Positions 1-64,000 of a DNA stretch of 64,000 bases are shown piece by piece (the stretch's first letter is position 1; every line of letters starts with the position of its first letter). The translations under genes and the position numbers were made by a program. The stretch comes from Dimargaris cristalligena. Taxonomy: Eukaryota. The DNA lies in the NCBI GenBank assembly GCA_003614675.1, contig ML002228.1, forward strand, positions 1-64,000, in the 5' to 3' direction. The notes beneath the pieces are model-generated. The model was not told the DNA's origin, ran no database searches, and saw only the letters and a program-made list of their open reading frames with translations.

Positions 1-234
1 CCTTTCCCTTTTATTATCTATCTTTTCAAATAAAGTTCAGTTTTCAAGGATTTGAGTTCAGTTCTTTACAATTAGTGTGAAGAGGTGGAGTCTGGGTAGG
101 GGAAAGGTTATATATAATGAATAGTGATCACATAGTACTGGGTGTGGCTATGGGAAAGCTAATATGGCATAATAAGGCCTAATATGGTTAGGAGTCTAAG
201 TTGGCAGGATTAAGGTGGATTAGAAGGGCTGATA

Positions 235-391
235 AGGTAGTTAATTTTATTTTAATGATATAGTCAGCTGGGAGCATTTTAAGTGATTATAATGAGTGAT
301 TAAAGAATAACTATATAAACTACAATAATTAGTGAAAATAAGATAGGATAAATGACCTACCAGAATATATTTTCCAATGATAAGTATCAAT
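235..391 (+). repeat. Dispersed repeat family B, copy 1
   Basis: ATAAACTACAATAATTAGTGAAAATAAGATAGGATAAA here vs ATAAACTAATGTAATTAGATAAAATAGGATAGGATAAA at ~891. Its reverse complement matches CACTTAAAATGC..GACTATA..AATAAA at ~35632-35675. Confidence 0.6.
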
Positions 392-758
392 TTCCTTGCA
401 GATTAGATACAAAAGGACTGTGAGTAACAAAATATGCAATATATTCATTATAAATAAACCAATTAAAGAAGTACAAGAATTTATCACAGTATCAATTAGG
501 CAGAAGTAGTTGGAATAGATGTTGACAGGATAAAAATATGCTAAACATGGGGTTTCTGGATTACTTAAGGGTAGGTTGTGCTATCTGCTTATAACAATCA
601 ACCATTACACCATGGGTAGTACTACAAATGTGGTTGGCTAAGAGCATTAAGAGTCTGTGAGCACAGGTTGCATCAATGTGCACTATAGCATTAGCCAAAT
701 TCCGCAGGTTTTGTGTATTGTTAACTACATTCTGTTAGAATACTAAGTACTTAAAGGA

Positions 759-956
759 AATAAAACTGGAAGTAAGGGAAGAAAGCTGCTAGAGGACAGT
801 AGATGCCTTTAGGTGGTTAGTTTTATTAAACTGTAATTTTCAATGGGGTGAAATATAAGTGGCTAACATAAATGATCTCATGATAGCAGAATAAACTAAT
901 GTAATTAGATAAAATAGGATAGGATAAAGAATAAGTAGGAACATATTCTACTATGT
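759..956 (+). repeat. Dispersed repeat family B, copy 2
   Basis: Reverse complement AATAAAACTAACCACCTAAAGGCATCTACTGTCCTCTAGCAGCTTTCTTCCC matches AATAAAGCTAACCACCTAGAGGCACTTACCGTCCTCTAGCCGTTTTCTTCCC at ~35670-35721. Confidence 0.7.
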
Positions 957-1749
957 AATCATCTGACAGTAGTCCTTCTCATCATGGACAGACTTGTTAA
1001 ACATGCAATTGGGTATATACCATAAGTAAATATCTGGTGAGCATTGCTAGGTCAAAAATGGGCAAGAATTTCTCATATAAGTATGGTATAAGTTCAATAC
1101 CGCTAAATATCCAAAGAGCATTTTATTAAAGAGTAACATTCTGCATAATGTCACATCTATATCCCCAACCATTTTTTACTTACCATAAATATCTGTGTTA
1201 AGCTACTTCCATATCGCGTTATTTCCATTTATTAATATATGCTTGTGAATAAAATGTAAACAAGATATGGGGCAGGAAACGTATTTTTAACCAAGTAAAC
1301 CAATTGCCGCACGGCCTGGCTACAGCTCTCCCTAATGCAGCAATCCTTTCGGTGCCAAAGTTACACCATATCACCCTCCAACGAATATATTTAAAGACTA
1401 GTGGTGTTTTTCACTGCCTCCTAAACTCAGCCAGGGACTCAGGTACTACCCCATGATTGCCCAATTAAAAATAGGATTATTTCAATATAAACACGTCCTT
1501 TTTCGGCTTGCCCCAACCAGATGCTGCTGCTATCACGACGTCCCTTATCCCTGGTGACACTTCTTCATTTATAAACATATCGCGACGTCCGATTGATGAG
1601 CCCATTTATTATTTTTGGTCCGCTTTACTTCACAAGTGCATCCACTCCAATGCCCTGCATCCTTGGTCATTGGATTGTTACTCTTGTTTCGTCTATTATA
1701 CTATCCGCATTTGCTATATCTCTATGATATTTTTTACATTTCGCTACCC

Positions 1750-3422
1750 ATGAAGTCTTTTATCGCCTTAATATATCCTGCCGTAGCGGTGCTAGTTTCG
1801 GCAGTATGTGGTGCTAATATACCCATCGATAGTTTGTTAAATCAGGCCTCGGGTTTACCTTATGAGTTACTAATCGAAATTGGTAGCCACATGTCCCCTG
1901 GCGAATTTGTCCGACGAATGAATTATCTGGTCCACGATCCGGTCCAGCGGTACATTTTTACCAGAGACCAGGTAAGTATGATTTATACCCCGCCCAATCA
2001 ACCGGCATCGTAATACTAAGGTATACTTTAGCATCGGTAGATGACCTTGTGTACGGCTAGGCACCTGTCATTAGCTACTATACACATCATTATTGGCATC
2101 TTATCAGCCTACTGTTATACTTGAGCATATCCCGATCACACTAAATAACTAAAAATTAATACTAATAAGACTACTATAAAATCACGCATATATTCGCTTC
2201 ATTCAGGTTAACTTACAATTGAAAGCCGTTGCCCGCAAACTCCAAGCTCTGGCGGATGCCTCCGGGGACATGAAGGACTTTGAGGCCAATATTCAGCAAT
2301 TCACAGGTGACTTCTATAGTTTGGCCAAACTCGAATCCTGGTCAGTTTTCACGAATCAACTCCTGAATCGTTATTCGGGGTGGGAGTCTAGCTACCATCG
2401 TAGTCTGAACCAGTTGGGACACCCCCCCCCCTTCTTGGCAAATGTGGCACTTGGATTACCCGGAGTTCGTCAGTAATAATCGAGCGAACCCCCTCCTGAA
2501 AAAGGAGAACTGGCGGCTGCTAAGGTTGGAGTCCCTATCCTCCTTTGCCCTAACCCAACACTTTCCACTGGCCTATTACGCAAATCGGACGACTCTGGTG
2601 GTCTTGGAACGAATCCACCGAGTGGTGTCTTCCCACTTTCCCAATAGTCGAGACCCCCCCACAACCATCAAGCACCACTTCGGCGCCAACCTCGAGATTA
2701 CCAGTCACCAAATGGAGAGCCTCGAACTTACTCGATCAGTCCTACTGCCCACGCTCGAGATGGGATTCTTACTTTCCGTTTGGCGCCTTTATCGGCGCGA
2801 AGAAATCGACCACTTGGTGCAATTCGTTCAATTGGTGTGGAATGACACTAAGGTCGAAAAAAATGGTGTACAGCATATTGGCCACTTTCTGGGCAACGTC
2901 ATCTTTTTTCTATTGACCCTCGCCGCGATTGATCAGAAGCAGTCGGTTTTGACAGCCCTGGAACCCTTCTTTTCCACTGCCGCCATTTACGCCGATGATA
3001 GGCGGCGGTTTGCCCAGGTCTTTAGTGTTCACCAGCGAAAGCTAGTGGAATGCCTCAATAATCGGGGACTGACGAATGCCGCCCGGTTCCTCCATCAGCG
3101 ATGGGGACTACAGATCAACCTAGACCGCACCTGGACGGATGCCAGTTGTTGGAAATCTCTTTTTGGGAGTACTTGGTTGGCATTCACTTCGACCGGCGAG
3201 CTGGGTGTTGGTGTACCGGTTAATTTACTTGACCCGGCCCCGAGGCTGGACCAGTTCCTACCCAGTGAGTACCAAACCACTTTCCCCTCCTTTCGGTCCA
3301 TTGACCGAATCCAAAATAAGCTTTTTCAAGACGACCACCCTGTTTTCGCCTCGGCCTGGTTTACTTTGAAGCACGCAGTTGACGTTGTACGAGGGCTGAG
3401 AAGATGGGGGTATGAAGATTAA
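1750..3422 (+). CDS. Secreted F-box-like protein, family member 1 (exons 1750-1971, 2207-3422; apparent +1 frameshift in the C10 run at 2422-2431, so possibly a pseudogene or a sequencing error)
   Basis: Hydrophobic signal peptide MKSFIALIYPAVAVLVSAVCG and F-box-like SGLPYELLIEIGSHMSPGEF. GTAAGT donor at 1972 and CAG acceptor at 2206 (phase 0) join to ORF 2219. ORF 2442-3422 aligns by eye with ORF 34243-35499. Confidence 0.7.
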
Positions 3423-3706
3423 TCGTCATTTGGGGGGGGGGCTAAGTTCAACTTATTTTTCTAATCCGACCCAACCTAAAATAGTCAATTATCTTGCACT
3501 CTATTCCGACAAACCTCTGATTATGCCGTCTATTGAACTTTAAAATGATAAAATGGTCTGGTCCAATCAACTTTATTGGTAATTAGGACACAGATATATC
3601 TAAAATATGAGTCACACGATTTCCATAATTTACAAACCCCAGTCAAAACCGAGAAATATTTAAATATAGGAGAATGTCAACGTAGACACTAAGGCCCACG
3701 GGTGGA

Positions 3707-6700
3707 TTATGGTGTAGGTCGATTGGGGGTCATTCCCCTAGTTTCGTTTGGAACATAAATGGGGGAGTTACTGTAATCCTTAAATCGAATGAGAATGATA
3801 ACCACAATAATGGGCACGGCAATAACTGAAACCAGGGCCATCCGCTTGTTCCACTGGCGCAACCGACGCTGCCGAAGGCTCTCCCGGGTGATACGCACCT
3901 CATCCCGCGGTGGTGGAATGCACCATGCCGCGATCCACCAACAAGGTGGGCACAGGAAACCCATGATAAAAAATACCTTGTAGATGTACACGTGGGCCCC
4001 CGGGGGAAAGATGACCTCCAAGACGTCGGCTAATCTATCCCAATTTAAGCGGCGGCGGGAGAATAGGCCCCGGGTCACCTTTTCATTCCACGTTTGGGGG
4101 GAGCCGATAGAGGAGTCCGGGGGCCCATTGCCAGCGGGCTGGGCGGTACCGCGGCTTCCGAAATAGGATGGTCTGGGGGTACTATCGGCCCGTGCGTCTG
4201 AGGATTTCTCAAAAGAACCAGCCGCGGCTGACTGGGGGGTTGGGCCAGTCGCGGGCCGATCGATACTGACGGACGGCCCTGACTCGGGAATGGGCGGCAT
4301 GGGTACAATAACATGCGCGTTGGATCGCCACGGTCGGCCGAATAAAGGCAAGCGATCCACCAACGAGGTGCGGGCGGTGCTAGTGGACTTCGCACCGTGG
4401 TGGAATTCCTTGATAGAGGGATGGGTGCCGGGCTTCTTCAGAATCGAGGTGGGCGGGGGTGGTTGGAGCTGGGGTGGGTTAAGCGGTCGACGGTGACCCT
4501 GGCTTAGGGTTTCGGTATAAATATCGGTGCCCTGGGGGAGACCTGCGCCAAAGGCGGTTTTGTTGAAATGAGTCCGGGACAGGCGCCGCCCGCTGAGGAA
4601 GGGTGGGGGTGGGTAGGATGGGAAAAAAAAGTGCTCTTGGCTGCTGCCGCTTTCAGAGGTGTCGCAGGAGGACGTTATGCGACGGAGTTCGGAGGGTAGG
4701 AATCGGAGCCGCTCGGTGGGTTTGCGGGTAGGGCGGGCTGCACCGGGTGGGGACAAGGAGAGGTTTGGTGATACTTGGCTCTGGCGGGAGCCGCGTCGGG
4801 GGTAGGGCATGCTATACCTTGAGTGAGACGAAGTCAGTCGGTGGTTGTCTTCCCGACTTAACGGTGAGAGACGACTTGTGCCGACTGGATGGTGAAGGGG
4901 GCGTACCCCCGAACTTCCGGTGGTTAATCCGCTGGTATAACTATCGCGGACGGAGCGACGGCGACGACCAGATTGAGGGTAAGTGGGTGCTGGAACGTTG
5001 GGGTAGCGGTGGGCACTGTCAGCGCTAGTGATCGTATGCGGGGACTGGGTACTTCCGTGGGGAACGAGGGGTGAGATTGGCTGCGACCGACGACCTGGGT
5101 CGGGTAATGGGCTTCCTAGGTGGGTCACATCGATTGGGGTATCCGCGCCAGTGGAGGATAGGTATCCCTTTTTATTGGAGTGAATAGGTACGGATTGGCG
5201 CCTCGACTGAACCAGGTAGCCCGGGTGAAGCAGGTCGGATTCCCGGCGAGCCTGAAACTGCCGGAGCCCCGTCACGTCGGAGATGAAGCGGGGCCGGGAG
5301 AAGCGACCACCCGTCGCCATTGGACCACTGGCCATAGGGGCCGAATCCTCGCTAATATTATAGATGATGGGACTTACTGCCGATCCGGTGTGCGAGGTGG
5401 TACGATTTCTAGATTCCGATACCATGCTATTAGGCTTCCGAGCGGGGGAGGTATACTCCGACGGGCTCAGTAACTCACCCCTAGGGGATGTGACCCCGGG
5501 CACCTCATCTTCAGAGATACCGTATAGAAATACGGGCGGTAAAGTCGGGTGGCGATTGACTTGATCAGAAGCTAGTTGTGGGGCTTCCGTTGACTGGGGT
5601 ACCGCGTGGCAAATCCGCTCCTCCAAGGCCGACAGAGCGCCCATACTTGACTGGAGATTAAGACTGTCGTAGGATTCCTCCGCCGGTCGGCCCGACCAAG
5701 TCACTGTAATGCGTTTGGTTAATTTATGCCAGAGGGGCTTGCTGGGATTTTTAGAGGTGGGCTGGGGATTAAATTCACTAAAGCTGGCGAGACTCTCAGG
5801 GGTCCGAGGGCTCACCATGGCACTATCGACCTGGGGGAGGTTAGTTAAAACCAATGGGGCTAGTGGGCGGACCGTGGGTTTAGGGGGTGGTACCGGTCGG
5901 CTTAACACTACTGGAGCTTTTTGGTGTAGGTCGTGCCCTGGTGTGCGGGATAACCGGGGGATAAGTTTCGGTGGAAAATAGCTCGCCACCGGGGTGGCGG
6001 TCGACCGAGCCGTTGGAATAGGGGTTAGGCGTGGGCTTGTTGAACCAGATGGTTGGATACCGGATGTAATAGTAGTGAGGGGGCGTAGCTTACTTGGCCC
6101 GGGTGGTTTGTAGGGACGTGTTGTCAACACGCTGGATTTTGGTCGAGGCTTGTTAGCCCGCTTTCCAAAGGGAAATGTGAGAGTCCAGTAGCTGGGTGCA
6201 TTAGCAACCACGGCAGGACCGGCCATTGCGGGTAGTTGCCGGCGTGGTCCATGTGAGGCGGCCTCTTTTACTTGACTATTCTGTGTTAAGCTTGGAGGAA
6301 TTATAGAGCTAGGTTCGGGACTCTGGGAGGAGGGACGGGTAGACGAAACCGGGGGTAGATGGGCTAGCAGCGGGGAGGGTCCACATTCACTCGAATCCAA
6401 GTGGGCCAAGGGCTCAAGGCGCGAGGTCCCTGACTCGACGGCCGGACCGTGGCTATTGACCCAATTTTGACAATAAAGATTGCGGATACGCACCTCTTCG
6501 GAAAAGTCGCCGTCGGTTGGCAATAGAGGCACATGCAGCTGCAGGCTTTGGCCGTAGAGTGATTGGCCCCGCCGATCAGTCGATTGGTCTCCGCTATGCG
6601 ATAGCGCGGGAGTTGACGCCAACTCTGGCGTAGCGCCTTCATGACTACCGTTACCTTCCGTTCCGCAGATGTCACTAAAATTAAGCGGGGCTTGCTCCTC

Positions 6701-7042
6701 TGTTCCATCGGATGATTCCGATGGGTTAGCTGAGGTCTCCAGAATTTTGGGGGCAGTGTGTGGGTGAATGGGACTTACATCGGGGTCTTTAACGGGTGAT
6801 GGGGTCAGACGTGAGACGGGAGTTACCGATCGGTCCGGCTCGTTAATGGGGTCAGCGGCCGATGCGGGTGCTGATATGTCAGCTGGAAAGGGATACACCA
6901 CCCCCGGGCGTAGCGGGCGAATCTCCCGAGATACCGGTAGAGACTCATAAGTGGATTCACTTGGGTCAGAGATTGACCTGGAGTGATGGGGGTAGTCACA
7001 AGTCGGACCAACTAGGCCATTTGATGGGTTGCTGCCTTCCAT
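3707..7042 (-). CDS. Large Ser/Pro-rich, probably disordered protein with two C-terminal transmembrane segments (1111 aa), function unknown
   Basis: Uninterrupted 1111-aa ORF with a low-complexity S/P/R body. The C-terminus has hydrophobic VFFIMGFLCPPCWWIAAWC and MALVSVIAVPIIVVIILIRF separated by a basic linker. Confidence 0.85.
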   Translation of the reverse strand: MEGSNPSNGLVGPTCDYPHHSRSISDPSESTYESLPVSREIRPLRPGVVYPFPADISAPASAADPINEPDRSVTPVSRLTPSPVKDPDVSPIHPHTAPKILETSANPSESSDGTEEQAPLNFSDICGTEGNGSHEGATPELASTPALSHSGDQSTDRRGQSLYGQSLQLHVPLLPTDGDFSEEVRIRNLYCQNWVNSHGPAVESGTSRLEPLAHLDSSECGPSPLLAHLPPVSSTRPSSQSPEPSSIIPPSLTQNSQVKEAASHGPRRQLPAMAGPAVVANAPSYWTLTFPFGKRANKPRPKSSVLTTRPYKPPGPSKLRPLTTITSGIQPSGSTSPRLTPIPTARSTATPVASYFPPKLIPRLSRTPGHDLHQKAPVVLSRPVPPPKPTVRPLAPLVLTNLPQVDSAMVSPRTPESLASFSEFNPQPTSKNPSKPLWHKLTKRITVTWSGRPAEESYDSLNLQSSMGALSALEERICHAVPQSTEAPQLASDQVNRHPTLPPVFLYGISEDEVPGVTSPRGELLSPSEYTSPARKPNSMVSESRNRTTSHTGSAVSPIIYNISEDSAPMASGPMATGGRFSRPRFISDVTGLRQFQARRESDLLHPGYLVQSRRQSVPIHSNKKGYLSSTGADTPIDVTHLGSPLPDPGRRSQPISPLVPHGSTQSPHTITSADSAHRYPNVPAPTYPQSGRRRRSVRDSYTSGLTTGSSGVRPLHHPVGTSRLSPLSREDNHRLTSSHSRYSMPYPRRGSRQSQVSPNLSLSPPGAARPTRKPTERLRFLPSELRRITSSCDTSESGSSQEHFFFPSYPPPPFLSGRRLSRTHFNKTAFGAGLPQGTDIYTETLSQGHRRPLNPPQLQPPPPTSILKKPGTHPSIKEFHHGAKSTSTARTSLVDRLPLFGRPWRSNAHVIVPMPPIPESGPSVSIDRPATGPTPQSAAAGSFEKSSDARADSTPRPSYFGSRGTAQPAGNGPPDSSIGSPQTWNEKVTRGLFSRRRLNWDRLADVLEVIFPPGAHVYIYKVFFIMGFLCPPCWWIAAWCIPPPRDEVRITRESLRQRRLRQWNKRMALVSVIAVPIIVVIILIRFKDYSNSPIYVPNETRGMTPNRPTP

Positions 7043-10000
7043 GGTTCCGAAATTAAATAGTAAATAAGTAAAAATATCGCCTGTAACTGGAGTATTTTAT
7101 ACTCATTAGAACGATGCTTTAGAGAGCCAATGCCTGTAGAAGTTATGCAAAGCCAAGCGACAGGGTATTGGGTATCGTCTGACTTGGTGACGGCTGAACG
7201 GAATAAGAGTCAAATAGGTATATAAGGAGGAAGAAGTACGGCCAATTGTAGGTTAGCTTGTAAGTATACAAAAGATAATAAACCAGTCGAGTCCATGATA
7301 TACAGTCACAGTGGTATAATGGCTAGACTACAAACGCAGAGCAGAGAATAGTCATAACAAGCCGACTAGATCCCCAGGAGTAGCAGTGGGCTGGAATAGG
7401 CGGTGAAGAGTAATGTAAACGAAAGAGTCACTCACCAGATAAAAAAATTGGGGCGGATATACCTTGGTAGATGGCTAGATTCCGGTTACCTGGCACGAGT
7501 TGAGTGCGGTGATGCTATTCAGTGGTGGGGCCTCCCCTAGCTAATGAATAGCAATGCGGCTAAGCAAAGACCTTCGTTCAGGAGATGGGGATGACTGCCA
7601 GCCATGATAGAATCAAAAAAATACATACAAACAAGCCAGGGGTATGGGGAAATATAACCAAAATGAGTGGGGGTATACAGCAAGTGGCGGGAATAATCGT
7701 GCCGAAGAAACCGGATACCAACGGTGTATCTGTGGGATGAAACGCAGGCTTGTTAATGCACTGACGCCGTCGCCACCTCAGCGGACCTGCCTTTAAAGCT
7801 GGCCAACGTTTAAAGCCCAGTTAATATCCAATGAGACAATGCCTATTAATAGTTTTTGGTGTACATGGTAACCAACACTCATGGGAAAGCTAACTTACCG
7901 GATTGTGGGTACGGCGTTGATGTCCGTGGGAGGATGGTGGGTATATCTTTGTTCAAGATAACATACAAAACTCGGTAGCCAGTGTGACCTGTAGGTGTCT
8001 GTGTGTTTCCAATCAGTTTTTTTTAATACAGGGGTATTATGGAAAATGGGCGCCAATGTGGAGTTGGATATATAGAAACGCCGGATAATGCTGACTCAAA
8101 ATATGAACACCATCAAGCAGGCTAGTCAGGATAGAATATTAAGACAACGAAGAGTTTAAACACTGAGGGCTGTATGGTAATGCAGAGAGAAAAAATAAGC
8201 ATGAAAGAGAGTAGGGATACAGATATTTACAGGAACATAAACTATATAGGCCAATTTTTATGAGATAATAATGTAGAGGCAAAAGATGCCAGTCCGAAGG
8301 TCAGGGAAGCGAATGGTTTTTATTGAAATAGTAAATGACAAGCGGCTATTAGGCGTTGGGGTAAGGGAGGGAGGGGAGGAGGATGCCAAAATCACAGAAG
8401 GAAAACTACGAACAATTGAAGGAGACTGGCCCCACCGAAACAATTGGGTTGTCGGGTAAAAGTCATAGTATGGCTCCTACACATGGGGCAGTGGGGAAGC
8501 CGATGAACCAACGGTATATGGACACAGGTCCTGTTCTGTACCACGCTATGTAACGGGGTTTTGCTGTTTCCGTCTACTGCTCTCTATCTAGGCCAAAGAC
8601 CGGCGGCTCGTATGTTAGTCTGTGGATGTGGGTTTTACGGTGCCACTTAGGGATGCCCCTTTAAGGGTCGCGCCGTCAGTCCTTCGGGCATTCATACTCT
8701 CAGGGTTCGTTCCATCACCTTCCCCTTCCTCCTCCCTCTCTCGTTTCTCATTATAGAGCTAACGTGGAAATGATGTTACTGTTTTTACGGATATTCCCAT
8801 GTCGTTTTGGTCTCAGTCGCCATATCGGTTTATAAATGGGTATGTAAATACTGAGGGCCACTAACCCAATTTTACTGACAATACTTGTTAACAATATAGC
8901 TGGTTGGATATCCCAATAAAAATATTGGATAGTTGGTCTGAGTGTATACACCATTTGAGCAGTAAAGTACATGGTAGGTGGCCAAGCAATCCCTTCCTCT
9001 ACCTCTCCAGCTTCAACACCCCCAATAACGGAAACCTCAGTTCGCCTGTTCCCTTTTCGGTCGCACATTTAAAGTTCCGAGACTAGACTGTGCACTGTCG
9101 TTGCGTAGCCGAGTGGCTGAGAGTCGGTGGACAATGTAGAATTCCCAAACCAGCCAGCTACCTAATTTAGTTTTTGGGTGTAAGTCTCGAGTCTTTTTTT
9201 TTCTAGTCAATACCTCTCCTAAAAATGTAATTTATTGTTAGCATGAAAGTGTCCCCGGCGGACCACCCATAGACAAAGGTTGTAGAGTTATACACTTCAA
9301 CAATTTCTGACCCGGAATAAGAATATAGTCCAAGGACTATATAATGGTGAACATCAATTAGGCCATTTGATAACATTGGTCATTTTTAGGACTAAATATG
9401 TCTGTTTTAAAGCGCAAGTCCGGTAGCTTCAGCTGTGAGCGACATTGGTCATCTCCGTGGTGTTTTTATTACGAAGTAAATTTCCAGCTACGCGTCCAAT
9501 CTACCTGTAGTTATTGAATGGGCACCCGCTACATCTCTGGACTACAATGCCGAAATGGCAATTAATCTAGATACCATTAGAAATATATGGCCTATTACCA
9601 CCATAAACTCTCTCCGCTAATGTCCTTTCCTAGTGGGCTCTCTAGCGCCAAGGCATAGCTACGCACGGAAATTGCGTTAAATCCGTGTAAACTTATAAGG
9701 CTGGGGTGAGCCCTTCCTCCTCATTACGAATCTTATACAGAAGTATAGGGGTTTACGTTGATGACTTGCCAAGCCCATCACAGATTCTCCAGCCCTCTAC
9801 CCCACCCCTTCCAGCTGCTAAAGTATTTCCCCCAAATTGTAACCATGTGCCCTTTGGGAGTCGACACTCTTTATATCAGTTACCTACCGTCGTAAGTAAC
9901 TTAGTGGGGACGGTTAACCACGGAATAGTCGCCCCATCTGGGCCCCCGATAGTATTGTCGTCTCCATAACCACACCCATTTTTAAAATCTCTACAGCCTT

Positions 10001-10587
10001 GGCCTAAGCCACCTTCCTATATCAGCTCACTATGTAACCCAAATATATTTGTTAGCGGAATCCCACCAACCTAGCTGGTATTAACCATGCAGTTCATTTG
10101 TAAGAGCTGAATTGCTCCTACGGGTTGAACAAATAGCCCTCGACTCCATGGATGAATGCAACTGTCGCCTGGCTAGTCTCCCCGAAATGTAATCCCGCCT
10201 TTACCGAGCGAACATAATGGGCCTCTTCCACCATCTCTGATAGCCACATACTGTCCAGCTGTAAGGCTGCACTGTATTGCGCCAATGGAGAAATTAATCA
10301 TTTATCACCAATCCGTAATATCCATCGGGAGTGCTCATTCGCATTATAGGATTTTATTTCGTTTAGCCTAATAGACTATAATTAAGTGAATTGGTAATCA
10401 TGTCTAGAGGGTATTTGTCGACCAGAGTGCTAGATTCGTCGGATACCAATGTTTCTATAAATTACCTATTTATCCCAACTGAACTCGAACATTTGTCCAA
10501 TTTCAGCGATCTGGTCAATTGAGCCCCATCCTTTAGGCTATACAAACTGTAATAAGACTAACTGTAATAAATTATAATCACCGTTAC

Positions 10588-13500
10588 TTAAGTGGTGGGC
10601 TCACAGCCCCAGCCTCCACCGCCAGGTGTCAAAATGCGCAAGCGATCGTGGGGAGCCATAAGACAAGTGTTTTTTCCACCCAAGGCCAGTCGACGGTAGC
10701 GCCGGCCTTGACTACCACTTACCCCTTCCTCTTTCCGCTCGTGACCTTCCCCCCTTTCCACCACCCGCAACCAGTGATTTTCGCCGCGTTGCCCCGGCTC
10801 CCCCCCAGCCAGGCCGTAGGGTTGAAACACGCGCCGTTCGGATAAAATAGATACTTGGATGGGTTCGAGGAATTCCAAGTCACGGATCAGGCCGTTGCCT
10901 CCCCGGTAGAGACCCCGCCCCCCTGAGTCGGGCCGGATACTGAATTCGTGGAGTATGACCGGGTAGCGTCTTTCGAGGATTTCGGGGTCGGTGATGCGGG
11001 TATTGGTCATGTGCGTATGGACCCCATCGGTGCCTGCCCACGAAGGGCCGGCTCCACTCCCACCGGCGATGGTCTCATAGTAACCCCAGCCGTCCCCATC
11101 ACTCTCCGCCTCCGCCTCCTCCTCCTGCTGCTGCTGCTGCTGTTGGTGATTATTGCCGGGATCATGGGCCTCGGAAGGTTTGGCCAGGTCTGGTTGAGCG
11201 GGGGATGAGGATTTGGACGGGCCCTTCCCGAACGTCAGGTTATTCATATCGCCCTGGGATGCCGCACAGGCCCGGAAGGCCTTAAATATCACGTCCACGA
11301 TGCGTTGGGAAGTCTGGACGTTACCCCCAACTACTGCAGCCGTGGCCGAAGGGCACAGGAGCGATCCTTCAGGTAGGATAATCCGGACAGGGTTTAGACA
11401 CCCCTGGTTTAGGGGAATATCCGATTCCACCATGCACCGCAGGCAGTAAATTACGGCGCTGTAGGTGATGGACGACGGCGCATTGAGATTGCCGTAGACT
11501 TCGGGGGAGGTACCCGTAAAGTCGAACACGGCCTCACCATCCCGACTTTCCCCGCCCTGGGGATCGATGGTCACCCGGAGGGAAATTCGGGCCCCATTAT
11601 CGAGAAAGTCCTCCGCAATCAGGGCTTGGCCACCGAATTTCTGGAAGGTGGTCCGCAGTAGTTGGCGGATAGCCGATTCGGCGTTGTCCTGTATGAAATG
11701 CATATAGGCGTGCACCGTGGGTCGGCCGTACTCAATGACCAACCGGCGGAGGAGGTCGATGCCCCGTTTGTTGGCCGCTATTTGGGCCTTGAGGTCGGAT
11801 ACATTATCCCGCAGACACCGAGTGCCACTACACTTGGGGTACTGGGCCGGTTTGACTACCAGAGCGTCGTTCAATTCGGCCAATTGGAATACCCCCCGTT
11901 CCACAATTTTAAAGGCGGTAAAGGCCGCCCCTTCCTCGTAAAGTTCCCGCGACGTGGGGGGCATGGAACCAGGCAGAATACCGCCAATATCAGCGTGGTG
12001 TCCCCGGGAGGCCACAAAAAACACGATGCGGTCGTCCTGGAATACCGGTGTAATGACCGTCATGTCGGGCAGGTGGGATCCGCCCGCCTGGGGATGGTTA
12101 GTCAACAGCACATCTCCGGCATGTAAACCATCGGGCCCCCAGTGCTTAATTTGGAACTGCACGGCGTGGCCAATGGAACCCAGGTGAACGGGGATATGGG
12201 GGGCGTTGGCGACCAGACTCCCATCCGGGCCAAAAATAGCGCAGGAGAAATCGAGCCGCTCCTTGATATTGGTGGAAATGGCCGTTTTTTGCAACGTTCG
12301 GCCCATTTGTTCGGCGATACTCATGAACCGGTGTGAGAAAACGGAGAGTTGGATGGGATCACAGACTATAGGTTGGTCGTCCTGTTTCTCAGGTGGACTA
12401 GTGGGTGAATTAGTGGGGTCCTCGGCCACTCGCTGAAGAACCAAGTGCTGCGAAGTCACCACCGTTTCCCAGCCCGGCTCCACAATAACGGTGAACGTGG
12501 GGTCAATCACCACCGCTGGCCCTGTAAACACGTCACCCGGTTCCAGGCGATCGACCAAAAGCACCGGGGTCTGTGGATCCCGGCCAGTGGCAAAGTACAC
12601 CGAAGTATACCGGTCGATTTTCTCATTTGTGACATCGGCCAAGCAATGGATTCGTCGACGGGGTAATGTGGCCAAGTCGACGTAGGGCGTGGCACTCTGG
12701 TCCGTGGCGGAGGTACTGCGGCCCACCCCGTGGATACGGATATCGTTGACCAGAATATCCCGATCCGGAAAGTGAAACCCGAACTCCTGCTGGTAGTTAC
12801 TCTCAAAAGGGGTGACGAAGTCCCAAGCGGCCCGTGGGGTATCCGACGACCCCTGTACATCGGCGGGTGAGGTCATCATGTCCCCGTCGGTACCTTGGTA
12901 GTGCAGATTGAGATAGGGGACCACTGAGATACGGTCATCAGGGAACCCCTGTCGCCTTAACTCCGCCCGGCAGGTTTCCTGGAGGTCGGTGATGCGTTCC
13001 ACCAGCTCCTGGCTCAGACCGTCTCGCTGGAGCATGAGGGCACAGGGCTGTTGGGTTTCGTGGACTACGTCGGCCAAGTTGAGACCGTAGGCCGACAGGA
13101 TAGAAGCGTGACGGTGTACGAGTACGCGCCGGATGCTCAGCAAATCAGCGATGGCACAGGCATGCTGACCCCCCGCGCCGCCAAAGCAGGTTAAAATATG
13201 TCGCGAGGAATCGTACCCACGGGCTTCAGTAAGGGCCCGGATGGGTCGGCTCATGGCCTCGTTGGCCACTTTAATGAATCCGTAGGCCACCTCATCGACG
13301 GATTGCGGCGACGTAGTGGTACCGGATTCGCCCCCATTGGTGTCCATATCGGCCAGGAGTTTTTCGAATAACTGGACGGACACTTCGTGATCGAGGGGCT
13401 CATCCTCCTGGGGACCGAATATTTTGGGAAAATAGTCGCTGACCAACCGACCTAGCACCAGGTTAGCATCGGTTACCGTCAAGGGTCCGGATTTACGGTA

Positions 13501-15359
13501 ACAGGCCGGCCCCGGGTGGGCTCCCGCGCTCTCGGGGCCAACCACAAAGAGACCATTTCGGAAGAACAGGCGGGAACCCCCACCCGCTGCGACGGTATGT
13601 ATATCCAGCTGACGGGCCTGAATCGTGATCCCGGCCGTGGTTGTCTCAAATACGTGGGAATACGAGCCGTCGTAGCGAGACACATCGGTACTAGTCCCAC
13701 CCATGTCAAAGCCAACCACGGGGGTCGGGTCGTCCGCATTCCAGGATGTGAGAGCACAACCCACCACCCCGCCGGCCGGTCCGGACAGAATGGCCCGGAA
13801 TCCCGTGAATTGATCGACGGGAGTAAGCCCGCCATCGGATTGCATAAATTGCACCGAAACCCGGTCCAGTAGATGCTGGTCGAACCCCTGGATAAAACCC
13901 TGTAGGTAGCGCTGGATCCCGGGGGTGAGGTACGCATCCGCGCAGGCCGAGTTACCCCGCGGAACGGCCTTGATCATGGGCATCAGTTCATGACTGAGGG
14001 TAATTTGGGTGAATCCCACGTTAGCCGCCAATTGGCCTAGAGTACGTTCGTGATCCGGGTAGGTATAGGAATGTAGGAAGCAGACGGCAATGCTGCGGTA
14101 GCCCGCGTCGAACAGGTCAGTCAGTTGGACGCGCGCGGCATCTATATCTATTTAATATAACAAAGACAGCGGATAGCAATACACGCCATGGAGATAACCC
14201 TGGTTGAGGGGTGCAAGTTAGTATGGTGAAACCTAAGTCGATGGCAATGACCAGGATATTTTAAACACTCGAACCAGGCGCATTCAGCCGTAAATGTTAT
14301 CAATGTGCAGATATTCAGGTAGGCAATGCAGGCTTGTAAATAGCCTAGATAACTCCATAGGGTGTCAAACAGCGAAGATAGCTGGTGGCACTTACCTAGA
14401 GTCGTCAGTACTTGGACGAGCTCCCCGGAGATACCATAAACGCAGTCCTTGGGCTTGTTGGCGGATCGTACGGCTGGCTTGGTGCTGCCCGAGGTATGTC
14501 CCAAGAGGGTCACACTAAGGGTTCATTGCAAAACACACGGTCCATATATAAGTCAACAGCCGTGTGAATAATCCCAGCCAAGAATCGTGAATTGAATAAA
14601 GGAAATGCACTGTCAGTTTTGTCCCTTTGTTAAAGTATGTGAAAATTGGAACATTTAGGGACGTTTGGATGGGCTCAGTAAGTGCATGGATTTACAAGCA
14701 ACAAGTCACATGGGTCGTCCTTACCGTTCATTGATTTCCACCACTGTTTCGTACAAAACGCCGGGTCGCTGAATAGCCAACTCAAAAATCTTAGGGCGGG
14801 CCTGGTTCCCAATGACCAGCAGGTCCTAGATAAGACAGGATCAGAGGCAAGTGGCAGCATGGTGGGGAGGTGGCAAATCCAAATAACACATGGCTGGAGT
14901 TAAACATCATGCAACGAGTCATACAGTTGGCATGTTAGGGACTAAAACAGAGGTCACTGGGTCAAATATGGCCCAGTCCCCTCAGAGCAGTCCAGAAGTC
15001 CACAGACAGGCTGGTGGGTATTGTGGTTTTACCTTAAAACCGCGGGTAATGAGCAAGGCACACCGTTCCCCACGCCGCTCCAGTAAGGCATTGGTGGCCA
15101 CGGTCGTGCCCATTCGAATGGAACGAATGAGGGAGGTGTCCAGAACCCGGTGGCGCGGGAACGGCTCGCCCGTTACGATTTCGAGGATACGCCGGATGCC
15201 TTCCCGAGGCGCATCGTCGTAGTTGAGTGGGTCCTGACTGAGTAGCTTAATGACGAGGCTCGGGGTAGCTCCCGTGTCGACCTCCTCGTAGCGGGCGTAA
15301 CAGTCGGTGAAGGTGCCCCCACGGTCAATGCAAATGTCAAGATTCCGAACCTGGGCCAT
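10588..15359 (-). CDS. OXP1: ATP-dependent 5-oxoprolinase (hydantoinase A+B fusion), 4 exons: 15359-15033, 14825-14725, 14514-14396, 14147-10588 (~1368 aa)
   Basis: Motifs [81 protein letters not shown] and [12 protein letters not shown] junctions keep the frame. Confidence 0.96.
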
Positions 15360-18300
15360 GTGGTAAGACGAGGGTAGGAGAATATTATATAAATTGATGA
15401 AGTAGGCGCGAAGTTAGGGAGGGAGAAGTGCACGAAGGGTTAGAATTAAGTAATTGATAGAGAAGGTAGTGAAACCAAGCAGGGGTCTCAGTTTTAAGTC
15501 CGGGTCCGGGCCGAAGGGTCGGTATTAAATAAGCCTCCTCATAATATTGTCGAGGCCGGGCACCTGGCTTATAGAGTATGGTGGGTGGTTCTAATTCCTC
15601 GTGACATGGACGGGGGAACTTGGCCATCGGATAAGGGCCTGAGAAGAACCCAAGGCTGAGACTGAACTGGGGGGTTGCTGTGGTCAAAGTCAGCCAATCC
15701 TGGGTGACGACTGTGACTGGTATACGCACCGTCACGCATACTGCGAATCCCGCGTATAGGACCCACTACTCCCTACTATGAAGCATAAAGTGGACATGTG
15801 CCCCATGCTTTTCGTACCGACGGGCCTTAAATTAGTCACTCCTGAACAATCGACCGCTACGCCCAATGGCGCCCACATTGCCACTTTGCTGCGCCAAATG
15901 CTTTACTTTCCCATTACCCATTCGGCTTCATCTTGCCAACCTGACTTCTCTATATTTTATATTTAATGGCGAGGGGGCCGCAACTAGCGCTCTAAGGAAG
16001 CTTACATAATCTCTGAGTCTAGAGATATACTGTTAAGACCCGGCAAACCGGTGTACTAGTAAAATACAGCACCGGATTAGGATGTCACAGATCTCGACGG
16101 GAGGTTCGGCTCGATCATCGGATCCTCGGGGTTTAGGGAGGGGGATGGCGATCAGGTAGGTTAGGTGGGCCCGGCGGTAAGCAGTAAGAATGGCACATTT
16201 TAGGGTTTCCGCCGACTTATATAGATCAAGAGAATATAAATGTAAGAATTAAATGGCACGCGTTGGTGCAGATATCTTAGTGTCAATTAGCAATTAATAA
16301 AAGCGAGTGAGCTAAGAAAGGATTTAAGGGAATCTAGATATTCTTCGCAAGCCAGCCGGAACTGGATGACTTGTTGGGGTTGGTGGGAAGCATTATTTGG
16401 ACAAATTCACTATTAGTATATAGTTCTTACTAATTGGACTGCGGGAAGTTATAGTTAGTTGTATGTAAAAGATCCAAGAAAATACTCGATTAAACTAGAG
16501 AAATCAAAGAACGGTAGCTCGGCCCATCCGTATTCTACGCCGCTGGCACAGTTAGTCAGCAAGATTGCCAGCCGTACTCTGATAAATGGAAGCGGGGGTC
16601 ATGGTATATGAATTGCCAAGGGATGCAAGGAAACTACCGAATAAATGAATATGATGCAGGGTATGGTTAGTGACTAACCACGGGCCTCAAATATTTCTAA
16701 AGACACTGGGCTATGTAAAGGGACAAGCCGACCGTGTCTATTGGGGCTTTATCTCTTCCTGCACTACGCACCAACACCGAAGGGTTTTATAGTAAATAAG
16801 CACAGTGCTGCATCAGGTATGAAAGGGGCCTGAGTTGGGGTCTATTAGGTTATAGATATTCCGATAAAGGGCAGGGATGAAACTCGGCCAAAACTGCAAA
16901 GGATTGTGGGCTGCGTATCAATAGATTAGAGCCGGGGAATAGCTGGTCACGACAGGAAAAATCGGTCTCGGCGACTAAGTGTCTCATTGTAGCTAGACTA
17001 GGCTACTTCATTCTACCCTACCGAGTTTCCCGCTATTAGAGCCAACCCAGTACATTGCTGACATGGGGGTCGGGGCGGATAGTTTGGGACGGTGGTTCCC
17101 TAGAACCATTATTTTTTATTTATTGTATAGGTGTATAGAAGGGGTCGTTTTGACTAATGTAGGTAATGTGGCTATACTGTTACTCCAGTGGATCGTATCG
17201 CACGATTCGTTGAGCGATTTTTTTTTTTCGATTTGGGTTTAATTTCTAAAGATGACCATAATACTATTATTTAGCCACAATGGATAGGCAGAGACGAGTT
17301 GTGGCCGACTAATAGGCAATGCCAAAGCTGTCATTACTAATCGCCTTCTTATAAAGAGTTATTAAAGTAAGTTTCAGTCGTATGGAAACAGGCCTACAGT
17401 CTGCCGATTCTATTCATTCGTCACAAGTAAATAAATACGTAAATGACATTCACTAAACCTATGCTATAGTGAGTTTCTGTCCCTCTTTTATTAGAGGCAG
17501 TCACTTGGTAGAAAGCGGCGTAAAGTCTTCGGTCTTCTAGCTGGCATAGTTGGACTGCGCAGTTTGTGGGCGGATGAGGAGGGAGCGCGTCTTCCCCAGG
17601 TGAAAATCTATCGAAAGTATGTCTTGTACCCTTCCCCGCATACCCTATCCCTGACCGATGCCCTGAAAACTACCCTTTTTATGAGATGATCCGGTCCGCC
17701 TGACAAAAATTAACCAGGTAGATTCACCATGATTCTCATCAGAGGAAGTACGATCAACCCTGACACGGCGATGGCCGTGAATAGTGCAATGCAGCAATAC
17801 CCGTATACATTATAATTTTGATGACCAGGGCATTCACGGTTGTTAAAGTTCGTGATCCAACTTCTGGCCAACTTGGCTAAACATGTACCACATTTCCTCA
17901 TCGGTCGGTGACTGGGCTGGGGAAACTCTGAGCTATTTTAATCACTTTTTCTACACCATGAAGGGTACATCTATGTGAGCAATTAGGGCCTTTTTTGGGG
18001 GGAAAGGAGTTACAGACAACAGGATCAGTGAATAGCCTTTTTGGCTGAGCCGCGGAGATCACCGCTCGGCTGAAGTGGGTTTAAGTCTCAAAAGGGTAGG
18101 TCCTGTATTTCTGGCTATTGCTGTCACTATCCACTTCCAAACCGGACGTTTGATGAGCACTAAACGGGGATGAGCAGGTTAAAGCACATTCTAATTCTCG
18201 GTGTTGGTTCCCATTATCTCTCATCGGTCGTTTCGCTAACCATTAGACACAAACCACACCTATAATTCAGCCTGGAGAACTAATGCCGCAGAATTACATC

Positions 18301-20118
18301 TAGAATGTTAGGTACCTATAAACTAGGATCCTGCGTCCATCTCCGTAACAAGACTAGTAGAAAACTAAATTACTGTATCTACTTTATTGTTAGGCCGACA
18401 GCATCATCCTTAAATGGAATACCGATAGCCCTCATTCACTACCGAATATGGGACCAGCTGTTCTGCTTACCTCGGGAGCCCTTAACCACCCATTGGCCCG
18501 CAGTTGCGGTATACCAGTTTTTACCGGGATAGACCAGGCTGGTACGTTTACAGTATCATATAAAATTGACCCCTCTAGCTAAACTTACCACACCCATCAC
18601 CTGTCGACCAGGCAGCAGGAGTCTTATATCCGAATTTAGACGTTTCTCCAACGGACGATAACAGGACAACCTATCCGAATGTTTCTACATATTCTATTCC
18701 GAAACATACGTTGCCTCTCATGGTGGAAATACCATCCGCCCCTCTGGAGCAGGTGGGCGGTTTACCAGGCGGTCATGGGCGGAGTGCCAAAAAGGGAAAG
18801 GTAAACCTACCCTTCCTCCTCCCCCCCTTCGATTATTATTTTTTTACTACCGCGTGCTTTGGTCGAAGATTACCCGGCCGGATAGTCCGGTGATTGGCAC
18901 AACCCCCTAAACTAAGAATCGAATTTGGGATTGATGGGAAAAAAGGCAACTAAGCGGATCTTGACCAGTAGCCAACGAATTGGCAGGATGAAAGCAGCCT
19001 TTTAGACAGTAGATTAGGCCAAAGACCAGTTGATATCAGGGTCTAGTGGCCTGTAGAAAGAGACCCTGCCATTTCGTTGAGGTGCCAAAGTATAGGAGGG
19101 GCGAATGGAGTGGACGTTAAATAGGGCCCATTACACCAATTCCATTAAACGGTGCTAGGTTATAATTTGATTTAGTGCCACAGTTTACTGCTACTGGGGC
19201 ACACTATCGCCCACTATTCTGACACTATTTGTCCACCTGATACCGAATTCCCGTGTAGTAATGATCCTGGTTCGGCCATCCTTTTGAGCTAGATAAATCC
19301 CCCGGTTGTTGGTCACGAACTGATCGCCGTACATGTATGTTTTTCGTTAACTAATGGGTTCGAAAATAGTTCACCACCCGCGATCGCACTGTAGCCTTAA
19401 TTAGGGGTTCCCCAGCGCTGAGAAAAATACATAAATCGAACTCAATTGGCTCAATTCGCTTACTCTTATTACGGACGACTTCCCTGGAGCCATCATCTCC
19501 CATTGTATCTAGGATAGTTCCATAGGCGTATCCCCTAGATCACCTCTGCCCTCATCGCCTATCCTTCCCCTTTTCCTCTACCTTGCATTTGGCGAATTAT
19601 CTTCTTGCTTTCCCATATGGGTGATTGATTTACATGGGCGGGAGGGGGCATTTCAGGCTGGATCCGGCATCTTTAGGCGAGGTAAGTTAGAGAAACTGGA
19701 TGGATTTGCCGGCACTCTATAGATTGACAGCCCTAGTGTTTCCCACTGTAAAGCTATACTTAGACCCTTATATTGGATAACAATGTCAGCTGTTCGACGT
19801 TGATACTACACCGTATAACATATATATAAGCTGGTCGGTCCCTGGCTTTCAATGCGTTATTCGTCGATCTGTTTTCGAAAACCTCCAGCGCCTGGTTTGC
19901 GGAATCTATTTCTAACTCCGACCCATCAGCCCAATTCCTATTTTAACCATCTGCTATTTTAAATATTTTCTTTATTCTTTAATTAGTGTAGTAAACACCC
20001 CTGTATATTTATACATGTTAATGCATTGCTGATCGACAACGACGTTATTCACGAGCACCCCTTAGTGACTGTATAAAAACAGTTTATCCTCTAGTGTACC
20101 TTTTATTATTTTAATACT

Positions 20119-21954
20119 ATGGCTGCCTCGCCTCCCACCTCGTACACCGGCCGGCCTAGCGAACTTAGCCCAACGGAGCAGTGGACTATCCTGATTGTGT
20201 ACAACTCCCTTGGGGTTATATCCGCCCTCTACATTGGCATCACCACGTACCTCTTCTACCGACTGGGCCTCAACATCCGGGAGATCCAACTCCGGTCCCG
20301 TGGGCTCATACTCCTCCAGTCCCTCTCCGTTTTGGGCTGGTCGCTCCTGGCCTCCTCCTTTAGCGGCCTTTACTTCATCGGCTACCCCTGCTTCATCCAC
20401 TGGTGGGGCCTCAACTTCTGTGCTCTCCTCACGAGCTATGCCGTGGCCGCCCGGGCCCTGCGCTACATTTATTTAGTCAATTTTAATCACGCTAAAGCGA
20501 CAACTAATTACAAGGCCGTCGCGACTGAGCCCACCAGGTTTCCGGGGGCACAGGATCCTTCAGCCACCTCCGCCGCCCTGGCAATTCCGGAGACACATAC
20601 CACCCCCTCTCCCCACCGGGGTTTCCAGGTGTCCGTGCTCAATAGCCCCGGCGACGGTCGTCGAGTATCGGCCCCCGCGATCCAAACCCGGGGCTTTCTG
20701 GGACCCTTTATCAACCGTCACCACCGTTTTTTCCGGACCGACCGGGGCCTTATCCGTGTCCTCTTAATCCTCGGATTGGTCCATTTCCTGTATGTGTTCT
20801 TTGTGCAGATTTTCTCCCATAATTTTACGTTGATTCCCCTGGCCCTGGACTGCAACTTCACTTGGGAGTACTCCGTCACGTTTGTCTGGATCGGCCTACA
20901 TACGTTAGTGGCCTTCCCCATCTTAATTTACCACCTGTGGGGCCTATCGGATCCCTACGGTATTTGTCGGGACCTGATCTTTTATTCCGTGTGGGTGTCC
21001 GGGAGTTCCGTGATGTTCTTTTTATGGGAACTGGTACCCTCGCGTGTAGGAGCCCTCTTCGGCCGCGTCATGTGGATTTTTCTGGTGGTCAATGTCGTGC
21101 ATACCTCGTCGGTCACCATGCCGGTGGTCAAGGCCCTACGGGAACAACGTCGCCGGCGCTACGGACTCGCCGGGGAATGGGAGAAAGCTCCGGTGGGGGT
21201 CGGCGGGGACCGCAACGAAGCGGGCCAGGGAGAAATGATGCCGCACCCGGAATCAACATTTGAGCCGGCGTTCCTGCGGATGCTCAACAGTAACGAGGGC
21301 CTGGATACCCTCCGGGCGTGGGCCAGCGACTGCTTCTGTATCGAGTTGGTTTACTTTTTGGAGGAGTACCAGGAGCTTAAACTATTCCTGGAAGGGACCT
21401 TTGCCCTGCCCCATTCGGGCAAAGGCGAGCTTCCCCGCTCTTCAGTTTTTAACGAGTCGAGCCCCAGCTTCGTGGCACCCAAAGAAGGCCTGAACTCCCT
21501 TTCTCTGTCATCCATGACAGCCAGCCATTCTTTCCAATCTGCTTCGGCGGGCCTGGCGTTCTCCAACGACTCGTTTTCGATCCACCGAAGCACTACCTTC
21601 TACTCACTCGCGGAAGGTATGCCGATTGAACAACAGTACCACCTCAGTCGGCTTTCTTCCAGTATTCGCGAAACCTGGGATCTACTGGATGATTCCAAGA
21701 CAACGGACCTGATTCGCACCCAATATCCCGTAAGCGCCAAGGCCGCCCTCAAGCTGGCCTACCTGATGTTTTACCAACGCTTTCTCGATTCCATGTCGGA
21801 CCTGCGCGTGCATGTGAGTGACCGGCTGCTGGCGGGTATCGGTCAGGAAATCATGGCGGGCCACTTTCCCATCACCGTTTTTGATGACGTGTACCAGGAT
21901 GTGCTGATGCTGCTTTATGTCGACGTCTATCTCAAGCTCCGAAATGCAGCATAG
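20119..21954 (+). CDS. 7TM-RGS protein (GPCR-like membrane domain fused to a C-terminal RGS domain; GprK/AtRGS1-like architecture)
   Basis: About seven hydrophobic segments in the N-terminal ~340 aa. C-terminal RGS-like FLRML..GLDTLRAWASDCFCIELVYFLEEYQELK ... FYQRFLDSMSDLRVHVS ... VFDDVYQDVLMLLYVDVYLK. Intronless. Confidence 0.85.
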   Translation: MAASPPTSYTGRPSELSPTEQWTILIVYNSLGVISALYIGITTYLFYRLGLNIREIQLRSRGLILLQSLSVLGWSLLASSFSGLYFIGYPCFIHWWGLNFCALLTSYAVAARALRYIYLVNFNHAKATTNYKAVATEPTRFPGAQDPSATSAALAIPETHTTPSPHRGFQVSVLNSPGDGRRVSAPAIQTRGFLGPFINRHHRFFRTDRGLIRVLLILGLVHFLYVFFVQIFSHNFTLIPLALDCNFTWEYSVTFVWIGLHTLVAFPILIYHLWGLSDPYGICRDLIFYSVWVSGSSVMFFLWELVPSRVGALFGRVMWIFLVVNVVHTSSVTMPVVKALREQRRRRYGLAGEWEKAPVGVGGDRNEAGQGEMMPHPESTFEPAFLRMLNSNEGLDTLRAWASDCFCIELVYFLEEYQELKLFLEGTFALPHSGKGELPRSSVFNESSPSFVAPKEGLNSLSLSSMTASHSFQSASAGLAFSNDSFSIHRSTTFYSLAEGMPIEQQYHLSRLSSSIRETWDLLDDSKTTDLIRTQYPVSAKAALKLAYLMFYQRFLDSMSDLRVHVSDRLLAGIGQEIMAGHFPITVFDDVYQDVLMLLYVDVYLKLRNAA

Positions 21955-22477
21955 GTAGATGATGCTATTTAATATAGTGCCTTAGAATTGCTAAGCGGGT
22001 GGATTTAAGGTTTGCGTTCTAGGGCAATTTACGCTCCGTGAAAAGGGTGGGAATCTAATATAATGGCCACGCACCGCCTTCGGCTAATCTTACCCTGCGA
22101 CCTTATACTGGTCCAATTGTAAACTAAATAAAAGTTTTAAAATATATTCGCACAATTGGTTTATTGATTTGAGTTTGGGTTCAAAATGAAGTGATATTAC
22201 AGAAATGATAATGGAGAGGGGGGTATTCTGGGTAGTGGAGCAGTGTGCTCCGAAGGGGGATGATGGGTAAACTAAGGGGCCAACGGGGATTTATGGGCCG
22301 AATGCAGCCCCTTTTTCGGATGAGTAACGGAATTACGGTATGAACGCAACTGCCTAGGCCCGTTAAGGACGGGAATGGTACCCCATCACCATCCCCATTC
22401 CCAGGACAATAGCCCAGTTGGTAGATACCATCACAAGCAAATCGCCCAGCCGGGGCAGAGAGAGGAGGACGGCAGAA

Positions 22478-23032
22478 CTAGTGCTCCCGATCCTCGAGCT
22501 CCTGGACCATAATGATGGCCGAAATCACCAGGAATTCTTTAAATCCGGGGGTCCAATGCGAGTCGGGGAACAAATCAACGCTAGCGCGGGTTTTGGAGAA
22601 GGCCTTCTTACTGATGGCAGCCACCTGCTTTCCCGAGTCGGCGGTCACACAGGAGTAGTTATGTTTAAATATGGCGGCACTCTTCCAGTGGTAGGTCCGG
22701 CAGTTGTACACAAACGTGAACACCTTGCCACTGAACAGGGACCCGTTCTTGAGGGTAACGGTGAGGTTGTAAAGGGGACTCTCGAAGACCAAGGTGGAGG
22801 AGAAGACTTTGGACTTGTACTCCCACTGGACCTGCTGGGTGCGGAGGTCCTCGAGGAACTTGTTGCCGAAGGTGGAGTGCCGGCGAAGGATGAGCTCGGC
22901 ATGGTCCTTGTCGGGGCCGATGTATTTGGACGAGCCGAATATTTTGTCGAGGAAAACGATAAAGTGAATCGGCGGTAGGTCCAGGACCTGCGGCACCATG
23001 CCGAAATCGGCTTCGGGGTACTGTGCGAGCAT
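22478..23032 (-). CDS. Tubby C-terminal/LURP-one-like (scramblase-fold) small protein, ~184 aa
   Basis: ATG at 23032. Beta-rich body with KVFTFVYNCRTYHWK and GKQVAAISKKAF, ending in a hydrophobic helix EFLVISAIIMVQ typical of this fold. Strong C-ending codon bias. Confidence 0.7.
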   Translation of the reverse strand: MLAQYPEADFGMVPQVLDLPPIHFIVFLDKIFGSSKYIGPDKDHAELILRRHSTFGNKFLEDLRTQQVQWEYKSKVFSSTLVFESPLYNLTVTLKNGSLFSGKVFTFVYNCRTYHWKSAAIFKHNYSCVTADSGKQVAAISKKAFSKTRASVDLFPDSHWTPGFKEFLVISAIIMVQELEDREH

Positions 23033-25316
23033 TGGGGGAAACGTGGAAAATGAAGGGAAGGGAGGGAGGGGATTGCAAAAAGGGGCGATAAAGTAAGTCG
23101 CAGGCACTGGACGCAGGACTAAGAAGCTAAAACCCTACCGGCGATAGGGCGGGACTAAGGTAAAAGAATAGGAGTCTAGGGTTGGGGGTTAAAACTCCGA
23201 CCGTGGGTTTAAGAACCATTATGCGGTACTGAACCCCCCTTATCTTTATGTGGGTATATATATATGTGGATATAGATAAATACCTACCGACGAGACGTAG
23301 GCCCGGGTAGCTGTTAGTAATACCTTCACCAGCGAGTGTCGTAATCCGGTCTTTTTCCGGCCTAGACCAGCGCTAATTTAGCCGAAAGAATACGGGGCTC
23401 CCATGTGGAAGAGAGTGGGCGCCTCCGTGGAAGTCCGCCGGGTTGATGCAGCCGGTTCTAGAAGGCGGTGGTGCCTCAGGGGATAGGAGGCTTAGGCCTG
23501 CGGGGAGTCTACATGGCCATCTCCCAAGTAATAAAACTAGCGGGACATTAACGAGCAAGGTTACTGGGGTGAAGAGCAGTGAAGTAAATTAGACCCCTGC
23601 CTTCAGGGGAGGAGGGCATTGGCTAAATACTGCTTGTCAATTGGTGTGGTGATTGATTTAGCTGATATTCGGAACAACGTGGGTGGTGGATGGATGGGTT
23701 CTTATATCACCCATTCATTAAGTTCATTGAGAGAGGAGTTAGAGGAAAACCGAAAGGATGTACTGGGTGGGGCCTTCCAAATAGAATCCTCGATTTTCCT
23801 GGTAACATTCCGCATTATTTTTATAAACCCGCCCTTTACCTGCGGGGATGACGGCTCAGGTAGATCTGTATGCCCAACAGAATTCAGCGGAGAAATAGGA
23901 TGGGCGAGTTCCTTCAAAGATGTCCCTCTTAGATCATATAGCCGGTTTTACCAGCCTTGAATAAAAGCGGGTTTGCGGGCTGAGCCGCTTTGACCGTCTG
24001 ATTTGTGGGCAACGGGGTTGCTGGGACAAATTAAAGGGACATGCAGCTGGGGTTTGTTATCTGAAATGCACAAACTGGGCCGATTGCCGAAACAATGCGC
24101 GGGATTTCCGAGTTTCGACAGTTGCCTGCGTATCGGATAGTCCGATGCCCAATGGGGAAAACTGGGGTATGCCGAATATTGGGTGTTTCTAGTGTCCTAA
24201 CTGCCAGAGTATATATAGTTTTACCGGTATGCTCCCTTCACCATCTACTAGAGAGCCTCAAGGGTCGTCGAAGGAGTTGAAATGCTAGAGACTCTTGGCT
24301 ACCAAGCTATATTCGCCATCTGCCAACCACCGCCGGGCAGGGAAGTAGTACTGCTATATCTATTCGGGACCTGCAACACTGGTCAGCAGAAGCCGTCGTT
24401 TTGGCGGTGGGACTCTCGGGACAACCCGTGCTAACCCCGTATCCAGGCCCGGGCGAAAGCGTAGGAGGTATTTTTCCCTTGCACCCAGTGATTGCAAGCG
24501 GCCATTGTTAACGCCCCCTGGGTGTGGGAAGGTAACGACGAGCCGTCATTGGTTTCTGGTGGCAGGGCGTCGGCTGACTAGTCTCCAGACCACTGGATTC
24601 CGCCGCCCCTAGAGGTGATGTACACCAGTCCCAGTAGTACTAGAAGCTAGATAGTTTCGTCTGAACTGACCATACATGGTTGGTGGTTAGTAAGCAGTAT
24701 AGCCTATATATTTATACACTGAAATCCGGGTTTTGCGGGAGAGACAGGGCAATTAAGTCACAATGACGATGAGTTTAGTTTGGCGGCGGGGAATGGAGTT
24801 TTGTGAGAGAACACCCCTCCATTTACACAGGGTATATATGTATTACTTTAGCTATTTTATTGATTTCAGGCCAGGAGGACAAGGAGGGCCTTTTCTAATT
24901 CCCATTTCAACGGATATAGTTTGATGCGCCCAGTGAAACGGGTGGAGCCGAGTGAATGTATAGTGTATTGTTTACAGCGTGAATATGATGGGTGGATATT
25001 GGTACCTTTTTTGGGCGTTGTGAAGGAAGAAGGAAGCCCCGTCAACACACTCCACCCGCCCCTGCTTTTTAACCCTATTTTCCCAAACGAACCACACACA
25101 TTGCCAGAAAACTTCAAGCTCTCTCACCCTCCCCCGGGACATTGCTCATCTCGACCCTTGCTTGGCTGCTCTCCTAATATATATATATATATATTTACGG
25201 TTAAAGAATTACCCCGGGCCAACTCCTTCATTTCCTATCCATTGGCACCTTCGTCCGCCTGGCCATCCGATCTCTCCCTCTCACCTTCTCTACCCACCCT
25301 CTCGAAACAAACTATC

Positions 25317-28255
25317 ATGTCCCGCTCGCCTCCGGCCAACGGTGACTCCGGCCTGGGGTTGGTCGATCGCCCCCCCGTGTCGTACCCTTCGCCGTCCCTT
25401 ACGAAAACCACTGAGGTTTACCCAGCGACCGGTTCGCTCAACTCTCCCCGTTTCCCACCCTCCCCCGTTGACTTAACCCTATCGTCGCCCCATAAAGCTC
25501 ACCCATCCCCATTGGCTCCGTCGTCGTCGTCGTCGTCCAGCTCTGAATCCCCGACCGGGGCTGCTCCCTTCCCTACACCCATTAGTACCCACATGGGCCC
25601 TAGCACATACACCCACAGCAACAGTAACGGTAACGGTATCCACCCAGGCCCAGCCGAGATCACCTCACCCATCTCGCCCTCCTCCCCGGACTCCAGCCAC
25701 TCGTCTCCCGTTCTGTACCAAACGCCCCACCCGCCCTTTTCCTCGGGCCCCGCGGAGGCAGTATCCGGCCCATCCTCTACCCACCCCCACCGACATAGCC
25801 ACGAGGGCAATGCTTCCGCGAACCCCTTTATCCATATCTCCGAGAGTGGTCAGCAATATATCACTACCGAGCGGGCCTGTCCCAAAGTGACGCCCCCGGC
25901 CGCCTATATCCCTACGGCTGACCAGTTCTTCGCCGATCCGGCCACCCGCACCCGCCCTAACACCGCTTTTTTGAAAGACCACTTTTTCCGCGAAGGTCGG
26001 CTGTCCGAAGCCCAGGCCCTGTGGATTATTCAGCGCGGTACCGAATTACTGGCCGCTGAACCCACTATGCTTGAGTTGGAGGCACCCATCACCGTTTGTG
26101 GAGACATCCACGGCCAGTACTACGATCTGATGAAACTATTCGAAGTGGGTGGCAGCCCCGAATCCACCCAGTACCTATTTCTCGGCGATTACGTGGACCG
26201 CGGCTACTTTTCGATTGAGGTTGGTTACCCGGATTTATTCCCTACCTATAGTATGTTATGCTCTTGTTTGGCCCGGACCATGTTTGTGGGGAAGGAGTAC
26301 TTTGGAATCTTTGTATTAATATATATATATATATATACAAATATTTTTAAAGCGCCATGTCTGCCACATTGGAAGTCCCTGGCCCCCGCCCCTCCTGTTG
26401 GTACTTTTCTGGGCACCACTGAACAACAAGGCGGGGTAGTGGTATATCCGGCCCCTGACATGGTCCCATCTGCAACACCCGATCCCCTGAGAACGGACTT
26501 ATTTGATTGTTGGCCGTTCTTTCCCCAATTGGAAGGCGGGGGTTTCCTTACTCACGTTCCCCTTTCGATCCCGAATTGATTTGATTTGGATATGACTAAC
26601 CTTGCCTGCAGCACCATGTCTACTATGGCCTCACCTTCCCTATTTAGTGCGTCCTGTACCTTTGGGCTGTCAAAATCTGCTACCCGCGCACCTTCCACCT
26701 GATGCGTGGTAACCACGAATGTCGCCACTTGACCGAGTACTTTACCTTTAAGGAAGAATGCAAGCACAAGTACTCCGAGGCCGTCTATGAGGCCTGCCTC
26801 CAATCTTTCTGCGCCCTTCCGCTGGCCTGTCTCATCAACAACCAGTACCTATGTATCCACGGTGGCCTTTCCCCCGAACTGCACACTCTGCAGGACCTCC
26901 GGACTCTGGATCGGTTCCGGGAACCCCCGACCCACGGCCTCATGTGTGACTTGCTATGGTCCGACCCCGTCGAGGATTTCGGTCGGGAGAAGAACCGCCA
27001 ATACTTTATTCACAACCATACGCGAGGCTGTTCCTATTTTTACAACTACGCGGCCACCTGTGCCTTTTTGGAACGCAACAATCTCCTGTCCATTATCCGG
27101 GCCCACGAGGCCCAGAACCAGGGGTTCCACATGTATCGCAAAAACAAGGCCACGGGGTTCCCGTCGGTCATTACCATTTTCTCGGCACCCAACTACCTCG
27201 ATGTCTACAACAATAAGGCCGCCATCCTCAAGTATGAAAATAACGTCATGAACATCCGGCAGTTCAATAGTTCCCCCCACCCCTATTGGCTGCCGAATTT
27301 CCTCGATGTGTTCACCTGGTCCCTCCCTTTCGTGGGCGAAAAAATATCCGAAATGCTCTTGGCCATTCTAAATATTTGCTCCGAGGCTGAGTTGGCCGAA
27401 GATGCTTCCTCGCACCCGCAGGACCTCCCAACCGGTGGTGCGGACGGCACCCAGTCCGCCCCACCGCCCGGTTCAGCACCAGCCTCCACCCGACAACTCA
27501 TCAATGCCCTCATCGCCGACCCGGCTGAAGTGGAATTGCGCCGCAAGGTCATTAAAAACAAAATCCGGGCCGTGGGTAAAATGGCACGGGTATTCTCCGT
27601 ACTCCGGGCGGAGTCCGAAAGTATCACCGAGCTCAAGGGCCTACTAGGGACCGAGCGTCTGCCGGTGGGCTCATTGGCCGCCGGGGCGGATGGTATTAAA
27701 CGGGCCATTACGACATTCGAACAGGCCCGGATGTCCGATTTACAGAACGAGCGGCTGCCGCCCCCCATGCTATTTGGAGTGGGGAATATACTGCCGGAGG
27801 GGGGTTTACCTGGTCAGGGAATGCGAGCACACGGCCGGCCCAATAGCATCGTGTTCGGCGAGGGGATAAGCAGCCGGGCTAGCGCGGTCGCCGGTGCTAA
27901 TGGGCTCCACCCATTGGTTCGGCCCCACAGTATGATGGCGGCCATACCGCCCTCCGCCGGACAGGGCGCAACGGACCCCGCCAATGACCAGGATTATTAT
28001 CAGTACACACCCGAACATCACCGGCACCCCCAACAGTATGACCATAACACCCACCCGGGGGATGAGAATGAGACCTACGGCGACTATCGGACCCCGCTAG
28101 TACCCATGACCGGGGTTAACCGGATGGATATATCCACGACTGCCGTTGAGCAGCACTATCCTACCTCTTCCTCACCAAACGACCCTCAGCAGCATCGGAC
28201 ACACTATTCTGATTCCCTTGGTGGGGAAATGCACCCAACCCCTTCCTACCAATAG
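25317..28255 (+). CDS. CNA1: Calcineurin catalytic subunit A (PP2B), exons 25317-26219 and 26648-28255 (~836 aa)
   Basis: PPP motifs GDIHGQ, GDYVDRG, RGNHE and SAPNYL. Also the CnB-binding [22 protein letters not shown], the CaM-binding [23 protein letters not shown] and the autoinhibitory [19 protein letters not shown]. Phase-0 intron 26220-26647 restores SIE-CVLYLW. Confidence 0.97.
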
Positions 28256-28863
28256 GCTTGGAACAATGGGGCTCTAATTGAGCTGGTATGGATGGTAATG
28301 GATACATTGTGCGCACCATCCCCCATCTCCCTCTTTTATCCACAGCCTGTTCCTCAATCCTACAATATAGCACCGTTGTCGCCTCTTCTATTCGTTTATT
28401 TATTTATCTCTGGGGATGGCGAATGGCTTAGCTGTTCTTTTAGCTTCATTTTATTTAGTTCATGATCAGTGTTCGTGGAAGGACTTGGAGAGCAGGGGTG
28501 TAAATTGGATATGCCCCTCTGTCTTTCTTAATGCTATTTTTCCGATCTCCTTAATATCTCCGGCGCTCGATGGGTAAAATCACCATCAGTTGTATTTACA
28601 TCTGCCTGTCGTTCAATCGACCTGTTCTCATTGATTCACGAAAGGGAGGGGCTTCATTTTTCAATGTATTAATACTCTATCATTTATATATATATATATA
28701 TATATTATTTTCCTCTCTGCTCTCTACATGCTTTTAAGTCCCAACGCTCATGTTTGATTTCTTTTTTCTTTTCATTTGAGACCCCTCTTTGCACTACTCA
28801 CTCATTTTTACACATTACTTATCTCATCGTCTCCCAATTTCCCCTTAATGGGACCTCGTATGT

Positions 28864-28915
28864 TTTTATAGGTGAAATTTGGCATAACTAAATAACGAAA
28901 AATCCGTCGGAATGG
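28864..28915. mobile_element. Partial, degenerate copy of the 146-bp MITE
   Basis: TATAGGTGAAATTTGGCATAACTAAATAACGAAAAATCCGTCGGAATG resembles the MITE terminus plus the internal ATAACGAAAAATCCGTTGAATG of the 32345 copy. Confidence 0.4.
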
Positions 28916-30646
28916 AACCTGTCAACTATTCCAGTATTGAATTGTAATATTTAAATGGGGAGTATTAAATAGGTAATCTGCTTTAAGCCAGTATAGGCAT
29001 GCCTTGTTAATAAAGACTGGTCTATTCACTTTTTGACACTGCCGGTAATTGCGGAACTGGGTTGGGCATGATTCCAATACAAGGAATTAATGCCTTACAC
29101 GTACTGATTTTTGGCATAGTGAAGTAGAAATGCTATTTAAGCTGCTTGGTGTAAATTGTTCGCGACGGCAGTATTTGCCCTGAATATTCAACTGAAATGA
29201 TCACCATGTAGGTATAACACGTAAATATCCGAGCTACAGTGGGATAATTTACTATTCCTGCATCGCCCGGCAACGGCAACAAAATGGTGATCCGGAAATA
29301 GGTCGCGTTTTTCTAGATTGATCCGGCTGCCTTTCCAACCTGTTGTTGGTATGTGTAGAACCACTTTCCAGAACACACGCATATAGACCGATGCAGGGCT
29401 ACGTATCACGGACTCGAAATAAAGTAAACCGCTTCTTCATGTTTTCCGCCGTCAACGTAAATCAAACGAAATCATTGTTCTTTCTAACAATTCCAAAACT
29501 AAATCAAATAGTGGGCAGTACCACCCTAGAATTATCGGTTATTATGGGACACTCGTAGGAATTACCTTCGCTGGCACTTTGCGACCCATAACATGGTAGG
29601 CTAATGAATAACAGTTGAGGACATTCCACCACAATAAGTTAGTCGCACAGCCAATCCGGTTCATTTCGTCGCAGTATACTCTTAAAAATAAATTGGTAAA
29701 TGGTGCCTCCAACACTTATTCGTATATGCTCCTTAAGGTCATCCACGTTTTTCGCAGTTCCCGATGGCTGGCCATTCTTCAGCAAAATGAATTGGAGTTA
29801 ATCTGCAAGAGCTGCCTATCCACAGGTAAACACATTTCTGGTACTTAGTTGATTGGCAATTATCCAAGTTGAAGCTCCGCTATCCCCCCACCAAAAAAAG
29901 GGGGTTCTATTTGGGTGTTCTGTAATCTCGGTATAAACGAACAACAAAGATCACAGTGGCCCAGCACATCGAACCCATCGAATAGACTCACCTATATAGG
30001 ATAATCTCCAAGTATATATATTGTAATATATTATACCAGGTCCATTTAACGAACACCGTTCTTTAAATACATAAAAAATAACTCAGGCGAAGCGGGTTCC
30101 CGTGATCAACAAAAAGTGCGCTCTTTTTTATTTCATAGGGCGGTTCTGCACGGGCCTAGTTAGAACGCTGTTCGCGCTACATATCTATACAATACTAAAA
30201 TGGGGTGCGGCTTTATATAGTAAGCGAACTGATGTTCGCATAGAATAATGAGGATGCAATGTTGATATGAATTACACTACCGATACGGGGCTCTCGCTCG
30301 AGTGGCTTTTTTTTCAAGCCGCCCTGAAATGAACACAGTATAAATAGCCCCCACCAAGTGCCTATTCCAGATAGCATCAGTTCTCCATCAATCACCAGCG
30401 TGTTTCAATCCTTCGGACCTTTTCCACACCTTCCTCTTCAGCCCTTTTCTACCGTACAATAAACCCACTCCAATACCACTTCATAACCACCACCAGCCCA
30501 ACAATACGGTAAAATCAGGATTGAAGAATTCCTTGGAATTAGCCCGAACTCTTTGCCTCGTCCACTCTCCCAATCGGCCATATCCATCCAGCAATCTATC
30601 CATCCGATCTTCATCGCTTTTTTTGTACCCGCTTAATCCTGCCAAC

Positions 30647-32023
30647 ATGAACCAATCCAAGTGCCGCGTTTCGCTTTTTGGCCTTGCCGCTGTGTTTCTG
30701 ACCTCGACCTGGCTGCCCAATGGCCCCGGCGTCGTTGTAGCCCACCCGGTCCCGTCTTTCCTTCGGGGGCGCCAGGCCACCCCTTCCCCAGCGACCCCCT
30801 GCTCAGCGGATAATCTCGTAGCCGCCTTCAAGGAAATGATCGGCCAGGGTACGCCCTACCAATTTAGCCTCAATGTCGGGGGGTCGTCTCAGGGCGCCAC
30901 CTGTACAGTGACGAGCAATGGTAGCGGGGCGAGTCAGCCCAAGACCGGTTCGGTTTCCAGCAATGATAACTCCGCAACATTGGGTTCGCCCGTAGAGGGT
31001 CCGGATGCATCCAGCGGAAGCTCTGAAGTTGGTAATAGTGCATCCAAAACCCCTAAAACAACGGGTAACGATACTTCAACGGGAAATACCGATATCAGCG
31101 ATGAAAAGGAGCCGTCGGCCCCGAGCTCAACCGCTAGCGAAACTACCCCCAAAGATGAATCGGAAACTAGCAGTAACGGGAAGACCTCAACCTCAGATTC
31201 GGCCAGTGATGAAAAAGTCGCAGCGGATAAACCTGTTACTAGTGATGGTGGAGACACCCCGAATTCGGACTCTGCCAGTGATAGTAGCACCCCCAAGGAT
31301 GACACAGGGGCCAACAGTAAGGGGAATCCCTCGACCTCGGATACTATTGGAGGTGCTGGTGGCTCTGCCAAGGATCAAACAGACAGTAGCGGTAACGGGA
31401 GCGGCTCTACTTCGGACTCGCCAAGTGGTGATGAGACCCTTAACGCTAAAGCAGAAACTGGCGGAGATGGGAAGGCTTCGATTTCAGATGCCTTCGTTGG
31501 AGATGCCGCCACAAAGGATGTAGCTGTTCCTAGCGACAACGGAAGCACCTCAACACCAAATCCCGCTACCGGTGATGGCACTACCAAGGATCAAACGGAC
31601 GCCAGTGGTAATGGCAATACTTCTACCGCGGACTTGACCAGTGGTGAAGGGACCCCTACAGCTAAATCAGGGACTAGCAGTGATGTAAACTCCTCAACAC
31701 AAAACCAGACGAGCGGCTCTGCCACTTCGAAAAGCAATTCGTCGACCGATGGTAACGAGCCCGAGTCCCAAAAAGTGACTGAAGAGAGTGGAAGTACACC
31801 TAAATCAGACACGCCTAGTGATTCCGAATCCCTGAGCAATAGTTCCACCACGGGCGCCAATACGCCTAGCCCTAATGAAACCGCCGAGAGTGGCGCCAAT
31901 ACTTCAGTGTCGGATACTCTTAAAGATTTGGCAGGCCAACTGAAGGCCATCAATATTAGCTTTAAGGAAGGTCTGCCCAATTCCGATTCCACTGATAACT
32001 CTGAAGATTCGGCCAAAGTATAG
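30647..32023 (+). CDS. Secreted Ser/Thr/Asp/Gly-rich mucin-like protein (~458 aa) with internal degenerate repeats
   Basis: ATG at 30647 followed by the signal-like RVSLFGLAAVFLTSTWL..VVVAHPVP and a short folded N-domain with two Cys. Repeats KDQTDSSGNG/KDQTDASGNG and TPKDESETSSNGKTSTSD/TPKDDTGANSKGNPSTSD. Confidence 0.85.
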   Translation: MNQSKCRVSLFGLAAVFLTSTWLPNGPGVVVAHPVPSFLRGRQATPSPATPCSADNLVAAFKEMIGQGTPYQFSLNVGGSSQGATCTVTSNGSGASQPKTGSVSSNDNSATLGSPVEGPDASSGSSEVGNSASKTPKTTGNDTSTGNTDISDEKEPSAPSSTASETTPKDESETSSNGKTSTSDSASDEKVAADKPVTSDGGDTPNSDSASDSSTPKDDTGANSKGNPSTSDTIGGAGGSAKDQTDSSGNGSGSTSDSPSGDETLNAKAETGGDGKASISDAFVGDAATKDVAVPSDNGSTSTPNPATGDGTTKDQTDASGNGNTSTADLTSGEGTPTAKSGTSSDVNSSTQNQTSGSATSKSNSSTDGNEPESQKVTEESGSTPKSDTPSDSESLSNSSTTGANTPSPNETAESGANTSVSDTLKDLAGQLKAINISFKEGLPNSDSTDNSEDSAKV

Positions 32024-32344
32024 TCGGAACTCTACGAGGCCCCTAGGTTACAACTTTAAACCAATAAAATTGTCTATGCAATTAATATTAACAGGTGAAT
32101 TGTAAAAAACTACAAGGCGCTATAGCCTAGCTCAGACCTGGCCCGGCCATAACCAATATAATCCAGTTGCCAAAATGTAATGATGGTTACTTAAAGACCC
32201 TATGGGGATTGTATATATAATAATAAAATCTTACACTATGAAAATCAACTGAGTGAAATCCCTAATGGCGAGGTGCAGACATTAAAGGGTCGAGTAAGAG
32301 GTTGGAACATACGGGACAGTAGCATTGGTGGACAGGAAAAATAA

Positions 32345-32490
32345 TATATGGGAGAGGTTCAGCCGAGCTGTATAACGAAAAATCCGTTGAATGAAGTAAA
32401 TATTACTGGTTAAAAATAAATCTCCCATATATTATCCCATACACTTATCATTTAAACCCCCACACAGCCGGGCCGAATTTCACCCATATA
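32345..32490 (-). mobile_element. 146-bp MITE, copy A
   Basis: ~30-bp imperfect terminal inverted repeats: TATATGGGAGAGGTTCAGCCGAGCTGTATA vs reverse complement of the other end TATATGGGTGAAATTCGGCCCGGCTGTGTG. Reverse complement closely matches 35974-36119. Confidence 0.85.
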
Positions 32491-33695
32491 CTAAGGCTTT
32501 GCATTGTCATACATCCATTCATTCCAACACAATTAACATACATACAAAGTAAGCGAACTCTCCACAAGCTACCAAACGACAGCCAGCCCCACGTACCACA
32601 TCAAATATGGACAATCATCAAGCTGTATTTGTGAATAAAAGGACCCAAAAGTAGCCGATATTGGCCATTTTATGAAGTCTCCATTTTAACGGATGATACT
32701 AGCAGTATGGTGAGGTTCGAAAGACTAACACTACTCAAAAAATTAACACCAAAGCACCATCCTTAGAGCCCTATTATTATTAGCCCCTATTTTCTTTTTA
32801 AAAATATCGGCCGAGTTCCATTAAATAGACTGAATAAGTTAATGATCAGTGTGTCGGCATTTGCGTAAGGTGTGGCAACCACTGTGGCAGCGGACAACGA
32901 GAAAGGTTTATGACAACGTAGATGTAGAGGTTGAAATGGTCTGCTGTTGGGGTGTTGGGCAAGGAAAAATATTCTCCCGTAGAGTTCACTGAATTCGCAT
33001 TGGCTTTAATTATGAATAGGGCGTGTAACTAGGATGTCGCCTGTTATAGGATGGAGATGATACGGATCCCGTTGGGGATATTGCTATGCTTTAGGGTTGT
33101 CTGAGAGCGGATAGATTTGGCCAATAAAAGGGGGACAGAGCCGTTGGTAGGACAGCCCAGTGGGTTTACATAGGGGGAGATGCAGTGCCGATTATGTGGC
33201 TATCAGACGAAGGGAATAGACCTTTTTCCTTGAAGCAGTGTACCACCAAGCTAACCACCCTATTCGGCTTGTAGGGGGTTTTGGAAATCTCACCAAATTA
33301 TTATAGGGTTGTAGTGTAACGGTACACTAACCATCCGTTTAGAATTCAATGTTGCGCCTGCTCCCAACTCTCCCTCTTTCTCCTTCCCACCGCTTATATT
33401 TTTTTCCTAGCGTCTAGGTCTCATTTCCATATTAAATAAGTACAGGGAAAATAATAAGTACGTTCTCCTATGATATTTTATGCCTACAGTTCACCAGACG
33501 AAACACCAATAGCCCTCCGCTACACATCCAGCTTTGATAAATAAGCCAACGTGACCTTCCCTTCTCTTCTCTCAATCGCGTTACCCCAATAGCCTCTCTG
33601 ATCACCCTTTGACCTCACTCCATACTTTTCTACACCCCCCCTCCTTCACTTTCCCAACCCTATTCCCCACCCTTACCGCCAACCCTTCACCTGCC

Positions 33696-35499
33696 ATGAA
33701 ATCCCAACGCGTCAGTCTTATCGGACTAGTTGTCCTTGGTCTCGCTGCCCAATTAGTTATTTCTGCCCCCAGCCTGTATTCGGACGCTACCAATAGTGGT
33801 AACTCCAGTAGCACTCACGATACCACCAACAACCGCTCCAAATTCGTGAAAGAGTCTGTGGAAGGACAACAAGACCGGCTTAGCACCTTACCTCCGGAAA
33901 TTCTTAAACAAATAGTCGGACCGTTGGTGACTGACGAGTCTATCTTTGAGCTGATGGAAGTATCGAAATTTTTACGCAGCTTCATCTTTAACCATTTCGA
34001 AAAGGAATATATACTGGTAAGTCTAGAGCCCGTTATTATGAATTATATGTGAATCGCGTATTAATAACCACGTACTAAATATGCACAGACGGTGCATTTC
34101 TTAAAACCCGTTCTTAATATATTGATGCCAGTTTATAATGGTCTTGAGTAGACACACGACCTGGGTCTTATTTGTTATCTAACATTTTGATTTACACTGA
34201 CTTGATATACCTATATATATATATCTTTGGTGCCTATAGAGGTTGTATGCTACCATTTCTAGCTTCTCCCGATGTAAATTCATATATCACTGGGCCCAGG
34301 GAGACCGTGAAATGTTCTCATCGGCTTGGTTGCGAGTATTGCGTCAGCATTATTATGGTGAGTTATTTTTTACAGCCGAATCCTATAAACTGAGTCCAAT
34401 CAACCGTATTGGGAATCCTGCCTCATCGGACACGAGGCATACAATCCCGATTTCCAAGAACCATCGAAATTATCTGGAACACAACCAGGATGATCCTATA
34501 TTACAACCAAATGCTTGGTGGTATGTGAATCCCAAGAAGTTACAAATGCGTCCCTTGGCTTACCAATTTCCTCTATTAGCCCTTGTGGACAATCTCGGTG
34601 ATGGCCAAAAGGTTGCCGAAGCCATCAAACTTTTTACGAATCAAGAGGCCATTTTTGGTTTAAATAGTGGCTTGAAAGGTCCAGAGAAGACTCGTATTTT
34701 TAACCTGGCCGGTATCTATGCATTCAAGCAAGGGTTTCCCCGCACCAAAGCATTACACTGGGATCTGCGTCGATCACTTGCGGTTATTGCAATGGCTCGA
34801 CTCGCTGTTACCGGGCGCTTCACCGACTTGGCAGATTTTATGAAAGAAATGGCCATCGTATACAATAATGGTACGGGAAATATAGATAATAAGTGTTTCT
34901 ATTATTATCTAAACCGGATGGCCATTGTCCTGGCCTCCATGTTCCAGTTGGAGTCTGATCTTGATAATTATTTGAATGTGTACGATGAGGAGCTTCAGTG
35001 GATGGATAACAGCTACGCTGATGAATTTGAAATCATGCCGCTGGCTAATCCAATCATTTTCCGAGATTTTGCCCGATGTCATCTGGTTAGCAACATCCGC
35101 AAGTCGGGTCTACTTAACGCTGCAGAGTTTCTAGCGTCAAAATGGAATTGCAAGGTGGCGCCCGAAGTGTCTCCAGTGGAATTGGACGCTCAGCCGGAAC
35201 GGGGGAATATTAGGGAATGGATGGATCCAGACCTCATCAAAACGTATTATAGAATACTCCGGGGCATCGAATTACATTTACCGAACCTGCTGAAGCTCAC
35301 CAACGACAATCAAATGGGTGTTATGGCTTTAGTTTCGGAATTTGAACCGAGCGAAAAAGCCAGAGTGTCAGATCTGGGCCCTTGGTCCACTAACAAAGAG
35401 AAAATACGTCGGGTATATTCGGCGATGGACCCTGCCATCTATAATGAACTGACTGGCCCGGAGGCACGAGAGTCGAAATATTTTTTAGGCGAGTATTAA
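33696..35499 (+). CDS. Secreted F-box-like protein, family member 2 (exons 33696-34016, 34240-35499; ~526 aa)
   Basis: Signal peptide MKSQRVSLIGLVVLGLAAQLVISA-P and clear F-box-like LSTLPPEILKQIVGPLVTDESIFELMEVSKFLRSFI. GTAAGT donor at 34017 and TAG acceptor at 34239 (phase 0) join to the 418-aa ORF. Confidence 0.85.
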
Positions 35500-35528
35500 T
35501 TTCCGGATTGGATTAGTGGTTAACCGCA

Positions 35529-35738
35529 TTAATACCTGTTGAAAAACATATTCTGATGGATATATTAATACCACATATTTACTTTTAAATTGCATTAGGT
35601 TTTTTGTTACACTATGTCCTTTCATATTAACCACTTAAAATGCCTCCCCCCCTATCGACTATACTATTCAATAAAGCTAACCACCTAGAGGCACTTACCG
35701 TCCTCTAGCCGTTTTCTTCCCTTTGACCCAGTTTTATT
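35529..35738 (-). repeat. Dispersed repeat family B, copy 3 (retains CpGs)
   Basis: Aligns by eye in reverse complement to 235-391 and 759-956. Starts ~30 bp after the stop codon of F-box gene 2. Confidence 0.65.
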
Positions 35739-35973
35739 GATACAACTGTAGTATTTTCAGCGCACGCCGCCCTCCCTCATCACCGTATTTTCAATACACA
35801 TACGTGTAATCATATTACCTTGTCATTTATATACACCCCTGCTTGTGCATATTACCCCCGAATAACCTCAGAATACTCTAACTAGGACCTAACATTACAT
35901 CATCATAGATACATCCATCCGGCCACTGTTGGCCCTGTCACACTGACAGCTGTTTATGAGATTTGGTAGCTTT

Positions 35974-36119
35974 TATATGGGTGAAATGCGGCCCAGCTGT
36001 ATAAGGTTTTAAATGATACGTATATGGGATAATATATGGGAGATTTATTTTCAACCAGTAATATTCACTTCAATCAACGGATTGTTCGTTATACAGCCTG
36101 GCTGAACCTCTCTCATATA
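35974..36119 (+). mobile_element. 146-bp MITE, copy B
   Basis: Ends TATATGGGTGAAATGCGGCCCAGCTGTATAA ... TTATACAGCCTGGCTGAACCTCTCTCATATA. Same length as copies A and C. Confidence 0.85.
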
Positions 36120-36696
36120 CAGTATCCGACCTATTATTCAACGAGTATTTTGGCCACTCCCCTGTCATATTACACATTAACACCCACGACAATCCCGACC
36201 CTACCCTTAATACAGCATACTGCATACCGGCAATATGGCACTTATCTTTACTACATCGTATTTGGACTGATCTTCTTTGCGTACTAAGGGCCTGATGTTC
36301 CTGCGATTGATAAACCCAATTTGGCAACCCCCTTTTTTTTGCCTACTTGTATCAGGCTCAGCTATTCGCACTCGGCCTTGTCCAAAATAATATATATGTA
36401 TATAAATCTTGGACAAAATCCAATATTTTAGAATGCCTGAACCGGCTGAGGGGATAAGATGTGTAAGTTTATTAGAAATGATATGGTAACAAAGGGGAGG
36501 GCAATCCGCCAGCAGCCTGAAAGCGAGCGAGCGCGCGCGTGTGTGTGTTTAAGGGGGTGGCGGAGTAGTTCGATTAACTGGGCGGGTATTTGGAGACTAA
36601 TAATTGGCAAGGTCGGAGCAACAACATTCCGGGAAACCCGGTATATTATAAAAGTTACCCAGACCTTCAGGTAGTATGTTTTAGCCCAATGGCAAG

Positions 36697-37404
36697 TTAC
36701 AGGATAGACATGAAAGTAACTATAAAACCAACCACCCATGAATACACCCAAACCCCCCGACTCCCACCATCACCTCCCCGGTGTACGATGGACCCGGCCG
36801 AGATAACTTCGTCGTCCTCGGTACCACTTGGGTAGGCCAAGGACACAGTACCGGTAGCCCGAACTCCGGTTTGGGTACCACTCGGAAAAATCGACTGGGG
36901 AAAATCATCATCCGGGGTGGCAGTGTCAGTATTAGCAGTGGAGGAGGTAGCGGTAGCACTTTGGGTGATTCGACTGATATCCTCCATGATCTGACTAAGG
37001 GACTCACTATCCGTCGGAACCCCCCCGTTCCGTACGGTGGCGATACATTCCACCAAACAGATACTGGCGGGAGTGGCGGTATAATTCGTGGACGGGTAGG
37101 CATTAATCGTGGCCCCGCACTGGATGGTGCAGTCGAGATAATCATCCTCGGAAATTTGGAGGCAGTTATCGACGCAGTCGTCTTCGGCTCCGGTTTGGCA
37201 AATGGTGTCAAAGAGACATTGGAACTCCGTGGGTAGGGAACCGGCTGAATTGGCGACACCTTTTACCGCGGCGAGGGAGAGTCGGTTGGTTTGGGCCAGG
37301 GTGGGGACAAGGGTTATGAGAAGGAGACTAAGGAGGAGGAACGACAACGACAACGGGACCCGCTGCCACCGTCGAGTACTGTGGTCGGACGGGCCTAGTT
37401 GCAT
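36697..37404 (-). CDS. Secreted Cys-rich cell-surface protein, probably GPI-anchored or C-terminally membrane-anchored (235 aa)
   Basis: N-terminal hydrophobic LSLSFLLLSLLLITLVPTLA, an 8-Cys domain with CxxxC pairs, an S/T-rich stalk and a hydrophobic C-terminus VWVYSWVVGFIVTFMSIL. Confidence 0.8.
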   Translation of the reverse strand: MQLGPSDHSTRRWQRVPLSLSFLLLSLLLITLVPTLAQTNRLSLAAVKGVANSAGSLPTEFQCLFDTICQTGAEDDCVDNCLQISEDDYLDCTIQCGATINAYPSTNYTATPASICLVECIATVRNGGVPTDSESLSQIMEDISRITQSATATSSTANTDTATPDDDFPQSIFPSGTQTGVRATGTVSLAYPSGTEDDEVISAGSIVHRGGDGGSRGVWVYSWVVGFIVTFMSIL

Positions 37405-38925
37405 TATAGGGCAATGGCGAGTAATGTACGGAAGTGCGTGCGTGCGCGGGGTAAGAGTATGGTGGATAAGTAGGGTGAACCCTGGTCCACCACCGGTTAT
37501 ATGGAGGGTAGGACGACGGTCGGGAAATAGGGGTTGAACATATATATATAATCGGCTGGGACAGTCACCAAGCTTTTATATGGGCTGTGAGGTGGTGAAT
37601 ACTATCCATTGACTTGGAAATAGAATTATCACCAAGGCCAAGCAAATGATAATACCGATACCGTAAAAGTAGTGCAGGAAGGGAATAGAGAGAGAGAGAC
37701 TGTAAAATATTTGGACCAAGTAATGATAAAGTAATTAGCACTGATTAAAACACTAGGGATACACATATAACCCAAATGTAATTGACTGGTCCCATGTGGT
37801 GAGGAACCAGGGGATATATATAATCTACAGGGGATCGGAGAGTTATGGGTGTGCCGATAATAGTAAAAAGCGAAGAAAAGGGATGCGTTGAGTGTGGACC
37901 AGACAAGGGGGAGTTAAAGGATTGCCCTCTCTGCCACTAATATAGAGCCCTCCTCCCCCCATCCTTCACCAACCACCACAGCGAAATAGATTGGCCTCTC
38001 TCCTGCAGGTGAATGTGGATTGGCTGATGTGAATACGCTAAGGTTTGCGCCAAGACGAATAATACAACGACGGGGGTGCTGCAGCTGCAGGCAGAAAGGG
38101 CAGTGGTTATGACGAATAATCTAACCTACGCACAGGAAAGCGAGAGAGAAGGTTGGTCTTGGCATCGCAGGTAAATGTTTTTTCCCGGGATCGACTGAGA
38201 CTTGGCGGATAATGAGTGGGCGAAAAATACTACAGTAATACTTACTTTCATAGGTTTTTTTTATATAGAGGTGTGTGGAGGAGGAACAGGCAAGGCAGGC
38301 CAGCTGGTCGGGGCTAATATATACTCCAGGGGACAACATGTGTGTACTTTACCTAGAACACGTATTAGTGGTGGATTGTGAGGGTTAAACATTTAGCCAT
38401 GTGGGGATTGTAGGTGTGCGTCTCTCTCTCGTTGTGGATTGGTTGGGCTTGGGCTGCTGTTGCCGCTAGTCTGGCGAATCTTGGGAATGAGGGGGGATTA
38501 CTATTCCTTTAATGTGAAGGGTGCAATCTACAGATGAGAGATACTCACCATATTACACATCCTTTTCTTACAATAAAGTATATTAAGGTAATGAAGGGGA
38601 AGTGGTGGTGGTGGCTCGACGATTTTCCTGGCCAAGACTTGGGTTCCGAATGGGCTATATTAATCCATACAGTGTGAATGGGAGGCGACATTCCAGGTTC
38701 ACTGGCTCTATAGTCGTAAAACCCACCGGATCGCCAATAACCCTAGTCATATCATTATTAGGCTGTAGCAGTTAGTTCCATTGGCTTGGAAAAATGGCTA
38801 TAGTGGTGGACGACGGAATTTGGCAGGTCCGCCGCCCCCTCCCTTTTCCCTTCATCACTATCGAATATACTATATATTTTTTCGCTGGGATTATTCTGAT
38901 CGTTCATGACACCGTCCAGGTGGAT

Positions 38926-39071
38926 AATATGGGTAAAATTCAAACCAGCTGTATAAGGTTTTACAATATACGTGTATGGGCGAATATATGTGAGAATATC
39001 TTTTAACCAGTAATATTGGCCGCATCCAATGGATTTTTCATTATACAGCCTAAATGAACTTCTCCCATATT
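38926..39071 (+). mobile_element. 146-bp MITE, copy C
   Basis: GATAATATGGGTAAAATTCAAACCAGCTGTATAAGG ... TTATACAGCCTAAATGAACTTCTCCCATATTATC, with the internal TTTTAACCAGTAATATT shared with copy A (one mismatch in copy B). Confidence 0.8.
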
Positions 39072-39389
39072 ATCTTGGCCCCCAGCCTAATAAGGCATGA
39101 TTGGTAGATCACGTGATTCATTCTGCTCGCTTATGGGGGGCGACCCGTCCGCAATGCCAGCTGGATAGGTAAAACAAAATAGAGAGAGGGATTGGTGCAT
39201 TTCAGTGCGTTGCCCTTTATCTTTCCATACTCTTTTTCCTTACCATTGCCGGCTATCCAAGCCAACTGTTGTTTTTCATTTCGGTTTAGACAAGCGAACT
39301 CAAAATAAGCTCCCCCCCCAATACACACACGCACATACATCGTCACTACTCGCCCATTTCCCCAGTCGCATCCCCCCTCTCCCAGTCCC

Positions 39390-40415
39390 ATGGAACCCAA
39401 TCGCGGCCTCGAAGCTTTCGAACGACTCGTCAAAGCCAATGACGCGCAGGCCGCCCTCGACCGGGGGTCCTGTAAGAAATGCGGAGGAGCTGGCCATTTA
39501 ACTTTCGAATGCCGCAATTTCATCACCTTGAAAACTCGTCGCGCACCCCCAGCGTCGTCCACCATTCCATCAGCTCCGGTCTCCACAATACCCCCTCCAC
39601 CGGCAGTAGCTGCAGTAGTAGTAAAAGCGGAAAAGGTATCGGTATCGGCGGATAAACCCCGGTCAAGTCGAAAGTCCGGCTCATCCTCGCGCAAGTCACG
39701 CCACTCCCGTCGGTCCAGCCATCAGAGTAGACGCTCACGATCAAGGTCTGTATCATCGGCATCATCATCCTCGTTGTCGTCTCCGTCTAGATCTCGCTCA
39801 CCCGACTCACGCTATGGACGCCGACATCGACATAGTCGTCGTCATCGCCACCATAGCCCTAGTCGGAGTCAACATGGTAGGAGGCGGCCATCCCGTCGGC
39901 ATCGTGATAAAAGCTGTAGCCCTAGTTCCAGCAGTAGTCGTAGTCGTAGTCGCAGCCCCAACCCCAGCCGTAGTAACAGTCACAGTCGTAACCATCAATC
40001 TAAACGGGCCAAGGCCTCATCGCTAGACAAGGAATCTTTGAGTTCCCGCTCCCCCTCACCCGACCACCACCACCGCCGCCCTCGCCGGGACTGGTCATAC
40101 AGCAGATCACCCGATAAACGCCGGCGCTCTAGATCTCCCGCCCAGCGTCATTCATCCCGTCGGCAACCACGGTCGCCTTCCGTGGGGGAGCGCGACGCAC
40201 CCGTAGCCTCTCGGGCAGTCTCCCGGAGTGTATCGCGTAGTCGTAGTCCACCACCACCTGCAAAACGTTCCCGACGATCCCACCGACGCCGAAGCAGAAG
40301 CAGAAGCAGAAGCGGTGAGTCCCGCCCTTCATCCCGAAGTGAGGGACGGCCGACGAGCACCCGCTTGCGTGAACCTCATCCGGATAATTATCTAGCGAAT
40401 GACTTAGACATATAA
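39390..40415 (+). CDS. Zinc-knuckle (CCHC) Arg/Ser-rich splicing-associated protein, SREK1IP1/CXIP4-like
   Basis: RGSCKKCGGAGHLTFECRNFI zinc knuckle followed by a long RS/SR-dipeptide-rich tail. Confidence 0.85.
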   Translation: MEPNRGLEAFERLVKANDAQAALDRGSCKKCGGAGHLTFECRNFITLKTRRAPPASSTIPSAPVSTIPPPPAVAAVVVKAEKVSVSADKPRSSRKSGSSSRKSRHSRRSSHQSRRSRSRSVSSASSSSLSSPSRSRSPDSRYGRRHRHSRRHRHHSPSRSQHGRRRPSRRHRDKSCSPSSSSSRSRSRSPNPSRSNSHSRNHQSKRAKASSLDKESLSSRSPSPDHHHRRPRRDWSYSRSPDKRRRSRSPAQRHSSRRQPRSPSVGERDAPVASRAVSRSVSRSRSPPPPAKRSRRSHRRRSRSRSRSGESRPSSRSEGRPTSTRLREPHPDNYLANDLDI

Positions 40416-41121
40416 AGTTGCCAACATTGCTAAGTAGTAAAACATATAAAAAACAATGGGCTAGTCGTAAACTGTAGAAATATATTGTATGATCATCAGA
40501 TTCATGAATTGGGTATTTGGGATTTGGGATTTCGCCGAAACAAACTGAGTAGTGGCTATTGGGTATTTTTTTTAATAGGTACTTTTTAATGCCATACCAT
40601 ATCAGACTTATAACTTCCACCACGCTTTAGAGCAGAGGGACTCCAAGCGCAGCAGGTACTTTATTTTAACTGACGGTCCTGCCAATGGCATCCACTCCAA
40701 TACCCATTAAAAGAACTTGATCAACTGTAGTAGCAGTTAGGTGCGTTTAATTTCCAAAGCTAGGGCTCATTTAACAGGGGCCGTAATAAGTTCATGCAAT
40801 TATATATATATCCATAATGGCTAAATTCAATGATTTATTGATAAAATATGTAAATAAATGGACTCATCGATGGGGATGGGCAGGACTAGGCTGGATTGAA
40901 CTGGATTATATTATCGAAACCCAGTTTGTTATTCCGGGATCAATAACGCCAGTCGATGTGGTAGGGCAGAGGTTCGGGAACAAGTGGGAATAAAATAGAG
41001 TAGGAGAGTAACGAGAGGGGCGAAAAATGATTTGTCATTTGGTCTGATCTCTTCCCTTTCTTATTTCCTATTACGGGGGGGGGGGGTGACATTTTTATCT
41101 TGAAGGAAGCGGGAAGGCGAC

Positions 41122-41556
41122 CTACTGGGGTTTCACGAGTTTTTCGGGTTTCGGGCTCCGAGGTTCCAACTTGGGAATATGGGGAGTATTCGTTTCGCCT
41201 ACCCAAAACGCGCGGGCCGCGGCGAGTTCCTTTTCCTTCGCCGTTACCAAATCATGCGATCGTTGGTACAGCACTTTTTCGGCCGCAAAAAACTCCTGCA
41301 ACCGGGGGTCCAAACGGTGGGTGAATTCAAACTGGTTGGGGTACTTGGCGTGCGTTTGGGTCCGGTCGATCTTGGTTAAGATTTCGTGCCGGCCTTTCAA
41401 GGCTTTGACGAAGTACTTCTTGAACTTGGACCGCGTCAGATCCGACAACGGCGCATAGGTCACCGCCTTGTCGAACAGGCTTTGCGTGGTCTGCGGACCG
41501 TGCTTGGCCAGAATGTGCTTGATGATCGTGTGACCGGAGGCAACCACTTGGGACAT
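41122..41556 (-). CDS. Small basic hypothetical protein (144 aa)
   Basis: ATG-initiated ORF with strong coding-like C/G-ending codon bias and AT-rich flanks. The N-terminal part (ILAKHGPQTTQSLFDKA..TRSKFKKYFVKALK) resembles a winged-helix, but no family was recognised. Confidence 0.7.
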   Translation of the reverse strand: MSQVVASGHTIIKHILAKHGPQTTQSLFDKAVTYAPLSDLTRSKFKKYFVKALKGRHEILTKIDRTQTHAKYPNQFEFTHRLDPRLQEFFAAEKVLYQRSHDLVTAKEKELAAARAFWVGETNTPHIPKLEPRSPKPEKLVKPQ

Positions 41557-42457
41557 GATTAAAGAGAATGAATATGTGCTTAAAGGGGGAGGATCTAATG
41601 GCTAAGGCTTTTTCAGGAAAATAATAATAGTAAAAATAAAACCGAATGGGAGAATAGTAAGAGACTGATTAAAGTGCTGAGGGGAAATAGACGGTGCAAA
41701 GGCTTTGGAGATTGGCAATGCAGTGCATGGCCAATGTCTGAATGGGGACAAGAATTCGAGCTTGATTCAGATGGCCGGAAGATCCTACACACTTGGGCAG
41801 AATACCAAACGGCGTCAGCTCATTCTTAGAGGCGAGGTGGGCTGTTGATTTTAGGGTGCAATTTCCACCCAAAATTGCTTATTTTGGATTGGCTAAAATG
41901 GCCCATTTCATTCTCTAGCAATTAAACCCAATTGTAGTAATTTGTATTATTTATATTTAATGAAGAAGAGTAGGGGTTTAGGAAGAATTGATTAACCTTA
42001 TACATAGATGGTAAAAAAAACAGGAATAATGAAGATTAAAGCATCTCTTTAAATAAAACGAAGCCACTGACCAACGGTAAAAGAAAAAAATGGTATACTA
42101 ACGGGTGCAAGTGGATGTTTTAGAATCCTCTCGGATACTAAAACTTAGATACCGGCTGACGCAGGTTAAATTACTAACGGGCAAAAATCTTCATCTGGAG
42201 AAAAACAAAAGTGACATGGCAAGGGTTATATCCAGATAAACATATATAAAATGCCCATAAAAATCACGGAAAGAGGAACCAAGACATTAAAGTATGACAA
42301 AAACAAAGCGCAAGTCCGCTGGTGCTATTTAAAGGCGGAGCCCAAAATTTAAATAAAATGAATTCAATAGAGGAACGCTACCAAGAATTTCCCTGAGAAA
42401 AGAGAAAGACTCGGAGGTTCAGTTTTTTTTTAAAAAAAATCACCCCCCGCGTAAAGG

Positions 42458-45400
42458 TTAAGGTGATTCAGTGGCCTGGCGTTTAGCTACCGGGGAGATG
42501 CTCGAGCGCTCAATCTTGATGGCCGCCCGGGGGTCCAGGTCTTTGACCACGGGCAAAGGGGAGGGGCCATTGCGCGGTTCCGCCTCTTGGTCATCGACTT
42601 CATCCGCCTTTCGCTTGATTCCCCCCGCTGCCCGCTCAACTGGGCTGGACGAGTGGTAGGGAGATTGCAGTGGAGACGACGGGAGGGCCGGCAATGACTC
42701 CGAAGAAGCCATGGATGATCCCCGAAGGATTTCATTGTCAGATAACGGCTCTGTTTCCTCCTTCTTCACATCGATGCTCTCACCTAGGCCCTCGTCTCCC
42801 GAATCACCACCGGAGGCCTGGGCCCGGCGCAGCATATCCGTCCGACAAGTGGCATGATAGATGGAGTCGCCCTCTACAAGAACGGCGTTACGGTATACCC
42901 AGTCTTCCTCATCCTCGGACCATACGCCGGTTAATTTTTCGTTACATACGGGGCAGATGGACGAATGCGGTTCGGAGGGTACGGTGATCACCATAGCACG
43001 GAGGAGAGCATCATCGCTGTGTTCATGGTCGCCAGCCTCACCATCGGCCTCTGGTTTGGAGGAGCCGTTCGAAGCCCCTGCATCCTCGCCAGAGCGGTCA
43101 CCACCGTCATGGCCCGCGGTAGCTTGCTCGAAAATCTTGGCTGGGGTAAGGTCTTCATTATCAGTTTGGCGAGAGTCAATCCAGTCCTGGAGTTCAGATT
43201 GAATCATCATAACGTGTAAACGAATTGAAGAAATTGCATAGGAATAGCAATGAAAAACAATAATAATAGGAAGTGTGTTGGTTAGTTTCGCTGTAGTCAT
43301 ATTATACCATCCAGTGAAAAGCCCCAGGACGACTTACTTAGCGAAAGGGGGGTATAAAGTCATTTCCACGAAAAGAAATGGGGATATCAACAGTATCTGA
43401 CGCGTTTCTATTCCCTTCGCCCACCAATACGCATGTTTTATTTGATGACTCGGCCAGGTAATTAACAATCCAGCCAGTATGTTGACGATATAAAAAAGTT
43501 GGGATACTAAGAATTGCTATATATATAATCGAAGGAGTATCGAAAACGAAGACCGGTGCTTACCTTCTCGGAAACGAACCAGCCCCGGGGCTGGGCCTGA
43601 CGCACTTTGTCCTTAAAACGGCTGTTGGAGCGGAAATGCCAGTCAAGATGCTTATCCAATTGTTTCTTCCCGATGCTGGTCTCAGGATAACGGGCGCCGC
43701 ATTGCTTACACTTAAGGGGAATGGCGTCGTAGAGGGTCGCTACTAGTCCGGGGCGTTTTCTAGGTGAGAGGGAAAAGGGGACAAGACAAAAACATGGGAT
43801 ATCCGGCAAACCCGATACATAAATTAACAAACGAAGTCCATTGGAATATATATGAGCGAGATGTACAAGGTTGGAGTAGCCCCCATAACTATGGTGGCGG
43901 CAACTAACCCCCTTTTACGGGGAAAATTCCGAGAAGGGGGGCTTGCACAAGGAATCTGGGTATAGTACTTACTTCTGAAGATCTTCGTTATTAAGCTGAA
44001 TGGGGGATACTTTATTAACAGACGGGCGAGTACCATTAGTCGCACCTCGAAGGGGAAGATTAGCGCCAGGGAAGGGCGCCACCGTGGGCATAGAAGTGGG
44101 CTGGAGGCCTGGCCCCCCTCCCCCGCTTAAATTGGCGGAGGGGTAGACCGACTGGTTGGAGAGAGACGGTGCCATATTGACCGGCTGCAGGGCGGGGATG
44201 GAACCAATGGATGAGCCAATGGACGCCAGGGTGCTCAAAAGGGCCGCATTGGGACCCAGGAGCTGCTGAAGTAGTGCGGAGGCGTCGGTGGGCACGGCCG
44301 GGACGGGGTTGCCTACAGGGAAGGTGGGCAGCAGTGGGGCGGCGGTAGTAGTGGGTAAGGGGATTTGGGGAGTCAAGCTACGCAAGGCATTGAGGATGGC
44401 CATGGGGTCGGTCGATGGCACCGAGGTGGCAGGGGAAGGAGCCATGCCGGGGGGAGAAACCGGGTAATAACCAGGCTTAGCGGAATGTGTGGTATACTGT
44501 GCGTAGGGGGGCTGCTGGTGCGGGGGTTGGGATTGGGGCTGCGGGTGCCGCTGGCCGGCCGTCTGATGAATATGTTTATCTAGGGCAGCGATAACCGAAA
44601 CCGGGAAAAGGGGTCTGGGTTTGTTCTCCTTCCAAATAGCCAATACACGGCGAAAGTTATGGCGATCGTCCGGGGATATTTTATTATAGGCACTTGTAAA
44701 GGCAGGTACAATCCGTTTGGCAAATTCGGGAATATAGGCATGGCCGACATTTTTGCAAATGGAGTCAATCAGAAATAACACGGGTACTTTATAGCGGGGC
44801 GGGGCCTACCGTGGTTTATAGTGCACGCAGGGGACAAATTCCAGCAGCAAGTAGATTTAGTAGTAATAAGCACAGAGATTATGTTGGTTCATTGGGATGC
44901 ATGACATAACCAAGACAGCGATGTCCGAAGGCACAGAGCACATTTACCAAAACATGGCCACATTATAGTGATACAGCGAAAATCAAGAAATACAATTTCA
45001 TAATAGTAGTTAGTTAATTTACTCAGAGATTGAGGGACAATTGGACCGTGCTGGCATTTTAGTGTCTTTACCACCATCGAGTCGGGGTCATTAGTGGTGG
45101 TTATATTGTGTATTACAATAAGCTTATTTTTTAAACTTGAAACACAAAATAGGGGAGAAGGGAGGAAATGGCACAACTATCACCCGATTTGGTAGTATGC
45201 TTAATGAAAAAATGGGGGAAGAAGGCGAAATAAGGCCCCTGTGTCATACAAAGAGTTTCGAGACGGTATTTGACTCGTAGACTCCATCCATGGCAGCAAA
45301 TTGGAATATAAAAGAAGGCGAACGATACAAAGTATAAACTGCGACGGCAAGTAAGGGGCACCTCCAAATGACATCTCCACGCACTTCGGCAAACCTAATA

Positions 45401-46569
45401 CCTGTGTACTCATCCCTCATATCATGCAAGGGTACTCCATAGTAACAGGAACTCGGGAGCCTCAGTGGGGGACTCGCTTACTAGCCACTCGCAAAATGGC
45501 GTATCGAATAAATGAGTGTACAAAACAGAGAGAAGCATATGATATGGCAACTGCCTTAAACGGCCCCGCTTGGCTATCTCCCCCATAACCAAAGAAAAAT
45601 CCTAACGGGAATATGTGGAGAGCGGAGTTGCTTTTTTTTCCATTCCGAATTTCTGACACAGCGGGATGTTATTTATATTGGGAATTCAAAAAAAACAACA
45701 ACTAAAAGAGAAGCGTATACTCGAATGGCCTATTATTGAAGACAAAAAAGGCCCCGTATAATAAACGTTATACGGAGTACGACAAAAGTCATCAAATAAG
45801 GAGGTGTAGATGCCGGATGGGCAAAGATGCGAAGTCCATACTAGGAAGGGGGGTCGGCTGCAGGTTGTCAGGTGGCAAATCACCATCTCCCACGAGATTC
45901 GATACGAATCCCGGAACAGGCGAGGCTAGGGAATGACTTGGACTGGATAAACATCCCGCGCAGCTACGACCCAGTTACCTGACCACTGACGGGTTTAGGG
46001 AAAGCAGAGCTCAAGTCCAACGAGGCAATCTGCCGGCGATATAGACCCATGTGCCAGCCCAAGCCATTCCCGGATTGACCCTACAAGAACCGTTGACAAA
46101 CCCCCCTTTCCTACCTTCACTATATCACGTTATTGGAGCGTAGAATTGGGGCTGACTAAGCCAGGGTCGGCCAAAATTAGGCCAGCTCCGCGGAGAGTTC
46201 GGATGGTAAAGCCATCAGGGGCATTTCCTTCTCCGGCAAAAGCGGGGCTAATTGTGGCCGACCCTGGCTTAGTCGGTCCCAATTCTACGCTTCAATAACG
46301 TGATATAGTGAAGGTAGAAAAGGGGCGTTTATCAACACAGAATTAGACCAGGATATTGCGCTGTTATAGAGGGGGGGCACTGTGTAATATTAACTTACCG
46401 AGTGTAAACGAGAGCAAACGACCTCAGCGACCACGGAAGCAGCCTGCTGGTTCTCACCCGCGATGACCGTCAGGTTTTTAATGATGGGGCGCGAGTTGAG
46501 GGTCAGATCCTCTAGGGAATTGACGTAGTCCTGGCGAAACGCTTCGAGGTCGGTTTGGGTGGGCGACAT
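42458..46569 (-). CDS. PCF11: mRNA cleavage/termination factor Pcf11, 4 exons: 46569-46399, 44805-43973, 43759-43564, 43186-42458 (~642 aa)
   Basis: CID domain DYVNSLEDLTLNSRPIIKNLTVIAGEN ... KVPVLFLIDSICKNVG. C2H2 finger CKQCGARY..HLDWHFRSN, then RGWFVSEK-DWI and a second finger CPVCNEKLTGVWSEDEEDWVYRNAV..IYHATC. Junctions are in frame. Confidence 0.95.
46092..46336. repeat. 245-bp foldback: ~95-bp inverted arms (46092-46186 / 46242-46336) inside PCF11 intron 1
   Basis: CTACCTTCACTATATCACGTTATTGGAGCGTAGAATTGGGGCTGACTAAGCCAGGGTCGGCCA is the near-perfect reverse complement of TGGCCGACCCTGGCTTAGTCGGTCCCAATTCTACGCTTCAATAACGTGATATAGTGAAGGTAG. Confidence 0.95.
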
Positions 46570-46650
46570 GGGCTGGGCGGGTATACAATAGGGGCACAAT
46601 GGAAGCCGGCGAAAATAGAGGTATGGGGAGAATAGAACAGGGTACTTGGA

Positions 46651-46653
<3 letters not shown>

Positions 46654-46681
<28 letters not shown>
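46654..46681. repeat. (TA)n microsatellite ~85 bp upstream of the PCF11 start codon
   Basis: Direct reading. Similar tracts occur at ~25178, ~26319, ~28685 and ~61862. Confidence 0.9.
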
Positions 46682-47410
46682 CAATGACGGCAGCCGGACA
46701 AGGAAGATTACTTAAGAGATGATTAAGGGTGGTGGAAGCTAAAGGTTGGCAGGGAATGGAAGAGGAAAGAAAACTGGTTAAAGTAGGCAATAGGAACTAC
46801 CCTGGAGACAATCTACGCGTTCAAATAAAAAAGAGAGAGAAAGAGAAAGAAAGAAAGATGAGAAGGAACTAGCCACCAGAGAGACACAGCCCATAAGTCT
46901 TGAAGTGCGGCTCTGTCTTAGTCGGGCGTCTGGTTCACGCAACGCCGCACATTCCTAACCCATTTCTCCGACAGTGGCGGGAGAAAAAACCCCAAAGAAG
47001 GCTTCTTTATCTCCTCCTCTCTTGAATGTGCCAAGGAGGAGAGAAAGAGGGAGGAGGCGCCATTCACCTCGAGTCACGGGACTTAAAATGTTACTCCATG
47101 GTATATAAAATATTATACGCCATGGGACAATTTCTCATGCCCACCCTGTGCAATAATAAAAGGCCAACGACATTGATTAAAACGAACACCTGATTTTCCA
47201 TCACGGTGAATACTTGCCAATCCTCCTCCGTCGACCTTCCTTCTTTACAAATCCATGACACCTTCTCTCTTAAAGAAGAAGACCCTTTGATCCTTCTTAC
47301 GCCCTCGTATTCACTAAAACCACCAAGAATTATAATTAATCATCAGTAGAAATTTATAGTAGTCATACATGTTATTATCACACAATTGAGATAGCTCCAC
47401 CAACCCCTTA

Positions 47411-48068
47411 TTACGACTGGTTGGCGACAGCCTCTTCCGCTGGGTCGGTTTTGAGGGGCAGCATTACCAACGTCATTGGTTCTTTAGGCTCGGCGGTCAC
47501 CTCCAAGTGGTTATCTACAAGGGTAGGAAGCGGACAACACCGAGACATATAATAGAATGTAGAGAATGTATGATTAAATTACTCAAACATTAGGTCTCTG
47601 GCTGTTGCAAGGGGTCATCTTAAATAAATGACTAATATTGGCTGTCGGTGTTCAAAAACACGCACGCACACGAAAGATGAGTAACTTACCAATGGCCCGA
47701 ATGTTCGAAAATACATTGCTCCAGTTGGACATGACGTCGCACATTACTAAAATATACCGGTGAATGTAATGTTAGAACCGGGAAATAAGGGATTAGATCA
47801 TACCGCCACCACCACCACAAACCAGTGCATTATATAAATTCCTACAAAAACATACGTTTATGGTCCAGTAGTAAAACAACCGGCCAGTTAAGCAAGTGTA
47901 AGCATGAAACCCATATTAGCACAAGTTACCTTCCAACTGTAAATTGATCTCGTCAAGCTCCCTATTGAGCGCTAGTGTTGAATTGCGAACCTTCCACGAA
48001 AGGTCGCAGAACTGACTGAGTTGCCGGCACTCCTTGGCCTTCAGGTGGACTAGTTCGGTGGGATTCAT
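47411..48068 (-). CDS. DAD2: DASH/Dam1 kinetochore complex subunit Dad2, 3 exons: 48068-47930, 47746-47690, 47514-47411 (~99 aa)
   Basis: Spliced product MNPTELVHLKAKECRQLSQFCDLSWKVRNSTLALNRELDEINLQLE-VMCDVMSNWSNVFSNIRAI-DNHLEVTAEPKEPMTLVMLP. The VxxNWxxV and PxTLVxxP motifs are characteristic of Dad2. Confidence 0.8.
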
Positions 48069-48518
48069 AAGGGCAGCGTTGCGTTGAAATGGCACAAAGG
48101 AGATTGTAGGTTTGGCTATTTCTATGAAGAGAAGGCAGAGTGTATAATAAGGGGAGAGGGAGCCCGGTACAGTTAGGCAATATCGAGTAGAGAAGGCAGG
48201 TAAAGTCCCCAAAAAACAACAATCGTTGAGAGGTAAGAGTAAAGGCATGGTAAACAATCGCGGGGGGTCAATTTGCCACACCCTGTATGTCGTATATGCC
48301 AAACCCTGGGATTTTCCCTCAGCTAGAGTAGCCCAAGCCCGTAAAGACAGGCAACCTAGTGGGAGTCGGCTTAACTCATTTGGTCAGGCTTGCTTGTTTC
48401 ATAACCCTCATAATAGTAATAATACCGTCGCTTCCATTTACGCTCGTGAAGCTTTTCTCCCCTTGGTAGGTTGAGCACCCGGCCCTGTTTGACCGTCTCC
48501 GCCAGCGTTGTAGCAGAC

Positions 48519-49350
48519 ATGAGCAGCAGTGCGGGCAACCATGCCATTGGCGTCAATTCCTGTCAGTACGGAAACCCTGTCCTAGAACACATTCGTAATG
48601 TGCCCTGGGAGTACCGCGACATTGTCCCCGATTTCACCGTGGGCCAGACCAGTGGGGTGCTGTTTCTCAGCCTCAAGTACCACCGCCTCCACCCCGAGTA
48701 CATTGGCCTACGGGTGGATCAACTGCGGGACAACTTTGTGCTGCGGATCCTTTTGGTGTTGATTGATAATGACGATCATCAATCGGCCCTCCGTGAACTT
48801 ACGAAGCTTGGTACGCAGGCCCGACTCACCGTCATACTCGCCTGGAGCTCCGAGGAAGCCGGCCGGTACATTGAGACGTTCAAGGCCCTGGAACACAAGC
48901 CCCCGGATATGATCCGTGAAAAGGTCGAGGACGCTTATTTGCCCCGGCTCACCGACTGTTTGACCTCGGTGCGGCCCGTTAATAAAACCGATGTGGTGAC
49001 CCTGGTCTCCAATTTCGGATCCTTCAGTAATATGGCCAAGGCGTCCGCCTCTGACTTGGCCATGTGCCCTGGGTTCGGTGAGCAAAAGGAAAGTCGATTG
49101 GATATCATGCACATGCATTCTCTCCGTTGACACCGTGCTGTAAAATGGTCGGATGCTATTCCAACCGCTGCGCCTTTTATAAATATTATTACTATCGACC
49201 TTTAAATATTAATCCCCGTACTGCCACCTATATACAATTGTATGTTCTATCTTTTCCTGCATCTCTATCCATTCTATACAGGCACGTCGACTATACGAGG
49301 CCTTTCACCAGCCCTTCGTTTCAGGTACCAAATACGATGATTCGACCTAG
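48519..49350 (+). CDS. ERCC1: DNA repair endonuclease subunit ERCC1/Rad10/Swi10 (exons 48519-49088, 49282-49350; start uncertain)
   Basis: QYGNPVLEHIRNVPWEY, LFLSLKYHRLHPEYI, LAWSSEEAGRYIETFK, LTSVRPVNKTD and the HhH motif CPGFGEQK-ARRLYEAFHQPF across the intron. Confidence 0.93.
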
Positions 49351-49673
49351 TATCCGCAGACTTATTCGTTAACCCCGCCTACCTATCTATCCTGCTACCC
49401 TTATACTAGCCGTATTTTTATCGCACTAACCCGTAACTTTAAATCAATTTGTTATTCGGACATCAACAGTAAACAAAATTAGCCAGAATTACCCAAATAT
49501 ACAGCATACTTGTAATGCAAGGGTGTTCCATCGGTGCGCAGTGCGCTCACTACCTTATGGCAGGTAGACCGCTGACTAATAATGGTCTTTGAAGTAGCGG
49601 GCCATACAATAATAATAGTAATCTATTTACGATTAACAGAATCCACCTTTCCTCTGGGGGATTTAAGAGAAGG

Positions 49674-51493
49674 CTAGATTATGTCAGTGGACGTGGGGTG
49701 TGTCCATTTCAGGCCCATGTACCGGGATGTAGGGGCTTCGTAAGTGGCCAACTGCGCCATGGCCTCGTCCACGGTGCCACATGCTACCAGAATATTCCGG
49801 TTTCCGGCAGCCAGGAAGCCTTCCTCCACGGCACGGTCGATCCACAGTAGAAGGGGGTCGAAATAACCCCGGATGTTAAGTAGGATAATCGGTTTGGAGT
49901 GGATATTCAGCTGCGACCTATTGGCGAAGACGGCGCGTGCATTACAGGCGCGATTATCCCATTCAATAAATATAGGAACGGGCGGCCACCATTAGCTAAT
50001 ATTAGTAATGAATAAAGTACCCCTTGGTAGCATAGACCGGGGAGTCAATAAATAGGTGTGTCGACTTTTCAAACAAATGGTAAATATATTGGGCACATAA
50101 CTTACCACGTCGTAATCTCCAAGAGTTCTTCCATGGTGCCGTAGCCACCGGGTAGTACAATAAATGCGCTAGACTAGAATTTGGTTTATAGCCCGCACGC
50201 ACACATGTCGTGGGTTCGGTCAATGTATCCAACATGCATAAACAATTGCAAATCTATCATCAGAACCCCATCTTGTGCGAACTATACAGTAAATCTAAAG
50301 TGGAGCAGTAGCGAAAACATGGACTATATTTTCTAACCCGGCTGGGGAATGACCTGCCTTTTCGTTCATCATGCTCTTGCGCGTATGCATATCCGGCACT
50401 TCTATATTGGAACCGATTGCCTCACCGCTCACTTCAACTGTTTATCGTCCCCATAAACCAAGGTACAGAACATAACCCACCCAGTTCTTCAGGAATATTA
50501 GTACTTCCAGTAATGTGGTAGGGATTTATGTAGGACTGCTAAGACATAATAGGCGCATGCAGCCCGCCCACCCAACGCCGTCGAAAATTAAAGGTGGGGT
50601 AGGCTCTCTTACCTGGTGCAAGCGCTTTGGGGGTGATGCCGATGACGTGTCCACCGCTCTAGAGAATTAGAAGGAGTGACGAATAGTGTAGTTCGATGGA
50701 AATGTAGATTAGTCTTGGCATTTCGATGCTTCAGGAAATGTAACCGAGGCGTTTAATAGTGCCAGGTAACCTAAACACAGCCCCCCCCTCCGATAAGGAC
50801 CGGAGATCAAGCCGGCCCAAAGGTCGAACAATCAGGTGTTAACTATACTTACCTTCGATACCGACTGGGCAACGCAGCCCATTAGGCCTTTAGTACCTCC
50901 GCCTGATTGAGAGTATACGTGTGACAAAGGCGTCCACCGTAAGGAGAAATAGGGCCAAGGTTAGGGGATAAATGAATTAGCCCTCTATGCAGGGGTAATC
51001 GGAAAAATTATCTATATCGCCCAGTAGTATGGTATGGCCTGTGTAAAGGGGGGGTTTAGTATCGACCAGATTAGTGCCCAAGATGCATAGGACGGGGAAC
51101 ACTTACCGTAGACTAGTCCGTAGCCGTGGCTGACAATGCTTTGTCCGAGTTCTAATAGATTCATTTGGGACGAGGGGTACACATTGATGTTAAGGCGGTC
51201 AGACCAGTTGATTAGGCCATGTCCAGGTGTATAGTCGTTGGTAGGCCTGATATACGGTATAGTTTGGGACAACTCGAGGACATTCCCCCTCCCGGCACTA
51301 GGCTTAGTTAAGTTGGCAGCCCAGTAGTGCAATCATGGTATTTATGTATTGTTATATACTGCTCCCTCCCGTCACACTGCTCTCCCTGTGAAAGGAAATT
51401 GGACTTACTCTCTGCCATTTCCGCGTATGCAGGGTGCTTCCCCTGAGCCGATGCACAGAACACGCAAATATACCGTTGCTCCGTGGCCGTCAT
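49674..51493 (-). CDS. LOG1: LOG (Lonely Guy)-family nucleotide phosphoribohydrolase, 7 exons: 51493-51409, 51151-51107, 50902-50853, 50658-50613, 50437-50358, 50173-50106, 49917-49674 (~205 aa)
   Basis: Spliced motifs ICVFCAS, LVYGGGTKGLMG, VIGITP, MHTRKSMM, AFIVLPGGYGTMEE and WSQLNIHSKPIILLNIRGYFDPL. All junctions are in frame; intron 5 is GC-AG. Confidence 0.93.
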
Positions 51494-54027
51494 AGTGTAT
51501 ACCGAATGTATGTATATCTATCTATATATATAAAACGACCCGGTTGGTCGGTTGTTGTAGACAACGTTTAAGGTGTTGCTAAAAGGGTGCAGGAGACGTC
51601 AGGGGTTGGTCAATTATGGATAGATACGGGAGTTGACCATGGGTAAGTCAGTGCTGCAGTTGGTTTCGGTGGTAAGCTCGGGTGTGTGTCGGCTGCAGAG
51701 AAGAAAAGTGCAGGTAGCAGCAGCAGTAATTGCTTTAGGTACCGAGAAGATTGGCTCATTCCAAGGACGGCATGCGCCTCAAGAGGAAGAGATTCCGGGC
51801 AGGCCCGGGGTCATGCATGCCCCTTACCCCGCGACGTCCTTGCTAATCGTATACCGCCTCTCATTCCCTCATTCCCCCGAGGTATAACCTAGACTTTACC
51901 TACCTTAAAAGCGTAGCCGAGTATTGTGTGGTAGTGGATATAGGTAACAAAACAATGTGGTTCGTCTTACTAAAAGGGCAACCCGATGTTGGAAATCCTG
52001 AGATATTTAAATGGCGTTGAGAGTGCCACCAGTTTAGTTACATAGCAGTATGGGCCAATGAGCGCTGATATTGCGCACTCATTTTTAAAAGCATTGGGTG
52101 TGTGCTCTTTATTGTGTGGGGCATATTGAGTCCCAAAAATAGCGTAAGGCCTTCCTCCTTCTCTCCCTTTCTTCCATCTTTCATGGCCTCCTTATTATAC
52201 ACTGCCTCCAACTTCTTCACTGAGCAAACCACCGTGGCACAGCAAGTTGCTCTAACTCGTGAGATTCGCCACTCTCCAATGATACCAAACTTTATCGTAG
52301 GGCTGAGCTTATTAGGTGGACGTGGGATTGGCCAACCAAACGCAGGCGGCTACATAATGATAGGTGTTGATGCCCCTAATAAATAGAAGTGTAAACGGCG
52401 GCGTAGTAAATAAAACAACAGACACTGGAAATGATTCTTCCAGGTATTTCTTTATCAAATACTTTCCAGTTCTGCAGGCATGGTGCAAATTCGGATCACT
52501 AAACCGATTAGGAGCAGCCCGCTGGGAGAAGAGGGGGGTGCTCTTGCTGCACAGACCCGACGCTCTCGGGTCCATGCAAGTAAATCTTTCTTCTTATTAC
52601 GAGAAACGCCTTGTCAGGAAGGAGCTCTTAGGCCGGTGGTAGCCCCCCCTCCTTTACCACTTCCCGAGCAATTTCCTAGACAGCGAAGAGGAGATGAAAG
52701 ATGCGGGGTATAATTTGCCAGCCTTGTTTACCCCTTCCCTTCGAGGCTTGTACTACAACTATACCACCTACCCCACACAGGGGCTTACTTTAACGTAACT
52801 CAATCGCCTCTCGCCTTTGTAATTTTTTCCTTTCTATTTCCAAGACCCCACATACTGCCCATTAAATAGCGCCCTTCGCATTTGTGTGTTGTTTTGGCCA
52901 GACCCCTGTAAATGGATGAACTATGTAGTCGGCGTAGTCAAACAGTTCGCTCCCGATCATATGGGTAAGCCGTAAGACCTAAACAAATATGCGTCGGATT
53001 TTGGGTTTCATGCGACCCGCCTTTTTTTATTTTGCATCAGATCGGCTTTGATTTAGCCACTAGAATATGTCGGTAAATAGGCCGGCCGCTCATGTGGTAG
53101 CTAAAAACACTCTTAATTAGGTCTTTATGTGACTCCCACCTTGCTTAGATTTTAGTATATTGAATGTAACCATATCTTATATACCCTGCAGCCATCCGCC
53201 AGTTTCCGGCTTAGATCATATTCCCATGACTTTAGCCTAAAATACCTTTGGTGCATTCGGCAGCTTTACACAGGCGGACTTGGGGCAAATGAAATGCAAT
53301 AATCGGGTTACCCAAGCAGGGTTAAGAACCTCCGCAGGTACAGTCAAAATGTAAGTAGTGTGGGAAGCGCCGGATTCCGCCCAAAAGTGGTCTTGGCCCA
53401 CTTTATGCACCCGCCCTAAGGATAAATTCCCCACATGATGTCAACGAGGCCCCCCAAATTGGCCTAAAGAAACTTTAAAGAAATACCACTGAAAAATGGT
53501 GACAATGTTATTGAGACGGTGGGGCCTTGGGGTCTGATCAGCTGCAATTCCTCTCCGTGACACCAGGGAGTCCGCCCTCTACACTCATCGGTGAATACAA
53601 GTATAACCAAACTACCATTTCAGGCTTGCCTTGTTCTGGCCCGACTCCCCAGAACCCAACAGCTTTCTAGACAGCTGTCAGCTGGTTGGGTAGACGAAAC
53701 CGATTAGATTGAATCCACCCGCCGGCTAGTTTAGCGCACCCTTAGGTAGTAGTAAAATGGAGTCAACGATAAAATCACCTACTGCCTTTATACCCCTCCT
53801 GTGCATTTTATATTACTGACCTTGGGACTCGTTGAAGTACCATTTACCCGGTGATGTAAAGCATTATATCCAAACCGTCACGCTCACAACCGTTGACCCA
53901 ATTAATATGCCACAGCCACTCATTTAAAAAAACACATTTTATTTAGTACATCATCGAAAAATAGAAAGCGGAGAAATCTTATTCGGTACTTATAATCGGC
54001 ACTATAGCAGCCCCGCCATCATGGGGG

Positions 54028-55246
54028 TTACTGAATTGGCACATACAAATTGTCGATAAAGGGAGTGACAGGCTCTGTATCAAACAACATTAATGCGAGG
54101 GACTCTTCTTTGGTCATCGCATAATGTACATAGGACAATCCGGTGGGTATCTTATTGGGGATTAGACCGCATTTGAACCCCATCTGCAAGTTAATACAGG
54201 CGGTGCTAACCTCCACCGCCTGTTTCCCTTCCACTTTGGAGGCCAGAAACTCGGCAATTTGGGGTCGGTCTAGATTCAGGGCCCAATAGTACAGGGCGGC
54301 CAGGTTCATTTTAAGTTTCCAGTTTTCCAACAGGCGGCTTTCTATGGCATGGGGGTCCCGCACCACGAGGAAACGGACAATATCGAGTTGGTTGTGAACA
54401 ATAGCCACCCGGGCGAGATCGTGCGCTACGCGAACGGAAGTGTCCATCGTCAAGAGGGGTTGGATGCGTTTGTGCAGTTTATCAAAAGTCATTTTACTGA
54501 TCCGATCGGTAATGAGATGAACGAGGGGGGTGCACAAGGTCGTGAATACGGCGGGTTGGCTAGCCTTTAAATCAGCCACAGTCAAGGTGTTGTAACGAGC
54601 CATCGTTGGCTGGAGTTTAGCCCAAGCCACGGGGCCGTTCTGGAGGAGGAGTTGGCGGGTCGTGTAAGCCGTAAAGATCCGCTGGGTGGCCGAGTCGTCG
54701 AGATTTCCGTCGTTATCAACGTGTCTCCTCAGCTAGGGTTCAAGGACACGCGATTTAGGTCATTAAATCAATGAAATAAAGTAGTGTAAATGGGCAGTTT
54801 CGGACTAATATAATGGATTGAGGGATATATACCTGAACCATCCGGTTTATCTGCCGATTGTCTATCAGTAAAAAATAGATGAATCTCCGGGCGAGTGAAG
54901 TGATTCCCTCCTCTAGATATAGATAGCTACTTACATCATAGGGGTTATATTTTTGCGCTATTTCTTTCATGCCTGGGATCCGCAAAACTCGAATGAACTC
55001 ATCCGGGTGAAGCTTGCCCAGAATCGAGAACATTATTTCTAAAGGTAGTTGGCCACGCGGAATAATGTTTTGGGTAGTCTTATTTACTTTGTTCGCTTGG
55101 GGCATTGGTTTCTTTATAGTACCAGGACTAGGTTCCGAATTAAGGTTTTGATGGTTGGGAACGGGGACGGCCGAGGAAGCTGTGAAGAGCTGGACCAGGG
55201 CTAGAAGTCCGAGTCCCAGAGTGAGGTTCTGAATTGGGCGAACCAT
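54028..55246 (-). CDS. Secreted F-box-like / ankyrin-like protein, family member 3 (exons 55246-54935, 54732-54028; ~338 aa)
   Basis: Signal peptide MVRPIQNLTLGLGLLALVQLFTASSA-VP and F-box-like GQLPLEIMFSILGKLHPDEFIRVLRI. GTAAGT donor at 54934 and TAG acceptor at 54733 (phase 0). Ankyrin-like LARVAIVHNQLDIVRFLV and LYYWALNLDRPQIAEFLASK. Confidence 0.8.
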
Positions 55247-58072
55247 GTTGTATTCTATAGACGAAGAAAAAAAACCGGGGCTAGTAAACTTATCGAAACT
55301 TAACCCTTTGGTAAAGTATCGGGCAGAGCGTAGGGTGGTGAAGCGGGTTATCTAATAAAGTATTAGGTATAATGTACGTGTAGAGTATATTGTGATGGTC
55401 ATAAAATGAGTAGGCGGGTCCACCCCTCTATTTATACACTTCCGAATCAACCAGAATGGTGTCAGTAGTAGTGGAAACAGCCGTTGTCTGCTATAGTGGG
55501 TGGTATATTGCCAATGCCCACTCTAGACCCTGACGAGTTAAATGGCAGGACGGCAAGCCTTCTTACCATCCGAAAAAGGCCTGGGAGCACCACCAAGATG
55601 GCCCTTTCACTGTAGCAGCCGTTAGCGCACCCATTTAGGAGGACCTATTCAATTCTTTAGTCCACTTGGTCGTACAGCCATTTGCCATTTCCATTGCTGG
55701 GGTACAGTCACGGTATCCCCCCAAGGCGTATAGGCAGCCCCAAATTATACGTCTGCGGCGGCGGTGGCCGCCACTGGCCCTACGGTTAGGTTGAAACGCT
55801 TCTAAAAGAGTGGAGTACAAGCCGACGTTGCCACTGTATGGGGTATAAAGTGACTGAACTGGTACGACGAAATCAGAGGGAGCTTATGGTCATAGTATTA
55901 AGTGGGCTCACCATTGTTCCTTTTTCAAATTATTTCGAAAAGAAAACCACGACACTCCCGATATCCGCCCTACCCTCCCCCTCCCACACACACATTTTAT
56001 CTGTCACCGCCAATAGTCTTTCATAATTGGCCAGTCTGACTTCAACTCCACAGTTCTTATTGTAGGATATAATTTGTAATTTTTTTTGAGGCGTTTTATA
56101 AAAGGTACACGGATATGTAGACAACGGGGCTATTTCGATACGACTAGCAGTGACCTATTTATGAAGTACGCCCCGTTTTATTATCACGATAATACTCAAC
56201 AAATAGATTAGGCCATTTAGATAAGCGCTAACGGCCACGAGTTTGGGGAGTGTTCAACAAAGCTAGGCTCAAAATCCCCCGCATCGTCGGCAAGTTTTGC
56301 GGATGGAGCGGCGTCAGCTGGCTTTGCAGTTCCGATTTCAGTGGTACAGCCAAGCATGAGTCGGATCAGCTCGCGCAGCAGTCGGCTCTTGACGGACTCA
56401 TACATTTTCTATTCTATCGCCTAATTCAGCAGCCAGTTCGTGCCACAAATTAGTACTACCAAGGGGGGGAGGGAGCCTTTTCCCTATGAAGAGGTTCAGC
56501 GAGTCAGTCACTCCCCTCACTCTTTGCTCACTTTCCCTCAGCATGCTCTGGTTCGGTCTCAACAACGACATTTCATCGCCTTTTTTTATATATATTATTA
56601 ATCATTGTTAGGTGTCTAAATTGATATGCTGCCAATCGTATACATATGAGTAAGGTCATGAGGGGTCGCACAACTCTATATCAAGTGGCTACCAAGAGCC
56701 ACTGCGACCCAGCGCAGCCTGTTTAGCAGCGCTGACCCTCCGTGTAACGGGGCACCGGTTGGACTACCGCATTAATTCGGGGGGATCGTTTTAAAGTGAA
56801 CGCCATTTAAACCAACGGCATCTCGATAAGTGAGTTCTGATCATCCAAGCGCCACTTGTTGCCGCCTGGTACATGGTATTCTATAGTCCCCATGGGCCGA
56901 CCCTAGAGCATAATTTCAACCGTGCTAGTTTCTCAGTCCCCCGTACTAGAAAAATAGGGCTGGGTATCGGCGGGCTCTTGCTTAGGTATCTCAGTGTCAT
57001 TCTTGAACCATAGACATGCACCTGTGTGTGTGGGCGGGGGGGGGCAAGCTCCAGATTAGTATAAGTCCTGTCATACTAGACTCACAGATTGTTTCAGGTC
57101 GACCATTCTTTATAGGGATTTTATATAAACCGCCTTAATGCTACACTTGCGATGTGTGACTTAACGGTTGGCCCTATTTGATGGCTACCGCCGAAAGGTT
57201 ATTATTAGAATTGCTCTTAAATGCCAGTGGTCACCTAAATTGTCTGAACCATTTTTATGGCACAATCCGCAACCAATAAAGTGGGCCCTTAAGGTGGCAC
57301 ATATTTTCCACCATTTCAGTCGATGCGGTTTTTAAAGGCCTTTGATATTCTAGTCAGATCATTGGTCCAGTAAATGTGGCTTCTGAAAAATATATTATAC
57401 AATTGCCAACTCGACCCAAGTGGTGCGCCCCTAGTATTGACAGTCTAGTCGGTTACAACGAGCAGCAATGGTGAATCACTCGTGTTAGTCATTTGAGCAT
57501 GCCCCGCACTTTGTCAAAGTCAATTCATATTTTTAGTAAATGCTAATATTGTTAAAATGTGATTGCCATATCAATTTCCATTTACACTATATCTACTTAA
57601 CACTGTTATAATTACATATTTTCTTTCATTAAGTGAAGCTATCGAATTTTTATATTAGTATTGGAATCTGAACTTCAACTTCGTCCAAAAATATTGGAGG
57701 GTGTGGTAATAGCCGCCCAAAAAAATGACAGGCCTGTAGATGGTCACATGATATGAAGGCCAAGCGAAACCCACCACTAAAATACTGACAGCAGTAAATT
57801 AGAGTCGAGCAACAAATCCGGTTGCCTTAAGACCTGGTGGTAAAGTAAACTAAGTTTAGCATTTCAAAATGCTATGAGTGGCGGGAAACTCCTTTCGTAC
57901 ATCACTAACAACTGCTCAATGTTACCTTGCTATCGCACATTCCTATTGAAACCATCCCTTTTCTTCTAAACCATTACTTGACCCGGCTATTGGAACCTTT
58001 TGTGCCCATTACCAAACCCCGCCGACTGCATTTCCCTTTGCACCTACCATTCCGTGTTTTTTTTTACCAGCC

Positions 58073-59266
58073 ATGGCTAAGCAGGACGCCCATTTCTCAA
58101 CGGGCCGCGTGGCGGCGTCGTTTACATCCACATCGCTTACGCCGGTCACGGTGACGAAGGCAGCGGAACGCGATGCGGAAGAAGTCATGTTCGAGAATGT
58201 CAAAGGAACCGGCCTGGTGAAAATCCAAACGAACCTGGGCGATATTGACGTGGAACTGCAGTGTCAGATTGTAAGTTGGAACCTCTTTCCCAAGCAGACT
58301 ACTACACGTTTGACCATTCCATAGGTGTTATAGTGTTGCCGTCTTTTCTTTCCGAAAATTTAACGCCGGCTTGGTTCGTTCTACCATGCTATTGAGACTC
58401 GTCTTTCCGGTCTAAATTTTAAACAATGTACTAACCTTTAAGATTTTTTCTGCTCTATTCCTCACATTCCACTGTTCTAGGCCCCCCGAACCTGTTACAA
58501 TTTCATTATGCTGGCCAAAAGCGGTTACTACCGGAAGGTTCCTTTCCACCGATCCATTAAACATTTCATGATCCAGGGGGGCGACCCCACCGGTACCGGC
58601 CGAGGCGGCGACTCATACTGGAAGCGGGAATTTCCAGACGAGATCCGCGGTAAACGCCTCTCCCACGACCGACGGGGTATTCTAAGCATGGCCAACCACG
58701 GCCGGGACACCAACGGCTCCCAATTTTTCTTCACGTTCCGACCGTGTAAACATCTCGATGGCAAACACACCATCTTCGGCCATATCGTGGGCGGTCAGGC
58801 CACCTTAGACACCATGGAACTAGTCCCCGCTGACCCCACCACCGACCGGCCCAGTCGGGACATTCATATCATTGACTGTAAAGTGTTGGAAAATCCGTAC
58901 GAGATATACCAGCAGCGGATGGCCCGGAAGGAACGTCATCTAAATACTGCGGCGGCTAAGAAAGGCCAGGACAGCGGGAGCCAATCCCTCTACCATAAAG
59001 CAACAGCAGCAGGGGCAGCAGTCCCGGCTTCCGTTGATAATACAACAACCTGGTTCGGTACGTCCGTGGGAAACCCCCGTTCGACATCGTCGGCCGGGTC
59101 TGCGGGGGGTGCTCGGGTAGGAAAGTACTTGGCGGCTAAACGAAAGGCCCTAGCAGATGCCAAAGAGGCGGGTGAAACTCTGACGGGGTCGGGGATTACA
59201 CCGACACCAGGAGCAAAGAAGTCGAAACCCTCCGGCTACCAATTTGGCGATTTTAGTAGCTGGTAA
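58073..59266 (+). CDS. Cyclophilin PPIase of the PPIL2/Cyp60 type, lacking the N-terminal U-box region (exons 58073-58270, 58481-59266; ~327 aa)
   Basis: PPIL2-specific linker AHFSTGRVAASFTSTSLTP. Cyclophilin motifs APRTCYNF, FHRSIKHFMIQGGDPTGTGRGG, LSMANHG..TNGSQFF and HLDGKHTIFG. C-terminal VGKYL...FGDFSSW. Confidence 0.9.
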
Positions 59267-60842
59267 AAGCACCCCCTCCTGCCCTCTCCATGACTATGTT
59301 CCCCCATTTTTTTTTATTTTGTGTTTATTTTCCTTGTCTATCGGGTTAAAATGCCACACTGTATAAATACTTGAATTATTGCTTACAAAATGCCCACCTC
59401 TCACGTTGAGAGGGACTATTCAAGAGAGAAACCCAGCTGGTGGAGGTGTCATCTTGGAAGTAAGCATTGCAGGGTGTTTTCTGTAAACTGAATGATGGTT
59501 CTTTTTCGCAATCGATAGTGAGTCCCGAGTTAACACCCGGAGTGGAGTCCATTGTGGCATCTTCTTTCAAGTCTCTAATGACCTATATTCTCGATCGTCG
59601 GCCTTTGGTGCAAAAAATACATATGAAAAACAGTGTCTATGGTCAACCTGTCCCTCCAACCACCCCCTTTTTATTACCATACAGCCTACATCAGTTTCAA
59701 CTATGGATGCGGGGGTTTCGAAATAAGTGACCAAATCTTGTACAGTGGATGGTTGTCTTCTCCACCCCCCTCCCCCCCCCCCAAAAAAAAAGATTATAAT
59801 AATAAGATTGTCCTCACTCATTCCATTTCACTCAAGAAGCGATTCGTTCCTTATTCTATAAAGCAGATGTGGCGAATGCCGGTATGTTTTGACCCTTGAC
59901 TGTCGAAAGACACCCGCTGATAGTGCGCCGTGCATACCCATAATTAGCAGTGCAGCGAGAGTGTGGGGCGCATTAGGTAAGGTACAGGTCGAATTGTCCC
60001 TCGGTTATGTGATGAATTCTTCCTACCTAACCCATGCTTGCTTAAACTGGGAATGCCTATACTGACAACAACACGAAAGGTGTGGGCAAAGGGCTCTCGC
60101 TCGGGGAAATAGGATTCCCCGACCTCGCCACCTTTGTAACTACCCCCCTCCCCCTTCTTTGGGCTTCTGTACTGAAGCCGCTCCGGCATGACGGACATCC
60201 TGCGCCGTCGAATCGAAATCCATGGGTTATTTATTTGTAGATGTACCATTGGCTATTTGGGCTTATCGGGTCAAGAGTCCAAAGATGTATCTATTCAAGC
60301 CATAAGGTAAACCAGGGGTGATTTTGGTTTTTGTATAGCAGCCGTTCCAGAGGTACCTGCTCTTAATCGTTTGTATGGTGATGGTTATAGGAGGTGGGGG
60401 GGAGGAGGAAGAGTGCGCCCTGAGAACCGGACATGTCGTTTACGTCCATCCCCTGCATCCTTGCCTTTGCCACCTAAATTGCTGTGGGATCCTTCTTTCG
60501 TCTGTGTAGTTTTCCTATTGGAATTAATCGCTTGTTCTACAGCGTGATAGGCTGTCCGTTCCCCGAAAATAAACACAAAGGCAAGCAGGCGTCCCTTCCG
60601 GAGTTGAAAACCGGGAACCGTTAACCCAATTGGATGACATATAGGAGTGGGGGGGGTTCATTTTCATGATTGTCGTGGTAGGGCGAGTGGTTCAAAGTCA
60701 CTCGAGTTACCCACACTGTGGTGGGCATATCGCTTAGAGCTGGGACCCAGCATTGTGCATTTTTTATATATAAAACCTTGGCGGAAAATAATGGAAATAT
60801 AACCCAAGAGGCAATGTAATATAAAAATCCTGGCTAATAGTT

Positions 60843-60994
60843 AATCTGGGCGAATTTCGGCCCCGCTGTAAAAGGGTAGACATGATATGGATATGGGTAG
60901 GGGATGTTAGGCGAGCGATTCATTCGCAATCAATAATGGTTGCCTCACCCAACAGATTTTTCAGTATACAGCCTAGTTGAACCTCTCCCATCTT
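60843..60994 (+). mobile_element. MITE copy D (more diverged)
   Basis: GGGCGAATTTCGGCCCCGCTGTAAAAGG ... AACAGATTTTTCAGTATACAGCCTAGTTGAACCTCTCCCAT matches the ends of copies A-C. Confidence 0.7.
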
Positions 60995-61935
60995 TACGGT
61001 AGTAGGGCGCGCTCTTAGGGCCGACTGATATACAGGACAAGGTGAAGTTAACCTTTTCACCCAGTGCCATTATTGACCGGAGCCCCACTTTCTGTAGTTG
61101 ACAGAGGACACCATCTGTGGCCTCCGACTGGACAGGAGGATTGATATAATTATCCATATAAAAGGCCCCGACTACCTGGTCCTTTTCGATTGTCTCCCTT
61201 GGCCACTAGGCGGGACAGTATGTCAAAGACGTGTGTCCGTTGATCGGAGTTTGCTGACTTCATATTGAGTATTTGCGCTAGGCCCCGACGAATGAAATGG
61301 CAAGTACATTAGGGGCCGCGTTAGTCCCAGGCCACCCAATTGCGGGCTTCTTTAAACTATCGCCAACAGTGGCCCACCTTCAACTATAAGCGCTAGGGAG
61401 GGTGGAGAGGGGCGAAGAGCCAGAGGAAAACAGAGGGGGGGGGCATGGGCACCTGTGGTCCAGCTGGAGCAAAGGAACGGGGGGAGGGAATTGGCAAAAA
61501 AAAAATGGGGTTGGCGGCATTGGTGACGGGGAGTTCCTCACTGCTGGAGATGCCAGTGTATCCCGGTCGCAGCCGTATATAAACCCCAGTGGTTCCCCCC
61601 CTTTCATGACTCGACATTCCATTTCTTCCTACCTTCATTTGAATAGCCCCCTGGTCTGCTCTTGCGCGACTAGTTTCCACTGCTTTGACATCGCATCCAG
61701 CTTGTATTTATAGTGTCCATCATTTTCTCCCTGGTGAACCCCGTTTGCCCTACGTAGCTAACACCAACATATTTTAATCCCAATATCTCTCCGTCTCTCT
61801 TCTTCAATTCGTTTAAGTTACAGTGGTAGTGTCCGTATCTATTGCCTGCATCCCCTCCAATTATATATATATATATATATATAAAAGAAGGAAAATAACT
61901 TTATCTATCCCCCAAGTACGCCCCCCCAATCTACC

Positions 61936-62382
61936 ATGCTGCCAAACCTCTTGCTCGCAACGCTGGCCGTTGTGGTCCTTTCGGCGTGTTCCACCTTTGC
62001 CTCGCTCAGCGGGAACCAAGTAATTACCCCCCATAACTGGGTGATTATGCATGATCAATTAGCTAATAATCCCCCAGCCTGCGAAATGCCCTACGCCGAG
62101 CTTCGCCTGGAACGTATCACGGCCGTCCAGGGCCTGGTCAAGGGCAGTATGTGCGGTAAATGCATCAAAGTCGCCAATGCCGCTGATCCCCAGAAATCCA
62201 TGTACGTTCTGGTAGTTGATATGGGAGGCCGCGGCTTGGATGTCAGTACCGTGGCTTATAAACAAATCTTTGGGCAAGACACGGATCCGGCCAGTGCCGT
62301 TTGGACCGAGGCCCCCGATAGCGCATGCGCCGGAGTCTGGAATAAGAGGCGCTCGAGCACTATCAATACGAGACGTCGCTAG
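61936..62382 (+). CDS. Secreted RlpA-like double-psi beta-barrel (expansin/barwin/loosenin-like) protein, 148 aa
   Basis: Signal peptide, then PPACEMPY, MCGKCIKV and VLVVDMGGRGLDVSTVAYKQIFG, which match the DPBB pattern. Confidence 0.88.
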   Translation: MLPNLLLATLAVVVLSACSTFASLSGNQVITPHNWVIMHDQLANNPPACEMPYAELRLERITAVQGLVKGSMCGKCIKVANAADPQKSMYVLVVDMGGRGLDVSTVAYKQIFGQDTDPASAVWTEAPDSACAGVWNKRRSSTINTRRR

Positions 62383-63307
62383 GTGCCGCCCTCATCATTG
62401 AATCCTGTCGTATCAATATTATGATTTCATTACCCCATCGTATTCGGTCAATTGTATCATCAGGTCTAGCGTGAATGGGATCGTCGACATGTCCTTTATT
62501 GGTCTGCTAAACCCCGCCGCCCTGATTATCGTTATTGACCGGCCCTCCCTTCTGACCATGATTCAGATATTTTAAAACGCCCTGGATGTTTCAGGGCCAT
62601 TCCCAATAAACCATTTTTTGCAGTCAATAGACACGATTGAGAAAGGTTATCCACAATGTGGCCAGAGGTGGGCAATTGGCGGCCCAGGGAAAGGGTGTAT
62701 TTTGGAGTCCACGATCGAGAATACGCTAACGAACTTCGTCATGAATAGCCATGTTTCACCAAGAAAGCAGCGTATATAAAAGGGTAATAACGGGCAGGTA
62801 GTAATGGCATGCCAAACCCTTTGACCGGGGAAAATATCCTCCTATCACACTCTTCAGGCCCATTCGTTCAGCCAATTGGCCATCGTTCGATTGACCAACT
62901 CATACTTTAGCATCGGATAATTGGAGGGCATAAGTGCGTAAATTTCCGTAGTTTATAATTTAGCCTCAACCAGTTTGGGGAGCCATAGTCCAGTTTGAGG
63001 TAGATAAACAATAATAAGACGCACCATAGCCGCGGTTAACTCAAACCGATTATCCCTTCAGCTAGCCAATCATAACTGCTTAACTGTTCTTTACCCATTC
63101 AACCAAGTATCACGGATATTGATTTGTAGTACACGTGGGAGGTAGACGATTTATTTAAACAGACGCGATGATATCAATACGGCGATGCTTGCTCGTATTC
63201 GACGCTATCGGCTAGTCTCCTGGTTAGTAGAAACTCCCTATTCGATATAATGCCTAATATCTTCCCACAAAAAATCGAGCAGGTTGACGGGGTGGGGTAT
63301 AGCGTAA

Positions 63308-63959
63308 TTACTTCTGCTTGGATTGTTCTTCCATCATGGCGGCATTCTGCTCAGCGAACCGCTGGCCAACACGTTCAGCGTGTTTCATGAATTTGTCGGT
63401 GCACCGGGACACGCAGCCCTCCTGAAGCGTTCGATTTGGTAAGTGTTTAGGATATAGTAGATTAGGGATAGCTGGTTAGAAACAGCGGGCATGGTCAGAC
63501 AATACATCGAGGACCGTAATTTGAAGACTCGCGCAGCTAGGGGTTTAGGTCGTGGCGTATATAGCCGTTAATCACCAGGTTCAGGTGGGTAATAATAATA
63601 ATATCCTACTAAATCCGCAAAACTAGTCAACTTACCTCACGGGAAGACATGGTCTTGGAAGTAAAGTCGCTAACACAGCTATCGAAGCAGCGTTGGACCA
63701 GATTCGAGTAGAGGCGCATGAAGTCACGCATCTAAGGGAAGGTAACGGGGGCGATCGAACAATGGATAAACGAGGGACATTAGTTGGGGGCCTTGGGGTG
63801 GGATAAGGGAGGCGGGTGCACAGGTTCACGTCTCCCCATTGATCCAGGCAAGAGGTGTTAATGACAGGTAACCGCCTGGAATGAGATCCATACCTGATTG
63901 CGTTCCATGAGCTGCTGCATGCGCATGCTATCGGCTTCGTTGAATTGACTGAAATCCAT
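63308..63959 (-). CDS. TIM9: Mitochondrial intermembrane-space small Tim chaperone Tim9, 3 exons: 63959-63894, 63731-63636, 63421-63308 (~91 aa)
   Basis: Spliced [84 protein letters not shown]. Twin CX3C plus Tim9-specific flanks. Confidence 0.95.
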
Positions 63960-64000
63960 TGTGAGTAAAAGAGGGGGGATACTTGAATCAAGGGACGGGA

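Follow-up and report, generated by a model that had tools for sequence, protein, structure and literature searches.

Gene structures

The window is a stretch of 64,000 nucleotides of Dimargaris cristalligena (contig ML002228.1, positions 1 to 64,000 of the forward strand). It carries three genes with a common layout, in which exon 1 encodes a hydrophobic leader and the motif LPxE(L/I)xxxI and is followed by a phase-0 GTAAGT..AG intron and then by a helical body:

Gene 1 (1750-3422, + strand)
1750..1971, + strand: exon 1; ATG at 1750, 74 codons, leader MKSFIALIYPAVAVLVSAVCGA
1972..2206, + strand: intron; 235 nt, GTAAGT..CAG, phase 0, GC 0.37
2207..3422, + strand: exon 2 (helical body), member of the D. 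cristalligena family; stop at 3420-3422
2422..2431, + strand: C10 homopolymer; site of the gene 1 frame break in the present assembly
Gene 2 (33696-35499, + strand)
33696..34016, + strand: exon 1; ATG at 33696, 107 codons, leader MKSQRVSLIGLVVLGLAAQLVISA, S/T/N-rich linker, F-box-like segment
34017..34239, + strand: intron; 223 nt, GTAAGT..TAG, phase 0, GC 0.34; junction as in P0001
34240..35499, + strand: exon 2; 419 codons and stop, all-helical body with family motifs
Gene 3 (54028-55246, - strand)
54935..55246, - strand: exon 1; ATG at 55246, 104 codons, leader MVRPIQNLTLGLGLLALVQLFTASSA, linker, F-box-like segment LPLEIMFSILGKLHPDEFIRVL
54733..54934, - strand: intron; 202 nt, GTAAGT..TAG, phase 0, GC 0.39
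54028..54732, - strand: exon 2; 234 codons and stop, helical body

The coordinates and phase-0 GTAAGT introns of 235, 223 and 202 bp proposed in an earlier note on this DNA were reproduced, and public D. cristalligena models concur: P0001 (gene 2) and P0006 (gene 3) have junctions exactly as predicted, while P0004 and P0005 share the gene 1 junction. The spliced length of gene 3 (104 + 234 = 338 aa) is that of P0006, and its protein has the same sequence in both public annotations. Model P0001 drops 18 nt (GELFFT) that are retained in paralog P0003; the second-annotation model of gene 2, P0002, has G15D within the leader and 230 residues missing.

The F-box-like motifs quoted in the earlier note were found in all three genes by scanning six frames of the 64 kb with the regular expression LP.E[ILVM][ILVMF]..[ILVM]. 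There were four matches; three were those of genes 1-3, each after a hydrophobic N-terminus (in gene 1, LPYELLIEI starts at 1855, downstream of leader MKSFIALIYPAVAVLVSAVCGA), and the fourth was antisense, at 26989. The stretch resembling the Pfam F-box covers residues 62-100 in gene 2 (33879-33995) and residues 66-88 in gene 3 (55051-54983). As the leader and the F-box-like motif are both within exon 1 in genes 1-3, joining them needs no splice.

In the earlier note gene 1, like genes 2 and 3, splices into one architecture; we saw that its frame is broken at the C-run 2422-2431, which had gone unmentioned, with ORFs 2180-2476 and 2409-3422 occupying different frames of exon 2. Contigs of runs X1-X3 (one study, a possible source of the window DNA) agree with the window sequence at the C-run. 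X5, an independent run from another study, is one letter shorter at 2422; this gives the open frame of model P0004, which reads through the C-run. The second public annotation also has gene 1 intact. The frame break is strain-level. Three of the four coding differences between sequencing runs alter the protein; exon 1 has no run-to-run differences in 222 nt, versus 4 in ∼460 non-coding nt. The public models of gene 1 begin at an internal Met (residue 47), after the leader.

A family of about 32 loci

Genes 1 and 2 had been aligned by eye in three blocks. BLASTP alone links them only marginally, through collinear matches with E 0.001 and 0.039. With a family HMM of 31 sequences, however, the gene 1 protein reached 43.2 bits (E 1e-12), while none of 1000 shuffles scored above 4.4 bits, and the match consisted of exactly the three by-eye blocks; thus the alignment stands and reflects homology. 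A profile search of 1,835,955,588 protein representatives yielded 32 proteins with E<=1e-3; for 22 of these, E was <=1e-10. All 29 of the 29 further representatives carried D. cristalligena names only, mostly with two annotations each; relatives of the family body in other organisms were not found among these ∼1.84 billion proteins. On this evidence genes 1 and 2 are homologs within a family of some 32 loci, which appears, as far as databases show, to be restricted to D. cristalligena.

The paralogs are spread across many contigs. They share ∼16-29% identity with gene 2 (44% for one closer paralog); many of their gene models are partial, and many have the same leader and LPxE motif as genes 1-2. 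The number of loci, their presence in D. cristalligena only, and the recurrent leader with LPxE would be compatible with a lineage-specific effector-like expansion.

The bodies of genes 1-3 matched no Pfam family. That of the family, a conserved domain of ∼400 residues with a predicted all-alpha fold, had no clear fold match. The most conserved family columns are located in the body and not in the F-box; the nearly invariant ones are P212, L289, F301, L332, A334, A396 and L399 (gene 2 numbering). Motifs conserved across the family include PLLALVD, ARLATTxRF, LTDxNQMG and DxGPW; gene 2 itself has DPxxQxxAWxxxNP, PLLALVD, ARLAxTxRF, RxAIxLA, GxxxxAxFL, LTNDNQMGV and DLGPW. Such a peak of conservation goes against what is expected of a conserved adaptor joined to a variable target binder.

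Gene 3 did not fit the earlier picture of a single dispersed family of three genes; the family is dispersed and in one species, but far larger, and gene 3 is outside it. BLASTP aligned gene 3 with gene 2 over 24 residues (E 0.017) and gave no significant match with gene 1; the 31-sequence HMM scored gene 3 lower than shuffles, and the probability from hhalign was 1.2%. Judged by these comparisons, gene 3 stands apart: its first exon has the same make-up of leader and F-box-like segment, but the body is unrelated to that of genes 1 and 2. One source names its protein ‘F-box domain-containing’.

An ankyrin-like lead for the gene 3 body came from Atlas features alone; it had no Pfam or PDB sequence support.

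The F-box-like segment

Checking the genes with the Pfam F-box HMMs, as had been suggested, gave sub-threshold matches for genes 2 and 3; for gene 1 exon 1 there was no Pfam match at E<=10, and none of the three passes a cut-off. Gene 2 exon 1 matched PF12937 (E 0.0011, 19.1 bits) and PF00646 (E 0.015); its F-box segment alone reached 21.1 bits with PF12937 (E 2.6e-4; Pfam cut-off 24.3). Gene 3 matched PF12937 below the Pfam cut-off (E 0.047, 13.9 bits). Paralog P0054 exceeds the cut-off for PF00646 (21.9 vs 20.5 bits). Among 20 family segments, six matched PF00646 (best E 1.8e-5), six PF12937 and two PF15966, while four unrelated Pfam families matched one segment each (E >= 0.074); with whole proteins at E<=0.1, PF12937 was found in 2 of 32 and PF00646 in 1 of 32. 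Nine of the examined proteins are named ‘F-box domain-containing’ by their sources.

For gene 2 residues 57-125, the nearest Atlas clusters by features were F-box (0.91, 0.89, 0.87), and by structure all 10 listed rows either were F-box clusters or aligned with an F-box portion (TM by query 0.53-0.65). The AF2 model of gene 2 has short helices at 67-77, 82-89 and 91-100 (pLDDT 75-87). The pattern LPxE(L/I)..I...L..(T/S)SK is kept across paralogs otherwise ∼20% identical. A profile of the 20 segments found no significant F-box match among PDB sequences; FBXW8, matched at its F-box, was the sole F-box protein (E 0.36), with an unrelated deacetylase ahead of it (E 0.059). Neither gene 1 exon 1 (3.1 bits, rank 8 of 833 ORFs) nor gene 3 exon 1 stood out in a scan with the family F-box HMM. 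The F-box assignment of the family is supported, with a degenerate F-box.

The leader

The earlier note saw a signal peptide in each gene; a hydrophobic leader is indeed present, but the crude hydrophobicity heuristic by which we judged it (an uncharged 10-residue window with mean Kyte-Doolittle >=2.0 near the Met start) also flags 19 of the 109 ATG-ORFs of >=60 aa in the window, genes 1-3 included. Within the family it was positive at 19 of 32 loci in at least one model, the negative loci having mostly truncated or partial models; leader and F-box motif occurred together in at least 13 loci. In genes 1-3 K/R residues stand ahead of the hydrophobic core and small residues behind it (CGA, ISA, SSA), an arrangement that would fit a cleaved signal.

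Candidate effectors and alternative explanations

Judged from sequence and models, a family protein has a cleavable-looking N-terminal leader; after another 10-90 residues comes a degenerate F-box, followed by a novel all-alpha domain. The earlier suggestion of a haustorial parasite agrees with the source of the DNA: public proteins identical or nearly identical to those of the window all bear the name D. cristalligena, and the Dimargaritales are described, in the available part of PMC3734964, as haustorial mycoparasites, co-cultured with Cokeromyces. We tentatively propose, at a probability of about 45%, that the family consists of candidate effectors that would enter the host fungus and turn its protein-degradation machinery to other targets. 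We infer secretion, host delivery, Skp1 binding and targets as follows. During translation, the leader would direct the protein to the secretory pathway, so that its F-box does not meet the Skp1 of the parasite itself. Release would take place at the haustorial interface, followed by entry into the host hypha, where the F-box would dock on the host's conserved Skp1-Cul1. The helical domain would then recruit ubiquitination targets among the host proteins; alternatively, Skp1 may simply be tied up.

One could also suppose, with more doubt, a secreted, cell-wall or secretory-pathway family whose ‘F-box’ is no more than a degenerate three-helix cap without Skp1 binding. The conserved helical domain would then be the working part, as a binder or an enzyme, and would act outside the cytosol, either in the wall of the parasite or at the haustorial interface. 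The sub-threshold F-box signal in the window genes and most paralogs and the PDB search without significance would agree with this, as would the location of the nearly invariant columns and motifs, all in the body, which suggests a conserved core function there. Such a cap would, however, sit poorly with F-box families being the only Pfam families matched repeatedly (6, 6 and 2 of 20 segments vs 1 each for four unrelated), with P0054 above its curated cut-off, with look-alikes of the gene 2 segment that are uniformly F-box in features and structure, and with a motif pattern retained by such diverged paralogs.

It is unlikely that the parasite uses these proteins as endogenous F-box subunits of its SCF ligases, with the leader as an uncleaved membrane anchor by which F-box and body are exposed to the cytosol at the surface of an organelle. 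In favor of an anchor, some members have rather long hydrophobic stretches (∼17-19 uncharged residues in gene 2), the gene 2 leader weakly matches the transmembrane-segment model PF12911 (E 0.038), and cleavage is putative. Yet positive charges precede the core, and the linker behind it is neutral or acidic. By the positive-inside rule, these charges would place the C-terminal part, F-box included, on the lumenal or outer side of the membrane rather than in the cytosol. The small residues behind the core resemble cleavage sites, and a body for which the profile search found relatives in D. cristalligena only would be unusual for housekeeping SCF receptors.

Very improbable is an origin in decaying or mis-modelled genes, with leader and F-box exon outside functional transcripts or some copies (e.g. 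gene 1 in the present strain) being pseudogenes of a family dying out: the broken frame of gene 1, which the window shares with contigs of three runs of one study, the internal-Met start of both public gene 1 models, the short P0002 and the many partial paralog models point that way, but an independent run and the second annotation both have the gene 1 frame open, the gene 3 protein is identical across both annotations, ORFs of 234-419 codons stay open, leader and motif co-occur at many loci, and gene 1 exon 1 is free of differences that non-coding sequence has.

Comparison with known systems

The SSGP-71 proteins of the Hessian fly (Mayetiola destructor) carry a secretion signal. The available part of PMC4617103 describes them as F-box and leucine-rich repeat (LRR) proteins that bind host Skp proteins, with members thought to mimic host F-box proteins; this eukaryotic precedent was overlooked in the earlier note, which knew of no such family in fungi, and we too found no described fungal counterpart. 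As portrayed there (PMC4617103), SSGP-71 resembles the D. cristalligena family in being a greatly expanded lineage-specific family of a eukaryotic parasite with an N-terminal F-box, and its Skp binding is demonstrated, whereas that of the D. cristalligena family is only predicted. The one belongs to an insect on a plant, the other to a fungus on a fungus; the SSGP-71 body consists of LRRs, while the D. cristalligena body is an all-helical domain without LRR or other Pfam match.

Legionella AnkB/LegU1, Ralstonia RipG/GALA and Agrobacterium VirF are bacterial F-box effectors that are translocated into a eukaryotic host and use its Skp1-Cul1, according to excerpts of PMC2790608 and PMC12602876; RipG7 is also treated among F-box effectors in part of PMC4617103. 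By analogy, the D. cristalligena proteins may likewise present a pathogen's F-box to a eukaryotic host. The bacterial effectors are exported by type III or IV secretion, lack a Sec-type leader and have a body of ankyrin or LRR repeats, unlike the leader and helical body of the D. cristalligena family; no sequence relationship between the two was found. F-box-like candidates for type III effectors have been proposed in Mycetohabitans, bacteria that partner with Mucoromycota fungi (PMC7482071, in part). Like D. cristalligena, these bacteria live with or in Mucoromycota hyphae, and the proposed effectors would act against a fungal host; the likeness is by description, as these are bacterial, type III-delivered and two candidates only in that account (PMC7482071).

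Fungal F-box proteins of the ordinary kind (PF00646/PF12937), which are cytosolic or nuclear, share LPxE(L/I)..I and three short helices with the family, and Atlas look-alikes of the gene 2 segment were mostly Ascomycota F-box clusters. Such proteins have no leader, and at the C-terminus they usually carry a known domain, e.g. WD40 or LRR, whereas the window genes have a leader, a novel body and sub-cut-off Pfam scores.

Divergence and dispersal of the paralogs, the strain-level break in gene 1 and the protein-changing differences would all be in keeping with effector-like evolution of this family in D. cristalligena.

Gene structures

Direct reading of the sequence gave the following structures of the three genes, each with a single intron between two exons.

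Gene 1, 1750-3422 (+): ATG at 1750; exon 1 at 1750-1971 (74 codons); intron at 1972-2206 (235 nt, GTAAGT..CAG); stop at 3420-3422
Gene 2, 33696-35499 (+): ATG at 33696; exon 1 to 34016 (107 codons); intron at 34017-34239 (223 nt); exon 2 at 34240-35499
Gene 3, 54028-55246 (-): ATG at 55246; exon 1 to 54935 (104 codons); intron at 54934-54733 (202 nt); exon 2 at 54732-54028

All three introns are in phase 0 and AT-rich (GC 0.34-0.39 vs 0.45-0.52 in exons). Two public proteins, P0001 (520 aa, gene 2) and P0006 (338 aa = 104 + 234, gene 3), have the same exon junctions; the three spliced structures proposed in the earlier note were borne out by the direct reading. Near-identical database proteins all carry the name Dimargaris cristalligena and come from two annotation sets; proteins of the family described below are already public, as hypothetical or as ‘F-box domain-containing’.

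We saw that P0001 drops 18 nt of gene 2 exon 2 (34350-34367, GELFFT) as an intron; since P0003, a paralog of gene 2, retains the homologous residues as coding, this mini-intron is probably a modelling or annotation artefact. The second annotation of gene 2, P0002 (290 aa), goes from the end of exon 1 straight to residue ~340 of the body, the helical part encoded by exon 2, and has the substitutions S7N and G15D in the leader, the hydrophobic signal-peptide-like N-terminus.

A species-restricted family

The earlier note had treated the three genes as one family. In BLASTP, gene 2 matched gene 1 with E 0.001 (24% identity over 92 aa) and with a collinear match at E 0.039; its match to gene 3 (E 0.017) covered 24 residues only, and no significant match was seen between genes 1 and 3. 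A family profile built from the gene 2 protein and P0003, a paralog 40% identical to it, was then searched against 1,835,955,588 representative proteins; 32 proteins matched at E<=1e-3, of which 22 reached E<=1e-10 and 4 reached E<=1e-30. Each of the 29 further representatives was looked up by exact match, and every name obtained was D. cristalligena, in most cases with one member in each of the two annotations.

A 31-sequence family HMM matched the gene 1 protein (public model P0004, from the second annotation) with 43.2 bits and E 1e-12 in two collinear stretches, while the best of 1000 shuffled sequences scored 4.4 bits. The match fell in the very blocks that had been aligned by eye between genes 1 and 2, so those blocks are real. 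The gene 3 protein, P0006, received domain scores of -2.7 and -4.1 with the same HMM, below the shuffles, and hhalign gave a probability of 1.2%. Kinship of genes 1 and 2 therefore stands; for gene 3 no family membership is detectable by sequence comparison, and it is a look-alike by architecture only.

The paralog count proposed in the earlier note gave ∼32 loci (31 representatives plus gene 1), all under the D. cristalligena name, and genes 1 and 2 belong to this species-restricted family. The number, taken from protein databases, is a minimum: behind every representative there is a whole 50% cluster, and the entries include partial ones. A tblastn search of the window with four proteins found no family member beyond genes 1-3. 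Most members are only 16-29% identical to gene 2; the family of genes 1 and 2 is thus lineage-restricted, expanded and diverged, as is looked for in fungal effectors. The original observation holds for the most part, and where genes 1 and 2 are concerned it is bigger than first reported.

The F-box-like segment

The F-box-like stretch with the LPxE motif (the segment) was compared with the Pfam F-box HMMs. With PF12937, exon 1 of gene 2 had E 0.0011 (19.1 bits) and its isolated segment E 2.6e-4 (21.1 bits), at a cut-off of 24.3 bits; with PF00646 gene 2 scored 15.7-17.8 bits vs a cut-off of 20.5. Gene 3 matched PF12937 below the cut-off (E 0.047, 13.9 bits), and gene 1 gave no Pfam F-box match at E<=10. 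The matches of genes 2 and 3 are thus sub-threshold, and none of the three genes passes a cut-off.

When 20 segments of the family were scanned singly at E<=10, PF00646 was matched by 6 of the 20 (best E 1.8e-5), PF12937 also by 6 and PF15966 by 2; four unrelated Pfam families were matched once each, at E>=0.074. One paralog, P0054, passed the Pfam curated cut-off for PF00646 (21.9 >= 20.5 bits). ESM Atlas, which finds look-alike protein clusters by features or predicted structure, placed residues 57-125 of gene 2 with F-box clusters by features (0.91, 0.89 and 0.87, for what is a short part of the protein). By structure, F-box clusters made up 10 of the 10 matches listed, with TM by query of 0.53-0.65; here the models on both sides are predicted, and a TM above 0.5 means little for short stretches. 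The AF2 structure model of the gene 2 protein, built from a 32-row alignment (pLDDT 76.5 and pTM 0.77 overall), has three short helices in this region, 67-77, 82-89 and 91-100, at pLDDT 75-87. A previous AF2 model from a 2-row alignment was discarded (pLDDT 42.6).

Other searches did not single out the F-box. Whole proteins matched PF12937 in only 2 of 32 cases and PF00646 in only 1 of 32 at E<=0.1. A profile of the 20 segments, compared with PDB sequences, reached the F-box of FBXW8 only at E 0.36, ranked below an unrelated match. Among 833 window ORFs, a family F-box HMM singled out neither exon 1 of gene 1 (3.1 bits, rank 8) nor that of gene 3. PDB searches with the whole gene 2 model listed no F-box proteins, because the helical body dominates. 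A motif scan of the window for Skp1 found none.

One could suppose that the proteins form a secreted or wall family in which the ‘F-box’ is a mere helical cap; this supposition has the searches with whole proteins on its side and the recurrent matches of single segments against it, and we consider it the strongest rival, somewhat less probable than the effector reading. Our reading is that the family appears to carry a genuine but degenerate F-box, well supported in gene 2 and weakly supported in gene 3, with the motif alone pointing to it in gene 1.

Leader and family architecture

The consensus of the 32-row alignment reads M..(hydrophobic)..P...LPxE....I...........L...S... in its N-terminal part, followed by the conserved body motifs NxxxPxFQxxAWRFxNP, LPLLALVD, MARLATTxRF, RLAIxLAA, GLxxGAxFLxxxWxC, LxLTDxNQMG and DxGPW.

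Leaders were recognized by a crude heuristic rather than a trained predictor (best 10-residue Kyte-Doolittle mean >=2.0, uncharged, close to the Met start). Genes 1-3 were all positive, as were 19 of the 32 family loci in at least one model; the heuristic is unspecific, since it was also positive for 19 of the 109 window ATG-ORFs of at least 60 aa, genes 1-3 among them. An LPxE-type motif within the first 260 residues was present at 19 of the 32 loci, and both leader and motif at 13 of the 32; loci negative for either were mostly truncated or partial models. Given the low specificity, the signal peptide is a reasoned reading and not the output of a trained tool. It is based on K/R ahead of the hydrophobic core and small residues behind it (CGA, ISA, SSA); in paralogs, ..AAPGLSM.. 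or ..SAP.. recurs directly after the core, and a disordered linker rich in S/T/N/P follows. On these features we take the leader as a candidate signal peptide. A hydrophobic N-terminus might also anchor endogenous F-box proteins in a membrane; the charge distribution would then place the F-box on the lumenal side, which makes such an anchor improbable.

The helical body

In the AF2 model the body of gene 2 is all-alpha. Among the 32 members no Pfam family was found in it, save the P450 fragment of one fused model and chance rows. The fused model is P0052, a paralog on another contig, where one annotation joins a family member (leader and body) to a C-terminal cytochrome P450 fragment (PF00067, E 1.8e-7); it is likely a merged gene model. 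We saw no LRR, WD40, Kelch or ankyrin signal in the family body; Pfam LRR or Ank families were matched by 0 of 32 members at E<=0.1 and by none of the bodies of genes 1-3 at E<=10.

The whole-family profile found only two chance-level rows among PDB sequences (E 0.39 and 0.72). Fold searches were made with the full 520-residue model, so that single domains may have been missed: Foldseek gave 0 PDB matches at E<=0.001 (best E 0.21, 14-3-3 chains, TM 0.11-0.19), and among 48,161 chains VIA-align reached a Z of 7.0 at best (Tel1/ATM, Get4, KLC1-TPR), 88 chains having Z>=5. The VIA-align matches are generic helical repeats, within the range of unrelated helical proteins, and no fold was assigned to the body. 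The gene 3 body was placed by Atlas features with ankyrin clusters (0.94, 135 shared features); for this ankyrin lead there was no Pfam match and only a chance row among PDB sequences (E 1.5).

Conservation in the family is highest in columns of the body and not of the F-box. The pattern speaks for a conserved core function of the body, and against a simple scheme in which the adaptor is constant and the binder varies.

The frame break in gene 1

The exon/intron structure of gene 1 was upheld; its single open frame was not, as in the window assembly the reading frame is broken by ten consecutive C (2422-2431). Contigs from three runs of one study, possibly the source of the window DNA, match the window at this C-run. 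In another study, the contig of one run is a letter shorter here, and the second annotation, P0004, is open across the site (..GHPPPSWQMWHLDYPEF..). As the frame is open in these two, gene 1 is either a strain-specific pseudogene or the victim of a homopolymer error.

A G-run at 3431, just 3′ of the gene 1 stop, also varied: one additional G was seen in two runs and two additional G in one. Homopolymer lengths are therefore unstable in these data, which bears on the frame break at the C-run. Run-to-run differences numbered 0 in exon 1 of gene 1 (222 nt) vs 4 in ∼460 compared non-coding nt. A reading of the genes as decaying or mis-modelled we hold to be highly improbable.

In both public models of gene 1, translation begins at residue 47, an internal Met, so that leader and LPYELL motif are missing from them. 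The ORF does extend back to ATG 1750, and the architecture seen across the family speaks for this longer reading.

Neighbouring genes

Ordinary genes of the window are the following.

10591-14151 (-): oxoprolinase
24864-28252 (+): split metallophosphatase, two adjacent long ORFs (profile positions 2-49 and 51-189)
42461-44805 (-): Pcf11/CID
48450-49127: Rad10
58481-59263: cyclophilin

The metallophosphatase halves are presumably a single gene with an intron. GC of genes 1-3 (0.45-0.52) is lower than that of the ordinary neighbours (0.53-0.59).

Several large window ORFs had no Pfam family, among them 3710-7096 (-, 1129 codons) and 20095-21951 (+, 619 codons), both at E<=0.001. A 148-aa ORF at 61936-62379 (+) has a classical-looking leader (MLPNLLLATLAVVVLSACSTFA..) and a sub-threshold match to PF07249, cerato-platanin/barwin (E 3.4e-4, 21.2 bits, cut-off 24.4); its product is probably a small secreted cerato-platanin-like protein. 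Near gene 2, ORFs at 30647-32020 (+, 458 aa) and 36700-37404 (-, 235 aa) have leader-like N-termini and no Pfam family; they could possibly encode additional secreted orphan proteins.

Possible mode of action

The guess that the organism is a haustorial parasite proved correct: the available text of PMC3734964 describes the order Dimargaritales as haustorial mycoparasites, co-cultured with Cokeromyces. In the best-supported reading, to which we assign a probability of about 45%, the proteins would be Sec-secreted, released at the haustorium and taken up, and would use the Skp1-Cul1 of the host from inside its hypha. By the leader, the Skp1-binding module would be kept away from the producer's cytosol. 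What the data show is the architecture, the family and its confinement to one species; secretion, uptake, Skp1 binding and targets are inferred from these. This effector interpretation is plausible and unproven.

A more elaborate version is more tentative. Some 30 Sec-secreted F-box proteins would pass from haustoria into Mucorales hyphae and form hybrid ligases with host Skp1-Cul1, the helical domains of the paralogs each picking different host proteins to be destroyed. Such a family of SCF-mimicking effectors would be the first known from a fungus and the first directed by one fungus at another. The first exon, with leader and F-box and a phase-0 intron at its border, may be a module joined to unrelated bodies, as in gene 3.

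Relation to known systems

Closest in logic to the D. cristalligena family is SSGP-71 of the Hessian fly, an F-box and LRR family that interacts with host Skp proteins according to the accessible portion of PMC4617103. Second in closeness are F-box effectors of bacteria: AnkB, LegU1, RipG/GALA and VirF (RipG in the same portion of PMC4617103). In the GALA type the F-box is combined with LRR, in the AnkB type with ankyrin repeats. In excerpts of PMC7482071, Mycetohabitans has candidate type III F-box-like effectors directed at Mucoromycota fungi. The D. cristalligena proteins would act like all of these, yet the family belongs to none of them: neither LRR or ankyrin repeats nor any kinship in sequence was seen.

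As the earlier note had supposed, we found no secreted fungal F-box effectors described among the papers listed by full-text searches, where papers on secreted F-box proteins or F-box effectors were all bacterial or generic; secretome tables of genome papers might list these proteins without comment. No publication pairing Dimargaris with F-box was found, and the available sections of a Kickxellomycotina comparative paper make no mention of such proteins (PMC9866270). Another comparative paper, in its accessible part, states that support for a role of the F-box domain in eukaryotic pathogenicity is lacking (PMC8146833).

The family makes a concrete, testable set of ∼32 candidates. For bacteria, viruses and one insect, mimicry of the host SCF ligase by means of an F-box is established; here both parasite and host are fungi with a conserved Skp1. 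To our knowledge, next to nothing has been established on host control by haustorial mycoparasites of early-diverging fungi. What would be new is host-SCF mimicry in a new kingdom pairing, together with a new body domain; as no known family matches it, the helical domain may be a module of a new kind, serving substrate recognition or catalysis.
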